IMG/VR virus record: IMGVR_UViG_3300005201_000716
Reading direction: 5' to 3' (one strand)
Length of the DNA: 64,000 bases
DNA from: an uncultured virus (IMG/VR IMGVR_UViG_3300005201_000716)
Taxonomy: Duplodnaviria; Heunggongvirae; Uroviricota; Caudoviricetes
Position numbers and translations under genes: made by a program. The notes under the pieces were generated by a model. That model made no database searches, was not told the DNA's origin, and saw nothing but the letters and a program-made list of their open reading frames with translations. Shown piece after piece: positions 1 through 64,000 of the stretch. Numbering within the stretch: the first letter of the stretch is position 1; every line of letters starts with the position of its first letter.

Positions 1-195
1 ATGAACCACACATTAAAAATCGGCGTTGGCAAAGAAACGCCGCCGGACGGTGGAATTGTTTACTGCCGCAAGGTATACGTCAGAGAGCGGCTGATGCGGT
101 TCCTACTCGGCGAAAAAAGGCGGCTGACGATTCTTGTGCCGGGGGACAGCGTGAAGAAGCTGTCGATTGTGGAGGAGGCTGATGAAAGTGGATAA
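1..195 (+). CDS. small conserved phage hypothetical protein (may begin at the window edge)
   Basis: 64-aa ORF overlapping the helicase start, as in a coupled operon. Confidence 0.7.
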   Translation: MNHTLKIGVGKETPPDGGIVYCRKVYVRERLMRFLLGEKRRLTILVPGDSVKKLSIVEEADESG

Positions 196-1612
196 ACCAA
201 TGCCCATCCGCGCCGCGCCGTATCAGCACCAACGCGAGGCCTACGGACTGGTATGTAGATTATTCGGTCTGGAGGGTGAGGAAAAGAGCCGTGGGGCGGC
301 TTTATTAATGGAAATGGGGACAGGCAAGACTATCACAAGCATCGCCATTACCGGCGCGCTGTATCAGGCCGGCAGAATTCGAAGGGTTCTTGTGGTAGCG
401 CCACTATCCATCGTAGGCGTGTGGGAGGAGGAATTCGCTAAGTTTGCGGACTTCGATTTTACCCTCGCCGTGCTGAACGGCTCCGGCGCCAAGAAAGTGG
501 ATACCCTCCGGCACCTTTCCGGCAAACCGCTGCAAGTGGCTGTTGTGAACTATGAGTCGGCTTGGCGGCTGGAAAAGGAAATCCTCGCTTGGAAACCTGA
601 ACTCATAATCGCCGACGAGGGACACAAGATTAAGACGCATAACATCGCTGCATCTAAGGCAATGCACCGGATTGGCGCGAAAGCGGCGTACAGGCTGCTT
701 CTCACCGGCACAGTTGTAACAAATAAGGCAGTGGATGTGTTCAGCCAGTACAAATTCCTGAATCCGGCGATTTTCGGAAACAGTTTTTATTCATTCAGGA
801 ACCGCTATTTCGATATGGTCGGCTATGGAAATCATACTCCAGTGTTGAAAAAAACAATGGCTGATGAACTCACGAAACGGCTGCACAGCATAGCGTTCCG
901 CGCAACAAAAGCCGAGTGCCTTGACCTGCCGGAAACGACGGACATCATCCGCTATGTGGAACTGGAAACGACCGCCGCGAAGGTGTACCGCGATTTAGTA
1001 AAGGATAGCTACAGCGAACTTGCCAATGGCGGCGAGGTTACCACAACTAATATCCTCACCCGCGTACTTCGGCTCTCACAGCTTACAGGCGGCTTCATCG
1101 GCGACGACAAGGGCAGCGCGACGAGAATCAGCGCGGCGAAACAAGCCGCGTTGGAGGACATCATTGAAGAAGCTCTGCAAGAGGATAAAAAACTGGTCAT
1201 CATCGCCCGCTTTGTGCCTGAAATCAAGGCTATATGCAAGTTACTGGAAAAGCGCGATATCGGCTACTCCTGCATTATGGGAGGTGTGACCGACCGCGAG
1301 AATCAGGTGAGCCGTTTCCAGACTGACCCGATGGTTCAGGTGTTTGTGGGACAGATTGCTACAGCGGGGCTTGGTATTACACTCACCGCCGCCAGCACGA
1401 TGGTTTTCTACAGCACAGATTACAGTATGAGCAATCACGAACAGGCGCGGGCGCGCATCCATCGTGTCGGGCAAAAGGAAAATTGTACTTACATTTACCT
1501 GACAGCCAAAGGCACGATTGACGAAAAAGTGCTGACGGCCCTAAGGGACAAAGCGGACTTGGCGCGGACACTGGTGGACGACTACCGACGCGGTGTCAAC
1601 CCATTCCAATGA
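182..1612 (+). CDS. SNF2-family (SF2) helicase
   Basis: Walker A MEMGTGKT, DEGH box, LLLTGT, C-terminal GLGITLT and QARARIHRVGQ motifs; ATG at 182 follows GGAGG. Confidence 0.93.
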   Translation: MKVDKPMPIRAAPYQHQREAYGLVCRLFGLEGEEKSRGAALLMEMGTGKTITSIAITGALYQAGRIRRVLVVAPLSIVGVWEEEFAKFADFDFTLAVLNGSGAKKVDTLRHLSGKPLQVAVVNYESAWRLEKEILAWKPELIIADEGHKIKTHNIAASKAMHRIGAKAAYRLLLTGTVVTNKAVDVFSQYKFLNPAIFGNSFYSFRNRYFDMVGYGNHTPVLKKTMADELTKRLHSIAFRATKAECLDLPETTDIIRYVELETTAAKVYRDLVKDSYSELANGGEVTTTNILTRVLRLSQLTGGFIGDDKGSATRISAAKQAALEDIIEEALQEDKKLVIIARFVPEIKAICKLLEKRDIGYSCIMGGVTDRENQVSRFQTDPMVQVFVGQIATAGLGITLTAASTMVFYSTDYSMSNHEQARARIHRVGQKENCTYIYLTAKGTIDEKVLTALRDKADLARTLVDDYRRGVNPFQ

Positions 1613-1624
1613 AAGGAGACACAT

Positions 1625-2053
1625 ATGGAAGAACTATTCACCCTTGCGGATAAACTCCGAGAACTGCGGGCCGAAAAAGACGATTTCACGGCGATGCTGA
1701 AAGACGTCAATTCCGAAATCGAAACCGTGGAACGGGAATTATCGGACGCGATGGCTATAGCTGAATGCCCGAATTTCACTCGTGGCGAAAAACAATTTAT
1801 CCTCACCACGACCACACGTTGGTCACCGGAAACGGAACGCAAGGAAGAACTCTACACCGTTTTGAAGAAGAATGGCTACGACCACCTTTTCACGGTGAAC
1901 CATCAAACCCTCGGCTCGTTTATACGCGAGCAGGTCGAGGAGACCGCCGACGATAACGGCGACACACATATTCCCGATTGGCTGATGGGCCTTGTCAAAA
2001 GCTACGACGACGTCGGGATAACAATGAAAACAGCATTCAAAAAATCTAAGTGA
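1625..2053 (+). CDS. phage hypothetical protein (N-terminal coiled coil)
   Basis: RBS AAGGAG, 142 aa, inside the replication operon. Confidence 0.75.
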   Translation: MEELFTLADKLRELRAEKDDFTAMLKDVNSEIETVERELSDAMAIAECPNFTRGEKQFILTTTTRWSPETERKEELYTVLKKNGYDHLFTVNHQTLGSFIREQVEETADDNGDTHIPDWLMGLVKSYDDVGITMKTAFKKSK

Positions 2054-2069
2054 TATGGAGGAAATTATT

Positions 2070-2858
2070 ATGGCTAACAGCAAAAACAACAAAAGCACCG
2101 CTCTCGCGGAAGTTAAAAAGACAGGGTATCTCACCCTTGCCGACACCGATTTCGGCGGCCTGATGGCGGAGGAACTGGAGGGGCTTGATATCAGCTTCGA
2201 GCGCATAAAAATACCCTCGGCCGGCAGCACCGTATTCGAGATGCCCGGAGAGGATGGTGAACCCGAAGCGGTCAAGGAGTTTTCAGCGGTCATCCTGTTC
2301 CATCACCCCTTGTTCTGCTACTACAAAACTAAGTACACAGGCGGCAACAACCCTCCGGACTGCGGCAGCTTTGACGGCGTCACCGGTATGGGCGACCCGG
2401 GCGGCAAATGCAAAAACTGCCCGCTCAATCAGTTTGGCACCGGCGAAAACGGAAGCAAGGCGTGTAAAAACCGCCGCCGCGTATATGTGCTACGGGAAGG
2501 TGAGGTATTCCCGCTCCTGCTTTCCCTGCCGACCGGCTCACTGAAGGAACTGACAAAATACCTGAAGCGGCTGCTTTCTAAAGGCAAGAAGTCAAACGCC
2601 TTTGTTACCCGCTTTTCACTCAAGAAAGCGACCAACAACAGCGGCGTAGTTTATTCGCAGGCGCAGTTTGTAATCGACCGGTCGCTTTCGCCGCAGGAGT
2701 ATGTCTTGATTGAAAAAATGTCCGCGCAGATTAAGTCGTACAGCAAAAGCGTAGCGTTTGATTATGATACCATCGCCGACGAGGTTATAGAGGATATAGC
2801 CGTCGACCCTGAAACCGGGGAACTGATCGAGCCGCTCGGAGGCGGCGCTGATGTATAG
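2070..2858 (+). CDS. phage replication protein, putative ssDNA-binding/annealing
   Basis: RBS GGAGG before ATG 2070; Cys cluster (CxxCP..ACK); acidic C-terminal tail VDPETGE; directly upstream of the polymerase. Confidence 0.6.
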   Translation: MANSKNNKSTALAEVKKTGYLTLADTDFGGLMAEELEGLDISFERIKIPSAGSTVFEMPGEDGEPEAVKEFSAVILFHHPLFCYYKTKYTGGNNPPDCGSFDGVTGMGDPGGKCKNCPLNQFGTGENGSKACKNRRRVYVLREGEVFPLLLSLPTGSLKELTKYLKRLLSKGKKSNAFVTRFSLKKATNNSGVVYSQAQFVIDRSLSPQEYVLIEKMSAQIKSYSKSVAFDYDTIADEVIEDIAVDPETGELIEPLGGGADV

Positions 2859-4761
2859 GGTAGTTACGGAGGTTGGAGAGGTACGCAAGTACCTCTCCGG
2901 CTCCCCCATCGTCTCGTTCGACTTTGAGACGGCTCCCGACGAACCGTACCGCTATGAGGAGCGCGCAGCGCTTGACCCGCATAAGTCTCACATCGTTGGC
3001 ATCAGTTTTTCTGTATCAGAGGGCAGTGCTATATATGCGCCGATAGCCCATCGCATTGGTGAGAACGCCGCTGCACCCGTAGAAATATGGAAGTGGCTGG
3101 CGGATAACATTTTCGCAAATAAAAAAGTGGTCAAAATCGCCCACAACCTCGCTTTTGAGAGCGCGTTCCTTTACGCCCGCGGTATTGTGCTTCAGCCGCC
3201 TGTTTATGACACCATCGCGGCAGCACAGATGACGCTGAAGAGCAATACCCGATTCCGTATCCTCGCCGACAGCGGTCTTAAAACCCTTGTGCCTGAACTG
3301 CTGGGCGTGGAATTACCGAGTTTCGCTGACGTGACCGACGATCGGAATTTCGATGAGTTTGACCCTGCCGATGTTGAAACTATCCGCTACGCCTGCGCCG
3401 ACGCTGATTTTACCCTGCGGCTTTATCATCTGTTTAACGCTTGGTTTGACCGCTGGCTTCCGAAGCATCGCTTCATTGTCGAGCAAGTGGAATCGCCAAC
3501 AGCGGTGTATGTAGGGCTGATGAAGTATAACGGCGTCCAAGTCGACGAAAGCATGATGAAGCAAAAAGCTGCTGAGTGCGAAGAACGGCTCGCCAAGCTC
3601 CGAGAAGAAATATCCTTTTTTATCGGAGACGTTAACATCGGCGCGAGCTGCTCAACATCGGCGTTCAAGAAGTATTTGTACGAGGACTTGAAATTGCCGG
3701 TGCTGAAGACCACGGCAAAGTATCAGGAAGCCGCCGACGATGAGACGCTTGTATTACTCAAGGAATGGTGCGAAACAAACCGTCCCGACCTCGTGCCGCT
3801 GTTCAAACTGGTGCAGGATTACCGCCGTTGGGGGAAAGTCAAGTCCACTTATATCGATGGCTACGCGCAGCATATAAACAGTGCCACCGGCCGTATACAC
3901 GCTGACCTATTTCCGCTCGGTACCGAGACGGGACGGTTTGCCTGCCGTAGGCCAAATTTGCAAAATTGTCCCCGCGCCGGAGCGGATGATATCGGAGTTC
4001 GTAACTTCTTTACCGCTCCGGATGGCAAGGTTTTACTGTCCCTCGACTTTTCGCAAATAGAACTCCGCGTCGGCGCGTTTTACTGCCGAGATGAGAAGAT
4101 GCTCGAAACCTACCGCGTCGGCGGCGACATCCACGACCAGACAGCTACAGTTATATTCGGTGAAGGCAAGCACGATAAAGAACAGCGTACCATAGCAAAG
4201 AACGTGAATTTCGGGACATTCTTCGGGCTGTTCCCGCGCGGACTTCAGCGGACGCTGAAATTTAAAGCGGGGCTGAATGTCACGATGGAACAGTGCGAAA
4301 AAGTCATCGCCAACATCAAAGCCGGTTATCCGGCACTCACCCGATGGCAGGAAAGCGCAAAGGATCACGCAAGGGCACAGAGGTACACCGAAACATGGCT
4401 CGGACGGCGGCGCTATCTGCCGGACATCGTTTCACGGGACTGGGGTAAAAGGTCATTTGCCGAGCGGTGCGCATTAAACAGTCCGATTCAAGGCTCCGCT
4501 GCTGACATTTTGAAATTGGCGCTCGGCAGGATTATCGCTGGGCTTCCCGAAAGGCCGTGGCTGAAGCCGCTATTGCAAATACACGACGAGTTGGTGTTTG
4601 AGGTGCCGGAAGACAGGGTTAATGAAGCCGTGGAGTTTATCAAGGCTTGCATGGAAACACAGCCTTTCCCGGATTTTGATATTCCGATTATTGCCGATGC
4701 CGCCGTTGGTGCGCGTTTCGGCGAGTTAAATGATTTTAAAGAGGAGGACAAAACATTATGA
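2851..4761 (+). CDS. family A DNA polymerase with 3'-5' exonuclease
   Basis: Exo motifs DFET, AHNLAFE, YACADAD; pol motifs TETGRF, DFSQIELRV, RTIAKNVNFG, QIHDELVFE. Confidence 0.95.
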   Translation: MYRVVTEVGEVRKYLSGSPIVSFDFETAPDEPYRYEERAALDPHKSHIVGISFSVSEGSAIYAPIAHRIGENAAAPVEIWKWLADNIFANKKVVKIAHNLAFESAFLYARGIVLQPPVYDTIAAAQMTLKSNTRFRILADSGLKTLVPELLGVELPSFADVTDDRNFDEFDPADVETIRYACADADFTLRLYHLFNAWFDRWLPKHRFIVEQVESPTAVYVGLMKYNGVQVDESMMKQKAAECEERLAKLREEISFFIGDVNIGASCSTSAFKKYLYEDLKLPVLKTTAKYQEAADDETLVLLKEWCETNRPDLVPLFKLVQDYRRWGKVKSTYIDGYAQHINSATGRIHADLFPLGTETGRFACRRPNLQNCPRAGADDIGVRNFFTAPDGKVLLSLDFSQIELRVGAFYCRDEKMLETYRVGGDIHDQTATVIFGEGKHDKEQRTIAKNVNFGTFFGLFPRGLQRTLKFKAGLNVTMEQCEKVIANIKAGYPALTRWQESAKDHARAQRYTETWLGRRRYLPDIVSRDWGKRSFAERCALNSPIQGSAADILKLALGRIIAGLPERPWLKPLLQIHDELVFEVPEDRVNEAVEFIKACMETQPFPDFDIPIIADAAVGARFGELNDFKEEDKTL

Positions 4762-5825
4762 AAACAGGAAGAACATTACAGGACTTGGCGGCTGAACTTG
4801 ACCGTCAGGCGAAATCGAAGCGGGATTTTATCGTGTCCAGAGACGCGATGCAAATGGAGGACGGCGCTGAGATATTCAATCTGTACCGATCAATAGAAAG
4901 CGATATGCGCGAGGTTGAGCCGTTTAATATGACCGATTTATTTCACCGTCAGATGGGCGCGTCGCTCGGCATACCGGCTAAGTATTACGACAAAATGCGG
5001 ACTGAGTACCCGGAACTGCTGGCGCAGAATGTCAACGGTTGGTTCGGCCAGGAGCAAAGCCGCCACACCATCCGCACATTGGACGGCACGGCGCGGGCTT
5101 ACCTCTCCGACCGTTATCGCCGCATTGACAATTACGACATCGCAAAGGCCACCCTCCCCGTCATCGGCGAGATGCCCGACGCGAAGGTGGAAAGCTGCGA
5201 GGTCACAGATAACAGGATGTATTTGAAAGTCGTCAACCCACGTCTTGAGGCCGAGGTGAACAAGGGAGACATCGTACAGGCCGGAATTATGATAAGCAAC
5301 TCCGAAGTCGGGCTTGGCAGCGTGACAGTGATGCCGCTGGTCTACCGCTTGGTGTGCCTTAACGGAATGATTGTAAACGACCTCGGTCAGCGCAAATATC
5401 ACATCGGCCGTGAACTTGAGGAATCGTGGGAATTATTCAGCGATGAAACGCTCCAAGCCGACGACGCGGCATTTATGCTGAAGCTGGCCGACATCGTCCG
5501 GACGGCGGTGGACGAGGCGAAATTCGGTATGGTGGTTGACAAGCTACGGCAGGCCGCCGAGGTTCGCATAACTGGCCATGTACCGGAGGTTGTGGAGCTT
5601 ACCGCCAAGCAGTACGGTTTCACTAAGTCTGAGGAAACCGATATTCTGCAACATCTCATATCGGGCGGCGACCTCTCGCTTTACGGACTGTCCGGCGCCG
5701 TTACCCGCGCTTCGCAGGACGTGGCGGATTACGACCGCGCCACAACGCTTGAGAATGTCGGATGGCAGATAGCTACGATGCCCGCTGAATTGTGGCAGAC
5801 GGTTAACGGGGGTGCAGTAGCATGA
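4758..5825 (+). CDS. DUF932/DUF945-like phage protein
   Basis: ARAYLSDRYRRIDN, GIMISNSEVG and YRLVCLNGM motifs typical of the family. Confidence 0.8.
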   Translation: MKTGRTLQDLAAELDRQAKSKRDFIVSRDAMQMEDGAEIFNLYRSIESDMREVEPFNMTDLFHRQMGASLGIPAKYYDKMRTEYPELLAQNVNGWFGQEQSRHTIRTLDGTARAYLSDRYRRIDNYDIAKATLPVIGEMPDAKVESCEVTDNRMYLKVVNPRLEAEVNKGDIVQAGIMISNSEVGLGSVTVMPLVYRLVCLNGMIVNDLGQRKYHIGRELEESWELFSDETLQADDAAFMLKLADIVRTAVDEAKFGMVVDKLRQAAEVRITGHVPEVVELTAKQYGFTKSEETDILQHLISGGDLSLYGLSGAVTRASQDVADYDRATTLENVGWQIATMPAELWQTVNGGAVA

Positions 5826-6268
5826 ACAAGAACCCAACTCTCAACACCTCCGGCTGCAAGGATATGACAGCCTATGAAGCGATAAGCAATGTCAGCCGCG
5901 CCGAAAAAACCGAGGCGGGCTATAAGCCGGAGCCGCCGATGATTTATATCTGCAGCCCGCTTGCGGGAGATATAGAAACAAATGTGGCAAACGCGCTGAA
6001 ATACTGCCGTTTTGCCGTAGAACACGGTTATTTTCCGATAGCCCCTCACTGTTACCTACCCCGTTTTATGAACGATGGCGACCCCGCAGAGCGCGAGCTT
6101 GCTATGTCATTCGGGCTTCGGCTGTTATCCGGATGCCGCGAGTTGTGGATATTCGGCTCCCGCTTATCCGAGGGGATGAAGCGTGAAGTCCTCGCCGCGA
6201 AATGGCGCGGTATAAAAATCAAGCAATTTAGCGAGAAAATAAAAAAACAGAGGAGGGATTTGCAATGA
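5822..6268 (+). CDS. DUF4406-like / nucleoside deoxyribosyltransferase-like protein
   Basis: IYICSPLAG, PIAPH, CRELWIFG..SEGM..E motifs. Confidence 0.75.
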   Translation: MNKNPTLNTSGCKDMTAYEAISNVSRAEKTEAGYKPEPPMIYICSPLAGDIETNVANALKYCRFAVEHGYFPIAPHCYLPRFMNDGDPAERELAMSFGLRLLSGCRELWIFGSRLSEGMKREVLAAKWRGIKIKQFSEKIKKQRRDLQ

Positions 6269-6371
6269 ATAATAACGCAAATATCACGAATCAGCGCATT
6301 GAGCTCATCACGCTGAACAAAATCGTGCCAAGCGGGATATTGGCTTGGCGCTAACTGGAGGTACAAGTGAA

Positions 6372-8873
6372 ATGAATAATGCGATTAACATACCTTTAGA
6401 CCATTTTCTTTCCTGTTTTTTCGACGCCGATGAAACTGTATGCATACGGGTGTTCGATGACAAAAAGACCGGCACCTTCAAGGGCGCGAAGCTGCGGTGT
6501 GAAGCCGGGAAAATTAATTCTCTTGATGAAACGCTCCGCAAGCATAACGCCCAGAACCGCGGTATCTTCTTCGTGGTCAACTTCGGCGGCGACGGCGATG
6601 CTGAGATCAACCGGATTAACGCCGTGTTCGTGGAAAGCGACAGCCTGTCCGTCGCAGAACAGATCAGTCAGCTTGAGATGTTCCCTCTACCGCCGTCTCT
6701 GATGGTGAGGACAGCGAAGTCGGTACACGCTTACTGGCTCGTCAAAGACGTGGATGTGCGGGACTTCCGGCGTTTACAAAAGAAGCTGATCACCCAGTTC
6801 GACGGCGACGCGTCCTGTATCAACGAGAGCCGTGTACTTCGCTTGCCGGGCTTCAATCATTGCAAAGGCGAGCCTGTTATGGTGGATTGCATCAAATTCG
6901 CGCCGGAACTGCGCTACACGAAAGCGCAGCTTGAAGCCGCACTGCCGCAAATCCCCGATGAGCCGGATAATGTTGCTGGTACCGCTCCCGCTCCTAAAGG
7001 AAATCGAAAGGGCCTGAATCAAGTCGGCAAGAGATGTGACTTTATACAGCATTGTAAGGATAACGCTGCGGCGCTCCCCGAAAATCTGTGGTATGCGATG
7101 ATAACAAACCTCGCCGTGTTCGAGGACGGTGACCGGGTGATACATACGATGTCAAAACCGTACCCGAAATATAACTACGTTGAAACACAGGACAAAATCG
7201 CACATTTTATGGGTTCCGGCACAAAGCCCATGACTTGCGCAAAAATAGCCGAGTATGGTTTTAAGTGTCCGAAATTAGAACAAGGCGGCTGCGACTGCAA
7301 ATCCCCCGCCGCGCTGTGCTATAAACCCTTGACGGCGGAGGAACTTTTGATTTCTTTGAATTCGTTTGATATTCCGGCCTCTCCGATTGAAAAAACTAAA
7401 ATAATCAAAGAATTCATACAGGATTATTTATACAACATAGAGCCGGTCATCGCGGGGACGATTATCAATCACGATGTCAAAACGCGGTTTAACCTCAAGG
7501 CCGGCGACGTTGTCCCGCTAATAAGGATGCACCGTGATATATATAAAAAATACGCCGACAGCAAGGAAACGCGCCGCGAGACAGAGGGCGCGGAGCTTCC
7601 CGACTGGTACGAGCCGACTGAGCGCGGCGGTCTGCGTTTTCTGCCGAGCATCCTCGCCGACCATATGACGAAGAACGTTGCGGCGTTCTACGGCGCCGGA
7701 AGCTATTATTTCTACGACCACGGCGTGTACGAACCGCGCGAGGATTTAGCCGCTTTCGCTGCGGCGCGCTCTTTTATGCTCAAGACCGCAAAGGCCAGTG
7801 AAATCAGCGATGCCGAAAAGCAATGGCGCTCCGCTATCCGAAAGCAAGTGCGTGAAATCAACGCCAACCCGTTCATTGTCAATGTCAAAAACGGCCTGTT
7901 TAACGTGCTTGACGGCTCATTCAAGCCGCATACGGCGGAGTATTACTCAACCGTGCAGATTAACGCAAACTATGACCCGACGGCCAAATACCCTCGGTTT
8001 ACGGCGTTTCTGTCAAGCATTCTGCCTGAAAGTGAAATCCCGTTGATACAGGAGATATTCGGCTATCTGCTTATACCCGTAAACAAGGCGCAGAAATCCT
8101 TTGTGTTCGTGGGCGCGCCCAACGCGGGGAAAAGTACGCTGCTCTCCATAGCGCAGGACATTTTACTTGGCTCGGACAATGTCAGCAACATACCGTGGCA
8201 GGCCCTCGGTGATCGGTTCAACAAAGCTGAGTTATTCGGCAAACTGGCTAACATATTCGCCGACTTGCCGAGTAAAAACATTGACGATGGCGGGATGTTC
8301 AAGTCGCTTACAGGCGAGGACAGCATTTCGGCGGAGCGGAAAAACAAAGACCCGTTCAATTTTCGGCCCTACGCGCGGCTGTTGTTTTCCTGTAACGATA
8401 TACCAAAGAACTACGCCGACAGGAGCGACGGCTTCTACCGCAGGCTCATTATTGTCCGCTTCGATAAGCCTGTGCCGCAGAATAAGCGCGACCCTAACAT
8501 CCGCGAGCGCATCGCCGCTGAAGCGGACGGCATTCTTGCTTGGGCTTTGGAAGGGTTGCGCCGCCTTATGGGCAATAACTATATCTTTGCCGAAACCGAG
8601 CGTACAAATACCGAGATACAGCGGTACAAGGTGGAAAGCAACTCCGCGCTTATGTTCCTTGAGGAATGCTGCGAGGTCATCGAGGACGCGGAGTGCGTCC
8701 GCGAGGCACTGTTCGAGCGTTATCGGGATTATTGTTTCAAAAATGGCTTGAAGCCGATGTCGCAGACCAATTTTAACCGCGACGTGGAAGCGTCGGACGA
8801 GCGTATAACGCGCGCTGTCGATAAAATCGGGAAGCGGCGGACGTGGCGCGGGGTAAGCCTTATTGACGTTTGA
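6372..8873 (+). CDS. primase-helicase (RepB-type primase N-terminus, D5/P4-family SF3 helicase C-terminus)
   Basis: SVHAYW and RVLRLPGFNH primase motifs; Walker A GAPNAGKS; FKSLTGED, FSCN, GFYRRLIIVRF; RBS GGAGGT before ATG 6372. Confidence 0.92.
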   Translation: MNNAINIPLDHFLSCFFDADETVCIRVFDDKKTGTFKGAKLRCEAGKINSLDETLRKHNAQNRGIFFVVNFGGDGDAEINRINAVFVESDSLSVAEQISQLEMFPLPPSLMVRTAKSVHAYWLVKDVDVRDFRRLQKKLITQFDGDASCINESRVLRLPGFNHCKGEPVMVDCIKFAPELRYTKAQLEAALPQIPDEPDNVAGTAPAPKGNRKGLNQVGKRCDFIQHCKDNAAALPENLWYAMITNLAVFEDGDRVIHTMSKPYPKYNYVETQDKIAHFMGSGTKPMTCAKIAEYGFKCPKLEQGGCDCKSPAALCYKPLTAEELLISLNSFDIPASPIEKTKIIKEFIQDYLYNIEPVIAGTIINHDVKTRFNLKAGDVVPLIRMHRDIYKKYADSKETRRETEGAELPDWYEPTERGGLRFLPSILADHMTKNVAAFYGAGSYYFYDHGVYEPREDLAAFAAARSFMLKTAKASEISDAEKQWRSAIRKQVREINANPFIVNVKNGLFNVLDGSFKPHTAEYYSTVQINANYDPTAKYPRFTAFLSSILPESEIPLIQEIFGYLLIPVNKAQKSFVFVGAPNAGKSTLLSIAQDILLGSDNVSNIPWQALGDRFNKAELFGKLANIFADLPSKNIDDGGMFKSLTGEDSISAERKNKDPFNFRPYARLLFSCNDIPKNYADRSDGFYRRLIIVRFDKPVPQNKRDPNIRERIAAEADGILAWALEGLRRLMGNNYIFAETERTNTEIQRYKVESNSALMFLEECCEVIEDAECVREALFERYRDYCFKNGLKPMSQTNFNRDVEASDERITRAVDKIGKRRTWRGVSLIDV

Positions 8874-9046
8874 CGGGTTTGACGGGTTTTTGACGGGTTT
8901 GAGTTTGGACTATGCGCCGTGTTCACAGGCTTTTGACGGGTTTGACGAGTTTTTTCTATTTTTTGCGCAAGTCCAGAGGGGTGAGTGCATAAGAAAAAAT
9001 TTAACTTATATATAAGGAGTGGAAATTTCCTGTCAAACCCGTCAAA
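8869..9046. repeat. iteron-like TTTGACGGG repeats, probable replication origin
   Basis: TTTGACGGG at 8869, 8878, 8889, 8932 and variant at 8941; inverted copies CCTGTCAAA/CCCGTCAAA at 9029-9046; AT-rich palindrome CTTATATATAAG between them. Confidence 0.7.
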
Positions 9047-9064
9047 TTTTAAGGGGTATGTTTT

Positions 9065-9349
9065 ATGGCCGAGAAGGACATCACCAACGCAATAATGCGA
9101 TATTTAAAGACCGTTCCTTGCTGCTTTTGCTGGAAACAGCACGGCGGGCAATACGGGACGGCCGGCTTGCCCGATATAATACTTTGCTTTAACGGGCGCT
9201 TCGTGGCGTTTGAGGTAAAGACGCCATCGGGCAAGCTAACTAAGCTACAAGAGACTACGATAACAAAGATTATAGCCGCAAAGGGCGAAGCCTTCAAAGT
9301 TACAAGTGTCGAAGAGGTCAGGGAGATTATTAAAAACCTTAACACTTGA
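9065..9349 (+). CDS. VRR-NUC domain nuclease
   Basis: EKDI, GLPDI, AFEVKTP..G..T.LQ motifs. Confidence 0.9.
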   Translation: MAEKDITNAIMRYLKTVPCCFCWKQHGGQYGTAGLPDIILCFNGRFVAFEVKTPSGKLTKLQETTITKIIAAKGEAFKVTSVEEVREIIKNLNT

Positions 9350-9365
9350 ACAGGAGGAATCCCTT

Positions 9366-9569
9366 ATGGATAAACATATACGTTGTATCAGTTGCCGCTT
9401 CGCACGGCCTGATAAGAAAGCGAGCGATAGAGGCTGGACGGCTTATGAGTGTGGTAACCCTGAAAGCGAGTACCACAAAGCCTTGTTGAATGTTACCCCC
9501 ACCGGTGAAAAACAGTACAGGATAACTTGGAGTGGGTGCGAGTATGGCGAGAGGAGGGAAAAGCGATGA
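9366..9569 (+). CDS. small Cys-rich hypothetical protein
   Basis: RBS AGGAGG; CxxC...C...C. Confidence 0.7.
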   Translation: MDKHIRCISCRFARPDKKASDRGWTAYECGNPESEYHKALLNVTPTGEKQYRITWSGCEYGERREKR

Positions 9570-10006
9570 CGGCTTACGAAAAAACAAGTGAAGTAATCTC
9601 CGCAATTAAAAAATATGACAATATGCGTGACATCGTGGCAAGTACGCCCGATGAAATAAAAGCGCATTACGACAGGCTCACCGCTCCGCATACTCCTGTA
9701 CTCGACGGAATGCCGAAAACACACAATCCTAATTCCGGAGAAGTAAGGCTTGTTAACGGTCTTGATTTAATCAACACAATTCAAGAGCGTTTCAGGAACG
9801 CGCAACTCTTCGTGGAGTGGTTCGAACCGATGTGGAATGCGTTGTCGACTGATGAACGACGGTTGCTCGAAACATATAAGCATACGGATGTCTATGCCGG
9901 TTCAATAGCGGAGCTTACGTCAGAATTTAGTTATTCCTCTCGTCAACTGCGTCGTGTCAGGCAAAAGGCGTTACGACGTTTGGAAATACTGCTGTACGGT
10001 TATTAA
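9566..10006 (+). CDS. RinA/ArpU-like late transcriptional activator (sigma-70 region 4-like C-terminus)
   Basis: WFEPMWNALSTDERRLLE and C-terminal HTH-like RRVRQKALRRL..LLYG; last gene before the packaging module. Confidence 0.75.
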   Translation: MTAYEKTSEVISAIKKYDNMRDIVASTPDEIKAHYDRLTAPHTPVLDGMPKTHNPNSGEVRLVNGLDLINTIQERFRNAQLFVEWFEPMWNALSTDERRLLETYKHTDVYAGSIAELTSEFSYSSRQLRRVRQKALRRLEILLYGY

Positions 10007-10007
10007 G

Positions 10008-10089
10008 TGTCCGCAATTGTCCGAAACGTGTCCGAAATATGTCCGCGCAAGTCACAGACAATTGACATCGCACATATTATACTTACAAT
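10008..10089 (+). promoter_or_regulatory. putative late promoter with four phased TGTCCG activator boxes
   Basis: TGTCCG at 10008, 10018, 10029, 10040; TTGACA (10062)-16 bp-TACAAT (10084). Confidence 0.65.
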
Positions 10090-10109
10090 AGCGAATATTA
10101 TATAAAGCC

Positions 10110-10141
10110 AAAGCCGCTGCGGGAAACCGAGCGGCTTTTTC
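10110..10141 (+). terminator. intrinsic terminator-like hairpin
   Basis: AAAGCCGCT(G)CGG-GAAA-CCGAGCGGCTTTTT. Confidence 0.7.
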
Positions 10142-10202
10142 TATGCGAAAGGTGGTTCCGTGTTACACTTGTATCATGAAAATATAGCAAAAGCAGAGGA
10201 GG

Positions 10203-11400
10203 CTTTCCGGGCCGGAGTTGTTTGGTATTGTCGGTGGCGTTAACAATCCCGGACAATCTCGTACACCTTGGCGCTTTCTGGGCAGTAGATGTTAGGTATT
10301 GTCGGTGGCGTTAACAATCCCAGACATTCCCGTACCCTTCGGCGCTTTTCGGGCGGTAGATGTTAGGTATTGTCGATGACGTTAACAATCCCGTACACCT
10401 TGGCGCTTTCCGGGCGATAGATGTTTGGTATTGTCGATGGCGTTTACAATCCCGGACAATCTCGTACCCTTCGGCGCTTTCCGGGAGGTAGATGTCAGGT
10501 ATTGTCGGTGGCGTTAACAATCCCGGACAATCTCGTACCCTTCGGCGCTTTCCGGGCCGGAGTTGTTTGGCATTGTNNNNNNNNNNNNNNNNNNNNNNNN
10601 NNNNNNNNNNNNNNNNNNNNNNNNNNNNNNNNNNNNNNNNNNNNNNNNNNNNNNNNNNNNNNNNNNNNNNNNNNNNNNNNNNNNNNNNNNNNNNNNNNNN
10701 NNNNNNNNNNNNNNNNNNNNNNNATTGTCGATGGCGTTAACAATCCCGGACAGTCCCGTACACCTTGGCACTTTCCGGGCGGTAGATGTTAGGTATTGTT
10801 GATGGCGTTAACAATCCCGGACAATCTCGTACCCTTCGGCGCTTTTCGGGCCGGAGTTGTTTGGCATTGTCGATGGCGTTAACAATCCCAGACAATCCCG
10901 TACACCTTGGCTCTTTCCGGGCGGTAGATGTTTGGTATTGTCGATGGCGTTAACAATCCCAGACAATCCCGTACACCTTGGCTCTTTCCGGGCGGTAGAT
11001 GTTAGGTATTGTCGATGACGTTAACAATCCCGTACACCTTGGCTCTTTCCGGGCCGGAGTTGTTAGGTATTGTCGATGGCGTTTACAATCCCAGACAATC
11101 CCGTACCCTTCGGCGCTTTCCGGGCGGTAGATGTTAGGTATTGTCGATGGCGTTTACAATCCAGTACACCTTGGCTCTTTCCGAGCCGGAGTTGTTTGGT
11201 ATTGTCGGTGGCGTTAACAATCCCGGACAATCTCGTACCCTTCGGCGCTTTCCGGGCGGTAGATGTTAGGTATTGTCGGTGACGTAAACAATCCCAGACA
11301 ATCTCGTACCCTTCGGCGCTTTCCGGGCGGTAGATGTTTGGAATTGTCGATGGCGTTTACAATCCCAGACAATCTTGTACACCTTGGCGATTTCCGGGGC
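10203..11400. repeat. non-coding tandem array of 71-bp (and 61-bp) units
   Basis: Unit starts at 10203, 10274, 10345, 10406, 10477, 10548, [gap], 10771, 10842, 10913, 10984, 11045, 11116, 11177, 11248, 11319, 11390; consensus CTTTCCGGGCGGTAGATGTTAGGTATTGTCGATGGCGTTAACAATCCCGGACAATCTCGTACCCTTCGGCG. Confidence 0.97.
10577..10723. other. assembly gap (147 N) inside the tandem array
   Basis: run of N. Confidence 1.
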
Positions 11401-11451
11401 GGCTCATAATACACTGCATTTATAGAAATGGCTCTAACCCAATCATCCGCT

Positions 11452-11485
11452 TAAGACATTCCTTTTCGGGAGTGTCTTTTGTTTT
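11452..11485 (+). terminator. terminator-like hairpin after the array
   Basis: AAGACATTCC-TTTTC-GGGAGTGTCTTTT followed by T-rich tract. Confidence 0.55.
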
Positions 11486-11506
11486 GCCCGAAGGGAGGCG
11501 TCGGCA

Positions 11507-11857
11507 GTGCCAAACAAACCTAAAAAACCGTGTAAATATCAAGGCTGCCCGAAACTGACGGACGGTCTTTTTTGTGAAGAACATAAACAGACAGAAAGTC
11601 ATCGCTATAACCATTACCAACGTGACCCCGGCAGTAACAAACGCTACGGCAGGAAGTGGAAGCAGATACGAGCGGCGTTCCTGTCGCAGAATCCTCTATG
11701 CGAAATATGTAGACAGGACGGACGGCTTGTTCCCGCCGACACCGTTCACCACAGACGAAAACTAGCGGATGGTGGAACTAACGACAGAGAGAACCTTGCG
11801 GCGTTGTGTCAGGAATGCCACAGCCGATTACACGCAGAACAACGGGATCGCTTTTGA
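11507..11857 (+). CDS. phage packaging HNH endonuclease (HK97 gp74-like)
   Basis: N-terminal C..GCP Zn finger, CEIC, DTVHH, NLAALCQECH; upstream of terS. Confidence 0.92.
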   Translation: MPNKPKKPCKYQGCPKLTDGLFCEEHKQTESHRYNHYQRDPGSNKRYGRKWKQIRAAFLSQNPLCEICRQDGRLVPADTVHHRRKLADGGTNDRENLAALCQECHSRLHAEQRDRF

Positions 11858-11858
11858 T

Positions 11859-12275
11859 TTACTCATTGTGATTATTCAAAAAATCCACTGGTGAAATCGC
11901 TGGTACAATTGAATTTTCAAAGTGCTTGGTATTACGCGTAATGATATATTCTGCTTTTGCTTTTTTTGCACAAACGGACACAAGAGCGTCCTCGTAATCG
12001 CTGATGTCGGGTTCCAATGCGTTCACGCAATCGGTTTTATCCACGCCACCGATTTGAAAAGCATTCAGCAGTTTCTCTATAACCTCTTTTGCTTTAATCG
12101 GATTTTGTAGCGCCTTTCGCGTGACGTAGTAGATATCCGTGATTGTACTGGCTGTGAGCCATATCTTGGCTTTTCCAATAATTAACCAGTCAAGGCAGGC
12201 GAGAGCGTCCTCGGCAAAAGGCTCGCGTTTAAGCACGTAGTCAAGAATCACATTGGTGTCAATCAACACAGTCAT
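11859..12275 (-). CDS. PIN-domain (VapC-like) toxin
   Basis: VLIDTNVILD, DYEDAL, IITRN..F motifs. Confidence 0.9.
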   Translation of the reverse strand: MTVLIDTNVILDYVLKREPFAEDALACLDWLIIGKAKIWLTASTITDIYYVTRKALQNPIKAKEVIEKLLNAFQIGGVDKTDCVNALEPDISDYEDALVSVCAKKAKAEYIITRNTKHFENSIVPAISPVDFLNNHNE

Positions 12276-12510
12276 ACCGCTTGCTCCTTTCCTCGTGGAT
12301 TGCGGCTTTAATACCGTCATCGTCCATACGTGATAAGTCGGTATCGGCGAGGATGCCGAATAGCGAACGGACGTCTGACAGCGTATCGTCCTCTTCCCTC
12401 ACGAGTTTAGCAATCTTGCGACCGTTGCGGGTTATGATGATGTCCTCGCCTGCGGCCATATCAAGGTATCTGCCTAAATTAGTTTTAAACTCTGTTGATG
12501 AAACAAACAT
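12259..12510 (-). CDS. Phd/YefM-family antitoxin
   Basis: VSSTEFKTNLGRYLD...EDIIITRNGRKIAKL; overlaps the toxin start. Confidence 0.92.
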   Translation of the reverse strand: MFVSSTEFKTNLGRYLDMAAGEDIIITRNGRKIAKLVREEDDTLSDVRSLFGILADTDLSRMDDDGIKAAIHEERSKRYDCVD

Positions 12511-12542
12511 AACAAACTCTCCAATCATATTGGATTTGCTTT

Positions 12543-12571
12543 AGTATACCACAGGTTGACCGATTTAGCAA
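12543..12571 (-). promoter_or_regulatory. sigma-A promoter of the TA operon
   Basis: minus strand TTGCTA-17 bp-TATACT with extended TG. Confidence 0.7.
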
Positions 12572-12594
12572 TAAGTGATTGATTAATGTTCATA

Positions 12595-12791
12595 GGAAGG
12601 GCCGGTCAATATCTCTACGATTGACCGGCCGGACAGCGGGCGTGGGGCGCTGCGTGAAAATTTCGTTTATCAAACGGGGAATAGACCATATCAAAAAATC
12701 AAACAAAATCCAGTAGCCACGGTGTTTTCGCCGTGGTTTTTACGTTTGATTGTTTCGTTAGAAAATCAAACATAATCAAACAAATCAAACG
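12595..12791. promoter_or_regulatory. putative cos/packaging-initiation region
   Basis: 11-bp inverted repeat GGCCGGTCAAT-N9-ATTGACCGGCC (12600-12630), GC-rich block, then several (A)ATCAAAC repeats just upstream of terS. Confidence 0.5.
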
Positions 12792-12807
12792 AACGGAGGT
12801 GAGGGCA

Positions 12808-13353
12808 TTGGCAAAAGACGGAAGCAACCGGGGCGGTTACAGAGTCGGTGCGGGGCGCAAGAAAAAACCTCTCGTTGAAAAAATCCTTGATGGTCAGGCC
12901 GAGAAGCAGGAGCAGACTGTTCCGGATACTACAGACTTTGTCGTTCCTGAACCGAGGGATTTTATAAACGCTGAACAACGTGGGCTTGGCGGGATTACCA
13001 ATGAAAGCCGCGCTATATATGACGACACTATGAAATGGCTCGCTGAACACGGCTGCGCGGATGTCGTTCCCCGCGGTCTTGTAGAAAAATACGCCGTGGC
13101 TACGGCTCGCTGGGAACAATGCGACAGGCTTATGTCGATGGGCGGCGTCACGGGGAAACACCCGACGACCGGCGCGGCAATTGCCTCGCCGTTTGTTTCG
13201 ATGAGTTTGCATTGGCTCAAGCAAGCGAATCAGCAATGGCATCTCATCGAAGAAAAGGTGAAGGAAGTCTGCGGCGATGACATCAGCGGCATAAACCGCT
13301 CTGACCCTATGGAGCAGATATTAAACGGCACATATAAACGGGGAGGCGGTTAA
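12808..13353 (+). CDS. terS: terminase small subunit (P27 family)
   Basis: MAKDGSNRGGYRVGAGRKKKP, KHPTTGAAIASPFV, DPMEQIL; RBS GGAGGTG, TTG start. Confidence 0.9.
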   Translation: MAKDGSNRGGYRVGAGRKKKPLVEKILDGQAEKQEQTVPDTTDFVVPEPRDFINAEQRGLGGITNESRAIYDDTMKWLAEHGCADVVPRGLVEKYAVATARWEQCDRLMSMGGVTGKHPTTGAAIASPFVSMSLHWLKQANQQWHLIEEKVKEVCGDDISGINRSDPMEQILNGTYKRGGG

Positions 13354-13356
13354 GCT

Positions 13357-13854
13357 ATGAGTAGAAAATGTGAAACAAAACATCCATACGCTCCGCACGG
13401 TTTCCTTGCCGATGCGGGCGTTGATTTTAAAGACTTAGATGTTCCGGTCGGAACACAAATATTTTATACAATCGCCGATTGGGTGAACGATAAAGGGCGC
13501 CCGGACTTAATCCCGGATTTTCTTATTGAATCCGCGGCGCTTTTATATCACATCGTATTCGGCTGCGGCGCAAAACTGAAAACACTGATTAACGGCAATG
13601 AAATTAAGCAATGGAAAAAGATACAAAAAATACAAACCGATATGGCTTACCGCTCTTGGCGGCAAATATGGCAGATAGTCGCAGAAAATAGCGCGGCTAA
13701 TTGCGGTGCGTCCGCTTCCGATGAAATCTGTTTATTATTCCCCGAATATGAACGGGCGCTGCTTGTCTGCGAAAAACCACATAAAAAGCAAAAATCAAAG
13801 TTTGACTTTGAGCTTAGCGACTTACCCGACTGGAACGAGGAGGATGGCATATGA
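13357..13854 (+). CDS. diverged TerS-like paralog
   Basis: IFYTIADWVNDKG..DLIP..LIE..A and WRQIWQIVAENS align by eye with the helical core of the upstream TerS. Confidence 0.5.
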   Translation: MSRKCETKHPYAPHGFLADAGVDFKDLDVPVGTQIFYTIADWVNDKGRPDLIPDFLIESAALLYHIVFGCGAKLKTLINGNEIKQWKKIQKIQTDMAYRSWRQIWQIVAENSAANCGASASDEICLLFPEYERALLVCEKPHKKQKSKFDFELSDLPDWNEEDGI

Positions 13855-15227
13855 ATTATGAACTAAAAATAATGCGGCTGCCTGACTTGAAGCCGCACCC
13901 GAAGAATCCGCGTCGCCACCCAGATAAGCTGATAAAACAACTTACGGAGTCAATTCAAGCTTACGGGTTTACATCGCCTGTTCTCATAGACGCGGATAAC
14001 AGGATATTAGCCGGACACGCAAGGTGTAAAGCCGCCGAGAAAATAGGGCTGACAGAAGTTCCGGCAGTGGTTCTGCCACTAACGGGCGCGGCGGCTGACG
14101 CTTATGTTATCGCTGATAACAAGTTGAATGAACTGTCCGAATGGGACGAGACCATTCTCGCCGACTTGATATCCGAGATTGATACGAGCGGCTTTGATGT
14201 TGACCTGACGTTTTTAGACGCAAACGATATTGACGCCTTGCTCTCGCCGAAAGGCTGCAAAGAAGACGCTTTTGATGAGGAAAAAGCCAAAAAGGACATA
14301 GAGGAAAGCGGCGGCGCATATACACAGACAGGCGATGTATGGTTACTCGGTAATCATCGGCTTATGTGCGGTGACTCCACAAACTCCGCCGTTTTTGAAA
14401 AACTGATGGACGGGCAAAGGGCTACACTCTGCGTTACATCAAGCCCGTATGGAGTTGGAAAAAATTATGAAAAAAAGGGTTTAGAGCCGTGGTTTGATAC
14501 TATGCGTCCGGCAATCAAAAATATATGCCATTACGCTGATATGGTGGTTATCAATTTGGGCGACCTTTTTTCTACGGCAAGCCAATTTATTGAGCCTACA
14601 TTCGCTTATGTTATCGAAATGCTCGCCGATAACGGCTACCGACCGATTTGGATTCGCATATGGGATAAGAAGCGGCAAGCTCTGTCGAACAGCGCGCCGT
14701 ATCACCTCGCCACGAATAAGCCTATCGGCGACGCGGAGTGGCTTGGAGCATTCTCTTCAGAAGTTATAAACACTGAAGATGACCTTATCGTGCTTGACGA
14801 CCACGGATACATCGTCGCGGCGGCGGGGCATAATTATCGATTTGTGAAACGCCTGTCCCGGCAGGAGCGTAAGGAATGGGGCTACAGTTCTATGTGGCGT
14901 ATCGCTTCCGTTCAGGGAACTGCGAAAACTAAAGACCGCCTTGACGAGCGGAATCATAAAGCGCGTTTTCCGGTAGAACTGCCGTGGCGTTGTATCAAGA
15001 TGCACAGCGACAAAGGCAATATCGTATTGGAACCGTTTAGCGGTTCCGGTACAACGATTATTGCTTGCGAGCAGACAGAGCGTGTTTGTTACGCAATGGA
15101 AAAATCAGAAACCTACTGTGACATTGCAGTATACCGTTTCGCAGCGTTTATGCCGGATGTGGAAGTGTGTCTTTTACGCGGAGACGATAGAATCCCGCTT
15201 ACCGAGACGGGGGTGAAGTTGTGCTAA
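13851..15227 (+). CDS. ParB-N + N4/N6 DNA methyltransferase (beta class)
   Basis: ParB PVLID..ILAGHAR; HRLMCGDST; motif IV variant TSSPY; LEPFSGSGTT. Confidence 0.88.
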   Translation: MNYELKIMRLPDLKPHPKNPRRHPDKLIKQLTESIQAYGFTSPVLIDADNRILAGHARCKAAEKIGLTEVPAVVLPLTGAAADAYVIADNKLNELSEWDETILADLISEIDTSGFDVDLTFLDANDIDALLSPKGCKEDAFDEEKAKKDIEESGGAYTQTGDVWLLGNHRLMCGDSTNSAVFEKLMDGQRATLCVTSSPYGVGKNYEKKGLEPWFDTMRPAIKNICHYADMVVINLGDLFSTASQFIEPTFAYVIEMLADNGYRPIWIRIWDKKRQALSNSAPYHLATNKPIGDAEWLGAFSSEVINTEDDLIVLDDHGYIVAAAGHNYRFVKRLSRQERKEWGYSSMWRIASVQGTAKTKDRLDERNHKARFPVELPWRCIKMHSDKGNIVLEPFSGSGTTIIACEQTERVCYAMEKSETYCDIAVYRFAAFMPDVEVCLLRGDDRIPLTETGVKLC

Positions 15228-16462
15228 AGATTGAAAACATAAATATCGCCGACATTAAGCCTTTCGAGCGAAACGCGAAGGAACATCCCAAGGAGCAGGT
15301 CGAACAGATAAAAAAGTCTATCTCTGAATTTGGAATGAATGATCCAATTGCTCTGGATGAGAACAATGTAATTATTGAAGGTCACGGACGGCTGTTGGCG
15401 TTAAAGGAACTCCGCGTCGATACCGTTCCTTGTATCCGGCTAACGCATTTATCCGAAAAACAGAAACGGGCATATATTCTGGCGCACAACAAGCTCACAT
15501 TGAACAGTGGATTTGACACAGAAATGCTTCTCGGTGAGTTTGATTTCCTCAAGGACGCGGGCTTCGATACCGCGCTGACAGGCTTTTCGGCGGATGAACT
15601 GGAAAAGTTGTTTTCAGAAAATGACAAGTCCGAAGCGAAAGATGATGATTTTGATGTGACCGCCGCTCTTGAAAAGGCGGCGTTTGTTATGCGCGGCGAT
15701 GTTTGGAGCATCGGGCGGCATAGGCTTATGGTGGGCGACGCTACCGACAGCGCGGATGTAGAACGCCTTATGAACGGCAAGAAGGCGCACCTCGCGCTGA
15801 CAGATGTTCCGTATGGCGTGAATTATAAAGGAACGAATGGCTTAACAATCAAAAACGACAATCTGAATGATGAGGATTTCTACAATTTTCTATACGCTTC
15901 GTTTAAAAATATGCGTGACGCACTTGATGTTGCCGGAACTATTTATTCGTTCTACGCCGACAAGCGTGCGTTGGTGACGCTCCGTGCTTTCGACGATGCA
16001 GGCTTCAAGTCGGCAGGCGGGTGTATCTGGGTGAAGCCGTCAATCGTACTCGGCCACGCCGATTACCAGTACGAGCATGAAGTGCTTGTTTGGGGCTGGC
16101 GTAAGGACGGCAAGCATAAGTTTTACGGCGACCGAAAATGCTCCACTGTTTGGCATTTCGATAAATCCAAACGCAACGCGGAACACCCTAATCAAAAGCC
16201 GCTCGACTTGATGGCATATCCGATTCAGAACAGCAGTCGGCCGAATTCCATTGTGCTGGACAGCTTTTGCGGGAGCGGTTCAACGCTTATCGCCTGTGAG
16301 CAGACCAACAGGATTTGCTACTGCATGGAACTTGACCCGAAGTACGCGAGCGTTATCGTAAAAAGATACATTGAAGCCGTAGGTTCCGCTGACGATGTTT
16401 TTGTCGAGCGGGACTGCCGGACACTGCCATACACGGAGGTAGTCCAATGCGAATCGGACTGA
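15221..16462 (+). CDS. ParB-N + N6/N4 DNA methyltransferase
   Basis: IIEGHGRL; motif IV variant TDVPY; HPNQKP; LDSFCGSGST. Confidence 0.88.
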   Translation: MLKIENINIADIKPFERNAKEHPKEQVEQIKKSISEFGMNDPIALDENNVIIEGHGRLLALKELRVDTVPCIRLTHLSEKQKRAYILAHNKLTLNSGFDTEMLLGEFDFLKDAGFDTALTGFSADELEKLFSENDKSEAKDDDFDVTAALEKAAFVMRGDVWSIGRHRLMVGDATDSADVERLMNGKKAHLALTDVPYGVNYKGTNGLTIKNDNLNDEDFYNFLYASFKNMRDALDVAGTIYSFYADKRALVTLRAFDDAGFKSAGGCIWVKPSIVLGHADYQYEHEVLVWGWRKDGKHKFYGDRKCSTVWHFDKSKRNAEHPNQKPLDLMAYPIQNSSRPNSIVLDSFCGSGSTLIACEQTNRICYCMELDPKYASVIVKRYIEAVGSADDVFVERDCRTLPYTEVVQCESD

Positions 16463-17325
16463 TTGATATTGACGGGCATAACTTCCCCAACGTTGCGCTA
16501 ATGAAGCTATCGGCATGGCACAAGGCGCGGGGCGATACGGTGGTATTAACAACGCCGGAAGATACAGAAGACCTTGACTGCGGGTACGCGAGCAAGGTCT
16601 TTCCTTTTACACAAATGCCGGAACTGCCGTCTAATTTTGATATCGGCGGTCCCGGTATAGACCTTAAAAAATCACTACCGGAGGAAGTTGAACACATCTG
16701 TCCGGATTACGAATTATACGGTCTTGATTATTCCCTCGGCTTTCTCACGCGTGGCTGTATACGCAAATGCCCGTGGTGCATCGTGCCGGAAAAAGAAGGT
16801 GTTACACACGCACACGCCGACATTGAGGAATTCACACGGCATAGAGACGTCGTCTTGATGGACAATAATGTGCTGGCATCTGAACACGGCTTACGGCAAA
16901 TAGAAAAAATCGCCGCGCTGAACCTCCGCGTGGACTTCAATCAAGGATTGGACGCGAGGTTGATTGACGATAGCACGGCACGACTCTTAGCAACGGTTAA
17001 ATGGCTGAAACCTATCCGGCTCGCCTGCGACAGCACGGAAATGATGTCGCACATTCAAAGGGCGGTCGAGTTGCTACGCTGGCATAATGCCACGCCCCGC
17101 ACCTATTTCGTGTACGTCCTTGTGAAGGATATAGGCGACGCTCTGGAGCGAATACGGTTTTTAAAGATGTTGAATGTAGACCCCTTCGCGCAGCCATACC
17201 GCGACTTTCGGACTAATACCGAGCCAACGAAGGCACAGAGAGCTTTTGCCCGTTGGGTGAACCACAAGGCGATATTCAAATCTGTGCTGTGGGAGGATTA
17301 CTACCGCACTGAGGAGGTGACATAG
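16447..17325 (+). CDS. radical SAM protein
   Basis: TRGCIRKCPWC (CxxxCxxC); DNN and DFNQGLDARL motifs. Confidence 0.88.
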   Translation: MRIGLIDIDGHNFPNVALMKLSAWHKARGDTVVLTTPEDTEDLDCGYASKVFPFTQMPELPSNFDIGGPGIDLKKSLPEEVEHICPDYELYGLDYSLGFLTRGCIRKCPWCIVPEKEGVTHAHADIEEFTRHRDVVLMDNNVLASEHGLRQIEKIAALNLRVDFNQGLDARLIDDSTARLLATVKWLKPIRLACDSTEMMSHIQRAVELLRWHNATPRTYFVYVLVKDIGDALERIRFLKMLNVDPFAQPYRDFRTNTEPTKAQRAFARWVNHKAIFKSVLWEDYYRTEEVT

Positions 17326-17328
17326 ATA

Positions 17329-19569
17329 ATGAATAAGCAATTGACGCTCGGTTCACTCTTTTCAGGGTCTGGCGGTTTTGAACTTGGCGGCTTGCTCTGT
17401 GGGATAGAACCGGTATTCGCTTCAGAAATCGAGCCGTTTCCAATACGGGTTACGACAAAACGCCTGCCGCAGGTCAAGCATCTCGGCGACGTCAATAAAA
17501 TAAACGGAGCAAATATCCCGCCTGTAGACATAATCACGGCGGGATTTCCTTGTACCGACGTCAGTTGCGCCGGACGCCGCGCTGGGCTTCACGCCGAGAG
17601 GACAGGACTGTTTTTCCAAGCTATCCGTGTTATCCGAGAGATGCTCGAAGCCACAAATTATGAATTTCCGAAATTTCTATGCTTTGAAAATGTTCCGGGG
17701 CTTTTATCCTCAAATAAGGGAGCCGACTTCTGTGAAGTTATGGACGAGATTGCCGGACTTGGATTTATATCCGATCCTAACATACTTGACGCGCAGGACT
17801 TTGGCGTAGCGCAGCGCAGGAAGCGTGTATATATCGCATCAGTAAACCGGAAGTATTATAATCCCGCTGTTTTTGCCGACGCGCCGAAATCCCGCGATAA
17901 GCGTATGGAAAAAGCTGTAGCTTTATGGGGCGGCGAGACCTTTTACGGAATTGCCAGCCGTCCGTATACTCCGGTGAAACAGAAGCTGACGGAAATACTT
18001 CAAAACGCTGTTGACTCGAAATATTATCTATCAACTGCGGCTTGCCTCGGCATCCTTCGCCGCGCAAAAGCGCGGGGTAAGGAATTGCCGAAACTGCTCC
18101 GTGTCGCTCTTGAATCGCAAGCGATGCATATTGACGGCGCCGCTCCGATTGATGCAAAAGCCGAAGTGTGTATCTTAAACGACCAAGGCGGCGGCTTCAT
18201 GAATTTATCGGAAAACATAACGGGTACGCTGCGCTCACAGGAACACGGGCATCAGCCTATCGTGTTTGAACCGGGCGCGATTTCGCGGCTTGGCGGCCAT
18301 TGCTGGGAGGGCGAGCCTACGGGCGCACTCCGTGCTGATATGGGCGATAACCGTATGGCTGTCGCTATAGAAAATTATCCAATCGACGGCCGCATAAAAT
18401 TACGAGACGATGATTTGGTGCAAACACTAACTGCCCGATGTGGGACTGGCGGTATGAATGTTCCACTCGTTATGAACGAGCGGCAATATGCGCTGACGGC
18501 CGGTGAGGATGTGGCAAACACACTCACCGGAACGGACTATAAAGGTACACAATGTGTGTTCATCCCGTCCGAAGCTGACGAGATACCTAAATCGGCGGCG
18601 TTTATGGGCGGTCAGGGTTCAGACGCGGGAAGTATCGCATATAGTGAAGATACCGCGCCAACGCTCCGAAGCGAAGCGGGCGGCAATTCCGTGCCTATGG
18701 TGATGTATTCACCCGTCGTATTTGACGGAAAACAAGTCACCTCAAAAGATAACCGGAGCAATCCGAAACCGGGCGCCCCCTGCCATACGCTGTCTTCCGG
18801 CAGCGCCGACAGCGCGGTTGTGTGCCTGCAAGGGAATATGATCGGGCGTAAGCCTGAAAACGGTCCCGAAGGTAGCGGCGTCAACGATGATGTGGCGTTC
18901 ACACTTACCGAAGTCGACCGCCACGCTGTCTGTTATCAGGATGTTGTAAGCCCGTTGACTACAGAACTGGCGCATCAGACTGGTACTCACGGTCAAATCG
19001 GCGGTCAGTTAATTGTTGAGGAGCATCATAGCCCGATTTGTTATCAGGATGTTATTGGTACACTGGCCGCTTCGGATTATAAATTTCCACAGCAACAACA
19101 GATTTTTGAAGGTAAAGCTATTGTGGAATGTGAGGCGATTGAAAACTACCGGCACAGCGAATATCGCGAAAGCGAGACGGCGGGAACGTTAAAACAGTGC
19201 GGCGGCACGAACGGCGGCGGCAGTGAAACCGTTATCGTTGAAAATCGTTATGTGGTCAGACGGCTCACTCCGACCGAATGCGCTCTTTTACAAGGTTTCC
19301 CGTCTGATTGGTGTACAGAGCTTGAAACGCCGGAGCCGAGTGATGAGGATATAGATTTTTGGTCTGAGGTTTGGGAAACCAACCGTATTATAATAGGAAA
19401 ATCCTCAAAACCAAGAAGCAGGAACCAAATTATTAAATGGCTAAAAGACCCATATTCCGATTCAGCGGTCTATAAAATGTGGGGAAACGGCATCTGCCTC
19501 TGGTGCGCGGTTTTTGTTCTTGCCGGGATTGTGTCATATACACAAAACCAGAGCGCGTTTTTGCCTTGA
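17329..19569 (+). CDS. C5 cytosine DNA methyltransferase with expanded multi-TRD variable region
   Basis: SLFSGSGG, GFPCTD, ENVPG, QRRKR, RRLTPTEC..LQGFP, YKMWGNG. Confidence 0.93.
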   Translation: MNKQLTLGSLFSGSGGFELGGLLCGIEPVFASEIEPFPIRVTTKRLPQVKHLGDVNKINGANIPPVDIITAGFPCTDVSCAGRRAGLHAERTGLFFQAIRVIREMLEATNYEFPKFLCFENVPGLLSSNKGADFCEVMDEIAGLGFISDPNILDAQDFGVAQRRKRVYIASVNRKYYNPAVFADAPKSRDKRMEKAVALWGGETFYGIASRPYTPVKQKLTEILQNAVDSKYYLSTAACLGILRRAKARGKELPKLLRVALESQAMHIDGAAPIDAKAEVCILNDQGGGFMNLSENITGTLRSQEHGHQPIVFEPGAISRLGGHCWEGEPTGALRADMGDNRMAVAIENYPIDGRIKLRDDDLVQTLTARCGTGGMNVPLVMNERQYALTAGEDVANTLTGTDYKGTQCVFIPSEADEIPKSAAFMGGQGSDAGSIAYSEDTAPTLRSEAGGNSVPMVMYSPVVFDGKQVTSKDNRSNPKPGAPCHTLSSGSADSAVVCLQGNMIGRKPENGPEGSGVNDDVAFTLTEVDRHAVCYQDVVSPLTTELAHQTGTHGQIGGQLIVEEHHSPICYQDVIGTLAASDYKFPQQQQIFEGKAIVECEAIENYRHSEYRESETAGTLKQCGGTNGGGSETVIVENRYVVRRLTPTECALLQGFPSDWCTELETPEPSDEDIDFWSEVWETNRIIIGKSSKPRSRNQIIKWLKDPYSDSAVYKMWGNGICLWCAVFVLAGIVSYTQNQSAFLP

Positions 19570-19685
19570 TATTTGGTGGATTTATTGTCACATTTGGCCT
19601 TGCTATATGTTTAGTTTAGAGCGAATATGTGGTTACCGAAAGGGTGCCAAGCCCACGGAATACAAGGAAAACGGAGGTAACGAAC

Positions 19686-20744
19686 ATGAAAATCAATTAC
19701 AACGTAACTGGCGCAGAGCGCAAATCGCTGGTCGGCGCAATCAGCAAGGAACTGAACGCTCCGACAAAATACCTCGGAATGCCGACGGCGGCATACGAGG
19801 TGGGTGAATACACCATCGACAAGACCGGCACGGTAACCGGTCCCGACAATCCCTACTTAATTGAACACATTTCCGGCTCCTACAGCCTAACTCCGGAAAA
19901 CGTGGAGTACGACGCTCCGCCAACGGAAACAACAGAAAACCCGGAAGCGCCAGCCTTCGAGGATTTACAGCTTACAGAGCGCGAGGAACTGGGGCTTGGA
20001 CGTGAACGCCGCGATTATCCCGGCGAAGACGGGATGCAAGCAAGCGATGTTCCGGACGACGATGAGGAATGCCCCGACGTCGACCGACAGCAGCCTGACC
20101 ATTGTGCCGACCCGGACGCCCCGGTAACAGAGGAAACAGAGAATCAAGCCGAAGAATCTCCGCCGCCTGAAACGCACGGCAGTGAGAATGACAGCCTCAT
20201 AATCGAAATGCCGCTCACGGGTTTTACACCGGAAAAACTCGACAACCTCACAAAGTTGGTTGGCGCCAAGGCCCCGCTGCTCAAAGTGGCGCTCGGTGTG
20301 GATGACTTGCCGATACAACAAACTGAGGAAACGCTTCGGTTCCCTTGGTTCTGGCCGGAAAGCATTCTGACGGGCGAGGAGGTCACGGCTTACTCCACGC
20401 TTATCAGCCTACTTTGCAAAACAGCGAAGGAGAAAAAACGCGTCACCGCCAAAGAAAAAGAAGTCAAAAATCCGAAATTCGCCATGCGGTGCTTCCTGCT
20501 TTCACTCGGCTTTATCGGCGACGAGTACAAGGTTTCGAGAAAAATCCTGCTTTCCAAACTGGAAGGAAACTCAAGCTGGAAAAACGGTAAAAAAGCTGAT
20601 GCGCCGACCGAGATGGAGAATTTTAACACCGAAGGGATAGAAGCCGCTTTTAGCGAGGCACACACGCCGCCTGAAAACGTAGGCGCGTTAACTTACCCGG
20701 AAGATGGCGGCAGTTTTGAAAACGAGGTGACGGATGGTGAATGA
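19686..20744 (+). CDS. phage 'virulence-related' protein with acidic insert
   Basis: NVTGAERKSLV..I..., YLGMPT.AY N-terminus; NPKFAMRCFLLSLGFIG C-terminus; own promoter at 19600. Confidence 0.75.
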   Translation: MKINYNVTGAERKSLVGAISKELNAPTKYLGMPTAAYEVGEYTIDKTGTVTGPDNPYLIEHISGSYSLTPENVEYDAPPTETTENPEAPAFEDLQLTEREELGLGRERRDYPGEDGMQASDVPDDDEECPDVDRQQPDHCADPDAPVTEETENQAEESPPPETHGSENDSLIIEMPLTGFTPEKLDNLTKLVGAKAPLLKVALGVDDLPIQQTEETLRFPWFWPESILTGEEVTAYSTLISLLCKTAKEKKRVTAKEKEVKNPKFAMRCFLLSLGFIGDEYKVSRKILLSKLEGNSSWKNGKKADAPTEMENFNTEGIEAAFSEAHTPPENVGALTYPEDGGSFENEVTDGE

Positions 20745-21153
20745 AATAATATCAAAAGGCGCTCTCGAGGCGCGCCGGGCGCAATACGCGCCCGGCGCAC
20801 GGGTGGAGCTCATTTCTATGAGCGACCCGTATACTAATTTGAAACCCGGCGAAAAGGGCTGGGTTACAGCAGTTGATGCCATAGGTACGGTTTTTGTGGA
20901 TTGGGACAACGGCTCTGCGCTCGGAGCCGCATATGGCGCCGACGAGATTAGGTTGCTTACCAAAGCCGAGGTCATTAAGGAACAATGCCGCAAAGTGGCG
21001 GCGACGGCTCGGACAAATATGTTCAACACGAAAGCGGTGTTCGAGATTGCTGTTGAGATGGGGTTTGACGAATTGGCGGACTTCATCTTTATGAACACCA
21101 AGAGTTACGGCGCCCTGATTCTGACCGGCGAACTGGACGACACGGAAATATAA
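20734..21153 (+). CDS. DUF4314 + DUF5049-like fusion protein
   Basis: Y.PG.RVEL.SM.DPY, VD..GT..V.WDNGS.LG; C-terminal TNMF...V..IA..MGF.EL. Confidence 0.75.
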   Translation: MVNEIISKGALEARRAQYAPGARVELISMSDPYTNLKPGEKGWVTAVDAIGTVFVDWDNGSALGAAYGADEIRLLTKAEVIKEQCRKVAATARTNMFNTKAVFEIAVEMGFDELADFIFMNTKSYGALILTGELDDTEI

Positions 21154-21317
21154 GAACTCCTGTAAATTACACAATTCCCGCTTCGATATCAGCCTGAATA
21201 TTTGTCACATTTATGTCGCCTTTATTTTCACATATGGCCTTGCTATTAATCCGCTTTAGAGTGATATATGTGTATGCCGCAAGGCAAACAAAAACACTCT
21301 CGAAAGGGGAAAACGCA

Positions 21318-22217
21318 ATGTTTACACAAAAATTCGGAATCGAAATCGAATTCACTGGAATCACAAGGAACGAGGCGGCGAAGGTAGCCGCCGAGTACCT
21401 CGGAGGAACGGTCACAAACGCGGGCGATTATTACGGCACCCAAAAGGTAACGGCGCCTGACGGCAGGGTTTGGAAGTTTATGAGCGACGGCTCAATTGCC
21501 TGCCACCGCAGGGAAAACCGCCAAAAGGTCAGCGCGGGCAGGGAGTACAGCGTGGAGTTGGTAAGCCCCATCCTCACCTACCGCGAGGACATCGGAACGG
21601 TTCAGAAATTGGTCAGGCGGCTCCGCAAAGCCGGAGCTTTCGCAAACGAAAGCTGCGGTATCCACATTCACTTAGACGGCGCGCCGCACACGCCGAGGAG
21701 CATCCGCAACTTTATGAACATCATCGCGAGCAAGAACGACCTTTTTTACAAAGCCCTGCAGATTGCCCCTGAGCGGATGAGATATTGCAAAAAGATGGAT
21801 GAGTATTTGGTGAGCAAGATGAACAGCCGCAAGCCCAAAACCATAAGGGCGATTGAAGAGATTTGGTACGCGGGATACAGCGATAACCGCCAAACCCACT
21901 ACCACGACAGCCGCTACCATTTTTTGAACCTCCACAGCTTTTTCACCGGCAACCACACGGTCGAGCTTAGAGGCTTCAACAGCGAATTACACGCCGGCAA
22001 GGTGCGAAGCTACATTGTTTTAGCCCTTGCCCTTAACAATCAGGCGCTCACCCAAAAGAGCGCCTCGGCAAGGAAGCCGCAAACCGAAAACGAAAAATTC
22101 GCGATGAGAACCTACCTCAACCGCATCGGATTTATCGGCGAGGAATTTGCAAACTGCAGAGAACATTTGACCGCCAACCTTGACGGCTCGGCGGCCTGGC
22201 GATTTCGGGCAGCCTGA
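21318..22217 (+). CDS. amidoligase-2 family (COOH-NH2 ligase)
   Basis: FGIEIE, WKFMSDGSI, VELVSP, SCGIHIH, RYHFLN, TVELRGF. Confidence 0.9.
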   Translation: MFTQKFGIEIEFTGITRNEAAKVAAEYLGGTVTNAGDYYGTQKVTAPDGRVWKFMSDGSIACHRRENRQKVSAGREYSVELVSPILTYREDIGTVQKLVRRLRKAGAFANESCGIHIHLDGAPHTPRSIRNFMNIIASKNDLFYKALQIAPERMRYCKKMDEYLVSKMNSRKPKTIRAIEEIWYAGYSDNRQTHYHDSRYHFLNLHSFFTGNHTVELRGFNSELHAGKVRSYIVLALALNNQALTQKSASARKPQTENEKFAMRTYLNRIGFIGEEFANCREHLTANLDGSAAWRFRAA

Positions 22218-22255
22218 GCTGCCCGTTGGGAAAAAGCGAAAGGAGCGTAATAAAA

Positions 22256-22735
22256 ATGAGTAAAGGATACAAATATTACATCGCATACGGTTCAAACTTG
22301 AACCAACCGCAAATGGCGAACCGCTGCCCCACGGCACGGCTCGCCGGGGCATCTGAAATGAACGGCTACCGCCTCTTGTTCAGAGGCGCGCACGCGGGCG
22401 CTGTGGCGACCGTGGAGCCGCACAAAGGCGGTAGCGTACCCGTATTGGTATGGGAGATAACGCCCGATGACGAGGCGGCGCTCGACCATTACGAGGGCTT
22501 CCCGTTTCTCTACCGCAAGGAAAAGGTTAAGGTCAAGTTAGACGGTAAAACGGTCACGGCAATGGTTTATATTATGAACGTGGAAATGCCCGCGGACTGT
22601 TACCGGCCGCTCGGACAGCCAAGCGCATATTATTACACAGTCATCCTCGAAGGTTACAAGGACGTGGGCTTCGACATTGATATCCTGCGGAAAGCCACCA
22701 CCGATTCAGCGGAAATAGAACATGTAATTTCTTAA
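22256..22735 (+). CDS. gamma-glutamylcyclotransferase (AIG2-like)
   Basis: YIAYGSNL..QM..RCP, LDHYEGFP.LY. Confidence 0.92.
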   Translation: MSKGYKYYIAYGSNLNQPQMANRCPTARLAGASEMNGYRLLFRGAHAGAVATVEPHKGGSVPVLVWEITPDDEAALDHYEGFPFLYRKEKVKVKLDGKTVTAMVYIMNVEMPADCYRPLGQPSAYYYTVILEGYKDVGFDIDILRKATTDSAEIEHVIS

Positions 22736-22883
22736 GGTTTATGCCGCTTTTGTATCAAATTCTCCTGCAATTTTTCAAGGTTTATTTCCACATAATACCT
22801 TGCTATAGTGTGTACCTTATGGCAATATGCGTATACCGAAAGGGGAAAACCTACGGAATACAAAAAAAATGGAGGAAACGAAC

Positions 22884-23237
22884 ATGAAGCTTATCGAAAT
22901 TGCAGATGAACAGAAAGACCTTTTAAACGAGGATAGGAACGCCCACTTCGCAGTCTGGCAGGAGACACAGAAAGACGGCAAACGCGGTTGGTTCACACTG
23001 GATATTCTCTTGTTTGACGATTACGATGACATTGCTGGGGAAAAAAGACACCTCGCGGAAATAGTTACGAGCGATAGCAACGCGATTTTACTAACCGGCT
23101 CCTGCTTTGCCGAGTTTGGCTCGGCAGACGAACCGCTGAGTGCCGCGAACGTTGCCAAAGGTATCAAAAAACACTACCTTACGCACGACGCGCTTATCAG
23201 CGATTACCTTAAGAGCGAAGAACTCAGAGCATTTTAG
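22884..23237 (+). CDS. acidic hypothetical cassette protein
   Basis: own promoter (22800), RBS GGAGG, followed by the conserved hairpin. Confidence 0.8.
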   Translation: MKLIEIADEQKDLLNEDRNAHFAVWQETQKDGKRGWFTLDILLFDDYDDIAGEKRHLAEIVTSDSNAILLTGSCFAEFGSADEPLSAANVAKGIKKHYLTHDALISDYLKSEELRAF

Positions 23238-23464
23238 AGTGAGAAACAAAAACCACGAAAACAACCGAGGCAGACCCGAAAGGGGCTGTTCCTCGTATAA
23301 ATAGAGTTTCAAAGCCACTGTTATTATATACAAATATGGCGGCTTTTATTGCGCGGATGATTGGTGGATTTATTTTCACATATGGCCTTGCTATTAATCC
23401 CGATTAGAGCGAATATGTGTGTACGCCGCAAGGCACACAACATTTTTTCAAGGAGGTCATCACC

Positions 23465-23677
23465 ATGACAAACCAACTTCATCTGAACCAAACGGTACGC
23501 AACTTTGGCATCCTTGCCAAGATAACCGGTTTCCACGAAATCACGGGTGACCCGATACTCCGCCCGCTCTGGAACGACGGCGCCAAATGGCTCGCCGACG
23601 CCGCCAAATGCGAGCCAGTGGACGAAACAACCACCGAGGTTTTACGGCACAAAGACGGTTTGGTAAGCATCGGATAA
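23465..23677 (+). CDS. small hypothetical cassette protein
   Basis: own promoter (23388), RBS AAGGAGGT. Confidence 0.8.
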   Translation: MTNQLHLNQTVRNFGILAKITGFHEITGDPILRPLWNDGAKWLADAAKCEPVDETTTEVLRHKDGLVSIG

Positions 23678-23959
23678 GCCGGGGCTCACAGTCAAGCCAA
23701 CCGTCGAGAAACAGCCCAAAATGGGCTGTTTCTCGTATAAATAGGGTTTTATAGGAGGCTTCAGTGGAGGTCTTTTTTATTGTTGTTTTACATAACCTAC
23801 AATTTCTTAAGATATTTGCCATTTTTGCGCCCGTATCTCCTGCAGTTTCTCAAGGTTTATTTTCACATATGGCCTTGCTATAGTGTGTATCCTATGGCAA
23901 TATGCGTATACCGAAAGGGAAAACCCCACGGAATACAAAGATGAACGGAGGAAACGAAA

Positions 23960-24223
23960 ATGACAAACAAAACACAGAACAACCTGACAAACGCTTTTAT
24001 TAAGGCACTGAAGTATTACGATGAGGATTTCACAGAAACACCGGTACTAAAAAAGAGAGTTAGGCGCGCAATCCTTGAAACACCGAGATGCGAAGGATAC
24101 TTAAGCGACATCCTTAAAACAGCGATCGGCGATGTGTATACGGACGGAGATTGCTACGAATTAGCAAAAAATATTTGGATGGATAACAGCCGGATTTTAC
24201 CACCTACAAAAAAATACGCATAA
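23960..24223 (+). CDS. small hypothetical cassette protein
   Basis: own promoter (23875), RBS GGAGG. Confidence 0.8.
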   Translation: MTNKTQNNLTNAFIKALKYYDEDFTETPVLKKRVRRAILETPRCEGYLSDILKTAIGDVYTDGDCYELAKNIWMDNSRILPPTKKYA

Positions 24224-24441
24224 CAAAGAATAACACAGTAATCGAAGCGAATAGCCCTAATCAGGGCTATGCCTCGTAACTGACGAACCGCTGTAATATA
24301 CACAATTACAGCGGCTGTGTATCTTAATATATTTGTTGAATATATTATCTCATATTGCCTTGCTATATATCCGGTTTAGAGCGAATATGTGTATGCGGAC
24401 GGGAAAACCGCCGCAAATAAACAAAAACGGAGGAAGGGAAA

Positions 24442-24663
24442 ATGAGAGGAACGGTCAGAAACGGCGGATGCGTAAGCCAGTCGACCTACAGCGCGCTTCA
24501 GGCGCGCAGGCGCAAAGACACGGCGGAGTACATTATCCACGAAGGCAAACGCTACGAATACCGCAGCGACACACAGATTTTCAGGCACGATGCTACAAGG
24601 CTCACACGGATTAAAAAAGCCGAATGGCTCGCAATCAAAGCACAGCATAAGGAGGAGAAGTAA
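24442..24663 (+). CDS. small basic hypothetical cassette protein
   Basis: own promoter (24360), RBS GGAGG. Confidence 0.7.
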   Translation: MRGTVRNGGCVSQSTYSALQARRRKDTAEYIIHEGKRYEYRSDTQIFRHDATRLTRIKKAEWLAIKAQHKEEK

Positions 24664-24900
24664 ATGTGGTCAGAAGGAATCATCGCAAGCCCGACGACGG
24701 GCAACAAGTACAAGTATTGGGTCAAGCACTACGAGGAAGGCTCGGAATTCGGGATTGACGGAGGTAAGGTAAGCAAACTCACCATCCGCAAGGTTGGCGA
24801 AACCAAAGACCTTGTCAACTACGACAGAGGTTGGGACGTTTTGCCAAAGGGAGACGAGATTACGGTAGTTTACAACATCGTCAAATCCAAGTACAACTAA
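24664..24900 (+). CDS. conserved small Firmicutes-phage protein
   Basis: MW.EG.I, YWVKHYEEGS.FGIDGGKVSKL, NYDRGWD motifs; RBS AAGGAGG. Confidence 0.85.
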   Translation: MWSEGIIASPTTGNKYKYWVKHYEEGSEFGIDGGKVSKLTIRKVGETKDLVNYDRGWDVLPKGDEITVVYNIVKSKYN

Positions 24901-24909
24901 AAATGAAAA

Positions 24910-25580
24910 CAACGGAGGTTCACCCCGAAAGGGGCTGTTCCTCGTATAAATAGAATTTTGGAAGGGACTTCTGCGGGAGTCTTTTTAATTTCAATTTTAT
25001 TATGTGCAATTTCTCAAGGTATTAGTCACTTTTTCGCTCATATCTCCTGCAATTTTTCAAGGTTTATTTTCACATATGGCCTTGCTATAGTGTGTATCTT
25101 ATGGCAATATGCGTATACCGAAAGGGAAAACAAAAAAAGACAAGGAGGAAACGAAAATGACGAAATTTGAAGTAGGTTATGCAATGATAGTTGATGGAAA
25201 GAAGGTAACACGCACAATTAATGTGTACGCCGAAAATAGGCTGATGGCAAAACTCGAAGCCCGAAAGAAAGCACCGAAGTTTAAAGACGATTTCGAATGG
25301 GTCATTGAGCTCAAAGATTAATCGAAAGCAACGGAGGTTCACCCCGAAAGGGGCTGTTCCTCGTATAAATAGAATTTTGGAAGGGACTTCTGCGGGAGTC
25401 TTTTAATTTCAATTTTATTATGTGCAATTTCTCAAGGTATTAGTCGCTTTTTCGCCAATATCTCCTGCAATTTTTCAAGGTTTATTTTCACATATGGCCT
25501 TGCTATAGTGTGTACCCTATGGCAATATGAACATACCGAAAGGGAAAACACACAAAAAAACAAGGAGGAAACGAAAATGA
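24910..25580 (+). repeat. two near-identical ~250-bp intergenic direct repeats (24910-25160 and 25329-25580)
   Basis: each copy = hairpin + terminator + promoter + RBS + ATGA; only a few substitutions and indels. Confidence 0.95.
25157..25321 (+). CDS. 54-aa hypothetical cassette protein
   Basis: promoter 25082, RBS AAGGAGG. Confidence 0.75.
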   Translation: MTKFEVGYAMIVDGKKVTRTINVYAENRLMAKLEARKKAPKFKDDFEWVIELKD

Positions 25581-25747
25581 AATTTTACTTAAACAACAAG
25601 AAGGTCAGCCGGAAAGCCCTCGAAGAGAAATTTGGCAAAGAAAAGATAGCCCAACGCATTAAGGAAGCCAAAGAAACTTGGAGCGAAGACCCCTTGACAG
25701 AGGTTTCATGGGCAGACGGAATGAGAATTGAACACGGGCTTTACTAA
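25577..25747 (+). CDS. 56-aa hypothetical cassette protein
   Basis: promoter 25500, RBS AAGGAGG. Confidence 0.75.
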   Translation: MKFYLNNKKVSRKALEEKFGKEKIAQRIKEAKETWSEDPLTEVSWADGMRIEHGLY

Positions 25748-25875
25748 AAAAGAAACAGCAAAGCGAAAACAGCCGAGGCAGACCCCCAACGGGGCTGTTC
25801 CTCGTATAAATAAATTGTTGAACGAGACTTCCACGGGGGGTCTTTTTTAATTGCGCCGAAAGGAGAGCGGCCGCC

Positions 25876-28503
25876 ATGCGAAAACTGGAAAAATATGAAC
25901 CAACATTATATATGGCTGACGGCTCGGCTTACGACAAGACCGCCGCCGACAAAGCCGTCAGCTTCATTGAGTGCTTGAAACACACCAAAGGCGAATGGTA
26001 CGGGCGAAACTTTGAGCTCATCGACTGGCAGGAGCAAATTATCCGTGACGTTTTCGGCATCCTCAAACAAAACGGTTACCGTCAGTTTAACACGGCGTAT
26101 GTCGAAATACCAAAGAAGCAGGGCAAACAACTCGCTTTAGATACGCTTATTCCAACGCCAGACGGGTTTAAAACAATGGGTATAATCGAAGTTGGTGACA
26201 CGGTGTTTGACGAATGTGGCCGGCCTTGTCAGGTAGTGGCAAAAAGCGCTGTGGATTACTCTGAGCGAGCTTATCGGATTACCTTTAAGGACGGCGCTGT
26301 TATTGAGGCAGGTGAGAATCATCAATGGTACGGTGAGTATACGCACGGTAAGCCTCGTCATCACATTTTTACCACCGGAGAATTATATCGTTTACCGCGC
26401 GAAGGTAATTGTCTGCGGTTTAGGATACCCATTGCCGCCGCTATTGAAACATCAGATGCCATCCTGCCTGTAGAACCATACCTTTTCGGTTATTGGCTTG
26501 GTAATGGAAATGCTGTAAAACCGGAAATTACTATTAAAACGGACGACACTGCGGCTGTGTTGCGTCACATTATCTATAAGAATGAAATCTCCGGCGCTTG
26601 GGAAAATATCGGCGACAGCTTGGTTTTTCGAATTCCAGCGTTGAAAGATATATTGCTTAACAGTTTTCGCGATAAAGTAATCCCGCATATATACCTACGC
26701 GCGTCCAAATCACAACGCTTCAAGCTATTACAAGGACTTATGGATTCAGATGGCGCGGTCAGCGAGCGAAAAGGGCAGGCGATATATACATCCACTGAAA
26801 AGGCACTGGCAAACAGTGTCAGTGAATTACTGTGGAGTCTCGGTATAAAAAACGCGGTTACCACTGCCGCGTCTACTCAGCGCGCGGACTGGTCAAAGCC
26901 GAGTGTCGAATGCGGTAGAGTATCGACGGGCGAAACACTATATTATGTAAAATTCACCGCTTTTGACGACCTTCCGGTATCTGGTATTTATCGTAAGCTA
27001 ATACGGTCGGTTTCCCGAAACCCACATACACGGAGTCATTATCGATATATTGATAAGATTGAAGCTATTGCAAACAATGGAATGCAGTGTATACAAGTCG
27101 ATAGCCCGTCCAGCCTCTATTTGGTAGGACGTTCCTTTGTCCCCACACATAATAGCGAGCTCGCGGCGGCCGTCGCGCTCTTGCTTACCTGCGGCGATTT
27201 CGAACACGGCGGTGAGGTGTACGGCTGCGCGTCCGACCGCCAACAGGCGAGCATCGTCTTTGACGTAGCGGTGAAGATGGTGGAACAATGTCCGGCGCTT
27301 AAAAATCGTGTCAAGCTGATGATATCCACAAAACGGATCGTATATAAGCCGCTTGGTTCTTTTTATCAAGTGCTTTCGGCGGAGGCTTATACAAAACACG
27401 GACTGAACGTCCACGGCGTGGTTTTCGATGAGCTCCACAGCCAACCGGACAGGAAACTGTTTGACGTTATGACCCACGGCTCCGGCGACGCCCGGAAACA
27501 ACCGCTGTACTTTTTGATTACCACAGCGGGGACGGATACACATTCAATCTGCTATGAACAGCATCAAAAGGCAAAGGATATCCTCGAAGGCAGGAAAACC
27601 GACGCCGCGTTTTACCCGCTGATATACGGCGCGGAGGATACCGAGGACTGGACGAGCGAAGCGGTCTGGCGAAAAGCCAATCCTTCACTCGGTATAACGG
27701 TGGAAATAGATAAAATCCAATCCGCCTGCGAATCGGCAAGGCAGAATCCCGCGGAGGAGAACTTGTTCCGGCAATTACGGCTCAATCAGTGGGTAAAACA
27801 ATCCATCCGCTGGATGCCTATGGAAAAATGGGACAAATGCAATTTCCCTGTGGACGCCGCCGCGTTGGAAGGACGCGTCTGTTACGGCGGATTGGATTTA
27901 TCCTCCACCATCGACGTTACGGCGTTTGTGCTGGTGTTCCCGCCTGTTGACGAGGATGATAAATACACCGTCCTTCCCTATTTCTGGCTGCCTGAAGATA
28001 ATCTACCGCTGCGCGTCAAACGCGACCATGTCCAGTATGACGTGTGGGAAAAACAAGGTTATTTAAAAACCACGGAAGGAAATGTTGTTCATTACGGCTT
28101 TATAGAGGGCTTTATTGACGAGTTAGGCGCTAAATATAACATCCGTGAGATTGCCTTTGACCGCTGGGGCGCGGTGCAGATGACACAAAACCTTGAGGGC
28201 TTGGGCTTCACTGTGGTTCCTTTCGGTCAGGGCTTCGCGAGTATGTCGCCGCCGACTAAGGAATTGATGAAGCTGACATTTGAGGAGAAAATCGCCCACG
28301 GCGGCCATCCCGTGTTGAGGTGGATGATGGATAACATATTTGTCCGTACCGATCCAGCCGGCAACATCAAGCCGGATAAGGAAAAGTCCACAGAGAAGAT
28401 AGACGGCGCCGTGGCGCTGATAATGGCGCTCGACAGGGCTATCCGCTGTGGCGGTCAAACGGTCGGCAGTGTTTATGACGAGAGAGGCGTGATTTTTATA
28501 TGA
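25876..28503 (+). CDS. terL: terminase large subunit interrupted by an intein (533-aa extein)
   Basis: Walker A PKKQGK|SE split by the intein, VVFDELH, ITTAG, GLDLSST, KIDGAVA. Confidence 0.97.
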   Translation: MRKLEKYEPTLYMADGSAYDKTAADKAVSFIECLKHTKGEWYGRNFELIDWQEQIIRDVFGILKQNGYRQFNTAYVEIPKKQGKQLALDTLIPTPDGFKTMGIIEVGDTVFDECGRPCQVVAKSAVDYSERAYRITFKDGAVIEAGENHQWYGEYTHGKPRHHIFTTGELYRLPREGNCLRFRIPIAAAIETSDAILPVEPYLFGYWLGNGNAVKPEITIKTDDTAAVLRHIIYKNEISGAWENIGDSLVFRIPALKDILLNSFRDKVIPHIYLRASKSQRFKLLQGLMDSDGAVSERKGQAIYTSTEKALANSVSELLWSLGIKNAVTTAASTQRADWSKPSVECGRVSTGETLYYVKFTAFDDLPVSGIYRKLIRSVSRNPHTRSHYRYIDKIEAIANNGMQCIQVDSPSSLYLVGRSFVPTHNSELAAAVALLLTCGDFEHGGEVYGCASDRQQASIVFDVAVKMVEQCPALKNRVKLMISTKRIVYKPLGSFYQVLSAEAYTKHGLNVHGVVFDELHSQPDRKLFDVMTHGSGDARKQPLYFLITTAGTDTHSICYEQHQKAKDILEGRKTDAAFYPLIYGAEDTEDWTSEAVWRKANPSLGITVEIDKIQSACESARQNPAEENLFRQLRLNQWVKQSIRWMPMEKWDKCNFPVDAAALEGRVCYGGLDLSSTIDVTAFVLVFPPVDEDDKYTVLPYFWLPEDNLPLRVKRDHVQYDVWEKQGYLKTTEGNVVHYGFIEGFIDELGAKYNIREIAFDRWGAVQMTQNLEGLGFTVVPFGQGFASMSPPTKELMKLTFEEKIAHGGHPVLRWMMDNIFVRTDPAGNIKPDKEKSTEKIDGAVALIMALDRAIRCGGQTVGSVYDERGVIFI
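26128..27153 (+). mobile_element. 342-aa class-3 intein with LAGLIDADG homing-endonuclease domain
   Basis: starts QLALDT, block B ENHQW, block F MQCIQVD, ends PTHN|S; EN motifs GYWLGNG and LQGLMDSDG. Confidence 0.92.
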
Positions 28504-29777
28504 ACATATTTAAAGGGTTGTTCCGCTCACGCGATAAGCCAAAGAACGGTATCGGAGGCAGGTGGGGATTTATATTCGGCGGTACATCAAGCGGCAAAGT
28601 CGTCAACGAGCGCACGGCGATGCAGACTACGGCTGTGTACGCTTGCGTCCGGATACTGGCTGAATCAATAGCGGGGTTGCCGCTGCATGTTTATAAATAT
28701 AAAAGCGACGGCGGTAAAGAAAAAGCCACCGGTCACCCGCTGAATAATCTGCTCCACGACGAGCCAAACCCGGAGATGACTTCATTTGTGTTCCGAGAAA
28801 CACTTATGAGCCATCTTTTAATTTACGGCAACGCATACGCGCAGATTATCCGCGACGGTCGCGGGCGCGTGTTGGCTCTTTATCCCCTGCTTCCAAGCAA
28901 AATGGAAATCAGCCGCTTGTCAAACGGCGATCTGGTCTACACCTACCGCCGCGATTTCGGTGAGGACGCATATAAAGGCAGAGACAGCGTAGTCACGCTG
29001 CGTAAAGACGAAGTGCTGCACATACCGGGGCTTGGCTTCGATGGGCTTATCGGCTACTCGCCGATAGCGATGGCGAAGAACGCCATCGGCATGGCGCTTG
29101 CTACCGAGGAATATGGCGCGAAATTCTTCTCTAACGGAGCGAATCCGGGCGGCGTGTTGGAGCATCCGGCCGTTATCAAGGATATACAGCGAGTGAAGGA
29201 CAGTTGGAACGCCGGGTATCAAGGCAGCGAAAACGCGCATAAAATTGCGATTTTAGAGGAAGGGATGAAGTTTCAGGCTATCGGCATCCCACCGGAGCAG
29301 GCGCAGTTTTTGGAAACAAGGAAATTTCAGATAAACGAAATCGCCCGCATTTTCAGGGTGCCGCCTCATATGGTCGGTGATTTGGAAAAATCCAGTTTCA
29401 GCAACATCGAACAGCAGTCTCTGGAATTCGTCAAATATACCCTTGACCCGTGGGTAGTACGTTGGGAGCAGAGCTTGCAACAGGCCCTCGTCCTTCCGTC
29501 TGAAAAGGTGAGCGTTTTTATTGGCTTTAATTTGGACGGACTATTGCGAGGGGATTATGGCAGCCGCATGAGAGGCTACTCCATCGCGCGGCAAAACGGC
29601 TGGATGAGCGCCAACGATATCCGCGAATTGGAGAATATGAACCGCATTCCCACCGAGGAAGGCGGGGACTTGTTCCTTATTAACGGCAATATGCTCCCGC
29701 TTAAGGATGCCGGGGCTTTTACAAGACGTGTTAACGGAGTTGCAACAGAAAACGGAGAGGAGGAAAAAACCAAATGA
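28500..29777 (+). CDS. HK97-family portal protein
   Basis: AVYACVRIL, GNAYA, FLETRKFQINEIARIFRVPP. Confidence 0.96.
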   Translation: MNIFKGLFRSRDKPKNGIGGRWGFIFGGTSSGKVVNERTAMQTTAVYACVRILAESIAGLPLHVYKYKSDGGKEKATGHPLNNLLHDEPNPEMTSFVFRETLMSHLLIYGNAYAQIIRDGRGRVLALYPLLPSKMEISRLSNGDLVYTYRRDFGEDAYKGRDSVVTLRKDEVLHIPGLGFDGLIGYSPIAMAKNAIGMALATEEYGAKFFSNGANPGGVLEHPAVIKDIQRVKDSWNAGYQGSENAHKIAILEEGMKFQAIGIPPEQAQFLETRKFQINEIARIFRVPPHMVGDLEKSSFSNIEQQSLEFVKYTLDPWVVRWEQSLQQALVLPSEKVSVFIGFNLDGLLRGDYGSRMRGYSIARQNGWMSANDIRELENMNRIPTEEGGDLFLINGNMLPLKDAGAFTRRVNGVATENGEEEKTK

Positions 29778-30541
29778 AGAAATTTTGGAATTTCATATCC
29801 GATGATATGGAAAACATACTGCGGATCGACGGGTACATTGCCGAAATGTCGTGGTTTGAGGACGATGTGACCCCGAAACGATTCGCAGCGGACCTCGAAA
29901 AAATCAAAGGCGATTTGACTGTCTGGATAAATTCCGGCGGCGGCGATTGCTTCGCGGCAAGCCAAATCTACACAATGCTTAAAGAACACGATGGCAATAT
30001 CACTGTCAAGATTGACGGTATCGCGGCTTCGGCGGCTTCGGTCATCGCTATGTCGGGCGATACGGTTTTGATGTCGCCCACGTCGCTTATGATGATCCAT
30101 AATCCCGCGTCGCTTATTTTCGGCGAGGTACAGGATTTGGAACGCGGCGTCGAGATGCTGAATGAAGTAAAGGAATCCATAATCAATTCCTATGAGTTGA
30201 AAACAAGGCTCTCACGCGCCAAGTTGTCACATTTGATGGATTCAGAAACTTGGTTCAGCGCGAAAAAGGCAGTAGACCTCGGCTTCGCGGACGCGATGAT
30301 GTTTGACGGAACACAGGAGTCCGCTGCGGAAGAATCACCGACAGCTTGTATGTGGAACAGCCATTCTATGGCAACGGCAGCCGTAAACGCAATGCGGAAA
30401 AAGCTGCCGCAGAAACAGGCGGAGCGAAAGCCCGAAGAAACCACACCACCCGCGGAGCCGCCGAAACCCGAAGAACCGCCAAAACCTGAAGGTACACCGA
30501 TAGAGTCGCTGGAAAAGCGGCTCTCTTTATTATCCCATTAA
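29774..30541 (+). CDS. ClpP-type prohead protease
   Basis: WINSGGGD, GIAASAASVIAM, MIHNP, ETWFSA. Confidence 0.95.
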   Translation: MKKFWNFISDDMENILRIDGYIAEMSWFEDDVTPKRFAADLEKIKGDLTVWINSGGGDCFAASQIYTMLKEHDGNITVKIDGIAASAASVIAMSGDTVLMSPTSLMMIHNPASLIFGEVQDLERGVEMLNEVKESIINSYELKTRLSRAKLSHLMDSETWFSAKKAVDLGFADAMMFDGTQESAAEESPTACMWNSHSMATAAVNAMRKKLPQKQAERKPEETTPPAEPPKPEEPPKPEGTPIESLEKRLSLLSH

Positions 30542-30563
30542 TTTTAAAGGAGGAATATTCAAA

Positions 30564-31763
30564 ATGAGCATGATTCTTGAACTGCGCGAGAAACGCGCTA
30601 AAACGTGGGACGCCGCCAAAGCGTTTTTAGACGACAAGCGAAGCGACAGCGGCTTGCTGTCCGCCGAGGACACTGCCACCTACGAAAAAATGGAGGCCGA
30701 TGTCGTGTCGCTCGGCAAGGAAATCGAACGGCTGGAGCGGCAGGCAACAATCGACGCAGAACTTGCCAAACCGACCAGTAATCCCATCACTAACAAACCT
30801 ACGAAAGACGACGGAGAGGAAAAGACCGGCAGAGCAACGGGCGAGTATAAAAAAGCGTTTTGGAACGCCATGCGCTCCAAAGTCCCCCATTCTGAGGTAT
30901 TGAACGCTCTCAGTATCGGCACGGACAGCGAAGGCGGCTACCTTGTTCCGGATGAATTCGAGCGGATTCTTGTGGCGGCGCTGCAGGACGAAAACATCAT
31001 CCGCTCCCTCGCCCATGTTATCACATCGTCTTCCGGCGACAAGAAAATCCCCGTTGTAGCCAGTAACGGCGCGGCAAGCTGGGTAGACGAGGGCGCGGCT
31101 ATCCCCTTATCGGATGATGCTTTCGGGCAGGTCAACCTTTCCGCGCACAAGCTGGCTACTATGCTAAAAATCAGCGAGGAACTCCTGAACGACAGCGCGT
31201 TCAATATGGAACAGTATACCGCTAAAGAGTTCGGCCGCAGGCTCGGCAGAGCCGAGGAAGAGGCGTTTATCAGCGGCAATGGCACAGGCAGGCCGACAGG
31301 CTTCCTGACATCGGCGCAGGTCGGCGTGACCACTACGAGTTCGACAGCCATAACGCTGGACGAGATGATTGACCTATACCACAGCCTGCGGGAACCTTAC
31401 CGTCGAAACGCTATATTCATCATGAACGATATGACGATAAAAGCAATCCGCAAGCTGAAGGACACCACAGGCGTTTATCTCTGGCAGCCGTCCGTTATTG
31501 TGGGCGCTCCTGATACTATCTTGGGCAGACCCATCAAGACCAGTACCTTTATGCCCTTACTCGAGTCTGGCAATAAGTCCATTGTTTTCGGCGATTTCAG
31601 CTATTACTGGATAGCCGACCGTCAGGGTAGGACGTTCAGGCGGCTTAACGAACTGTATGCCGCAAACGGTCAGGTAGGCTTCCTTGCAACACAGCGCGTA
31701 GACGGCAAATTGATACTGCCGGAAGCGCTCAAAGTTATGCAAATGAAAGTAACATCACCGTAA
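30564..31763 (+). CDS. HK97-fold major capsid protein
   Basis: GGYLVPDEFE, ISEELLNDS, FGDFSYYWIADR, RVDGKLILPEA. Confidence 0.96.
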   Translation: MSMILELREKRAKTWDAAKAFLDDKRSDSGLLSAEDTATYEKMEADVVSLGKEIERLERQATIDAELAKPTSNPITNKPTKDDGEEKTGRATGEYKKAFWNAMRSKVPHSEVLNALSIGTDSEGGYLVPDEFERILVAALQDENIIRSLAHVITSSSGDKKIPVVASNGAASWVDEGAAIPLSDDAFGQVNLSAHKLATMLKISEELLNDSAFNMEQYTAKEFGRRLGRAEEEAFISGNGTGRPTGFLTSAQVGVTTTSSTAITLDEMIDLYHSLREPYRRNAIFIMNDMTIKAIRKLKDTTGVYLWQPSVIVGAPDTILGRPIKTSTFMPLLESGNKSIVFGDFSYYWIADRQGRTFRRLNELYAANGQVGFLATQRVDGKLILPEALKVMQMKVTSP

Positions 31764-31784
31764 ACGAAAGGAGGCGCGGCGGCA

Positions 31785-32120
31785 ATGGCTGTAACAGCGA
31801 AAATGAAAAAACTGCTCCAGAAGACCAAGGCTAACCTTATTCTGCAGCATGACGATGATGATGCCCTGTTGCTCGGACATATTGCCGCCGCCGTTTCTTA
31901 TGCTGAAACATATCAACACCGGCCGGAAAACTTCTACGCCAAGCGCGGGAATAGTATGGCTGCAACCACTGAGCAAGCCGTCATTATGCTGTCGTCCCAT
32001 TTCTACGAAAGTCGTGACGGCAGCACAGGCGGCTTCTTCGCTGATAACGTAAACGCGGCGACGCAAGTGTGGCATACGGTCAATCGGCTGTTGGCTATGG
32101 ATAAACGATGGGAGGTGTAG
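31785..32120 (+). CDS. head-tail connector (gp6-like)
   Basis: KANLILQHDDDDALL, AVIMLSSHFYESRD. Confidence 0.9.
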   Translation: MAVTAKMKKLLQKTKANLILQHDDDDALLLGHIAAAVSYAETYQHRPENFYAKRGNSMAATTEQAVIMLSSHFYESRDGSTGGFFADNVNAATQVWHTVNRLLAMDKRWEV

Positions 32121-32122
32121 GC

Positions 32123-33112
32123 ATGGGGCAAACTTTCGGGCGGCTTGATAAAAATAAACATACCGCCGAGGACTTAAAAATAATGCAGGCTTGGCCGCTC
32201 TCCCGAAAAATCCAAGTCACACAAACCCGGATAATGGAATGGTATATGAAGTTCAAGGGCAAGTGCGCCGTGAACTTTAGCGGAGGTGTGGACAGCACTG
32301 TCCTTTTGGATTTAGCGCGGCGATGCTATCCCGATATCCCCGCAATCTTTGTGGATACAACTTTAGAGTATCCAGAAATCGTGGAGTTTGTGAAAAGCAA
32401 GCCGAATATTATGGTAATAAGGCCGCAGTTTTGTAAGGTGTGTGTGAACTGTGCGGAAGGTTGTTTTCCTAAAATCGTCCGCACGCACGGCTGGAATTTT
32501 CCGGGAAAAGATGTGGCTATGTCGGTTAAGTACGCGCGGCGTGGTTCCAAATGGGCGCTCGACCGTTTCGCCGGATTGAATGCGGACGGCTCGGAAAGTG
32601 TATATAAAAGAGAACGATATGGGCGGTGGGCGTTCCTTGTAAATTCCAAACATCTCGTATCCGATGAGTGCTGTAAGATTCTTAAGGAAAAGCCTCTCGA
32701 CAAATGGCACAAGGAAACCGGAAACGCACCGATTGTCGGAACGCTCGCCAGTGAAAGCAGGAGACGGTGCGACGCATGGCTCCTCACCGGCTGCAATGCT
32801 TTTGATGCGAAAAAGCCTGTCAGTAAGCCGCTATCCTTTTGGACGCATAGCGATATTCTGTGCTACATCCGCGATTTCAATATTCCGTATGCGTCTATTT
32901 ACGGCGATATCGTGGAGGATAAGAATGGGAAGCTAAAGACTACCGGGGCGAAACAGACAGGTTGTTCGTTATGTCCGACCGGCTGTCATTTAGACAAGGT
33001 AAACAAGTACCAACGAATGAAACAGACACACCCGGATTTATGGGATTACGGCATAAACTCGCTCGGTTTGGGCGAGTTTCTTGATTTTATGGGTGTGGAT
33101 TACGGAGGTTAA
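32123..33112 (+). CDS. PAPS-reductase-family protein
   Basis: PP-loop FSGGVDSTVL, CCKILKEKP, TGC..CP; inserted among neck genes. Confidence 0.88.
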   Translation: MGQTFGRLDKNKHTAEDLKIMQAWPLSRKIQVTQTRIMEWYMKFKGKCAVNFSGGVDSTVLLDLARRCYPDIPAIFVDTTLEYPEIVEFVKSKPNIMVIRPQFCKVCVNCAEGCFPKIVRTHGWNFPGKDVAMSVKYARRGSKWALDRFAGLNADGSESVYKRERYGRWAFLVNSKHLVSDECCKILKEKPLDKWHKETGNAPIVGTLASESRRRCDAWLLTGCNAFDAKKPVSKPLSFWTHSDILCYIRDFNIPYASIYGDIVEDKNGKLKTTGAKQTGCSLCPTGCHLDKVNKYQRMKQTHPDLWDYGINSLGLGEFLDFMGVDYGG

Positions 33113-33113
33113 G

Positions 33114-33449
33114 ATGATGAGTTACGGGAAAATGCAAGAATTTATAGAAATCGTCACAACAGCGCCCGTCAAGGACGCCGAGGGCTTCGCCACATCCGGT
33201 GACACCGTACTCGCCAATGTCCGGGCATACTTCGAGCCGAAAAACAGCACGGAAAAATGGCGTAACAACACCGTGTTCGCGGAAGCCTCCGCTCTCTTTC
33301 GCTTCCGTAAAATTTCCGGTGTAATCATTGACACCACTATGATAATCATCCGCGGCGGTGAGCGTTACAATATCATATCGGCAGAGGACGTGCGCGAGCG
33401 CGGGATGTACGTTGAGGTTCTGGCAAAGGCGGTGAGCAGCAGTGGCTAA
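33114..33449 (+). CDS. head-tail adaptor / head closure protein
   Basis: position; KDAEGF, ALFRFR, YNIISAEDVR..GMYVEVLA. Confidence 0.88.
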   Translation: MMSYGKMQEFIEIVTTAPVKDAEGFATSGDTVLANVRAYFEPKNSTEKWRNNTVFAEASALFRFRKISGVIIDTTMIIIRGGERYNIISAEDVRERGMYVEVLAKAVSSSG

Positions 33450-33873
33450 AGCTGACTTTAAGATGCCGGAGGATTTTTTAATGAAAATCTCCGCGTTAGG
33501 CGACAGGACGGACGATATCGTCCCTCGCGTACTTGAAGCGGGCGGAGAGGTTATGCTCGCAAAGGTCAAAAGCAACCTCCAAGCGGTAATCGGCAGAGGC
33601 ACAAAGTACGAATCCCGCTCCACAGGGGAGCTCGCGGGCGCGCTGGGCGTTTCCGGCGCCCGTATGGATCGGGATGGCAATCACAATGTCAAGGTAGGTT
33701 TGGTCGAACCGCGCTCCGGCGGAGGCAGTAACGCCAAAATCGCCAACATCATCGAACACGGCAAGCACGGCCAACCCGCCAAACCGTTTCTAAAGCCCGC
33801 GAAATCAGCGGCGAAGAATGCCTGTGTTGAGGCTATGAAAAGCAAGCTGGAGGAGGAGATAAACAATATATGA
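33442..33873 (+). CDS. HK97 gp10-like neck protein
   Basis: TGELAGAL, IEHGKHGQPAKPFLKPA. Confidence 0.9.
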   Translation: MAKADFKMPEDFLMKISALGDRTDDIVPRVLEAGGEVMLAKVKSNLQAVIGRGTKYESRSTGELAGALGVSGARMDRDGNHNVKVGLVEPRSGGGSNAKIANIIEHGKHGQPAKPFLKPAKSAAKNACVEAMKSKLEEEINNI

Positions 33874-34211
33874 GTTTTTTAGCGGAATTGAACGCTCTCC
33901 TGTCCGGGTTTGGTTTGCCGGTTGAAACAGGCGTCTTTTCCGGTAAAGCGCCGGATGAATATGTCGTGATAACACCGATGGCCGACACTTTTGAGGTTCA
34001 CGCGGACAACCGTCCCCAGTCGGAAACGCAGGAGGCGCGATTGTCCCTGTTTTCAAAAGGAAATTATCTCGCCCGAAAAAACGAGGTCACGCAGGCATTG
34101 TTGTCAGCGGATTTCACGATTACCGGGCGGCTGTATGTCGGGTATGAGGACGACACCGGATATCATCATTATTCCGTCGACGTCCTTAAAAATTATGAAC
34201 TGGAGGATTGA
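33870..34211 (+). CDS. tail completion/terminator protein
   Basis: position before MTP; YEDDTGYHHY motif. Confidence 0.8.
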   Translation: MSFLAELNALLSGFGLPVETGVFSGKAPDEYVVITPMADTFEVHADNRPQSETQEARLSLFSKGNYLARKNEVTQALLSADFTITGRLYVGYEDDTGYHHYSVDVLKNYELED

Positions 34212-34216
34212 TCAAT

Positions 34217-34810
34217 ATGGCTACAATAGGACTTGACCGGCTCTACTACGCGCCGATTACTGAAGCGCCATTAACGGGCGAGGAAACATACGGTTCACCC
34301 GTAATGCTGGCGAAAGCTATCTCTGCCGAATTATCGGTGGAGCTTTCGGAAGCGGTTTTATACGCCGATGACGGCGCCGCCGAAATTATCAAGGAATTCA
34401 AAGGCGGCAAGCTCACCCTTGGCGTAGACGACATTGGCCGTGTGGCGGCTGAAAAACTGACCGGCGCCACCACCGACGACAACGGTGTGCTTGTTTCAGC
34501 GAGCGAGGACAGTGGCACACTTGTCGCTATCGGCTTCCGCGCACAAAAATCAAACGGCAAATACCGTTATTTTTGGCTGTATAAAGTTAAATTTGCCGTA
34601 CCATCCGACAGCTTGGCGACAAAGGGCGATACCATCACATTCCAGACTCCAAAAATCGAAGGCACGGTTATGCGCCGTAACAGACTGGACGGAAACGGGC
34701 GACATCCTTGGAAGGCAGAGGTTACCGAGGGAGATCAAGGGGTGGTATCAACGACCATTAGCGGTTGGTACACACAAGTATATGAACCCACGTTCACGGC
34801 AGAAGTTTAA
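34217..34810 (+). CDS. major tail protein (phi13 family)
   Basis: MATIGLD.LYYA, LYADDG, AIGFRA.KSNGKYRYFWLYKVKF. Confidence 0.93.
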   Translation: MATIGLDRLYYAPITEAPLTGEETYGSPVMLAKAISAELSVELSEAVLYADDGAAEIIKEFKGGKLTLGVDDIGRVAAEKLTGATTDDNGVLVSASEDSGTLVAIGFRAQKSNGKYRYFWLYKVKFAVPSDSLATKGDTITFQTPKIEGTVMRRNRLDGNGRHPWKAEVTEGDQGVVSTTISGWYTQVYEPTFTAEV

Positions 34811-34824
34811 GGAGGGCCTAACAG

Positions 34825-35211
34825 ATGGATAATGAAAGAAAAGCGATGATAAATATCGGCGGTACGGATTATGAACTTATCCTCACCACACGCGCCACAA
34901 AAGAAATCGCCAAACGCTACGGCGGGCTTGAGAATCTCGGCGAAAAGTTGATGAAATCGGAAAATTTTGAGATGGCGCTTGAGGAGATTGTGTGGCTGCT
35001 TACACTTCTCGCCAATCAGAGTCTGCTAATCAATAATCTCAAAAATCCTACTAACAAGAAAGACCTGCTCACCGAAGATTTATTAGAACTACTCACTTCG
35101 CCGCTTGAACTGGCGTCATACAAGAATGCCATCACCGATGCGATGTTCAAGGGAACAAAGCGCAATATCGAAAGCGAGGACGACGGCTCAAAAAACGCGG
35201 AGGTCGGGTAA
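34825..35211 (+). CDS. tail assembly chaperone (gpG-like)
   Basis: between MTP and TMP; ends just after slippery A_AAA_AAC (35190-35196). Confidence 0.85.
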   Translation: MDNERKAMINIGGTDYELILTTRATKEIAKRYGGLENLGEKLMKSENFEMALEEIVWLLTLLANQSLLINNLKNPTNKKDLLTEDLLELLTSPLELASYKNAITDAMFKGTKRNIESEDDGSKNAEVG

Positions 35212-35399
35212 GCGACGAGGAATTGTTTACCCGACTTTTATATTACGGCACGGTGCATCTGAACCGCTCCGAGGACGAAACGTGGCTCACGCCGTTCGGC
35301 CTGCTGATGGACTTGTGGGAGTGCCATAAGCAGTTCTTAAGGCTGGCGAAACCGAAGATAGATTTATTTATTGACGACGTCATACCAGAAGGCGTCTGA
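35208..35399 (+). CDS. gpT-like extension reached by -1 frameshift
   Basis: open -1 frame (VSDEELFTRLLYYGTVHL...EGV*) with no ATG/RBS of its own; absent from the ORF track. Confidence 0.75.
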   Translation, partial: VSDEELFTRLLYYGTVHLNRSEDETWLTPFGLLMDLWECHKQFLRLAKPKIDLFIDDVIPEGV

Positions 35400-35423
35400 T
35401 TTTTATTTGGGAGGAAGCGCGGT

Positions 35424-38400
35424 ATGTCTGATAATTTCGGGCTCAAAATTGGGGTCGAAGGCGAAAAGCAGTTTAAACAGGCTCTTTCGGAAATCAATCA
35501 GTCGTTTAAAGTCCTCGGCTCCGAGATGCAGTTAGTGACGAGCCAATTCGATAAAAACGACAAATCCGCAGCCGCGCTTGCTTCCCGGAATCAGGTACTC
35601 AATAAGGAGATCGACCAACAGAAAGACAAAATCACCACCTTGCGTTCGGCGCTTCAAAACGCGTCTGAGAGTTTCGGTGAAAATGATAAACGCACCCAAA
35701 GCTGGCAAATCGCTCTGAATAAAGCCGAAGCCGAGCTTAATGGCATGGAGCGGGAGCTTGGTGAAAATGAAAAAGCACTTGACGGCGTCGGCGACGAGAT
35801 GCAGGAAACCGCGAAAGACAGTGACAAACTGGGCGATGAGATGAATGAAACAGGTAAAGAGGCCGACGCTGCCGGAGGTAAGTTTGAAAAGCTGGGCAGT
35901 ATTCTCAAAGGCGTCGGCGCCGCTATGGGCGCGGCGTTTGTAGCGGTTGGCGCGGCTGTTATTTCAGCTACCAAGGCATTAACGGAAATGGCGGTCGGCA
36001 CGGCGGCTTACGCAGACAACATTCTTACTATGGCAACTAACACAGGAATGTCAACGGAGGCTTTGCAAGCATACAAATACGCCGCCGAATTGGTCGACGT
36101 TTCTATGGAAACACTCACAAAAAGTATGGCGAAGCAAATAAAGTCAATGGACGCGGCACGGGACGGCAACTCGAATATGCAAGCCGCATACGACGCTCTC
36201 GGCGTTTCCGTCGCCGACGTTAACGGTAAACTCCGCGACGGCGATACGGTATACTGGGAGGCTATCGACGCCCTCGGTAAAATAGAGGAAGGTGCGGAGC
36301 GCGATGCCCTTGCTATGCAGATTTTCGGCAAATCGGCGCAAGACTTAAATTCATTAATCGCCGTAGGTTCACAAGGAATAGCTGAACTAACGGATGAAGC
36401 GCATCGTATGGGCGTTATTATGTCCGAAGATATGCTGAATATGGCGGGTGCTTTCGATGATACCGTTCAAAGGCTTAAATCAGGAGCGGCCGCGGCCAAG
36501 AACGCTCTCGGTATGGTGCTGATGCCGCAGCTTAACGCGCTTGGCACAGAGGGAGTAGAGCTTCTCGGCAACTTCACCCGGAGTTTAAATGAGGCGGGCG
36601 GCGACTGGTCGAAAATCAGCGGTGTCATAGGTGAAGCGGTAGGCGGTATTGCCGATGTGATACTGGGTCAGCTTCCGCAAATCATAGAAACGTCGATGTC
36701 GATAGTATCCGCTCTCGGCGGGGCGATTTTAGATAACATCCCCGTACTGGCGGACACGGCTTCACAAATCGTAATGGGGCTTTTGGAAGGGCTTATAACC
36801 GCGTTACCCGGTCTGAGCGAGGGTGCGGTTGCCCTTGTGCTTGAACTTGTAAACGGTATACTGTCAAATTTACCTGCGCTGGTGGAAGCGGCAGTACAGA
36901 TGATAACAACACTGGTTATGGGTATAGCGGGCGCTCTGCCTGATTTGATACCGGCGGGTGTTAACGCCGTGACTGCGGTAGTTCAAGGCTTAGTGGATAA
37001 CCTTCCGATGTTATTGGACGCAGCGCTTCAGCTTGTCCTTGGATTGACACAGGGTATTTTGGACGCACTGCCCCAGTTAATAGCCGCGTTGCCCGCTATT
37101 ATCATCGGCATAGTGGACTTTATTATCGGCGCGATACCGCAAATCATTGACGCGGGCGTAAAACTTCTTATGTCACTGGTGGAGGCTCTGCCGGAAACTA
37201 CAACAGCGATAATAACGGCGATAGGGGCAGCAATCCCGCAGATTGCTGACGCGTTTATTAGTTTGCTTACCTCAGTAGTGGACGTTCTGCCTGAGATTAT
37301 CGCTATCATCGTAGACGTATTGCCACAGATAGTCACGGGTATTGTGGACGCGCTTCTTGAAGCGCTGCCCATAATAATGGAAACATTCGTTACATTGTTG
37401 ACTTCCCTCGTGGAAGCCCTGCCTCAGATTATTGAAGCCGTCGTAGCCGTGCTTCCTGAACTTATAAACGCGATTGTAAATACAATAAGAGAAGCCGTAC
37501 CCTTGTTGGTTGAAGCCGGAATAGAGCTTCTGACCGCGCTGATTGGCGCTTTGCCTGAAATAATCGCGGCGATAGTCGATGCTCTGCCTGAGATCATAGC
37601 GACGATAGTCGAAGCCTTGCGGACGATAATCGACGCGGTGTTATCGGCAATTGTGGATATGATACCGCTTCTAATCGACGCCGGAATAGACCTTTTTACA
37701 GCGCTTGTGGGAGCGTCTCCTGAAATTATTAAAACAATAGTAGAATTGATACCGATAATCATCACGGCGATTGTAGACGCTATAGTGGAAGCGATGCCGC
37801 TCATAATAGATGCGGGGATAGGACTTTTCACCTCGCTTATTGACGCTATGCCGGAAATTATTGAGGCCCTGCTAACCGCGATTCCGCAGATAATAACCAG
37901 TCTGATTGCAGCGATTATCGGCTCAATCCCGAAAATAATCGAAGCGGGTGTTAAGCTGTTTATTTCGCTGATTCAGAACCTACCAACTATTATAGCTGAG
38001 ATTGTGAAGGCAATCCCCGAGATCATCAAAGGATTAGTCACAGGGATATTAGGCTCAATTCCTCAGATTGTGGAAGCGGGGGTCAAATTATTTATTTCGC
38101 TTATACAGAACCTGCCGGCCATCATATGGGAGATTATCAAGGCCGTACCGCAGATCATATCCGCGCTTGTGGATGCTTTCACGGGTTATTGGAGCAAAAT
38201 GGGCGAGGTTGGAATGGACTTAATCAAAGGTTTATGGCAGGGGATTTCCGACGCGGGCGCTTGGCTTCGGGATAAAATATCAGGTTTCTTCGGCGGCGTA
38301 GTTGACAGTATTAAGGATTTTTTCGGCATACACTCGCCGTCTACATTGTTTGCGAAACTTGGCGGTAATATGGCCGAGGGCCTTGGAGCCGGTTTCGGCG

Positions 38401-38657
38401 CGGAGATGAACAAAGTCGGCCGGGATATGCAAAAAGCGATTCCGACCGATTTTAGCGTAGCCGCTAACATTCGCGGCGGGTTCGCCACGAGCGGCTATAG
38501 TGGAGACGGCGCGGGCGAGGATGGCGCGGGTATTGTCAACCACTTCCATTTAAACGGTGTCGTCGTCCGCGAGGAAGCGGACATAGACAAAATCGCGGGC
38601 GCATTGTTCAGGAAACAACAGCAAACGCAGCGTGGCAGAGGGGTGGTATTCGCTTGA
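35424..38657 (+). CDS. tape measure protein 1 (1077 aa)
   Basis: coiled-coil N-terminus, 11-residue LP.I..A repeats, FFGIHSPS C-terminal motif. Confidence 0.95.
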   Translation: MSDNFGLKIGVEGEKQFKQALSEINQSFKVLGSEMQLVTSQFDKNDKSAAALASRNQVLNKEIDQQKDKITTLRSALQNASESFGENDKRTQSWQIALNKAEAELNGMERELGENEKALDGVGDEMQETAKDSDKLGDEMNETGKEADAAGGKFEKLGSILKGVGAAMGAAFVAVGAAVISATKALTEMAVGTAAYADNILTMATNTGMSTEALQAYKYAAELVDVSMETLTKSMAKQIKSMDAARDGNSNMQAAYDALGVSVADVNGKLRDGDTVYWEAIDALGKIEEGAERDALAMQIFGKSAQDLNSLIAVGSQGIAELTDEAHRMGVIMSEDMLNMAGAFDDTVQRLKSGAAAAKNALGMVLMPQLNALGTEGVELLGNFTRSLNEAGGDWSKISGVIGEAVGGIADVILGQLPQIIETSMSIVSALGGAILDNIPVLADTASQIVMGLLEGLITALPGLSEGAVALVLELVNGILSNLPALVEAAVQMITTLVMGIAGALPDLIPAGVNAVTAVVQGLVDNLPMLLDAALQLVLGLTQGILDALPQLIAALPAIIIGIVDFIIGAIPQIIDAGVKLLMSLVEALPETTTAIITAIGAAIPQIADAFISLLTSVVDVLPEIIAIIVDVLPQIVTGIVDALLEALPIIMETFVTLLTSLVEALPQIIEAVVAVLPELINAIVNTIREAVPLLVEAGIELLTALIGALPEIIAAIVDALPEIIATIVEALRTIIDAVLSAIVDMIPLLIDAGIDLFTALVGASPEIIKTIVELIPIIITAIVDAIVEAMPLIIDAGIGLFTSLIDAMPEIIEALLTAIPQIITSLIAAIIGSIPKIIEAGVKLFISLIQNLPTIIAEIVKAIPEIIKGLVTGILGSIPQIVEAGVKLFISLIQNLPAIIWEIIKAVPQIISALVDAFTGYWSKMGEVGMDLIKGLWQGISDAGAWLRDKISGFFGGVVDSIKDFFGIHSPSTLFAKLGGNMAEGLGAGFGAEMNKVGRDMQKAIPTDFSVAANIRGGFATSGYSGDGAGEDGAGIVNHFHLNGVVVREEADIDKIAGALFRKQQQTQRGRGVVFA

Positions 38658-39202
38658 AATATGGATATGGCTTTACATTTAATAATAAACACAGCGGGGA
38701 TTTTCGCGTTGTGGCGAAGTCTGACGACAGAAGCCTTTTGCCCGAAAAACGGCGTAACGAGTTTGTCGTGCCGGGGCGCGACGGCGCGGTTGATTATGGA
38801 AACAGCACCTACGAAAAGCGCGTCATAACGGTAAGGATTACACTGGTAACGTATAATCTGCAAAACTTACGTGAAGCGGCGCGCTTGGCGGCCAAGTGGC
38901 TTTCCGGCGACGGGCTTTTGATTTTTGACGACGAACCGGGCAAGGCATACCGGGCGAGGGTTTATCAGCCGCTTTCGATTACGCAGTTAATAAATTGCGG
39001 TGAAACCGTTGTGCCGTTCGAGTGTCAGCCGTTTGCCGAAAGCCCGCTTTATAATCAGATAACGGAAATGATAAGCGACAAGCCCCACGAAACGCCTGTC
39101 ACGCCTACGGGTACGCAAGATATGCCGTGTATTATTTATATTAAAAATGTCGGAACTGCTGATGTATCAAATATAACGATTACAAGAAAGGCGGGCGAAT
39201 AA
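38654..39202 (+). CDS. distal tail (Dit)-like protein, module 1
   Basis: FTFNNKHS, VPGRDG, LIFDDEP.K.Y.A, F.CQPFA. Confidence 0.85.
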   Translation: MKYGYGFTFNNKHSGDFRVVAKSDDRSLLPEKRRNEFVVPGRDGAVDYGNSTYEKRVITVRITLVTYNLQNLREAARLAAKWLSGDGLLIFDDEPGKAYRARVYQPLSITQLINCGETVVPFECQPFAESPLYNQITEMISDKPHETPVTPTGTQDMPCIIYIKNVGTADVSNITITRKAGE

Positions 39203-39203
39203 A

Positions 39204-40028
39204 ATGTCTAACGCTTCAAACTGGCTGGAAGAAGCGGTTTTAAACCACTTCTTCCGAAATAGCACTGTGTCAAGCCCGGCACAAGTGTTCTTGGCTTTGT
39301 ATAAAACAAATCCCACGGATTTTGATAATGGTATAGAGATTTCCGGAGGCGGGTATGTCCGCCAACAGATAACATTTTCCGCTCCGGCGCAAATCGCCGG
39401 GGTCGGTACAATCAGCAACAATAACACGCTCGTATTCCCCGAAGCGACTGCGGACTGGACGGGCGCGAATGAAAGCGTCGGCTATTGGGGCGTTCGAACC
39501 GCGCTGTCAGGCGGGAGCTTGCTTGCCTACGGCGAGTTTCTGGATGTAGGAAAACTTAACGACGGCAAATACGCCGTCACGCAGAACGACCAGTTCAACG
39601 TAGGCGCGGGCAGGGTTACGATTCAATTCAATCAGAAAGCCAGTAACTGGCTTCAAAACGCCGTGCTGAATCATTTTTTTCGCAGTACGCCTGTTATTAG
39701 CCCGTCGCAGATATTTCTCGCTTTGTATAAGTCCGATCCGACCGGGGCGGACGTCGGAGTGGAAATAACCTACACAAGCTACGCGCGGCAATTGGTGACC
39801 TTCGACGTGCCGACACAAATTTCGGGTAACGCCGTGGTAAAAAACAGCGCGGCAATAAACTATCCAATACCCGATACGGACATTGGCTCCGTGCCGTTCT
39901 TCGGCTTGCGCGACGCGTCAGCAAGCGGGAATCTGCTGGCTTATGCCGCTTGGGACATAGCGAAAAATATATCGGCGGGTATGCAGTTTAGCGTGAACGC
40001 CGGAAACATCGAGGTTTCTATGGCATAA
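39204..40028 (+). CDS. virion protein made of two tandem copies of one domain
   Basis: ASNWL..AVLNHFFR...SP.Q.FLALYK..PT occurs twice. Confidence 0.75.
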   Translation: MSNASNWLEEAVLNHFFRNSTVSSPAQVFLALYKTNPTDFDNGIEISGGGYVRQQITFSAPAQIAGVGTISNNNTLVFPEATADWTGANESVGYWGVRTALSGGSLLAYGEFLDVGKLNDGKYAVTQNDQFNVGAGRVTIQFNQKASNWLQNAVLNHFFRSTPVISPSQIFLALYKSDPTGADVGVEITYTSYARQLVTFDVPTQISGNAVVKNSAAINYPIPDTDIGSVPFFGLRDASASGNLLAYAAWDIAKNISAGMQFSVNAGNIEVSMA

Positions 40029-40065
40029 CCGCTGACAGCGAGAGCGAGGAAGGAGGCGACAGCAC

Positions 40066-40851
40066 TTGTTTAACCGGCAGTATTTTAACAGGGGCAAGTT
40101 TAACGTGTCGGCTTTACAGCTTGCCATAAGCGGCGTAGCGGCTTTGGTTCTTGTGGGAAATGTAAAGGGCAGCCTTATGCTTCAGGCGCCGCCGTCGCTT
40201 GTGAATATTAAATTGAACGCATACGGCAAACAGACAATGAAATTGAACGCGCCTGATATAGCGGCAGAGTTACAGCTTGGCGCGGGCGGTCAAAGCACGA
40301 ACCGATTATTCGCCGCCGGTCCCGCATCCGATTTTACGCTCGACGCTTCAGGCTTAATGAAACTTGTAATCACAGCGCCCGACTCCGCCGCCGAAATGCA
40401 GCTTGACTCAATTGGACTCGGTTTTCGCCGTTATTATGCCGATTCGCCGGAGGTGGCTTCGGTGTTAGGTTTGTCGGGGCGCGGTTCACGGATTATGTTT
40501 GCTGATTTGCCTGCTGTTATGTTCAAACTGTACTTACGGGGCGAGAGTTTACGGAAATTCTTGGCGTCCACTCCATCCGTGCCGATAAATTTAAACACAA
40601 AAGGCTCGGCGGTAATGTTTGGATACTCCACACTCTTCCTGCCTGATTTAGTCGTCCCGCCGGATGGTGAGCTTGTTATCGACACAGAAAATATGACTAT
40701 AACGCTAAACGGTGAAAATGTGACGCGATTCTTCGGCCAGGACAGCGAATTCTTCAAGCTGAAGCCCGGAGAGAACATTGTCATCTATGAGGATGGGGAG
40801 CAGAACAGGGATATTTCCTACAAAATTCTATGGAAGGATTTGTGGCTGTAA
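40066..40851 (+). CDS. tail-associated protein with Dit-like C-terminus
   Basis: LVIDTENMTITLNG, FFKLKPGEN.V. Confidence 0.65.
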   Translation: MFNRQYFNRGKFNVSALQLAISGVAALVLVGNVKGSLMLQAPPSLVNIKLNAYGKQTMKLNAPDIAAELQLGAGGQSTNRLFAAGPASDFTLDASGLMKLVITAPDSAAEMQLDSIGLGFRRYYADSPEVASVLGLSGRGSRIMFADLPAVMFKLYLRGESLRKFLASTPSVPINLNTKGSAVMFGYSTLFLPDLVVPPDGELVIDTENMTITLNGENVTRFFGQDSEFFKLKPGENIVIYEDGEQNRDISYKILWKDLWL

Positions 40852-41084
40852 TGAAAATAATCATAAACCAAAACGGGAGCGGATTTTTCACGGTCGGAAA
40901 TAATCAGTTTTACAATATCTCGAATGCCGAGATTGACGGCTCGGTTGTATTCAGCGTCGGCGTCGAGAACATCAGCTTCGGGCTGTACAAAAAAGAGAAC
41001 CGGGCGATAGCGGCGCTTAACGCGCTAATGAGCTTCGTTACCGACGATGCTTGCGATACATATCGCTTCGAGCCGGATAAATGA
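40851..41084 (+). CDS. hypothetical protein
   Basis: translationally coupled (TAATG). Confidence 0.6.
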   Translation: MKIIINQNGSGFFTVGNNQFYNISNAEIDGSVVFSVGVENISFGLYKKENRAIAALNALMSFVTDDACDTYRFEPDK

Positions 41085-41122
41085 GTTTGTATGCTAAGTA
41101 ACTGGGAGAGGAGAGAATCGTT

Positions 41123-43114
41123 TTGGCTCAAGCGGACACTATTCAAGTATTCGGACAGAACCGTCAGAGATTGGCGTTTTTGCAAAACGCTTTTAGCATT
41201 GGCTATAAAAAGTCCCTTAACAGCCTTTGGACGGCGTGTTTCTCACTCCCTTCAGACGATCCGAAAAACCAATACTGCAAACCGTTCAACTATGTGGAAC
41301 TATACGACGGCACGGAGCGCGTGGAGCTTTTCCGTATAATCGGCGAGGATTTAACGAGAAGTACACAGGCGGTAACAGTCTACAATTGCGAACACGTCCT
41401 CGCGACGCTGATTGACGACGTTTTATTCCAATACCATCAAATCGGCAATCTCGGCGTGTTCACACCGACTGTCATCCGATATATCCTTGACCGCCAGGCC
41501 ACGCAAAACTGGCGGCTTGGGCGTTGTGATTTCGACCGCCAGTTTGAGTATAAATGGGAGAACGAGAACCTTCTCGCGGCACTGTTTTCCGTGGCAAAAC
41601 CGTTCACGGAGCGGTTTATCTGGCAATGGGACACAACGGGTTATCCGTGGACGTTAACCCTCAGTGAGCTTGCCGATGATGTAAAATCTGAAATCCGCTA
41701 CGGCAAGAACATAGCGCAGATAACCAAGACGACCGATGCCACGAACGTTATAACCCGCCTGTATTGTTTGGGCTATGGCGAAGGTGACAATCAGCTTGAT
41801 ATAAGAGCCGTCAACAACGGCGTGCCATACCTCGACGCTCCGACGATGCCGACTTGGGGCCTCAAAACGTCAATCCTTGCCGATAGGCGTTTCGAGGACG
41901 CTGAGAGCTTGAAAGCGTATGGGCAGCAAATCCTTAACGCCGCGCAGGACCCGTTTGTATCATATTCGGCGCAGGCGGTGGATTTATATAAACTCACGGG
42001 GCAGAGATACGATAAGTTTGTGGTCGGCGATATGGTAAAAATCGTAGACAGCGCGGACGGCGTCAATGATATATATCCGATTGTGGAAATTGAAAAAATT
42101 GATTTGACCGGCAATCCCGGCGCGGTTAGCGTCACTATCGCCAACAAGTCGAGAGATTTATCCGGCAGTATAACGGATTTGCAAAACAGGGCCTTGATTA
42201 ATGACTTGTACGCGCAAGGCGCGACAAACCAAGTTATGGTCGGTTTTGCCGATAACGCCGACAAGGATAACCCCGCTCTGATGAAGCTGTATGTGCCGGA
42301 GAGTATGGTGCGCGTTAATTCCTGCGTCCTCAACTTCGAGTTTGAACCTTTCCGCGCGTATGAACGCGGCGTGGCGAGCGCACAGCAAAATGTATATTCC
42401 ACCAGTTCCTCAAACACAACGACCAGTACCTCGAGCGCGGAATCAACGCAGACGCAATCCACAAGCTCGGAAAGCGCTCAGACCCCGACGACATCATCAT
42501 CAGGTTCCGACAGCCGCTCTACTGACAGTGGCGGCGGTTCGGTACCTACATCGTCACAGGACGGTACGAATAATATATGGAATCTGGCTGGTTCTTATAG
42601 CATTCCCGATGTTATGTCGCTTTCGGGAACACCCGGCCACGCGCATGGTTTAGTGCCGCATAACCACCCGCACACGCACACAATACAAATTTCGGCTCAT
42701 AGTCATACCGTGACGATACCCGGACATAACCACACCGTAACTATACCGAGCCATAATCACACGGTGACGATACCCGGTCACAGCCATACCGTGAATATTC
42801 CGGGGCATAACCACAGCGTGACGATTCCGGCGCATACACACGCGATGGAGTACGGCATTTTTAAGACAGGCGGTGTTAACGCGGGGCGGCTGTTCATAAA
42901 CGGGCAGTATGCTCAGGACGTTTTGCCAAACACGAACATCAATCTCGCTAATATGCTGGCAGACGCGAATACAAGAAGGATTAGCCGGAACACATTCCAT
43001 CGTATTGAAATCTATCCAACGGCTACAGGTGGCAACGCCCAAGGGCTGACGCGGATAGTGGCTAATATTTTTATGCAGATATTTACAAACAGCCGTGGGA
43101 GCGGCGATTTTTAG
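41123..43114 (+). CDS. Tal/tail-spike protein, module 1 (prophage tail endopeptidase-like N-terminus, Ser/Thr linker, HxH repeats)
   Basis: IRYGKN, ITRLY..GYGEG, GD.V.I.D; repeated H(S/N)HTVTIP. Confidence 0.85.
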   Translation: MAQADTIQVFGQNRQRLAFLQNAFSIGYKKSLNSLWTACFSLPSDDPKNQYCKPFNYVELYDGTERVELFRIIGEDLTRSTQAVTVYNCEHVLATLIDDVLFQYHQIGNLGVFTPTVIRYILDRQATQNWRLGRCDFDRQFEYKWENENLLAALFSVAKPFTERFIWQWDTTGYPWTLTLSELADDVKSEIRYGKNIAQITKTTDATNVITRLYCLGYGEGDNQLDIRAVNNGVPYLDAPTMPTWGLKTSILADRRFEDAESLKAYGQQILNAAQDPFVSYSAQAVDLYKLTGQRYDKFVVGDMVKIVDSADGVNDIYPIVEIEKIDLTGNPGAVSVTIANKSRDLSGSITDLQNRALINDLYAQGATNQVMVGFADNADKDNPALMKLYVPESMVRVNSCVLNFEFEPFRAYERGVASAQQNVYSTSSSNTTTSTSSAESTQTQSTSSESAQTPTTSSSGSDSRSTDSGGGSVPTSSQDGTNNIWNLAGSYSIPDVMSLSGTPGHAHGLVPHNHPHTHTIQISAHSHTVTIPGHNHTVTIPSHNHTVTIPGHSHTVNIPGHNHSVTIPAHTHAMEYGIFKTGGVNAGRLFINGQYAQDVLPNTNINLANMLADANTRRISRNTFHRIEIYPTATGGNAQGLTRIVANIFMQIFTNSRGSGDF

Positions 43115-43128
43115 TTGGAGGTGATTTT

Positions 43129-43596
43129 TTGGCTTTACAGGAAATGTATCCGGCTGCGGTGAACTCCGTCGCGACGGCGTTAACGGGCGGTATCGGCGCG
43201 AATGATACCGTTTTTTATGTCCTTGACGACTCAAGGATTCCGGACCCGCCGAATCTGCTCGTTATCGGCGAAAATTCCGCAATGGCTGAGACGGTAAAGC
43301 TCATAGCCAAAGACGGGAACGAGTTGACGGTTATTCGCGGGTTTCAAAACTCTCCGCGCGCATGGGATGCCGGAACAACGGTGTCCCGAAATTTTACCGC
43401 TTATGACCACGACGCTTTTAAGGACAACATCGAAACACTAAACGCCGGACAGACTGACCTCGATATCGAACAAGGCGCGCATAAAGCGGCGGCGTTACCC
43501 CATATAACGAGTGACGGGACTTACAGTTACGGCTTCCGCGTAGATAGCGGTAATCTGATTTTTGTATACGAAGAGCGAGGTGAACCGAATGAGTGA
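43129..43596 (+). CDS. tail-associated hypothetical protein
   Basis: MYPA..NS..T, AETV, RGFQ...RAW..G..VSRNFTAYD; RBS GGAGGTG. Confidence 0.75.
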   Translation: MALQEMYPAAVNSVATALTGGIGANDTVFYVLDDSRIPDPPNLLVIGENSAMAETVKLIAKDGNELTVIRGFQNSPRAWDAGTTVSRNFTAYDHDAFKDNIETLNAGQTDLDIEQGAHKAAALPHITSDGTYSYGFRVDSGNLIFVYEERGEPNE

Positions 43597-46500
43597 AATT
43601 ATAATAGCCGACAAGCCGACGCTTGATGAGGTCAATTCCAAGGCGGACGCAATTCAGAATGATGTTGGCGCGGTCAAGTCCGACATAGAAGGTTTACAGA
43701 GCGATATTAACACGCTTCAGACAACGGCCGAAACAATAGACGCGAAAATCGGTGATGGCAGCGACAATGAAAGCTCTGTCGGCAGCACGCTCTTTGCGCT
43801 TATAAAGCACATCGTTTCGATGTTTGTATCGCATTTTACGGCCGCAAGAGCGGCGAAGCTGGATAATCTTGACACGGCGGTATCTACAATAGCGACGCAA
43901 GTTTCTGTTGATGCCATACAAAGTGATGTGACAGAGATAAAAACTGATGTGGGTGCGTTATCTCAAAACAGCGGAAGTGGCGGCGAAGGCGGCAGTGGAG
44001 GCAGGACAATAGATTTTGAGGTTAACCCGTTTATTTGGGACAGCCCGGAGCTTTTATCCAACGGTGCGGATGTGATCAACCAAGCGGATGGATTTGGCAC
44101 ATACGCTTATACGACAGCTTGTCATTACAACGGTTATATCTATTTTGTTACAAATGCAAGCACTAACCCGTCGGGATTTGTATGTTTGCATATCGCGACG
44201 GGGGTGTATAAACAGCTTGCGAATTGCCCGGTTAGTATGCAGTATTCGAGGGCGGCGGGCTACAACGGAGAGGTTTATTATCTCGGTTCTAACACAACGC
44301 AAAACGGTTTTTTTAAATACAACATAACCACGGACACTTGGACGGTTTTAGCGCCCCATCCGCTCGCGAACGCGAGAAGAACGTCTATGGGATTTATTGG
44401 CGGCATTTTGTATGTGGCGGGGGCTGAGACAACGCTTAATTCGTTGTATTCATATGACCCCGTTACCGGTATGTGGAACCCGCCTGCCGTCTTTACGGAT
44501 ACAAACGCCATTTATCACAACGGATATATCTACCTTATTGGGGGCGTAACCGTAAACCCCTCGACCTATTGGCGGTTTAATATCGCAACGGGGGCTTATG
44601 AGCGGCTCGCTGATTGTCCTGTTGCTATGGGCGCTAATACAAGAGCGGCTATTTGTGATGACGAGATTTATTATCTCGGCTCAAACACTACGTATAACGG
44701 GTTTTATAAATATAACATCGCTACGGATACTTGGACGGTTCTCACCAATCACCCGCTTGCCAACGCAACGCAATCGTCTATGGGATTTATAGACGGTATT
44801 TTGTATGTGGCGGGGGCGGCAACAACGCCTAACCAGACATACGCGTATAATCCAGTGCTCAATCAGTGGTCGGGCGCTTTGGGAGCGACGGGCGTGGCTA
44901 TTAGCGCAAACGGCGTGGGCGCTGTGTATAACAATGAGCTATATATCTTCCACGCGAACACCGCAGGCCATAATCAAAAGTATACGCCATCGCCAACTTG
45001 GAACGCGCTCGGAACGTGGACTGCTATTGCCGCTCCCGCTGTATCAAATATCGGCGTGAGGGGCGCTTGTGTTATCGGTACTGGCATATATCTCATAGGT
45101 GGAAGCAATACCGCGAGGCGATATGATACCGCAAACAACATTTGGGACGCTCTTGCGAATCTGCCGCAATCTAACGGTAACGGCTACGCCGTGACTGACG
45201 GCACAGATATATTCATTGCCAACCTTGCGGGGTATCTTGGCATTACCAAGTTTGATGTTTCGGACACCATTCTTACGCAAGATACAGCAAGCACACGGTC
45301 TTTAGCAATACCCGGTTTTGAACCTAATGGCGGAATGGGGGTCATTTATAACAATGAATTGTATGCCATTCGTTATAACAATGGCTCTCAAGGCCTTATG
45401 AGAAAATACAACCCCGCGACGAACGTGTGGACGCCGCTTGCCAACACAGCGGACACCGTAGACGGTAATACCAATTCTTGGGCTATGGTTATTGGCTCTT
45501 ATATATATGTCTTCGGCCCTACTAAAATTTGCAGACGATATACCATATCGAGCAATACATGGGCTGATATGGCGGCGCTTGCCACAACTATGCAATACGC
45601 TTGTGCCGTGTCGGACGGCACAAACGCCTATTGGATCGGGAATACCGACGCAAACGCCGGCACTTATAAAATCAACAGGGTTACAGCGAGCTCTCCGGGG
45701 ACTTTTACGGATTTTGCGAACCCATATAGACTTCCCAGCAATGGCGCGACAGTTTGCGGTATAGATACTGACACAGGCAAGATATACCTATTTAACGCGC
45801 AAGCATTAATAAGTGGCCGTCCGGCGCAGCGGCAGGCGGCGTCGTATCATATCCCGACTGGGGAATGGAAGGTAGAGTGTGTACAGGCTTATACCGGCGA
45901 AAACTTTACCGGAGCGACTGTGTGGCTGCATAACGGCGTGTTTTGGTTTATCGGTGGAGGCAGAAACAATGGGGTGCGAACTTATAACATAAACACCAAA
46001 GTATTTACCGAATATACAGCTTCGACTCTATTATGGGGTGATAGCGGCTATAATGTCGCCGCCGCCGCTCCTGTAAATGAAAATACTCTAATCATTTTCG
46101 GGGGCGCGACGGAGTCAGGCAAACAAGCCGCCTTGTTTAATCTGTCCACACGCGCTTGGACTGCCCTCCCGGAATTACCGTTCACGGCTACCTATGTCTC
46201 AGCGCAGCGGATTGGCGATAGGATATATGCCGTTACTCAGACGGAAGTTTGGATATTGAGATTGCCTGATATGAGCTGGGTCAGAGATAACGCCGTTAGT
46301 GGAGTATCGGCAATTGGCCGCAAAAATTCTGTATACATTGATAATTGTTTGGTTTTTGCTGTCGCTAATACATTGGTTTCTTATGACCCCGAAAGGAAAA
46401 AGCTGTGGTCAACGGCCATAACCCTAAACGGGCTTAACTCAGCATATATGCTTGTTTACGATGGCGAGTTATATGCCGCAGGTTCAGGCACGGCAAATTA

Positions 46501-46744
46501 TCCTTTGGCGATATGCCGTATAGAGCAAGGCGAACAATTAAGACCGGATGCGGCGGATGAAGTTATCGGGAACGTTACGGCGGGGCAGGAATTATATTAT
46601 ATACGGCGAAACGACGCTATTTTCCTTGAGTTAAACAGCAACGAATTACCGGAGGGTTTATCTGTGATACCGGAAAACGGGCTGCTTAAGGTTGGTTACA
46701 GACGGTTTACGCGGAATAACTTTGTGCGCGGGTGGATCGGATAA
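43589..46744 (+). CDS. large kelch/beta-propeller protein with coiled-coil stalk, putative receptor-binding protein
   Basis: many IY.IGG...Y(N/D)...(D/N)TW blades; N-terminal heptads. Confidence 0.8.
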   Translation: MSEIIIADKPTLDEVNSKADAIQNDVGAVKSDIEGLQSDINTLQTTAETIDAKIGDGSDNESSVGSTLFALIKHIVSMFVSHFTAARAAKLDNLDTAVSTIATQVSVDAIQSDVTEIKTDVGALSQNSGSGGEGGSGGRTIDFEVNPFIWDSPELLSNGADVINQADGFGTYAYTTACHYNGYIYFVTNASTNPSGFVCLHIATGVYKQLANCPVSMQYSRAAGYNGEVYYLGSNTTQNGFFKYNITTDTWTVLAPHPLANARRTSMGFIGGILYVAGAETTLNSLYSYDPVTGMWNPPAVFTDTNAIYHNGYIYLIGGVTVNPSTYWRFNIATGAYERLADCPVAMGANTRAAICDDEIYYLGSNTTYNGFYKYNIATDTWTVLTNHPLANATQSSMGFIDGILYVAGAATTPNQTYAYNPVLNQWSGALGATGVAISANGVGAVYNNELYIFHANTAGHNQKYTPSPTWNALGTWTAIAAPAVSNIGVRGACVIGTGIYLIGGSNTARRYDTANNIWDALANLPQSNGNGYAVTDGTDIFIANLAGYLGITKFDVSDTILTQDTASTRSLAIPGFEPNGGMGVIYNNELYAIRYNNGSQGLMRKYNPATNVWTPLANTADTVDGNTNSWAMVIGSYIYVFGPTKICRRYTISSNTWADMAALATTMQYACAVSDGTNAYWIGNTDANAGTYKINRVTASSPGTFTDFANPYRLPSNGATVCGIDTDTGKIYLFNAQALISGRPAQRQAASYHIPTGEWKVECVQAYTGENFTGATVWLHNGVFWFIGGGRNNGVRTYNINTKVFTEYTASTLLWGDSGYNVAAAAPVNENTLIIFGGATESGKQAALFNLSTRAWTALPELPFTATYVSAQRIGDRIYAVTQTEVWILRLPDMSWVRDNAVSGVSAIGRKNSVYIDNCLVFAVANTLVSYDPERKKLWSTAITLNGLNSAYMLVYDGELYAAGSGTANYPLAICRIEQGEQLRPDAADEVIGNVTAGQELYYIRRNDAIFLELNSNELPEGLSVIPENGLLKVGYRRFTRNNFVRGWIG

Positions 46745-46759
46745 ACGGGGAGGCGAAAA

Positions 46760-47011
46760 ATGTACAGTCATAAAATTTGGGATAAGGTTACACCTATTAA
46801 CGGCGTCGCGGCGGCTGATGTATTAAAAATCCATAACATAACAAAGGGCGCGGTCGGCATTGTCTCAGACGATAAAGGACACGTAGTTGTGCTTCAGTAT
46901 GACAATGCGAATCCGCTGTCAAAAGCGGATTTGACGGCGAAGCTAAAACTGTTAACAAAGGAAATGAACAAGCCTACTTTGGCAGAACCGGAGGTGGTTG
47001 AAAATGATTAG
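46760..47011 (+). CDS. small hypothetical protein (possible fibre chaperone)
   Basis: RBS GGAGG; IWDK.TPING motif; follows the RBP. Confidence 0.65.
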   Translation: MYSHKIWDKVTPINGVAAADVLKIHNITKGAVGIVSDDKGHVVVLQYDNANPLSKADLTAKLKLLTKEMNKPTLAEPEVVEND

Positions 47012-47073
47012 CGAGGCACACGGAAAATAGGATGAGCGGCGAGGTATACGGACAGCGAGGGAGATGACACAAA

Positions 47074-49626
47074 ATGGCTGATGATTTTGGACTGCGAATT
47101 GGCGTCGAAGGCGAGAAGCAATTTAAACAAGCGTTATCGGAAATCAATCAGGCGTTTAAGGTTCTCGGCTCTGAGATGCAGCTTGTGACAAGCCAGTTCG
47201 ATAAAAACGATAAATCAGCCGCCGCGCTCGCCTCCCGGAATACGGTCCTTAATAAAGAGATTGATGCGCAAAAAGAGAAAATTACCACATTGAGAGCGGC
47301 GCTTGATAACGCGGCGGACTCTTTCGGCGAAAACGACAAGCGGACGCAAAACTGGCAGATACAGCTAAACAAAGCCCAAGCCGAGCTTAACGGTATGGAG
47401 CGGGAGCTTGGCGATAACGAAAAGGCTCTTGACGATATGGGCGACGAGATGGAGGATGCCGCTAAAGACACCGACAAACTTGGAGATGAACTGGAGGACA
47501 CCGGCGAGACCGCCGACGACGCCGGAGGCAAATTCGAGAAGCTGGGCGCTATCGTTAAAGGTATCGGCTTGGCTATAGGAGCGGCGATGGCGGCAATTGG
47601 CACGGCGGCGGTCGCGGCGGGTAAGGCGCTCTACGATATGGCAAACGACGCGGCGGCGGCCGGAGACCGAATCGACAAGGATTCACAGAGATTGGGTTTG
47701 TCCGCTGAAGCATATCAAGAGTGGGACTATGTTTTATCGCAGTGCGGCGGCAATATAGACAGCCTCGGCGCGGGTATGAAAACCCTGCAAAAAACGATGG
47801 ACGGGCTGACTGAGGACGGCGATAAATCCTCCGAGGCGTTCAAAAAAATCGGCATAAATTTTGACGATATCAAGAACAAATCCCCGGAGGAAGCCTTCAA
47901 TATGACAGTCAAGGCTTTACAGAATATGCCTCCGGGCGCGGAAAAGACCGCCGCCGCTATGAAGCTGCTGGGCAAACAGGGTATGGAACTGATGCCGCTT
48001 TTAAATTCCACGGCGGACGATATTGACGGGCTGAAACAAAAGGCGCACGACCTCGGTATGGTCATGTCGGAGGACGCCGTGACAGCGTCGGTTAGATACA
48101 CAGACTCGCTGGACACGTTAAAACGCACGTTCGGGGGTTTGAAAAACTCCATCGGCTCGGAATTACTGCCCGGTATGACTATGATAACCGACGCGTTCAC
48201 AGGGCTTATCACCGGACAGGAGGGCGCGGGCGAAGCGTTGAAAGCGGGCGCGGAGGAGATTGTTAAAAGTATCGGAGATTTAATACCGCGCTTGTTGGGG
48301 TTAGTCAATTCGATTGTGTCGTCCGTCGCGGAGGTAGCGCCGGATATCATCGGTTCTCTTGTGAGCGCCATCGTGGAAAATCTGCCCGCCGTCATAGAAG
48401 CGGCGGTCAGTATTATAACGACCTTGCTCGGAGGGATTATTGACGCCTTGCCGCAATTAACGCAGGGCGCTTTACAGCTTATCCTCGCGCTGGTAAACGG
48501 CATACTCGAAAATCTGCCCGCCATTCTGGAAGCCGCAATCCAAGTGGTGGTCACGCTTGTTCAAGGCATTTCCGACGCGCTTCCGAAATTGATACCGGCT
48601 ATAGTACAGGCTGTGGTTACGATGGTACAGGCGCTAATCGACAATCTGCCTATGATATTGGAAGCCGCGCTGCAATTAGTTCTCGGACTAACACAGGGCA
48701 TTTTGGACGCTCTGCCTCAGTTGATAGCCGCGCTGCCCGCCATCATCATCGGCATTGTGGATTTCATCATCGGCGCGATACCGCAGATTATAGACGCGGG
48801 GATAAAACTTCTCGTGTCGTTGGTGGAGGCTTTGCCGGAAATCATCACCGCCATCGTTAAGGCCATACCGCAGATTATCGACGGGATTATAAAAGCGGTT
48901 ATAAACGCCATTCCACAGCTTATTGAAGCGGGAATAAAGCTGCTGATTTCGCTGGTACAGAACCTTCCGCAGATAATCACGGCGGTAGTAGCCGCTATAC
49001 CGCAGATTATATCATCGCTCGTTACGGCTATCATCGGCAGCATTCCGCAGTTGGTACAGGCGGGTATACAGCTTTTCATATCACTGATAAAGAACCTGCC
49101 GACCATTATTGCGGAAATCGTGAAAGCCATACCGCAGATTATTGCTGCCATCGTCAAGGGCTTCACGGACAACATCGGCAAAATCGTGCAGGTCGGAGGC
49201 GACCTTATAAAGGGGCTGTGGCAGGGCATTTCCAATGTAGCCGATTGGATATGGAGTAAAATCTCCGGCTTCTTCGGCGGCATTGTGGATAAAATCAAGG
49301 GCTTTTTCGGAATTAAATCGCCGTCCACCCTATTCGCGGGACTTGGCGAGAATATGGGTCAGGGTATCGGCGTGGGCTTCGAGCGGGCAATGGATCAGGT
49401 CGGTGAGGATATGCAAAACGCCATCCCCACCGACTTCGATATGCCCGGCGTGAACGTCGGCGACAGTAGTTTCGGTTTATCCGCGCACGGTGGCTTCGCC
49501 GGGCCGCTCATTACCATACAGCAGATGTTTGTACGCAGCGAGGACGACATCCGCAGGATTTCACAGGAACTATATAATTTGATGCAAACCGGTTCAAGGG
49601 CGCAGGGGCGGTTCAGTCCGGCGTAA
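47074..49626 (+). CDS. tape measure protein 2 (850 aa)
   Basis: N-terminus nearly identical in protein to TMP1, LP.I repeats, FFGIKSPS. Confidence 0.95.
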   Translation: MADDFGLRIGVEGEKQFKQALSEINQAFKVLGSEMQLVTSQFDKNDKSAAALASRNTVLNKEIDAQKEKITTLRAALDNAADSFGENDKRTQNWQIQLNKAQAELNGMERELGDNEKALDDMGDEMEDAAKDTDKLGDELEDTGETADDAGGKFEKLGAIVKGIGLAIGAAMAAIGTAAVAAGKALYDMANDAAAAGDRIDKDSQRLGLSAEAYQEWDYVLSQCGGNIDSLGAGMKTLQKTMDGLTEDGDKSSEAFKKIGINFDDIKNKSPEEAFNMTVKALQNMPPGAEKTAAAMKLLGKQGMELMPLLNSTADDIDGLKQKAHDLGMVMSEDAVTASVRYTDSLDTLKRTFGGLKNSIGSELLPGMTMITDAFTGLITGQEGAGEALKAGAEEIVKSIGDLIPRLLGLVNSIVSSVAEVAPDIIGSLVSAIVENLPAVIEAAVSIITTLLGGIIDALPQLTQGALQLILALVNGILENLPAILEAAIQVVVTLVQGISDALPKLIPAIVQAVVTMVQALIDNLPMILEAALQLVLGLTQGILDALPQLIAALPAIIIGIVDFIIGAIPQIIDAGIKLLVSLVEALPEIITAIVKAIPQIIDGIIKAVINAIPQLIEAGIKLLISLVQNLPQIITAVVAAIPQIISSLVTAIIGSIPQLVQAGIQLFISLIKNLPTIIAEIVKAIPQIIAAIVKGFTDNIGKIVQVGGDLIKGLWQGISNVADWIWSKISGFFGGIVDKIKGFFGIKSPSTLFAGLGENMGQGIGVGFERAMDQVGEDMQNAIPTDFDMPGVNVGDSSFGLSAHGGFAGPLITIQQMFVRSEDDIRRISQELYNLMQTGSRAQGRFSPA

Positions 49627-49638
49627 AGGGTGTGCGGC

Positions 49639-50412
49639 ATGGGATTCATATACAACGGAATATCATCGCAAAATATGAATATCAAAGCAAGGCTGACCAA
49701 CTGGCTGCTTTCCCCACTCCTCCGCAACTCATATGTGACTATACCCGGCAAACCCGGCTTAGCCGATTTCGGATGCGACAGCGCAGAGCGGTATATTATT
49801 ATGAAATGCGGCGTGTACCCGCAGCGTGATTTTTCGGAACTGGTAGCCGTGTTGGACGGCTTGGCCGCTTGGCTCAATCCGTCGCGGGGGCTTGGCGAGT
49901 TGATACTTGACGATGTGCCGGACAGATTTTTTTGGGCGCGTTTGTCCGATGCGGTAGACTGTGAGCGGCTTATTCGGTCAGCGGGACAGTTCGATTTGAA
50001 TTTCGTATGCCCCGATCCCCACGCATACGCTATTGCCGATGAGACATACACCATCACAGCGGCGGGCAGCCACACGGTCACCCGCCTCAAAGGAAGCGCC
50101 GCGTCGGAGCCGGTTTATTCCCTCAAGGGCGTTATTCCCTCCGGCGCGTCCACTTACATTTCGCTAACGACAAACGGCGCGGAGCTTCGAATCGTGGGCG
50201 CGCTTAATTCCGGCGAAACACTGGTAATCGATAGCGGCTTGGTTACGGCGAAAGTGATAAACGGCTTGGGTGTTACGCTCCGAAACGGTCTTCCATGCCT
50301 GCAGGAGTTAAACTTTCCAACATTACAAAGAGGAGCGAATACCGTGGTTATCTCTGCGGTGGGCGCGACGTTTACCGAATTGAGTATACAGGCGAAGAGC
50401 CGATGGAGGTGA
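49639..50412 (+). CDS. distal tail (Dit)-like protein, module 2
   Basis: MGFIYNGISS, IPGKPG, LILDDVPDR, FVCPDP. Confidence 0.88.
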   Translation: MGFIYNGISSQNMNIKARLTNWLLSPLLRNSYVTIPGKPGLADFGCDSAERYIIMKCGVYPQRDFSELVAVLDGLAAWLNPSRGLGELILDDVPDRFFWARLSDAVDCERLIRSAGQFDLNFVCPDPHAYAIADETYTITAAGSHTVTRLKGSAASEPVYSLKGVIPSGASTYISLTTNGAELRIVGALNSGETLVIDSGLVTAKVINGLGVTLRNGLPCLQELNFPTLQRGANTVVISAVGATFTELSIQAKSRWR

Positions 50413-50416
50413 GTGT

Positions 50417-52930
50417 ATAGCGGTAAAATCAGTTTTAACAGCGCAAGAAGATTTCACGGGAGAGTTTCCGATTACCGCAAAAACCGCCGTTATGTGGCGA
50501 TTTAACGAAGCCGCGCCGGATGGTGAAACACGTTTGTTGGATTCTTCCGGTAAGGGGCGGCATTTGACTATTTCCGGTTGGAGCGGTACGACGGCCAATC
50601 TGTTAAATGGCCGCCACGGGCGGTATTTTCGGATGAACACCAATAACCCGACCACAGAAAAGACGCACCTGATCGCCACAAATGACGGTGCGTTTTTTAA
50701 TAACCTCGGTAGCAAAATCGCCGTGGGCGGTTGGATTAACCCTACCACATACTCAGTCGGGCAGACGTATATTCCGCTTTTCAATACAAGGCAAGGCCCC
50801 GGACAGCCGATTATATATATTTCGCTCTTAAGCGGCCGTCCTCGTATGATGCTGTACAACTCGGCGGGAACGCTGCTCCTCGACCAAAGCGAAACGCCGA
50901 CATTCAACTTTATAAATAACGGCTGGTACTTTATCGGGGCGATAATCAGCTTGGTTGGCAACACCTCGCAGATGCTCATATGCAACCGCGCGAACGGAAC
51001 GGTCTGGACGGCTCCTGTCCGTAATTATTCAGGTGTCCTCAACCCGTCCTGTACTGCAAACATCGTCTTAGGTATGCACGCCGACACCTATTATTACGCT
51101 GGTGGTTTAGACGACTGGTTCTTTGAAACCGATAGCGATTTAACTATCGGGGATTTGGAGCGGTATTTCCGGCAAGCGATAATGGCGAACGGCGGCGACA
51201 CTTCCGGCAACGTAGACGCGCTTGTCGAACCTGGCGCGGTGTTGCTAAAAAGGACAGGTAGCGATTATGCCGGGGACGGCGCGCTTATTACCACGGCGGC
51301 GCCTTGTTCGCTCTCCGGCAGCGGGCGCGTGTCGGTAACAAGCGAGTACACTGCGGGAACGACGGCAATCAGCCTGATTGAAACATCAACGTCTGATGAT
51401 ATGGCCAACTGGTCGGCTTGGCAGCCGGTCGGCGCAAGCGGTGAGTTGGCTTCGCCTAACAGGGAATACATCCGCTATCGCGTTACCCTGACCACAAACG
51501 ATACCAACATAACGCCAAAGCTGCTTGACATTCAGCTACACGATATACCGAGGCCGCCATATGAGCGGCTCGGTTTCGCCCGGCCTATGGTCTTGGATTT
51601 GAACGGCGCTTGGGAGTCGGTTCTTGAAAACGCCTACGACATTATTGTCACCGGCGAGGTCAACGGCGCGGATACTTTGGATTTTAAGATACCTTACAGC
51701 GACGCCAAGCGGCTAACTCTGGATAACGAAAAAGCCGTGCAGATAGTCAGCGATATATACCGAATCCGTACCATCACCGACGAAAAAAGCTCGGATGGCA
51801 GCGCGGTTACGACCGTGTACGCGGAAGCCGCGTTTTATGATCTGGCGTTTTCCGCTGAAAAGGAGCCGGTGGAATTTAACGCCGACAAAGCCGACGTCGC
51901 TATGCGTTACGCCCTGCAAGGTACGGGTTGGTCGGTAGGGACGGTCAATGTGACCACACTGCGGACTTGGATGTGCGAGGAGAAAAACGCTCTGGCTATA
52001 CTGCGTATGGTACAGAATATCCACGGCGGCGACTTAGTGTTTGATAACGGCAATAAAATCGTGCATCTGCTAACATTTAGCGGAAAGGAGAGCGGCGCGT
52101 TGTTCGCTTACCGCAAAAACCTTAACAGTATCAAGCGGGTGGTAGATACCCGTTCATTGGTGACGAGGCTGTATGCTTACGGCAAAGACGGTATGACCTT
52201 CGCATTGATTAACGGAGGCAAGGAATATGTGGAGGACTTCACCTATTCAAACGAAGTACGGGTATCCACGCTTGATTGCTCTAATTTTTCGAATCCATAT
52301 CAGATGTTGGAATTCGCCCGAATGTGTCTTGCGGAGTACGCAAAGCCGCGAGTTTCTTATGTACTGTCCGCTATGGATTTGTCGGTACTGACAGGCTACG
52401 AACACGAACAGTGGGAACTTGGTGATATTGTCACGGTGGATGACCGCGATTTGAATATGACGGTTCAGACACGGATTATCCGGCGGGAATACAATCTGCA
52501 AGAGCCGTGGAAAACAGTGCTGGAACTGTCCTCAAAGCTGCGGGAGTTGGGTGATTCATCAACGGATGCCATCGCGGATCAGCTTGACCAGTCCAATCTA
52601 ATCGGGCAGGAAATAAAGGATATGGTGCCGTTTAACCATCTGCGGAACAGCCGCGCGGATGATGGCTTCGCCTACTGGCAGAATTCCGGATTTACGGTTG
52701 ATACCGATAATGGCGTGTCCGGCACGGCTTCGTTCAAAGCAACAGGCGTGTCAAATATGACAAAGAGCATAGCGCAGACGGTATATCCTGCGAACCGCCG
52801 TAGTTATACCATTTCCGCGCAGATAGGCTCGGAAAATTTACAAAAAGGCTCTGGCGGTCAGGTCGGTATTGAGGTTGTGTTCGAGTACGAGGACGGGACG
52901 ACTGAAACACGGTTTATTGATTTGTTCTGA
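50417..52930 (+). CDS. Tal/tail-spike protein, module 2 (LamG-like N-terminus, prophage-tail domain, CBM-like C-terminus); apparent start codon is ATA
   Basis: WRFNE...DSSG, GGLDDW, YRKNL, LVTRLYAYGKDG; RBS GGAGGTG then in-frame ATA GCG GTA AAA; first ATG at 50492. Confidence 0.85.
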   Translation: MAVKSVLTAQEDFTGEFPITAKTAVMWRFNEAAPDGETRLLDSSGKGRHLTISGWSGTTANLLNGRHGRYFRMNTNNPTTEKTHLIATNDGAFFNNLGSKIAVGGWINPTTYSVGQTYIPLFNTRQGPGQPIIYISLLSGRPRMMLYNSAGTLLLDQSETPTFNFINNGWYFIGAIISLVGNTSQMLICNRANGTVWTAPVRNYSGVLNPSCTANIVLGMHADTYYYAGGLDDWFFETDSDLTIGDLERYFRQAIMANGGDTSGNVDALVEPGAVLLKRTGSDYAGDGALITTAAPCSLSGSGRVSVTSEYTAGTTAISLIETSTSDDMANWSAWQPVGASGELASPNREYIRYRVTLTTNDTNITPKLLDIQLHDIPRPPYERLGFARPMVLDLNGAWESVLENAYDIIVTGEVNGADTLDFKIPYSDAKRLTLDNEKAVQIVSDIYRIRTITDEKSSDGSAVTTVYAEAAFYDLAFSAEKEPVEFNADKADVAMRYALQGTGWSVGTVNVTTLRTWMCEEKNALAILRMVQNIHGGDLVFDNGNKIVHLLTFSGKESGALFAYRKNLNSIKRVVDTRSLVTRLYAYGKDGMTFALINGGKEYVEDFTYSNEVRVSTLDCSNFSNPYQMLEFARMCLAEYAKPRVSYVLSAMDLSVLTGYEHEQWELGDIVTVDDRDLNMTVQTRIIRREYNLQEPWKTVLELSSKLRELGDSSTDAIADQLDQSNLIGQEIKDMVPFNHLRNSRADDGFAYWQNSGFTVDTDNGVSGTASFKATGVSNMTKSIAQTVYPANRRSYTISAQIGSENLQKGSGGQVGIEVVFEYEDGTTETRFIDLF

Positions 52931-52950
52931 TGAGATGAGACGGTGATTTT

Positions 52951-53145
52951 ATGGCATATTTTCAACATATAGCGCGGGATGCTTCGCCGAAGGGTTACGG
53001 CAAACTGCGCTCCATCACCGTCCGTCTCGTTATTCATAACTGCACAGGTGAAGTGTGGTTTACTGACCTTATGCTACAGGCAGGTTCACTTGCCACTGGG
53101 TGGGTCGGCCATATCTGTGAAATAAAGTGGACGATGGATGGGTGA
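52951..53145 (+). CDS. small tail-associated protein
   Basis: SITVRL...CTG.VWFTDLMLQ.G resembles the N-terminus of 55429-55995. Confidence 0.75.
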   Translation: MAYFQHIARDASPKGYGKLRSITVRLVIHNCTGEVWFTDLMLQAGSLATGWVGHICEIKWTMDG

Positions 53146-53432
53146 TTAATGAATAGTAATAAAAAGTGATAATACTACAATAATAACTGTAGGTTAATTT
53201 CTTAATATTTTTAGTATAATTGGATATTCGATACATTATTGAGCGAAAGCGCATAAAAATCTGAAATTTTGTTATATGGTAGATGTTAAAATTGTGTCCT
53301 TGTGTTGACAATCAAGGTTTACATTGATAAATATTCGATTAGGTTTCGCGTGATAAGGTGAATCATTTATATTGATAATTCGAACGCTAAATAAATACTG
53401 AATGCTACGTATAAATACGAGGAGGCGATTCA

Positions 53433-53756
53433 ATGTCTCATGGATATAATGGAAAATATATGACAAGAGCTGAGATTGATGAATTGGAACACACTTTCGA
53501 TTCTGATGAATGCTTAAAATTTGTGAAAAGTCTTCTTGATTCGCTTGATAATGATGAAGCATTTGGTGTTTGCAGATATTATTTACATAACGGTTATGAA
53601 ACCTTATCAGAAAAGCAAAAAAAAGTTTTCAAAATAGCATTACAACAAAACCTCTTAAAATGCAGTCGCTGTGAAGATTTTTATTGGATAGAAGCCGAAT
53701 TTGTCATTGATAACGGGCTTTGTAGCTATTGCCAGCAATCTTGGGATAATAGCTGA
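53433..53756 (+). CDS. hypothetical protein with C-terminal CxxC..CxxC Zn site
   Basis: RBS AGGAGG; CSRC and CSYC. Confidence 0.8.
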   Translation: MSHGYNGKYMTRAEIDELEHTFDSDECLKFVKSLLDSLDNDEAFGVCRYYLHNGYETLSEKQKKVFKIALQQNLLKCSRCEDFYWIEAEFVIDNGLCSYCQQSWDNS

Positions 53757-53862
53757 TAAACACAGCAGAAGAAAGCTATATTTTGACGATTGAATAAAAA
53801 ATCCGGCACCGTCAAAAGTAGCAACTTAAATACATTAAGGATAATAGAAGAGGAACAATACA

Positions 53863-54414
53863 ATGTACACTTTTAGAAGCAGAGAGCAAGGATCACTTAA
53901 AGTTTATGGTAATATTACTGGCCCGATTGAGGATTTTATTTCGTTGTTTTCTGCTTTTGAAGAATTGTATAATTTAGTTCTTGTTTTATCTGAGTCTTTG
54001 ATATTTGACGAATACATCAATGTGTCAATGCTTAGAAAGCTACTAAAGAGTAGCATAAATACTCATCGGTATGGCGATTATTATTTAAGAAGCTATGAGT
54101 CTGACCTTATATTACCTGAAGAACGACTTGTATTATCAAGTATCAATTTTAGTTCAACTGGTATATTTGATTTGTTAGGTGTTGCTTCGGTGCTTGAACA
54201 AATCAGAGAGTTTATTAAAGATATAACATATAGAAACAACCAACAAAAATGGGCGGGGAGAATTGAATTGTTGCAAAAAATTAATGATTCATCTCTTATA
54301 CAAGAAGAAAAACGTTTATTAATTAATAAAATCTATGCGCCTCTTAATAGGATCAAACGTGATATTGATATGAAAAAGATTACAGATGTAAAATCAGGAG
54401 AAGCTAAAGAGTAA
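53863..54414 (+). CDS. hypothetical moron protein
   Basis: RBS GAGG; 183-aa ORF in AT-rich DNA. Confidence 0.75.
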   Translation: MYTFRSREQGSLKVYGNITGPIEDFISLFSAFEELYNLVLVLSESLIFDEYINVSMLRKLLKSSINTHRYGDYYLRSYESDLILPEERLVLSSINFSSTGIFDLLGVASVLEQIREFIKDITYRNNQQKWAGRIELLQKINDSSLIQEEKRLLINKIYAPLNRIKRDIDMKKITDVKSGEAKE

Positions 54415-54460
54415 TCTCTTCACCTTATTATACAAAGATGTAAATCAAATTCACAGATGG

Positions 54461-54862
54461 GTGATACTGTTGATAATACAAAAAGTAATTAATCCTGATA
54501 TAGTAGAATACCCATCAGTATTGGGAGGCAATAATACAGGCTATCTTCACGGTTGTGCCATATGTCAGTTTTTTTTTAATAAAGGATGGAGTGATGAACC
54601 TCAAGATATTTATTCAATACTAAGTTCTACATCAAATAAAACTGAGTTTAATCAACTATGCTTGAATTCAACGCATTGCGCTCCAATCATTGAAAAATTT
54701 TTAAATGGAACATATAAGGCAAAATACGACGGTGGTAATGGTGCCGATGATATTTACGTATGGAATAATGGCGATGCAATAGTGGCAGTAGAAGGAAAGC
54801 ATAGAATATGTATTGCAAAGCGGTTTAAAATTAAGGAAATTCCAGTTATTTTTGATGAATAG
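54461..54862 (+). CDS. hypothetical protein with ParB/Srx-like motif, start uncertain
   Basis: VAVEGKHRICIAK...IPV resembles the ParB/Srx (D/E)GxHR motif. Confidence 0.55.
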   Translation: MILLIIQKVINPDIVEYPSVLGGNNTGYLHGCAICQFFFNKGWSDEPQDIYSILSSTSNKTEFNQLCLNSTHCAPIIEKFLNGTYKAKYDGGNGADDIYVWNNGDAIVAVEGKHRICIAKRFKIKEIPVIFDE

Positions 54863-54933
54863 ATAGTATATTTCAGCTTTCATGCTATTAGGTGCTGTAG
54901 AAATATATTAAAATAAATTAAGAGGTTGATATA

Positions 54934-55341
54934 ATGCCCTCTGATAGAAACAGAAAAAGTAGTGGCACGAAACTATTCCCAGTGATACCCGTAGCAGTCT
55001 CCGTTTCAAGCGTGGCTGTTTTGGTCGGTGTTATCTTTTATAGCGTCGCTGCACATACAGAAAAGCAATTTGCAGAACAACAAGCTCAACAGGCGATACA
55101 ACAAACAGTCGAGTATCAAAAATCCATGCAAAGAATAACTTGCATAGGCAACCAACGCACATTGGGCTTCGCAGAGAAGATTTGGGCTGCCCTGCTGGAA
55201 AACTCCGAAAGGCCTGCTTTGGGTAACCTTTCGCCAACCTATACAGGCGAATTTACATGCCCCACAGGCGGAACATATTCACCGGGGCCGGGAGAATTTA
55301 TATGGGTGTGTTCTGACCCGGATCACACGCAAACTCCGTAA
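54934..55341 (+). CDS. pilin/pseudopilin-like membrane-anchored protein
   Basis: N-terminal hydrophobic helix, C..NQR.L, CPTGGTY, VCS..H. Confidence 0.55.
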   Translation: MPSDRNRKSSGTKLFPVIPVAVSVSSVAVLVGVIFYSVAAHTEKQFAEQQAQQAIQQTVEYQKSMQRITCIGNQRTLGFAEKIWAALLENSERPALGNLSPTYTGEFTCPTGGTYSPGPGEFIWVCSDPDHTQTP

Positions 55342-55428
55342 TTCTAATTTTAAAGGTAAAAAAAAAACTTACATATCAAAAGACCGCTACGGTGGTCTTT
55401 TTTTATACCCAAAAGGAGGTACGGTTCA

Positions 55429-55995
55429 GTGGTGATTAATTTTATACGGTTCACGGAAACCGTAAAAATCAAGTCCGAAAAACGCGTGGTCAGCGTCACC
55501 GTCCGACCGCAAATTGCCGACTGTACCGGCACGATACTTTTCACCGACATTCAGCTTCAGGAAGGTGGCAAGCTGACCGGCTACACAAAACATACAGAAA
55601 CTATGCTCTGTAACAGCATAAACGCTCCGCGCTACCAAAATGGCGTGGTGCGTGGCGGTGCAACGCTTGTGCTGTTTAATACCGGGGAAACCTCGGCGGC
55701 TCTTGATGTCTATATATATCCGAAGCAACCGATGACAGCGGGCAGCGTTCAGATTTCGCAGGGTATGGGGTCGCACTTATGCCGCTTTATGTCGTCAGTA
55801 AGCGCGGGTGATAAATTGGCGCTCAAGGCATCTACCCGCCAATGTCTGAAGAACGAAAGCCCAACGCCAAAAGATGGGTTTTATCAATACACCGCCGCAT
55901 ATGATAGCAAGCATCAAGTAAAGTTGGATGACAGGATATCGGCGCGAGTTTATATGGAATATACGGAAATGATGGAAGGAGAGCCAAGCCCATGA
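55429..55995 (+). CDS. tail-associated hypothetical protein
   Basis: RBS AAGGAGGT; coupled to the GH18 gene. Confidence 0.8.
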   Translation: MVINFIRFTETVKIKSEKRVVSVTVRPQIADCTGTILFTDIQLQEGGKLTGYTKHTETMLCNSINAPRYQNGVVRGGATLVLFNTGETSAALDVYIYPKQPMTAGSVQISQGMGSHLCRFMSSVSAGDKLALKASTRQCLKNESPTPKDGFYQYTAAYDSKHQVKLDDRISARVYMEYTEMMEGEPSP

Positions 55996-58463
55996 GCAGA
56001 GATTATCTGAAAGGTAAAAAATGTATGGTTTGGTCGTTCATGGGCAACAGCCGTATGTTCCAAGCCCTGAACAACTACGGTGACCGCTTTGAAGCTGTTG
56101 GCATTTTCACGTTTGAGGTGGATATCACCGGCACGATTTCCGAAACGGGGACGCCGATTTCGGGTATGCTTCCATACATCAACAAGTGGCCGAAGGTGCG
56201 GTGGTTCCTCACTGTGATGAACCACGGTGCGGCTTCCATTTTTACCGCGCTCCGTAATAACACGAGCGGCGCGAAGACGATGTTTTTATTCGAGCTTGTA
56301 CGGATTATGCAGAAATATCCGTGGTGCGCGGGTGTGGATATCGACTTGGAGCGCGGTGGCGAGTACGAAAACAAGGACGCGGCGAATGATTTGTTTCGCG
56401 ATATTTACCAGACAGTAAAAGCGTTTAACTCTGCCAAACTGGTCAACATCTGCCTGCCGGGTATGACCTCGGTCAATGGTTCAGTCGGCGGCGAGAATTG
56501 GGCAGTGTACGCAGACCTTGACGCATACTGCGACACCGCCGCCATTATGTCTTACGGAATGGCGTGGGCGGGTTCAGCGCCGGGGCCTGTTTCGCCCCGT
56601 GATTGGCTGGTGGGTATCTACGATTACGCAAGCAAAGTAATGGACCCGCAGAAAATATATATGGGATTGCCGGGTTATGGATGGGAGTGGCAGATTTACG
56701 CAAATCCCGCTGATATCGGTAAGACTTACCGGGGCGTTTCGCTGACATATTACGCCGCCAAGATATGGGCGGAGGGTGGCTATAACTTTACGGGCAACGC
56801 TCCGCCGCAGCCGATGATACCGTGGCTCGCCTATTGGGATGATTATGACCAAGTCCCGTATATGTTTCCGCAAGTCTACGATTACGCTGAAGGTGGCGAC
56901 GCCGCGAGCCGTGAATCGCCGATGGTGGGCGATACATATAATCGTCGCCGCTATATAACTTGTTACAGTAAAACGCAAAAGGCAGAGTTTGGTACAATCT
57001 ATATCGACCGGGACGGTGAGCCGGACAGTTACACCGATGGCGTAGTGGTCGGCAACGGCACGATTACGCTTTCCACGGGCAGCGGCACGGCTGACTACAA
57101 TTTCACCATCAGCCAGTCCGGAAATTATGACGTGGCGGTAAGGATTTGCTTTCCGTTCTGGAATAAAAATGGCATAGACATATCGCTTGACGGCGTGTCA
57201 GTTGGTTATATGGAAAACCGTTTGTGGTGGCCCTATTGGAGAAAAACAATATGGTTCATCCTTGCCAATAACCGAAGCCTGTCGGCGGGAAGCCACATTC
57301 TTACCATCAACAGCGGCGTGGCGGGAGCGCAGTTCTACGGCTTTAGGGTCTGCTCGGCGTTCTCGGAACAGCCATCGGCGGGGAGTGCGATATTTGAGTT
57401 GTCACCACATAGCTTCAAGGACGTAAACGGCAATATGGCCGTGCCGGACAGGGGTTTTAAGCTGACCACCGAGGTCTTGCGGCGCAAGCCCGACTCGGCT
57501 TTGGCTTGGTATGAGGATTTCCGTGACCCCGTCACTTTGCAAAGTACATATTGGACTACTTTATATGGAAGCTGGGCGGTATGGCGGAGTGTGGAATGGT
57601 CGTCCGAGCGCGTTTACTCTCAGCTTGAGGGCAGTGGTCAGCTTGCTTGGAATTACAGTAATTTCAGCGATGTGCATATCAGAGCGCGTATAGCTTTTCC
57701 GCAGAACGGGAGCGGGCGTGCCGGTGTGTTCATCGGGAACATTTTCTGCTGTATTAACATTGATACGCAACGGGTGGAACTATATCAAGGCGCGTCGCTG
57801 CTCGGCAGTTACAGCGTGTCCTATTCGAAAACGCCAACCGTTGATATACGGACTGATCCGAATATGTACCTTATCGAAATGAGGAAGCGCGGGAACTGCG
57901 TGAGGGTATATTCCGGCAACAGCAACACGCTCCGTTTCACGGCAACAGTCAGCGCCACATCGGGTTATTGCGGTATCCAGTCGGACAGTGAAATCAAGTG
58001 CGAGCTGCTACGGCTTGGGGATGCGTGGTCATATGAGCCGTATGAAGCTTTCGATGTAACTATGCCCGATGGTTCGACCGAAAGCTACGGTAGAATTTTC
58101 CGGAGCGGCGTGTTGTGGGATTTGGAGTTTGAAGTTTTTACGGTCACTTCCGACGTAGAGGAATCCGCCACGCGGAATGAGGATATTTCAATGGATTACG
58201 ATTTTTTCCATAGTGCCATGCTTAACATCCCGTGTAATGCCGATTACATAGCGAAGTTCACACCGCGCGATATCAATGTCTGGTGCGCACGGCTGTTTCT
58301 TGGCGACAGGGACGGTTTCGGCATTGTCTATTACCAAGATGTGGACAGCATTGTCTATTGGGCGAATGAAGCCGCTTACCGATGGGGGTTGCGTGGCTTC
58401 GCTTTATGGTCGCTGGGTCAGGAGGACATTCGATTATGGGAGGCTATGCCGAAACAGATATAA
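55992..58463 (+). CDS. GH18 glycoside hydrolase with inserted carbohydrate-binding domains (virion-associated)
   Basis: GVDIDLE (DxDxE), IMSY, KIYMGLPGYG, C-terminal LRGFALWSLGQED. Confidence 0.88.
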   Translation: MSRDYLKGKKCMVWSFMGNSRMFQALNNYGDRFEAVGIFTFEVDITGTISETGTPISGMLPYINKWPKVRWFLTVMNHGAASIFTALRNNTSGAKTMFLFELVRIMQKYPWCAGVDIDLERGGEYENKDAANDLFRDIYQTVKAFNSAKLVNICLPGMTSVNGSVGGENWAVYADLDAYCDTAAIMSYGMAWAGSAPGPVSPRDWLVGIYDYASKVMDPQKIYMGLPGYGWEWQIYANPADIGKTYRGVSLTYYAAKIWAEGGYNFTGNAPPQPMIPWLAYWDDYDQVPYMFPQVYDYAEGGDAASRESPMVGDTYNRRRYITCYSKTQKAEFGTIYIDRDGEPDSYTDGVVVGNGTITLSTGSGTADYNFTISQSGNYDVAVRICFPFWNKNGIDISLDGVSVGYMENRLWWPYWRKTIWFILANNRSLSAGSHILTINSGVAGAQFYGFRVCSAFSEQPSAGSAIFELSPHSFKDVNGNMAVPDRGFKLTTEVLRRKPDSALAWYEDFRDPVTLQSTYWTTLYGSWAVWRSVEWSSERVYSQLEGSGQLAWNYSNFSDVHIRARIAFPQNGSGRAGVFIGNIFCCINIDTQRVELYQGASLLGSYSVSYSKTPTVDIRTDPNMYLIEMRKRGNCVRVYSGNSNTLRFTATVSATSGYCGIQSDSEIKCELLRLGDAWSYEPYEAFDVTMPDGSTESYGRIFRSGVLWDLEFEVFTVTSDVEESATRNEDISMDYDFFHSAMLNIPCNADYIAKFTPRDINVWCARLFLGDRDGFGIVYYQDVDSIVYWANEAAYRWGLRGFALWSLGQEDIRLWEAMPKQI

Positions 58464-58610
58464 GCTCCGATTTTCGATGTGTGCTGGCTAAAAACACATA
58501 ATAAAGCAAATTTTTTTGTCACATTTATGTCATATCAATTTTCATATATAGCCTTGCTATATATCCCGTTTAGAGCGAATATGTACGCAACGGATGGAGG
58601 TGAATATCGT

Positions 58611-58841
58611 ATGAATAAGATAAGGCGTAAGGATTTACAGAAACTCGCCGATCAGGTGGATAAAATTCGTGACACGGTAGAGGAAATATTGAGCGAAGAA
58701 GAAGGATATCGTGACAGTATTCCCGAAAACCTTCAAAGCTCAGAAAATTATAGGTGTGCCAACGATGCAATTGACGCTTTAGGTGAGTCCATAAGTCATT
58801 TAAACGACGCCGTTGAGTACATTACAGGGGCTATAGTTTGA
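58611..58841 (+). CDS. small acidic coiled-coil cassette protein
   Basis: promoter motif at 58554, RBS GGAGGTG; MNKIRRK.L...EE...RDSIPENLQ. Confidence 0.8.
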   Translation: MNKIRRKDLQKLADQVDKIRDTVEEILSEEEGYRDSIPENLQSSENYRCANDAIDALGESISHLNDAVEYITGAIV

Positions 58842-58961
58842 AGCACATATCCAATTTTAAAACGGCGAGTGGTATCTTCTTTCTGAGGTTTCGTAAGCTG
58901 AAACACCCAATATGGCGTTCTCAGATTCTTAAGTAGGTCAAATAAATTGGAGGTTTTGATA

Positions 58962-59138
58962 ATGGCAATGACAAATGCGAGGAAAGCCGTCTACAAGAAA
59001 GGCTGGTGGCGGCGCGAGTCCAATGTTGACCGACGCAATCGCCGCCGGGAGCTCAACAAACGCATTCGACGCAGCGGTGATTTGTTGAGTGGAAATTACT
59101 ACAGGAAGATAACAAGCAATTTTGAAACAATGTCATAG
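58962..59138 (+). CDS. small Arg-rich protein
   Basis: RBS GGAGG; followed by the conserved hairpin (59152) and a terminator. Confidence 0.7.
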   Translation: MAMTNARKAVYKKGWWRRESNVDRRNRRRELNKRIRRSGDLLSGNYYRKITSNFETMS

Positions 59139-59291
59139 GAGCGACAAAAACCGAGGCACACCCCTAATTGGGGCTGTTCCTCGTATAAATAGAGTTTAAA
59201 CGGGACTTCTGTTGAGGTCTTTTTTATTTGTCTGGAAAAGGATAGCCCGTCAAAACGGTGGAATGTCATAAATTTTAAGGAGGCGCACGGT

Positions 59292-59879
59292 ATGTCAGAA
59301 ATACTTCCTCCCGATGAATATCGGGCTTTGCAATATAAAGATATGTCACCGAAAGCCGATAAAACCCTTCATTTGGACGGGAGCGTTTCGGATGGCAGCG
59401 GTAACATTATCCTTCCTCCGGACATAAACCGTGCGAAAACATATCAAACAATGTCGCCTCAGGCGGCGAAATTTCTGTTGTCTAACGGGAGTGTAGTTGA
59501 CGGGCTTAACGGGGTAAATATATCGCCGTCATATTCAGATGGTTGTAGGAGGTATAACGCTACATATATCTGCAATTATAATAACAGGGATATACACTTT
59601 CACAGCGACGTGTTTACTGAACAAGATATTCATAATGGTGATTTGTTTGTGTTTGCAGGCAGTGTTTATTATGTAAAACACGGTACGTTTGAAGTAATGT
59701 CATTATACGCATACGAATTTAAATCCATTAACTCCGCCAATGTAAATAATTTTTATTTTAACGGAATCGCAGATAACGGTTTGTTTGAATGGGTTATTGA
59801 AATTAACTCATACAGTTCTTGGGGGAATATAAGCGGGGCTTCGGGAATTATATACCATATAAAAAGCGTAGCAACATAG
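59292..59879 (+). CDS. hypothetical protein with N-terminal tandem repeat
   Basis: ILPPD..RA..Y..MSP.A.K.L...GSV.DG twice; RBS AAGGAGG. Confidence 0.75.
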   Translation: MSEILPPDEYRALQYKDMSPKADKTLHLDGSVSDGSGNIILPPDINRAKTYQTMSPQAAKFLLSNGSVVDGLNGVNISPSYSDGCRRYNATYICNYNNRDIHFHSDVFTEQDIHNGDLFVFAGSVYYVKHGTFEVMSLYAYEFKSINSANVNNFYFNGIADNGLFEWVIEINSYSSWGNISGASGIIYHIKSVAT

Positions 59880-60017
59880 CCTTTTACCGGCACATTATGG
59901 ACACTTCGTAAAACGGCGGAGCGTCCTTATTAATATATAGTTCACGGCAATTACCCGGATTGACTGCAGCAAGAAGGGCTTGCAAATAAACTATCCTTAA
60001 AGGAGGAGGAACACATT

Positions 60018-60590
60018 ATGGCAAACAAGATTTGTATTAACAAAAGCGGGGTATCGATTCCTATTTGGGATCAACCGGAATTTCCGTGGGCGTCAAACGC
60101 GGTTCAGATTGGTACACTCTACAACACAGAAGCCTTTGGGTACAATGCGGATTGGGGCGGAGATGGGGTATTCAACGCTATCAAATTTCGCAATTCCTCA
60201 GGTAATATCGCAACCGGCTGGCTTAATGACGATTATAGTGGAGGTAACCCTTTACCTTCTGGATGGGCTAAAGATTGTACTTTATACCCATATGGCACGG
60301 TAACTATCGGCGGTACATCGTATAAGACATTCAAATTCAGAAAAAGCGAAACAGTCTATTCACCAAGCGGCGATGTATGGGGAAGCGTGGCGTCGGGGAT
60401 GCGGGTCGCGTGTTTGAATGCTACGGCAGGGTCGTCGCATCCGGAGTGGAAACTTGTAAACTATGTCGAGCGAAGCTCAGATGGAGCATGGATTCAAGTG
60501 ACTGGATCGGGTTATACACACGGTTTCGTAAATGTTGGTTTGGAAGATGGCTCAATGCCATCGACTATATCAATGTACGGCACATGGTAA
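60018..60590 (+). CDS. hypothetical beta-rich protein (moron)
   Basis: RBS AAGGAGG; terminator AAAGCGCTTTCGCG-TAT-CGCGGAGGCGCTTTTT at about 60612-60645. Confidence 0.8.
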   Translation: MANKICINKSGVSIPIWDQPEFPWASNAVQIGTLYNTEAFGYNADWGGDGVFNAIKFRNSSGNIATGWLNDDYSGGNPLPSGWAKDCTLYPYGTVTIGGTSYKTFKFRKSETVYSPSGDVWGSVASGMRVACLNATAGSSHPEWKLVNYVERSSDGAWIQVTGSGYTHGFVNVGLEDGSMPSTISMYGTW

Positions 60591-60675
60591 ACGTCAACAG
60601 ATAAACTAAATAAAGCGCTTTCGCGTATCGCGGAGGCGCTTTTTTATGCAAAAAATCAGAATGGAGGAAAAAGAA

Positions 60676-61089
60676 ATGAAGGAAATCTGGACTGGAATAC
60701 AGGTGGGGCTCGCTGCCGCAGGCGGCTTCCTCGGCTGGTTCCTCGGAGGGCTTGACGGCTTTGTCTATGTACTCGTCGCTTTTGTGGTTGTGGACTATAT
60801 CACCGGCGTACTCCGGGCAATCGTCGAAAAGCAACTCTCAAGCAGAATCGGAGCGCACGGCATTGTAAAGAAGGTGGCGATATTCCTGATTGTTGGGGTC
60901 GCGCATCTCGTTGACGCCTATTTGTTATACGACAGCGAAATCTTGCGGATGGCGGTCATCTTCTTCTACATCTCCAATGAAGGCGTGTCATTGCTCGAAA
61001 ACGCTGTGGTCATCGGCTTGCCGGTACCGGAAAAGCTGAAGAACGCACTGGCGCAGCTTCACAACAAAAAGGACAAGGACGGTGAGTAG
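60676..61089 (+). CDS. holin (toxin secretion/phage lysis family)
   Basis: DYITGV, LSS.IG..GI.KK, NEGVSLLENA..IGLPVP. Confidence 0.95.
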   Translation: MKEIWTGIQVGLAAAGGFLGWFLGGLDGFVYVLVAFVVVDYITGVLRAIVEKQLSSRIGAHGIVKKVAIFLIVGVAHLVDAYLLYDSEILRMAVIFFYISNEGVSLLENAVVIGLPVPEKLKNALAQLHNKKDKDGE

Positions 61090-61092
61090 GAA

Positions 61093-62436
61093 ATGGCTTT
61101 AACACAGGCACAGAAGGATTTTATCGCAAAAGTCGGTGCGTTGGCGGCGGCTGACATAAAGCAAAGCGGCATCCTCGCTTCGCTCACCGTGGCGCAGGCG
61201 ATATTAGAAAGCGGATGGGGTACATCCGCTCTGGCGGTAAACGCAAACGCACTATTCGGCATTAAAGCTGATTCCCGCTGGAGTGGACGGGTGTACAGCA
61301 CAGCTACAAAGGAATGCTATGACGGCGTAAACTTCACTACGGTGGACGCGCTGTTTCGTGCCTACGATAGCTGGGAGCATTCCATCGCCGACCACTCGGC
61401 TTTTCTGACCGGCAGTTCCCGCTACGCAGCCGTCATTAGCGAGCGGGATTACAAAAAGGCGTGTACCGCCATACACGCGGCGGGTTACGCAACCGACCCC
61501 GGGTATGCCGGGAAACTTATCAATCTCATTGAAACATATGGGCTGACGGATTTCGATATCTTCAGCGGAAAGGAAACTACAATGAATCTGCAAAAACTCA
61601 TACTCACGAACAATGCCTGCTACAAGGCGGGCAAAACCATCACGCCGAAAGGAATTATGGTTCATTCCACCGGTGCCGATAATCCGAATCTGTGTCGCTA
61701 TGTCGGTCCCGACGACGGTTTACTCGGCAAAAATCAATATAATAACCACTGGAATCAGGATATGCCGGACGGACGTCAAGTGTGCGTTCACGCTTTTATC
61801 GGAAAACTGGCTGATAAGAGTATCGCGACTTATCAGACTTTACCGTGGAATTATCGCGGCTGGCACGGCGGTTCCGGAGCAAAAGGCTCGGTCAATGATA
61901 CCCATATCGGATTTGAAATCTGCGAGGACGCTTTGACCGACGCGGCATATTTCCGCTCCGTGTTCAATGAGGCGGTAGAGCTTTGTGTGTATCTCTGCAA
62001 ACTCTATAACCTTGACCCCACGAAAGACGGCATCATTATCGGACATTATGAAGGATATGCGCGCGGAATCGCGTCCAATCACGGCGACCCGAAAAACTGG
62101 TTCCCGAAATTCGGCGAAAGCATGGACAGTTTCAGAGCAGCGGTGAAGAAAGGTATGAGCGCCACAACTACACCGCAGCCATCCAATCCGGCGCCGGCAG
62201 AACCATCCGCTCCCGCGCCAACGGCTCCGGCATTTCAGTCCTACACGGTCAAGGTAACCGCCGATGAGTTGAATATCCGAAAAGGCCCCGGCACCAATTT
62301 CGGCATAAATGGGAGTATTAAGGATAAAGGCGTATACACCATCGTAGAGGAGTCAAACGGCGCCGGTGCGACAAAATGGGGCAGGCTCAAAAGTGGCGCG
62401 GGGTGGATAAGCCTCGATTATACACAGAAACGGTAA
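61093..62436 (+). CDS. endolysin: GH73 glucosaminidase + amidase_2 + SH3b
   Basis: AQAILESGWG, LFGIKA, GYATDP; IMVHSTG, WHGG, IGFEICE; LNIRKGPGT..WGRLKSGAGWISL. Confidence 0.93.
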   Translation: MALTQAQKDFIAKVGALAAADIKQSGILASLTVAQAILESGWGTSALAVNANALFGIKADSRWSGRVYSTATKECYDGVNFTTVDALFRAYDSWEHSIADHSAFLTGSSRYAAVISERDYKKACTAIHAAGYATDPGYAGKLINLIETYGLTDFDIFSGKETTMNLQKLILTNNACYKAGKTITPKGIMVHSTGADNPNLCRYVGPDDGLLGKNQYNNHWNQDMPDGRQVCVHAFIGKLADKSIATYQTLPWNYRGWHGGSGAKGSVNDTHIGFEICEDALTDAAYFRSVFNEAVELCVYLCKLYNLDPTKDGIIIGHYEGYARGIASNHGDPKNWFPKFGESMDSFRAAVKKGMSATTTPQPSNPAPAEPSAPAPTAPAFQSYTVKVTADELNIRKGPGTNFGINGSIKDKGVYTIVEESNGAGATKWGRLKSGAGWISLDYTQKR

Positions 62437-62453
62437 AAATAAATGTCAACATC

Positions 62454-62486
62454 AGGGCGGCCGTAAATGCGGCCGTCCTTATTTTA
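62454..62486 (+). terminator. intrinsic terminator after the endolysin
   Basis: AGGGCGGCCGTAAATGCGGCCGTCCTT followed by ATTTT. Confidence 0.7.
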
Positions 62487-62506
62487 ATCCCTTGGAGGTG
62501 ATTGTC

Positions 62507-62920
62507 ATGACAGGCACACAAAAACAAAACATACAGGATATGCGGCGGCAGGGCGCGGCTTTTTCACAGATTGCCGCTTCTCTCGGCATTTCGGTGAACA
62601 CTGTCAAATCCTTTTGCCGACGCAATGACCTGACTGCCTGCGACGCTTCCAAAGAAACGGGGAACAAAGAAAATAAGGAACAATGTAAACAATGTGGAAT
62701 AAAACTGAATCAAATTCCCAGAGCCAAGCCTAAGTTATTCTGCTGCGACAGTTGCCGTATGGCTTGGTGGAAAGCTAATCCTGCCGCTGTTAACCGCAAA
62801 GCTGTATATCAGTTCAAGTGCGCTGTTTGCGGCGCGTCCTTTGAAAGCTATGGCAACGCCCACCGTAAATACTGCTCCAGAGCCTGTTTCGGAGCGGCAA
62901 GGAGGACTTCCAATGGGTAA
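62507..62920 (+). CDS. HTH + Zn-finger protein of the integration module
   Basis: IAASLGISVNTVKSFCRR, CKQCG, FCCDSCRMAWW, RKYCSRAC. Confidence 0.85.
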   Translation: MTGTQKQNIQDMRRQGAAFSQIAASLGISVNTVKSFCRRNDLTACDASKETGNKENKEQCKQCGIKLNQIPRAKPKLFCCDSCRMAWWKANPAAVNRKAVYQFKCAVCGASFESYGNAHRKYCSRACFGAARRTSNG

Positions 62921-63146
62921 AAACGAAGCGGTCCTTCGTTATAAAACTTCGATGTCCGTTTTTAAAAGGTGGCGGGAACACGGATGGATATCAGGTGAGG
63001 AGTTACTGGCAATTGATACAATGCTCACCGAAAAATACGGCTTATCTTCGTGCAGTATATATCGCGAAAATGTCTTGATATTACAGGCAAACAGAGTGAT
63101 CTATAGTAGTACGAAAGGAGGAGCCTATGGAAAGAATTGTAACTAA
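62913..63146 (+). CDS. SHOCT-like small protein
   Basis: G.IS.EE...IDTML.EKY; typical position before a serine recombinase. Confidence 0.7.
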   Translation: MGKNEAVLRYKTSMSVFKRWREHGWISGEELLAIDTMLTEKYGLSSCSIYRENVLILQANRVIYSSTKGGAYGKNCN

Positions 63147-64000
63147 AATTGTTCCCACAGTTGTGGAAATGCCTCGGCGTAAGCGGACAGCCGCTTACGC
63201 GAGGGTATCGCTCGGCACGGAGCATATGCTCCATTCACTTGCCGCGCAGGTCAGCTATTACAGCGGACTTATACAGAAAAACGGCGAATGGGAATATGCT
63301 GGTGTTTATGCCGACGCTGACGAAACAGGGACAAAGGAAAATCGCCCCGAGTTCCAGCGTATGCTTGCCGACTGCCGAGCCGGGTTGATAGACAGTGTAA
63401 TAACCAAGGCTATCAGCCGTTTTGCCCGGAACACAGTGACATTACTTGAAACAGTGCGGGAGTTGAAAGACCTCGGAATTGACATTTTTTTTGAGGAGCA
63501 GAATATCCACACATTATCGAGCGAAGGCGAGTTAATGTTGACCATTCTCGCCAGTTACGCGCAGGAAGAGAGCCGTTCGGTCTCGGAAAATATCAAGTGG
63601 CGCAAGCGGAACGATATGAAAAGCGGGAAAGCAAAAGTAAAGAGTTGTTTCGGCTACGCATCAGAAGGTGGCAAACTGGTTATTAAACCGGATGAAGCGG
63701 AAATTGTGCGGCTCATGTTCGATTTATATCTCGACGGAATGGGACATGCAAATATCGCGCGCCGATTAAATGAACTTGGCTGCCCTTCGCCTATCGGTGG
63801 CAAATGGTATCCGAGCGCAGTCGACAGGACACTTCATAATGACAAGGTATGCGGTAACATCCTGCACCAACAGCGATATGTAGTAGACCATCTGTCTAAG
63901 ACCGTCCTTTGGAATAAAGGTGAATTGCCGATGTATCGCATTGAGGACGCTCACGAGGGCATTGTGAGCAAAGAGACATTTGATGCGGTAAAAGCTGAAA
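63127..64000 (+). CDS. large serine recombinase (integrase), runs off the window end
   Basis: own translation: TAAYARVS, SLAAQ, RPEFQRML, TKAISRFARNT, AQEESRSVSEN, FGY; missing from the ORF track because there is no stop codon. Confidence 0.93.
   Translation, partial: MERIVTKIVPTVVEMPRRKRTAAYARVSLGTEHMLHSLAAQVSYYSGLIQKNGEWEYAGVYADADETGTKENRPEFQRMLADCRAGLIDSVITKAISRFARNTVTLLETVRELKDLGIDIFFEEQNIHTLSSEGELMLTILASYAQEESRSVSENIKWRKRNDMKSGKAKVKSCFGYASEGGKLVIKPDEAEIVRLMFDLYLDGMGHANIARRLNELGCPSPIGGKWYPSAVDRTLHNDKVCGNILHQQRYVVDHLSKTVLWNKGELPMYRIEDAHEGIVSKETFDAVKAE

Follow-up and report, generated by a model that had tools for sequence, protein, structure and literature searches.

Promoter-like and hairpin borders of exchangeable small-gene units in a Ca. 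Heliusvirales-like Clostridia prophage

Between its methylase genes and terL, the prophage analysed here carries a run of mostly small, unrelated genes, standing singly or in pairs behind a common promoter-like sequence (P) and, in the later units, ahead of a common 3' hairpin (H). The question raised by this locus is which kind of system it represents and how its genes come and go: an integron-like array, as named in the original prediction, a counterpart of the PeSL (promoter early stem-loop) repeats of T4-type phages, or a set of morons. The window, in what follows, is the whole 64-kb stretch of DNA that was analysed.

Layout of the slot and its host element

Eight P lie in the slot between the methylases and terL, along with six H (five of them strong, the other degenerate), four terminators and seven small ORFs. 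Its unit plan consists of a shared promoter-like P, one or two genes and a shared H, and relatives exchange genes inside these borders. The features are the following:

19539..19685, + strand: P1, class B; left half-site TACACAA at 19539, -35 TTGCTA at 19600-19605, -10 at 19623-19628, leader hairpin and RBS
19686..20744, + strand: 'vir' gene, 352 aa; variable N-terminus, C-terminal domain common with amidoligase (phrog_2443)
20734..21153, + strand: DUF4314-DUF5049 fusion, 139 aa
21200..21317, + strand: P2, class B, long -10 form GATATAT; -35 at 21240
21318..22217, + strand: Amidoligase_2, 299 aa
22256..22735, + strand: gamma-glutamylcyclotransferase (GGCT), 159 aa
22755..22883, + strand: P3, class A, TATG at -17..-14; -35 at 22800
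22884..23237, + strand: stand-alone LPD15 domain, 117 aa
23249..23307, + strand: first H hairpin; canonical terminator not called
23327..23464, + strand: P4, class B; -35 at 23388
23465..23677, + strand: ORF A, 70 aa; no family, homologues 70-84% identical in other arrays
23688..23776, + strand: second H hairpin with terminator (23753-23776)
23830..23959, + strand: P5, class A; -35 at 23875
23960..24223, + strand: ORF B, 87 aa, GC 40%
24226..24288, + strand: degenerate H hairpin (17.6 bits) closing the unit of 23960
24299..24441, + strand: P6, class B; left half-site at -60, -35 at 24360, strong leader hairpin
24442..24663, + strand: ORF C, 73 aa, basic; no family, 18 homologues at 74-91%
24664..24900, + strand: DUF7678, 78 aa
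24897..24986, + strand: H hairpin with terminator; the first copy of a 258-bp repeat begins here
25037..25156, + strand: P7, class A; -35 at 25082
25157..25321, + strand: ORF D, 54 aa, GC 39%
25316..25404, + strand: H hairpin with terminator; the second copy of the 258-bp repeat begins here
25455..25576, + strand: P8, class A; -35 at 25500
25577..25747, + strand: ORF E, 56 aa
25757..25844, + strand: last H hairpin with terminator, terL following 31 bp further on

The small ORFs of the original prediction hold for the later units, whereas the units at 19600 and 21240 drive conserved genes of 139-352 aa and have neither H nor terminator. The 3' hairpin that it had placed from 22884 onward, often with a terminator, is present as described, with terminator-like sites after four of the six H (23753, 24961, 25381 and 25824). 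The copies of the 258-bp repeat, around ORF D, are 94.6% identical, and exact runs of 26-76 bp are common to other units of the window. The distance from GGCT to terL is 3.6 kb here versus about 0.7 kb in most relatives.

This chassis is not confined to the slot: it also stands in the tail region, behind the capsid gene, behind the endolysin and ahead of the recombinase. Further copies in the window are:

58490..59227, + strand: ninth, isolated unit in the tail region; P -35 at 58554, H at 59135-59195, terminator-like hairpin
58611-58841, + strand: ORF F of the tail unit (phrog_4068)
58962-59138, + strand: ORF G of the tail unit
63074..63126, + strand: P-type promoter TTGATA-17-GATCTAT, preceding the large serine recombinase, whose start is at 63127

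This ninth unit (58553-59227) and the P at 63074 had been overlooked earlier. A P stands in front of the recombinase in the window and in front of 14 further proteins.

The host element is a Ca. Heliusvirales-like Clostridia prophage of gut type, with HK97-type head genes, a long tail, a serine recombinase and a TerL nearest to this clade. In tblastn, the C-terminal 449 aa of TerL gave 722-771 bits and 76-81% identity to the best 30 records, many of them from the NatCom/IMGVR series, and four matching records are filed as Ca. Heliusvirales; the available text of the clade's papers asks for over 700 bits with the clade's own TerL HMM, a scale different from these tblastn bits (PMC11283538, PMC9226167). 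Among the marker genes, the window carries those for the portal, Clp protease, major capsid, DNA polymerase A and SNF2 helicase, together with a VRR-NUC nuclease at E 7e-4, below its cut-off. The DUF2800 exonuclease and DUF2815 ssDNA-binding genes were not seen in the window, and the prophage may extend to the left of base 1. Deposited genomes of the clade have the slot too, with its amidoligase and GGCT genes and with P and H as found here, while the replication genes of this prophage stand in another order (PMC11283538, PMC9226167). Within that text, the defining paper describes the clade as widespread in human guts, the 2024 main text makes no mention of promoter, amidoligase or accessory, and the slot is not treated (PMC11283538, PMC9226167).

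The promoter-like element P and the hairpin H

All eight promoter-like elements of the original prediction were found again, and their sequences agree with its classes A and B. The motif CCTTGCTAT is present eight times in 19500-25900, whereas 500 Markov resamples contain it 0.006 times on average and once at most, and TTGCTAT starts exactly at 19600, 21240, 22800, 23388, 23875, 24360, 25082 and 25500. The P core, TTGCTA-17-(G/C)A(A/T)(T/A)A(T), is of sigma-A type and lies far from consensus at -12, and often also at -7; part of the invariance seen at G-14 and A-11 comes from the matrix itself. None of the eight P passes a generic sigma-70 scan (9-of-12 consensus), so that the designation as promoter-like rests on spacing and position rather than on a transcript. 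By eye, neither a lambda CII-type TTGC-N6-TTGC repeat nor sigma-54 spacing fits P. A metagenome scan with the long P pattern returned three short contigs. The leader stem-loops of the original prediction are present and sit after the predicted start, yet most are weak (z -0.2 to -2.1 in seven of eight units, with only 24393 reaching -4.3). H and its terminator are separate from them, 60-130 bp upstream of the next -35.

Upstream of P, a dyad ACACA-N18-TGTGT is found in 82 of 286 non-redundant P upstream regions, where shuffling gives 2 on average. In five divergent P pairs, each with a distance of 67 bp, the two members share a single dyad that is equidistant from both cores, and this symmetry implies a protein regulator. 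The dyad is thus probably a protein operator, as predicted from these patterns; in the window it is degenerate, with only the left half in three class B units and none in class A. Candidates for the regulator are DUF4314/DUF5049, an HTH-zinc-ribbon protein at 62492 and an activator-like ORF at 9527.

The H core, GGGCTGTTYCTCGTATAAAT, has six exact matches in the 64-kb window (five in the interval and one at 59171) and none in 100 shuffles. In an alignment shaped to fit the structure (A2), 82% of cells are paired, 10 of 12 pairs have double changes (71 distinct sequences) and covariation is 0.327 versus 0.115-0.154 when slid; on a plain alignment, RNAalifold recovers three inner pairs only. Folding of the 3' arm back on the RBS was rejected, since local pairing dominates (0.91-0.99, against at most 0.08 for leader pairing, in four mRNAs) and the local pair covaries.

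In integrons, promoterless cassettes are read from one Pc, with IntI nearby, and end in attC sites of the form RYYYAAC...GTTRRRY. The slot resembles such an array in its tandem unrelated small ORFs of variable order, each closed by an imperfect palindrome, and H might accordingly be an attC-like site-specific recombination site read by a phage or host recombinase: it follows the stop codon, is bulged, folds as DNA on both strands (z -2.0 to -3.9), and has a 3' arm, CTGTTYCTCGTA, more conserved in sequence than the 5' arm. However, each unit has its own promoter, neither IntI nor attI was seen in the window, and joints fall at two different elements, those on the left in P and not in a second H. 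Unlike attC, most copies of H end in CTCGTA, with A at that column in 85% and GTA far more frequent than GTT, and the G-T versus A-C counts (62 to 44) pick no strand. No tyrosine integrase or IntI was detected among the window's 60 main ORFs, where the serine recombinase is the sole recombinase found; no minus-strand ORF exceeds 275 aa. An Rfam scan of 8000-30000 yielded two chance-level matches only, and none for H. The integron-like mechanism of the original prediction is therefore very improbable, and the lack of an integron integrase and of attC points instead to shuffling at boundary sequences, as in PeSL and morons.

Exchange of genes among relatives

The loci compared were gathered by P, H, amidoligase or cargo queries, so that their counts are not population frequencies. 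Of the 153 complete intervals, 4 have no P, 18 have one, 93 two (the commonest state), 23 three, 10 four, 2 five, 1 seven and 2 eight, this extreme being represented by the window and one other interval. Several units are also present in a cultured, non-pathogenic lysogen, Ihubacter sp. rT4E-8 (L380/L381). P and H are family-wide, and two ORFs of the window recur elsewhere in other orders: the window reads LPD15, A, B, C+DUF7678, D, E, whereas L081 reads X, Y, Z, C+W, A, V, L352 reads DUF7678, Z, A, and L355 reads C+DUF7678, u, A, u. The alignment across related prophages suggested by the original prediction thus finds neither gene content nor order fixed while P and H stay constant, which favours the co-regulated, recombination-shuffled, PeSL-resembling cassette bank that it proposed.

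Comparison of 187 slot regions gave 49 pairs at least 88% identical on both flanks and with a differing terminal slot. Replacements account for 32 of them, and in 22 of these the differing stretch is bounded on the left by the P leader, 55-83 bp beyond the start of the -35, and on the right by H, although these 22 come from two clusters of seven loci, are not independent and perhaps represent three or four events. All 17 indels and the other 10 replacements are not consistent with both borders. A looser set of 270 pairs has 249 distinct left ends, of which 40 lie within P (16%, versus about 5% expected). An example is given by the loci L122 and L363, whose flanks share 97.1% identity across 4594 bp and 97.6% across 701 bp; one locus carries amidoligase-GGCT-DUF5049 and the other a homologue of ORF A with a 54-aa ORF. 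Because flanking genes could carry cargo along, homology ends at P and H mark cargo bounds and not crossover points.

The same borders would be expected if P and H were kept for expression only and selection retained just those captures with an intact promoter and 3' end, genes arriving by illegitimate recombination and units by local tandem duplication, then spreading through conserved flanks. Four class A promoters and the 258-bp repeat indeed resemble recent local duplicates, ORFs B and D have no homologue and a lower GC, and P arrays without detected H exist: nhmmer detects no H in 53 of 153 complete intervals (it undercounts H, as the covariance model found more), and H is also missing from L132 and L078, arrays of 5-7 P. 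Against this, the same ORFs, with their own leaders, are found behind array-specific upstream sequence, in other orders and in another genomic slot, which requires repeated moves with joints at P. When 32 P copies from nine arrays are compared, their upstream and spacer parts are more alike within an array (identity 0.62 and 0.57) than between arrays (0.47 and 0.43; 0 of 2000 permutations), whereas the leader follows the ORF (0.64 versus 0.50), the pattern expected from crossovers inside P. The expression-only account is therefore considered unlikely.

Among known systems, PeSL elements of the T4-type phages RB49 and phi1 combine a repeated promoter and stem-loop, flank small non-essential ORFs, and give mini-circles by recombination between neighbouring elements (PMC2839356, PMC4122927). 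In both systems, the repeated elements border small ORFs that vary within a hyperplastic region, and close relatives are set apart by gain, loss or replacement of ORFs at these elements (here in the 22 replacement pairs, from two lineages). In both, too, terminators shield neighbouring late genes and no dedicated recombinase is seen. The differences are that PeSL belongs to lytic T4-type phages and the window to a temperate Firmicutes siphovirus; that PeSL is one composite element with a sigma-70-consensus early promoter, whereas here two separate borders enclose the gene and P is far from consensus, with an upstream dyad; and that here the same promoter also serves the recombinase. Morons are likewise joined at short conserved boundary sequences in temperate phages (PMC3029335), and lie among late genes between their own promoter and terminator in some relatives only, a layout found in units A, C+DUF7678, D, E and the tail unit, whose neighbour genes adjoin in relatives. 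Unlike morons, the units here stand up to eight in tandem on one chassis, with a structured H besides the terminator and about 65 first-ORF cargo families common to the slots. No paper on the P/H element was found in the literature searched, supplements being outside its scope.

The explanation that we consider likely overall is that of P/H-bounded, moron-type cassettes moved by general recombination. Each would comprise P, leader, RBS, one or two genes, H and usually a terminator, which would keep transcription out of terL, with the conserved P and H as short left and right homology arms. It is highly probable, from comparison of relatives, that cargo is replaced between P leader and H in otherwise near-identical phages, and that unit number between methylase and terL changes from 0 to 8 while common ORFs change order. 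Swaps and tandem growth would then probably proceed by general homologous or homeologous recombination in arms of 26-258 bp, through double or unequal crossover and with no dedicated integrase.

Cargo, timing and meaning

The cargo is mostly of unknown function: a search keyed on P and H yielded 65 first-ORF families among 477 proteins. Elsewhere, LPD15 is the N-terminal domain of longer proteins, whose C-terminus, by eye, resembles the 'vir' domain. ORF B matched only itself among the proteins of 47-153 aa searched, ORF D has no homologue in the loci compared, and the ORF E family counts five distinct proteins directly behind P, also in post-endolysin arrays. The DUF7678 model, a beta-sheet with a helix, is confident (pLDDT 97), with nothing in Foldseek at E 0.001, a best Z of 5.0, no clear fold match and no PDB sequence match. 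ORF A is poorly modelled (pLDDT 59) and in the Atlas finds unnamed viral clusters and weak SH3-like leads, where ORF E has no match. ORF G has a look-alike in L223, a candidate counterpart. PADLOC matched 0 of 13 cargo proteins, NCBIfam gave none above cut-off, and no known defence or anti-defence family emerged from these or the fold searches. By blastn, 22700-25900 has no plasmid match and eight short matches in the phage collection.

P would probably act as a weak sigma-A-type promoter (TTGCTA, 17 bp, G -14, A -11), with a dimeric protein binding ACACA-N18(or 28-29)-TGTGT some 60-85 bp ahead of the predicted start. The likeliest targets of the cargo are the host or rival elements. As a promoter of this type also stands before the serine recombinase, the units would most likely be active during prophage establishment or maintenance, and we hold this timing, establishment or lysogeny, with modest confidence. 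The same cassette logic could instead serve a host-takeover or anti-defence regulon fired on infection, on the model of the SPO1 host-takeover module, rather than morons expressed in the lysogen. The small unrelated ORFs with strong RBS would suit this early lytic timing, as would the relatives' cargo (LPD15, DUF3846, DUF6900, Nmad4, a SLOG domain and a sigma-70 region-2-like protein), an integrase also being needed early; LPD domains are proposed, in the available text, to ease the early phase of invasion (PMC5512222). It appears the less probable timing, given a P core unlike the consensus PeSL promoters, a chassis at several genome positions, and an amidoligase-GGCT pair discussed, in the text available, as a possible surface modification against superinfection (PMC11318856). 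The early expression on entry that the original prediction tied to the nearby genome end gains no support from a chassis standing at several genome positions, nor does its candidate anti-defence role gain any from the PADLOC, NCBIfam and fold searches.

More tentatively still, P, dyad operator and H could form an order-wide plug-in standard, in which one dimeric regulator switches on the integrase and dozens of interchangeable small genes from a pool common to Heliusvirales-like phages and DGR-bearing Oscillospiraceae prophages, H being protein-bound and promoting exchange or controlling mRNA. Under the preferred explanation, P/H-bounded cassettes and general recombination, the locus adds a temperate Firmicutes phage to the cases of shuffling at short boundary sequences, and offers testable joints, an undescribed predicted operator and a structured element without Rfam match. 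The P-H pair is a handy marker for undescribed accessory phage genes, and the 65 first-ORF families are candidates for host-interaction screens; if the plug-in reading is true, the pair would point directly to undescribed anti-defence or superinfection-exclusion genes in phages of gut Clostridia.

Phage setting and layout of the array

The window holds most of the genome of a temperate siphovirus. Its gene content comprises an SNF2 helicase, DNA polymerase A, primase, HNH, terS, and two N6 and one C5 methylase, followed after the methylases by the studied interval (19540-25860), an intein-bearing terL, portal, Clp protease, capsid, tail, holin, endolysin, and a large serine recombinase. Over its C-terminal 449 aa, TerL shows 76-81% identity with the 30 best-matching phage records. 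Many of these come from the NatCom/IMGVR series, and the four of that series that were examined are filed under Ca. Heliusvirales. Ca. Heliusvirales are the subject of PMC11283538 and PMC9226167; the main text of the 2024 paper does not contain the words promoter, amidoligase, or accessory. Several features lie outside the interval:

10202-11398: tandem repeats (about 15 or more copies of 61-71 bp, about 83% matches), interrupted by an assembly gap (10577-10723), between an activator-like gene (9527-10006) and HNH, with promoter-like sequence near 10060 just before
11859-12510, minus strand: pair of a Phd/YefM antitoxin and a PIN toxin, an insertion that separates HNH from terS
25876-28503: TerL gene, whose intein has a LAGLIDADG domain; TerL of the relative L081 is without intein
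35424-38657 and 47074-52930: doubled tail module, with two tape-measure-like genes and two distal-tail and tail-endopeptidase sets
43562-46744: Kelch-repeat protein of 1060 aa, with the doubled tail module
53001-55000: low-GC island (32-34%) in the tail region, four ORFs without Pfam match

Speculatively, the tandem repeats may act as a structured leader of late transcripts, such as an antiterminator reading through cassette terminators.

All eight promoter-like elements (P) of the original prediction were recovered in the interval (class A at 22800, 23875, 25082, and 25500; class B at 19600, 21240, 23388, and 24360), against a mean of 0.006 by chance. That prediction had overlooked a ninth unit, which is complete and lies in the tail region, as well as a P in front of the window's recombinase. 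The core of the conserved 3′ hairpin (H) that closes P-ORF units matches exactly at six places in the window and nowhere in 100 shuffled sequences; the 23960 unit ends in a degenerate copy, and four terminators lie 3′ of H. The leader stem-loops are present as proposed but mostly weak, and the expectation of mostly tiny ORFs in every unit does not hold, as the first two units carry conserved genes of 139-352 aa. These two differ from the other six, having as cargo 'vir' (the 352-aa gene behind the first P), DUF4314-DUF5049, an amidoligase, and a gamma-glutamylcyclotransferase (GGCT), and no H.

Anatomy of the promoter and the hairpin

The register of the P core is fixed by its variants: TTGCTA, 17 bp, and then TAATAT, CATAAT, CAATAT, GAATAT, or the longer GATATAT. 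In the core, position -14 is G and position -11 is A, an invariance partly inherent in the matrix used. Class A copies show TATG at -17 to -14, which fits the TRTG motif of Bacillus sigma-A promoters. Upstream of the core lie two half-sites forming a dyad: TGTGT at -24/-25 and ACACA at -48/-49 or, displaced by another helical turn, at -59/-60. The dyad is found in 82 of 286 non-redundant upstream regions, against 2 on average in 200 shuffles. Five distinct divergent P pairs occur among 510 sequences (L404, L407, L409, L417, and L505), and in all five the cores are 67 bp apart with a single dyad equidistant from both. We infer that the dyad is a symmetric protein site. Its location 60-85 bp before the predicted start, together with the weakness of the core, suggests that the protein binding it would be an activator; phi29 p4 is an analogue for such an upstream-bound activator. 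Within the window, an intact half-site is seen in three class B units, always the left one alone; class A is without it. Read by eye, class A copies hold two CAATTTYTCAAGGT-like words about 43 bp apart where the dyad would be:

22740-22790: paired words, class A
23800-23865: paired words, class A
25005-25075: paired words, class A
25423-25493: paired words, class A

H lies 3′ of the stop codon and forms an interrupted stem of 12 pairs. When 59 copies are aligned plainly, pairing holds in 78.6% of cells and double changes affect 5 of the 12 pairs; in a model-fitted alignment of 71 distinct copies, the values rise to 82% and 10 of 12, with a covariation of 0.327 versus 0.115-0.154 for slid partners. 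The 3′ arm is better kept in sequence than the 5′ arm, and no Rfam family matches H. By nhmmer, an undercount, H was detected in 53 of 153 slots (methylase-terL gaps), many being without detected H. It closes P units at whatever genome position, including a unit after the capsid gene. The latter, with a sigma-70 region-2-like ORF, was seen in three contigs, compact elements in which terL, portal, capsid, and this unit are followed by recombinase genes:

L163, 4692-5306: sigma-70 region-2-like P-ORF-H unit
L164, 7342-7962: the same
L175, 5547-6185: the same

Cargo variation and its joints

Loci from relatives were gathered by scans with amidoligase (best 80 of 143 and best 80 of 284), H, P (loci among the matches listed), and the interval's small ORFs A and C, so that locus counts are not frequencies. 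The 254 loci with terL gave 196 distinct ones, 153 of them spanning methylase to terL. Among these gathered intervals, the number of P was 0 in 4, 1 in 18, 2 in 93, 3 in 23, 4 in 10, 5 in 2, 7 in 1, and 8 in 2. The commonest slot reads P-vir-DUF4314, P-amidoligase-GGCT-DUF5049, terminator, terL, and additional units carry DUF7678, DUF7698, Nmad4, DUF6809, DUF6900, DUF3846, and many unnamed ORFs. The window's ORFs A and C and its DUF7678 are found again in L081, L352, L355, L356, L358, and L370, in different orders and pairings. Relatives of ORF E lie behind P in DGR prophages, in which arrays of up to five P follow the endolysin; L404 encodes Avd and a reverse transcriptase, and L409 has its five post-endolysin P in a prophage adjoining rpsI. 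LPD15 stands alone in the window and forms the start of longer proteins elsewhere, and the homologue search with ORF B returned only itself.

Two further differences were seen near the slot. In L081, the other eight-unit array, an insertion-sequence-like element with two minus-strand ORFs lies between 'vir' and DUF4314 (6600-9170). Phage pairs such as L045/L046 and L011/L054, with 92-99% identity in the remaining sequence, differ in whether they carry the C5 methylase gene, which comes or goes as a 1.9-2.2-kb block with its right end 49-63 bp upstream of the first P core.

Joints were surveyed in 187 slot regions, using pairs with 88% identity or more in both flanks of a terminal-slot difference, which yielded 49 pairs (17 indels and 32 replacements). 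None of the 17 indel pairs has ends at P or H. Of the 32 replacements, 22 run from within a P leader on the left to H on the right, and these 22 represent two clusters of seven loci; in 27, H is on the right. In the clearest pair, L122/L363 (flank identity 97.1% and 97.6%), amidoligase-GGCT-DUF5049 is exchanged for an ORF A homologue and one ORF; therefore, even the 'core' unit is cargo. Looser limits give a weaker signal, with left ends in P in 40 of 249 versus about 5% expected. Across 32 copies from 9 arrays, uncorrected for relatedness and base composition, P upstream of -10 is similar to its array neighbors, and its leader to the one found with the same ORF in other arrays. In the sequences compared, a conserved chassis (P plus H) thus carries bounded, variable cargo. 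Homology arms in the window comprise 258 bp at 94.6% around ORF D and exact runs of 26-76 bp elsewhere; general recombination within them would lead to cargo replacement, loss, or tandem growth, and the terminators would shield terL from unit transcripts.

Expression timing, cargo function, and known systems

A single regulator may be common to the units and the recombinase, since P in four deposited genomes is confined to the methylase-terL slot, joined in two of them by the gene that follows the lysis module, and since it also precedes 14 recombinase-like proteins. Because of this putative P-linked regulator, expression when the prophage is established or maintained is somewhat more likely than a role confined to early lytic growth. 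The nearness to the genome end once invoked for early expression is a poor argument, as the chassis is found at four different types of position. The cargo had no match in PADLOC, NCBIfam, or solved folds. The available part of PMC5512222 counts LPD15 among possibly enzymatic domains and regards LPDs as likely helpers in early invasion, and that of PMC11318856 places amidoligase and GGCT in Clostridium prophages, with a possible anti-superinfection role.

The proposed likeness to integrons was not borne out by any of three integron tests. The PeSL (promoter early stem-loop) repeats of the T4-type phages RB49 and phi1, as described in the available parts of PMC2839356 and PMC4122927, resemble the array in their way of working, but differ in promoter type and phage group, so the analogy holds for function and not for identity. 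Morons (ORFs with their own promoter and terminator) with boundary sequences also work alike, according to the available part of PMC3029335. SPP1 has early units of dispensable small ORFs, for which the available part of PMC6316719 describes no shared borders of the P/H kind. A literature search that covered mostly open-access main texts turned up no account of P, the dyad, or H, and the P/H array is apparently undescribed in detail. The SPO1 module is a further comparison case. The array is real and family-wide, and it is a variant of already known phage gene shuffling.

Follow-up and report, generated by a model that had tools for sequence, protein, structure and literature searches.

A siphovirus genome with two TMP-Dit-Tal modules behind one tail tube gene, most likely a tail-tip replacement in progress

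Introduction

Siphovirus tail building starts from a nucleus of tape measure protein (TMP), Dit, and Tal. In Mu, P1, and Bordetella BPP-1, fibre ends are switched at defined sites by a dedicated enzyme, either an invertase or a DGR. The Vibrio cholerae PLE is a satellite that has its own TMP and hub and builds chimeric tails. Published accounts of 80alpha and TP901-1 describe one initiator, in which the TMP C terminus binds Tal and nucleates assembly (PMC7048315; PMC5099701), and siphovirus tail length has been given as 0.145 nm per TMP residue (PMC5099701). Tail tips are swapped freely within the phage group studied here, and one-step exchange is the usual picture.

The window that we analyzed, a 64,000-nucleotide stretch of DNA from the uncultured virus record IMGVR_UViG_3300005201_000716, resembles 80alpha and TP901-1 in its gene order (chaperone-TMP-Dit-Tal-fibres-lysis) but, unlike these phages as described, has two initiators of different lineages behind one tube gene. 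As in Mu, P1, and BPP-1, alternative receptor-binding parts are held in one genome, but here whole initiators are doubled, the ruler included. As with PLE, two TMP/hub sets would compete for one tube protein per cell; the second set of PLE is the parasite's, whereas here the two sets share one late operon.

The best TMP matches among annotated phages were Ca. Heliusvirales-like Bacillota prophages (PMC11283538; PV036457; phi1605). The published criteria for Ca. Heliusvirales include nine marker genes and a TerL scoring >700 bits against the authors' HMM (PMC11283538). We found the TerL, portal, capsid, protease, polymerase, helicase, and nuclease markers in the window; the exonuclease and single-stranded DNA (ssDNA)-binding markers were not identified within it, and the genome extends beyond it. 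Among the best 54 Ca. Heliusvirales-like records listed, each has one TMP place, whereas the window has two. In literature drawn mostly from the main texts of nonsubscription journals, we came across neither a phage carrying two TMP-Dit-Tal sets nor a siphovirus whose single genome yields two tail lengths. Published papers on "two tape measure" phages deal with chaperones or separate phages.

Results

One set of head, neck, tube, and chaperone genes is followed, on one contig, by two TMP-Dit-Tal modules in tandem. This layout agrees with the initial annotation: TerL, portal, Clp protease, capsid, the adaptors, the major tail protein, and G/GT occur once each. All genes described here are on the + strand. 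Pfam and PHROG matches identified a packaging/head block with an intein-containing TerL, portal, Clp protease, and HK97-type major capsid protein (25876 to 31763), a neck block with an Ad1 adaptor, an inserted PAPS-reductase-like gene, Hc1, Ne1, and the tail terminator (31785 to 34211), and a single holin and endolysin (60676 to 62436). The single major tail protein (34217 to 34810, with the start set by homology) belongs to the phi13 family and scored above the TIGR01603 cutoff. Tail chaperone G and its GT extension follow (34825 to 35399). Frameshifting within G is suggested by a slippery A-run at 35190, where the -1 frame is open, and the GT extension stops 25 nt upstream of TMP1. The only N run in the window (10577 to 10723) is far from the tail genes. 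Both TMP frames are open, and each long helical TMP, identified by TMP PHROGs, is followed by a Dit gene above the TIGR01633 cutoff that also matches PF05709 and a Tal gene above the TIGR01665 cutoff that also matches PF06605, so that either module has the domain makeup of a TMP-Dit-Tal initiator. A sequence search of the PDB found no match to a gp27-like hub for Tal, Rfam gave zero matches, and PADLOC gave zero matches for seven insert or orphan proteins.

Module 1 starts with TMP1 (1,077 aa; 35424 to 38657), which occupies the native place behind G/GT. It is a mosaic of a family N terminus, residues ~1 to 590 collinear with relative L058, five extra 44-aa repeats, and a module-1-type C terminus. 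The module-1 Dit is split in two, with the N-terminal half at 38654 to 39202 and the C-terminal domain (PF22768) on its own gene at 40066 to 40851. An accessory protein with tandem Gp80 domains (PF23140 twice; 39204 to 40028) is conserved in module-1 loci. Tal1 (41123 to 43114) consists of a putative hub and an HxH needle-like C terminus; it resembles the T4 gp37 tip (2xgf) weakly, and its AlphaFold model, built on a 4-sequence alignment, had a pLDDT of 37. The remainder of the module (43129 to 47011) encodes a 155-aa accessory protein, a kelch-repeat protein (43562 to 46744) that from its position is a putative receptor-binding protein, and an 83-aa orphan for which an Atlas search gave zero usable matches. 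Start codons are normal throughout module 1, with TTG starting four of the genes.

Module 2 starts with TMP2 (850 aa; 47074 to 49626), a collinear orthologue of the single TMP in module-2 phages that has a module-2-type C terminus. It continues with Dit2 (49639 to 50412), Tal2 with an N-terminal extension ahead of the putative hub (50417 to 52930), a 64-aa module-2 gene (phrog_3473; 52951 to 53145), a 2.2-kb low-GC insert with four unrelated open reading frames (about 53150 to 55400), and intact genes, matched by Pfam and PHROG, for a 188-aa tail protein and an 823-aa GH18-domain minor tail protein (55429 to 58463). The module-2 Tal had been labeled as a LamG protein, and the Pfam scan gave no LamG. 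We considered the low-GC insert as a module-2 lesion and rejected it, because the same site is interrupted in 23 of 64 relatives' loci.

The two TMPs had been described as near identical at their N termini with a common internal block, and we measured 88% identity over residues 1 to 120 and an internal run of 44 identical residues. At the DNA level, a 533-nt stretch is 77% identical and a 352-nt stretch 74%; residues 200 to 400 of the proteins are only 27% identical, and no exact DNA match exceeds 17 nt. The earlier reading that the pair is not a fresh duplication was supported. Duplication within this genome was rejected as well: TMP1 and TMP2 as sisters failed an AU test (P = 0.024) on 18 rows that were picked post hoc from a 51-row tree as close relatives plus module-1 representatives, and their divergence equals that from single-TMP phages. 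The dN/dS pair for TMP1 and TMP2 was 0.092/1.41, matched by 0.061/1.46 and 0.070/1.22 for TMP2 against single-TMP phages. The argument drawn from third codon positions was correct in that dN/dS is low, but it does not support joint maintenance of the two copies; the equal dN and dS between TMP2 and single-TMP phages show that the selection predates co-residence.

The extreme C termini of the TMPs do differ, as noted earlier, and each follows its own tip type, with 26/32 (TMP1) and 31/32 (TMP2) positions agreeing with the cognate consensus and 10 to 11/32 with the noncognate one. This covariation suggests that each TMP C terminus is matched to its own Tal. The two tail motifs are themselves distantly alike (10 to 13/32 positions). 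In the loci read, with the single exception of G003 (described below), tail motif and tip type cosegregated (18 distinct module-2 and 4 module-1 tails), which is what the 80alpha/TP901-1 model, as published, predicts. At least four TMP-tail/tip types occur on a common backbone in this phage group. At 0.145 nm/aa, TMPs of 1,077 and 850 aa predict a tail-length difference of about 33 nm, within the 30 to 35 nm proposed earlier.

Comparison with relatives showed that the window is a module-2 phage carrying an 11.65-kb module-1 insert. It is collinear on both sides of the insert with the module-2-only prophage L061/G004 (72 to 83% identical in DNA across the head-tail and module-2 blocks), and in the closest backbones, L057 and L061, the TMP2 orthologue lies directly behind the chaperone. 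At the right junction (47012 to 47073), only the ribosome site resembles that of relatives. Only a single contig shows the arrangement, four of the five window proteins present in the collection cluster with no other protein at 90%, and there is an assembly gap elsewhere in the window, all of which would suit a chimeric join of two phages near this junction and/or a consensus error at the Tal2 start codon. We find such an artifact doubtful, however. The junction contains neither N nor a repeat, exact TMP repeats reach no more than 17 nt, and a repeat-mediated join would yield one hybrid TMP rather than two. Moreover, both arms match one common relative, the junction lacks the GT-gene remnant expected ahead of a true second phage's TMP, and codon usage in the module-1 core resembles that of the backbone (r of about 0.8).

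Other prophages that keep both modules in this synteny did not emerge. None of the 79 viral records with a match had two TMPs per tail block: 78 had a single TMP, and the remaining record, G106, was rejected as a second dual-TMP example because it is two whole prophages in tandem. Of the distinct TMPs of this family for which upstream DNA is available, 99 in number, none is in second position, and all 99 come after chaperone or tube genes. TMP matches in two genome samples (4/88 and 16/400) included none with two copies per tail block, and a DNA scan for the TMP 5′ motif found no contig twice among the 80 stretches listed of 116. The dual layout is not conserved in the diverged relatives searched, where most close module-1 contigs stop soon after Tal1 and a second module downstream is possible.

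Both tips are present in one other record, G003 (L002; IMGVR_UViG_3300002238_000007), which is 98% complete. It shares with the window the backbone type, the two tip modules, and Tal2 as the damaged gene. It differs in having one TMP, in placing module 1 downstream of module 2 and a holin, and in having a Tal2 that is destroyed (two frameshifts and four stops) and not merely start-less. G003 lacks the downstream module-2 genes and has an intact module 1, and among its backbone genes that were compared, only one accessory HTH match contains stops. G003 Tal1 is 72% identical to the window Tal1, indicating an independent event. The sole TMP is an intact 1,165-aa frame whose module-2-type tail agrees with the module-2 consensus at 20/32 positions, below all 18 module-2 tails. 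This pairing of an intact module-2-tailed TMP with only Tal1 intact, together with the intact TMP2 of the window and the distant likeness of the tail motifs, would suit a scheme in which Tal2 is off while TMP2 is still produced and docks in the tip of module 1, yielding two tail lengths with one receptor. We regard this scheme as very unlikely, since motif and tip type cosegregate in all other loci read and since the G003 tail has drifted, whereas the unchanged TMP2 tail may misfit Tal1.

Module 2 had been described as complete, but its start signals are not. Tal2 actually begins with the ATA at 50417 and not with the ATG at 50492, and its frame is otherwise open; ATG, GTG, or TTG is found in 35/35 relatives' contexts, and the ATA depends on a single base of a single contig. 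The Dit2 ribosome site scored below those of 50/50 relatives, on a crude score that also puts TMP1's own site below 124/124 relatives. The ribosome site of the 64-aa gene is weak (3/43 relatives are equally weak), and that of Tal2 is strong. There are no nonsense or frameshift changes across about 2,700 module-2 codons, and conserved sites are not enriched in private changes (Tal2, 2/324; GH18, 2/330; Dit2, 0/80), a pattern that taken by itself speaks against silencing. Start loss represents a small share of the possible single-base inactivating changes (42/969), which makes pure drift an unlikely cause; tuned low expression fits equally well. Terminator-like sites numbered 32, versus 24.0 ± 4.8 in shuffled sequences, with none within 47012 to 47073, and the promoter/terminator scan gave nothing convincing at that junction.

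The Tal2 start also bears on the proposal that recombination between the TMP repeats acts as a one-way switch, by which loss of module 1 would turn the phage back into a module-2 type. The direct repeats are 11,650 nt apart with 77% identity, and the deletion product would resemble G004. The longest exact match is short, however, and the product would keep only the tip that depends on the ATA-start Tal2. Among the largest repeats listed, we found no dedicated flanking recombination sites and no invertase-type sites, inverted or direct; the only homology was that between the TMP coding sequences. We consider this switch highly improbable.

Prophages often decay, and private changes in module-1 genes exceed those of relatives, as they might in a recently inactivated prophage where neither module matters now. 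This excess is confounded, because most of the relatives derive from a handful of similar metagenomes and lie closer to one another than to the window. Every structural, lysis, and visible recombinase gene of the window has an open frame, and we give recent inactivation very little credence.

Discussion

The window is most likely a rare snapshot of tip replacement and not a two-particle virus. The reading that we prefer, to which we give slightly better than even chances, is that a replacement was caught halfway, with a new tip added and the old set being silenced. The ancestor would have been an ordinary family phage with one TMP and a module-2 tip. A TMP with a module-1 tip from another family member would have entered behind the chaperone gene and ahead of the resident TMP; the newcomer TMP1 now occupies the native slot, probably by recombination. 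From what is known of siphovirus assembly, both modules, in one late operon, would then compete for the tube protein and chaperones. Recombination between the TMPs can remove module 1 alone, which leaves point lesions or unrelated deletions as the only ways to lose module 2. The lost Tal2 start codon and the eroded Dit2 ribosome site would be the first of these lesions and would lower expression, so that the particles made would be mainly module-1 virions with tails of about 138 nm. G003 resembles a more advanced stage of this add-then-silence process, and it may instead be a defective phage and no end state, given that its sole TMP has a module-2-type tail.

The initial annotation proposed bet-hedging through two virion types, and this is unsupported as it was argued, in view of the lack of a dual-TMP relative, the module-2 start lesions, and the pseudogenized Tal2 of G003. 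Taken broadly, two particle types (tail lengths of about 138 and 105 nm), with separate tips and receptors or with both rulers on the module-1 tip, are rather unlikely. A maintained system, with a module-1 majority (about 138 nm) and a module-2 minority (about 105 nm, with another receptor), is unlikely; the ATA start and the weak Dit2 site would then set the particle ratio. Such a system would be consistent with the cognate C terminus kept on each TMP, the open module-2 frames without excess private changes, the strong Tal2 ribosome site, the lack of a convincing terminator between the modules, and lesions that fall on initiation signals and not on the far larger nonsense target. A recent merger would equally leave pristine proteins, however, and the dN/dS signal is older than the merger. 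There is also no second phage with two TMPs per tail block, and the only other two-tip record has lost Tal2. If both modules are used, this would be a one-genome siphovirus with two tail lengths, hedging host range or infection mode by doubling the whole initiator without a switching enzyme.

Together with G003, the window suggests a second route to a new tip, by addition, coexistence, and then silencing that begins with the old Tal. The window further offers a natural test of whether the last 30 residues of a TMP choose its tip, a choice that bears on building phages with exchanged tails. Erysipelothrix phage phi1605 has the module-2 gene set in identical order, and module 1 is rare on the Ca. 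Heliusvirales-like backbone.

Gene content of the window

Gene annotation with domain and family searches indicated that the window covers most of a Bacillota siphoprophage. It carries a single packaging and head block, neck block, major tail gene, G/GT chaperone, holin, and lysin, together with replication genes, methylases, and the beginning of a serine recombinase gene. Two TMP-Dit-Tal sets lie after the single G/GT chaperone and before the holin and lysin, which bears out the initial annotation of two such sets behind one head and tail tube set. Module 1 (35424-47011) starts with TMP1 (1077 aa) and a split Dit, continues with a Gp80-domain protein and Tal1, and ends with a 155-aa protein, a kelch protein, and an orphan of 83 aa. 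In module 2 (47074-58463), TMP2 (850 aa), Dit2, and Tal2 precede a 64-aa gene and a low-GC insert, beyond which lie a 188-aa gene and one encoding a GH18-domain protein. Every part of the window is of a known kind; no description of two initiators behind one tube gene emerged from the literature searched (including PMC11283538, PMC7048315, PMC5099701, PMC3271669, PMC3357382, PMC8407745, PMC3447690, PMC3556154, and PMC5028729).

Each tape measure is matched to its own tip

We scored the last 32 TMP residues of the fetched loci against module-1 and module-2 consensus sequences, and these residues sorted by the downstream tip type. Eighteen distinct module-2 tails matched the module-2 consensus at 25 to 32 positions and the module-1 consensus at 11 to 13, and four module-1 tails showed the reverse pattern. 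The TMP1 tail matched at 26 (module 1) and 10 (module 2) positions and the TMP2 tail at 11 and 31, respectively, so each TMP appears to belong to its own tip. This sorting agrees with the 80alpha structure, in which the C-terminal helix of the TMP sits in Tal (PMC7048315). Where this backbone carries still other tip types, the TMP tails differ again; phages of this family therefore seem to exchange tips routinely, with the breakpoint falling within the TMP gene.

TMP1 owes its additional length to a 220-aa block made of 44-aa repeats. Using 0.145 nm per TMP residue and a 127-aa offset (PMC5099701), tails are predicted at ~138 and ~105 nm. That a single tip is served by two rulers is improbable. 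In the locus L344 (IMGVR_UViG_3300010163_001419:332-754), the TMP 5' motif occurs in two copies 399 nt apart, which suggests that the N-terminal part of this TMP was duplicated internally.

TMP1 and TMP2 have separate ancestries

The two TMPs are 88% identical over residues 1 to 120, which is the family level (88 and 88% for the relative L146, and 86 and 88% for the close backbone L057), and their identical 44-aa block is also matched at 44/46 positions by three module-2 loci. Over residues 200 to 400 they are only 27% identical to each other; there, TMP1 is closest to L058, L107, and L133 (64 to 66%) and TMP2 to L146, L057, and L142 (80 to 86%). The dN/dS check proposed earlier for the shared segments gave 0.092/1.41 for TMP1 versus TMP2, the same as for TMP2 versus single-TMP phages (0.061/1.46 and 0.070/1.22). 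A tree constraining TMP1 and TMP2 together was rejected (p-AU, 0.024) with 18 rows picked after a 51-row tree had been made. The third-position differences, initially read as joint purifying selection on both copies, therefore reflect past selection in separate genomes rather than joint maintenance; by these comparisons, TMP1 and TMP2 were not shaped together.

Module 1 is the newcomer

From the terminase to the TMP 5' end, the window runs collinear with L061/G004, a prophage with module 2 only (72 to 83% DNA identity), and collinearity resumes from TMP2 through the GH18 gene (77 to 79%) and on to the holin. Those close module-1 phages that are represented by long contigs are more distant from the window in their backbones (tube identity of 61 to 67% versus 83 to 87% for L061 and L057). 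Module 1 is therefore an 11,650-nt insert, and it occupies the native position after the chaperone gene. In the 62 nt 5' of TMP2 there is a ribosome site only, with no chaperone remnant. Several other relatives have 1- to 4-kb inserts at the chaperone-TMP site; a related annotated phage has a reverse transcriptase gene there (L055, 17851-19641).

A single 89-kb contig is the source of the window proteins matched in the collection, 4/5 of which are singletons at 90%; this counts toward an assembly artefact. However, there is no repeat or gap at the module junction and both arms match one relative; a real recombinant is therefore favored, in keeping with the initial annotation, and an artefact is unlikely.

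The two-module state is rare

Loci were taken from the matches listed for Tal1, Dit1, TMP N-terminus, Tal2, and TMP1 tail queries. Among the 371 such loci that were 3 kb or longer, only L002 (also present as L307) had two genes each for Dit and Tal, and chaperone or tube genes preceded every one of the 99 distinct family TMPs that had 1.5 kb or more of upstream sequence. Eighty longer viral records were searched whole; 79 matched, 78 of these with one TMP. The initial annotation had proposed a search for other prophages keeping both modules; the 79 matching records included no second phage with two TMPs in one tail block. G106 (L426-L428) was rejected as such a case, since it consists of two tandem copies of a related whole prophage, which lie ~31 kb from each other and have separate heads and tails. 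No adjacent TMP pair occurred in the genome samples (TMP matched in 4/88 and 16/400). Most close module-1 contigs extend less than 4.5 kb beyond the start of Tal1, limiting the view of what follows, which is visible only in L295 (lysin-like gene), L220, and L223 (unrelated genes). The double-module state thus appears to be rare.

L002 corresponds to G003 (IMGVR_UViG_3300002238_000007; 48.5 kb, 98% complete), which has one TMP followed by Dit2, Tal2, holin, and an intact module 1. Two frameshifts and four stops interrupt its Tal2, and the module-2 genes that would follow are absent. No stops occur in its head, neck, or tube genes, so this damage is specific and does not stem from noise in the sequencing. 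The Tal1 proteins of G003 and the window share 72% identity, and the gene order differs, so the tip was acquired independently. G003 appears to be a second, older case of two tips; its TMP tail is of module-2 type and has drifted (20/32 to consensus, below all 18 other module-2 tails).

Module 2 carries initiation lesions

The initial annotation took module 2 to be complete. The ORF finder places the Tal2 start at ATG 50492, but relatives carry 25 more conserved residues upstream, where the frame in the window is open and the homologous start is ATA at 50417, preceded by a strong ribosome site. Across 35 distinct relative contexts, the start is ATG, GTG, or TTG in 34 and an ATG one codon later in 1. 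ATA is a poor initiation codon. The Dit2 ribosome site scores weaker than those of 50/50 relatives, and few relatives (3/43) have a site for the 64-aa gene as weak as the one here; however, the TMP1 site also ranks last among 124, which makes the score only a rough guide. Compared with relatives, module-2 proteins show no excess of private changes, and start loss represents 42/969 single-base inactivating targets. That the prophage is dead is very improbable. The pattern of lesions, seen post hoc, fits selection turning module 2 down, toward loss or as rationing. Stable use of two tips with module 2 rationed is doubtful.

Given the gene architecture, the cognate TMP tails, the separate ancestry of the two TMPs, the rarity of the layout, the initiation lesions, and the parallel in G003, we somewhat favor replacement of the tail tip by addition and then silencing. 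A module-1 initiator would have been added behind the chaperone, both sets would then coexist, and module 2 would be silenced. Both modules would be cotranscribed and compete for tube protein and chaperones; Tal2 output would be reduced and module-1 virions would dominate. A crossover between the TMPs could delete only module 1, so module 2 would linger. The earlier proposal that such recombination is a one-way switch is weakened by a longest exact TMP1/TMP2 match of only 17 nt and by a product dependent on the ATA-started Tal2, and we consider it highly unlikely. The two-initiator arrangement is real and rare and most likely transient.

Other features of the window

The space separating the 64-aa gene from the 188-aa gene is an insertion hot spot, being occupied in 23/64 loci by inserts of 0.4 to 4.1 kb (loci L142-L214); the four genes of the window's insert (53150-55400) had no match in Pfam, PHROG, NCBIfam, or PADLOC. 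The sole N run, and only assembly gap, is at 10577-10723, inside a tandem array (10202-11402) of ~15 or more 71-nt units (some 61 nt) between the late regulator and small terminase; the array had no Rfam match and is possibly an origin or packaging-related region. A 35- to 90-nt intergenic element has six copies 3' of small moron-like genes (23256, 23715, 24924, 25343, 25784, and 59163), and a second, promoter-like repeat occurs at 19558, 21201, 23346, 24318, 25040, and 58512; together these resemble an array of small-gene cassettes. A LAGLIDADG-type insertion within the large terminase (25876-28503), which most relatives lack, is likely an intein. A PAPS-reductase-like gene (32108-33112) is inserted between the head-tail adaptor and head closure genes, and a similar sequence sits at another position in L061. 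At 13851-19569, three DNA methyltransferase genes, for two adenine enzymes fused to ParB and one cytosine enzyme, stand in a row with a radical SAM gene.
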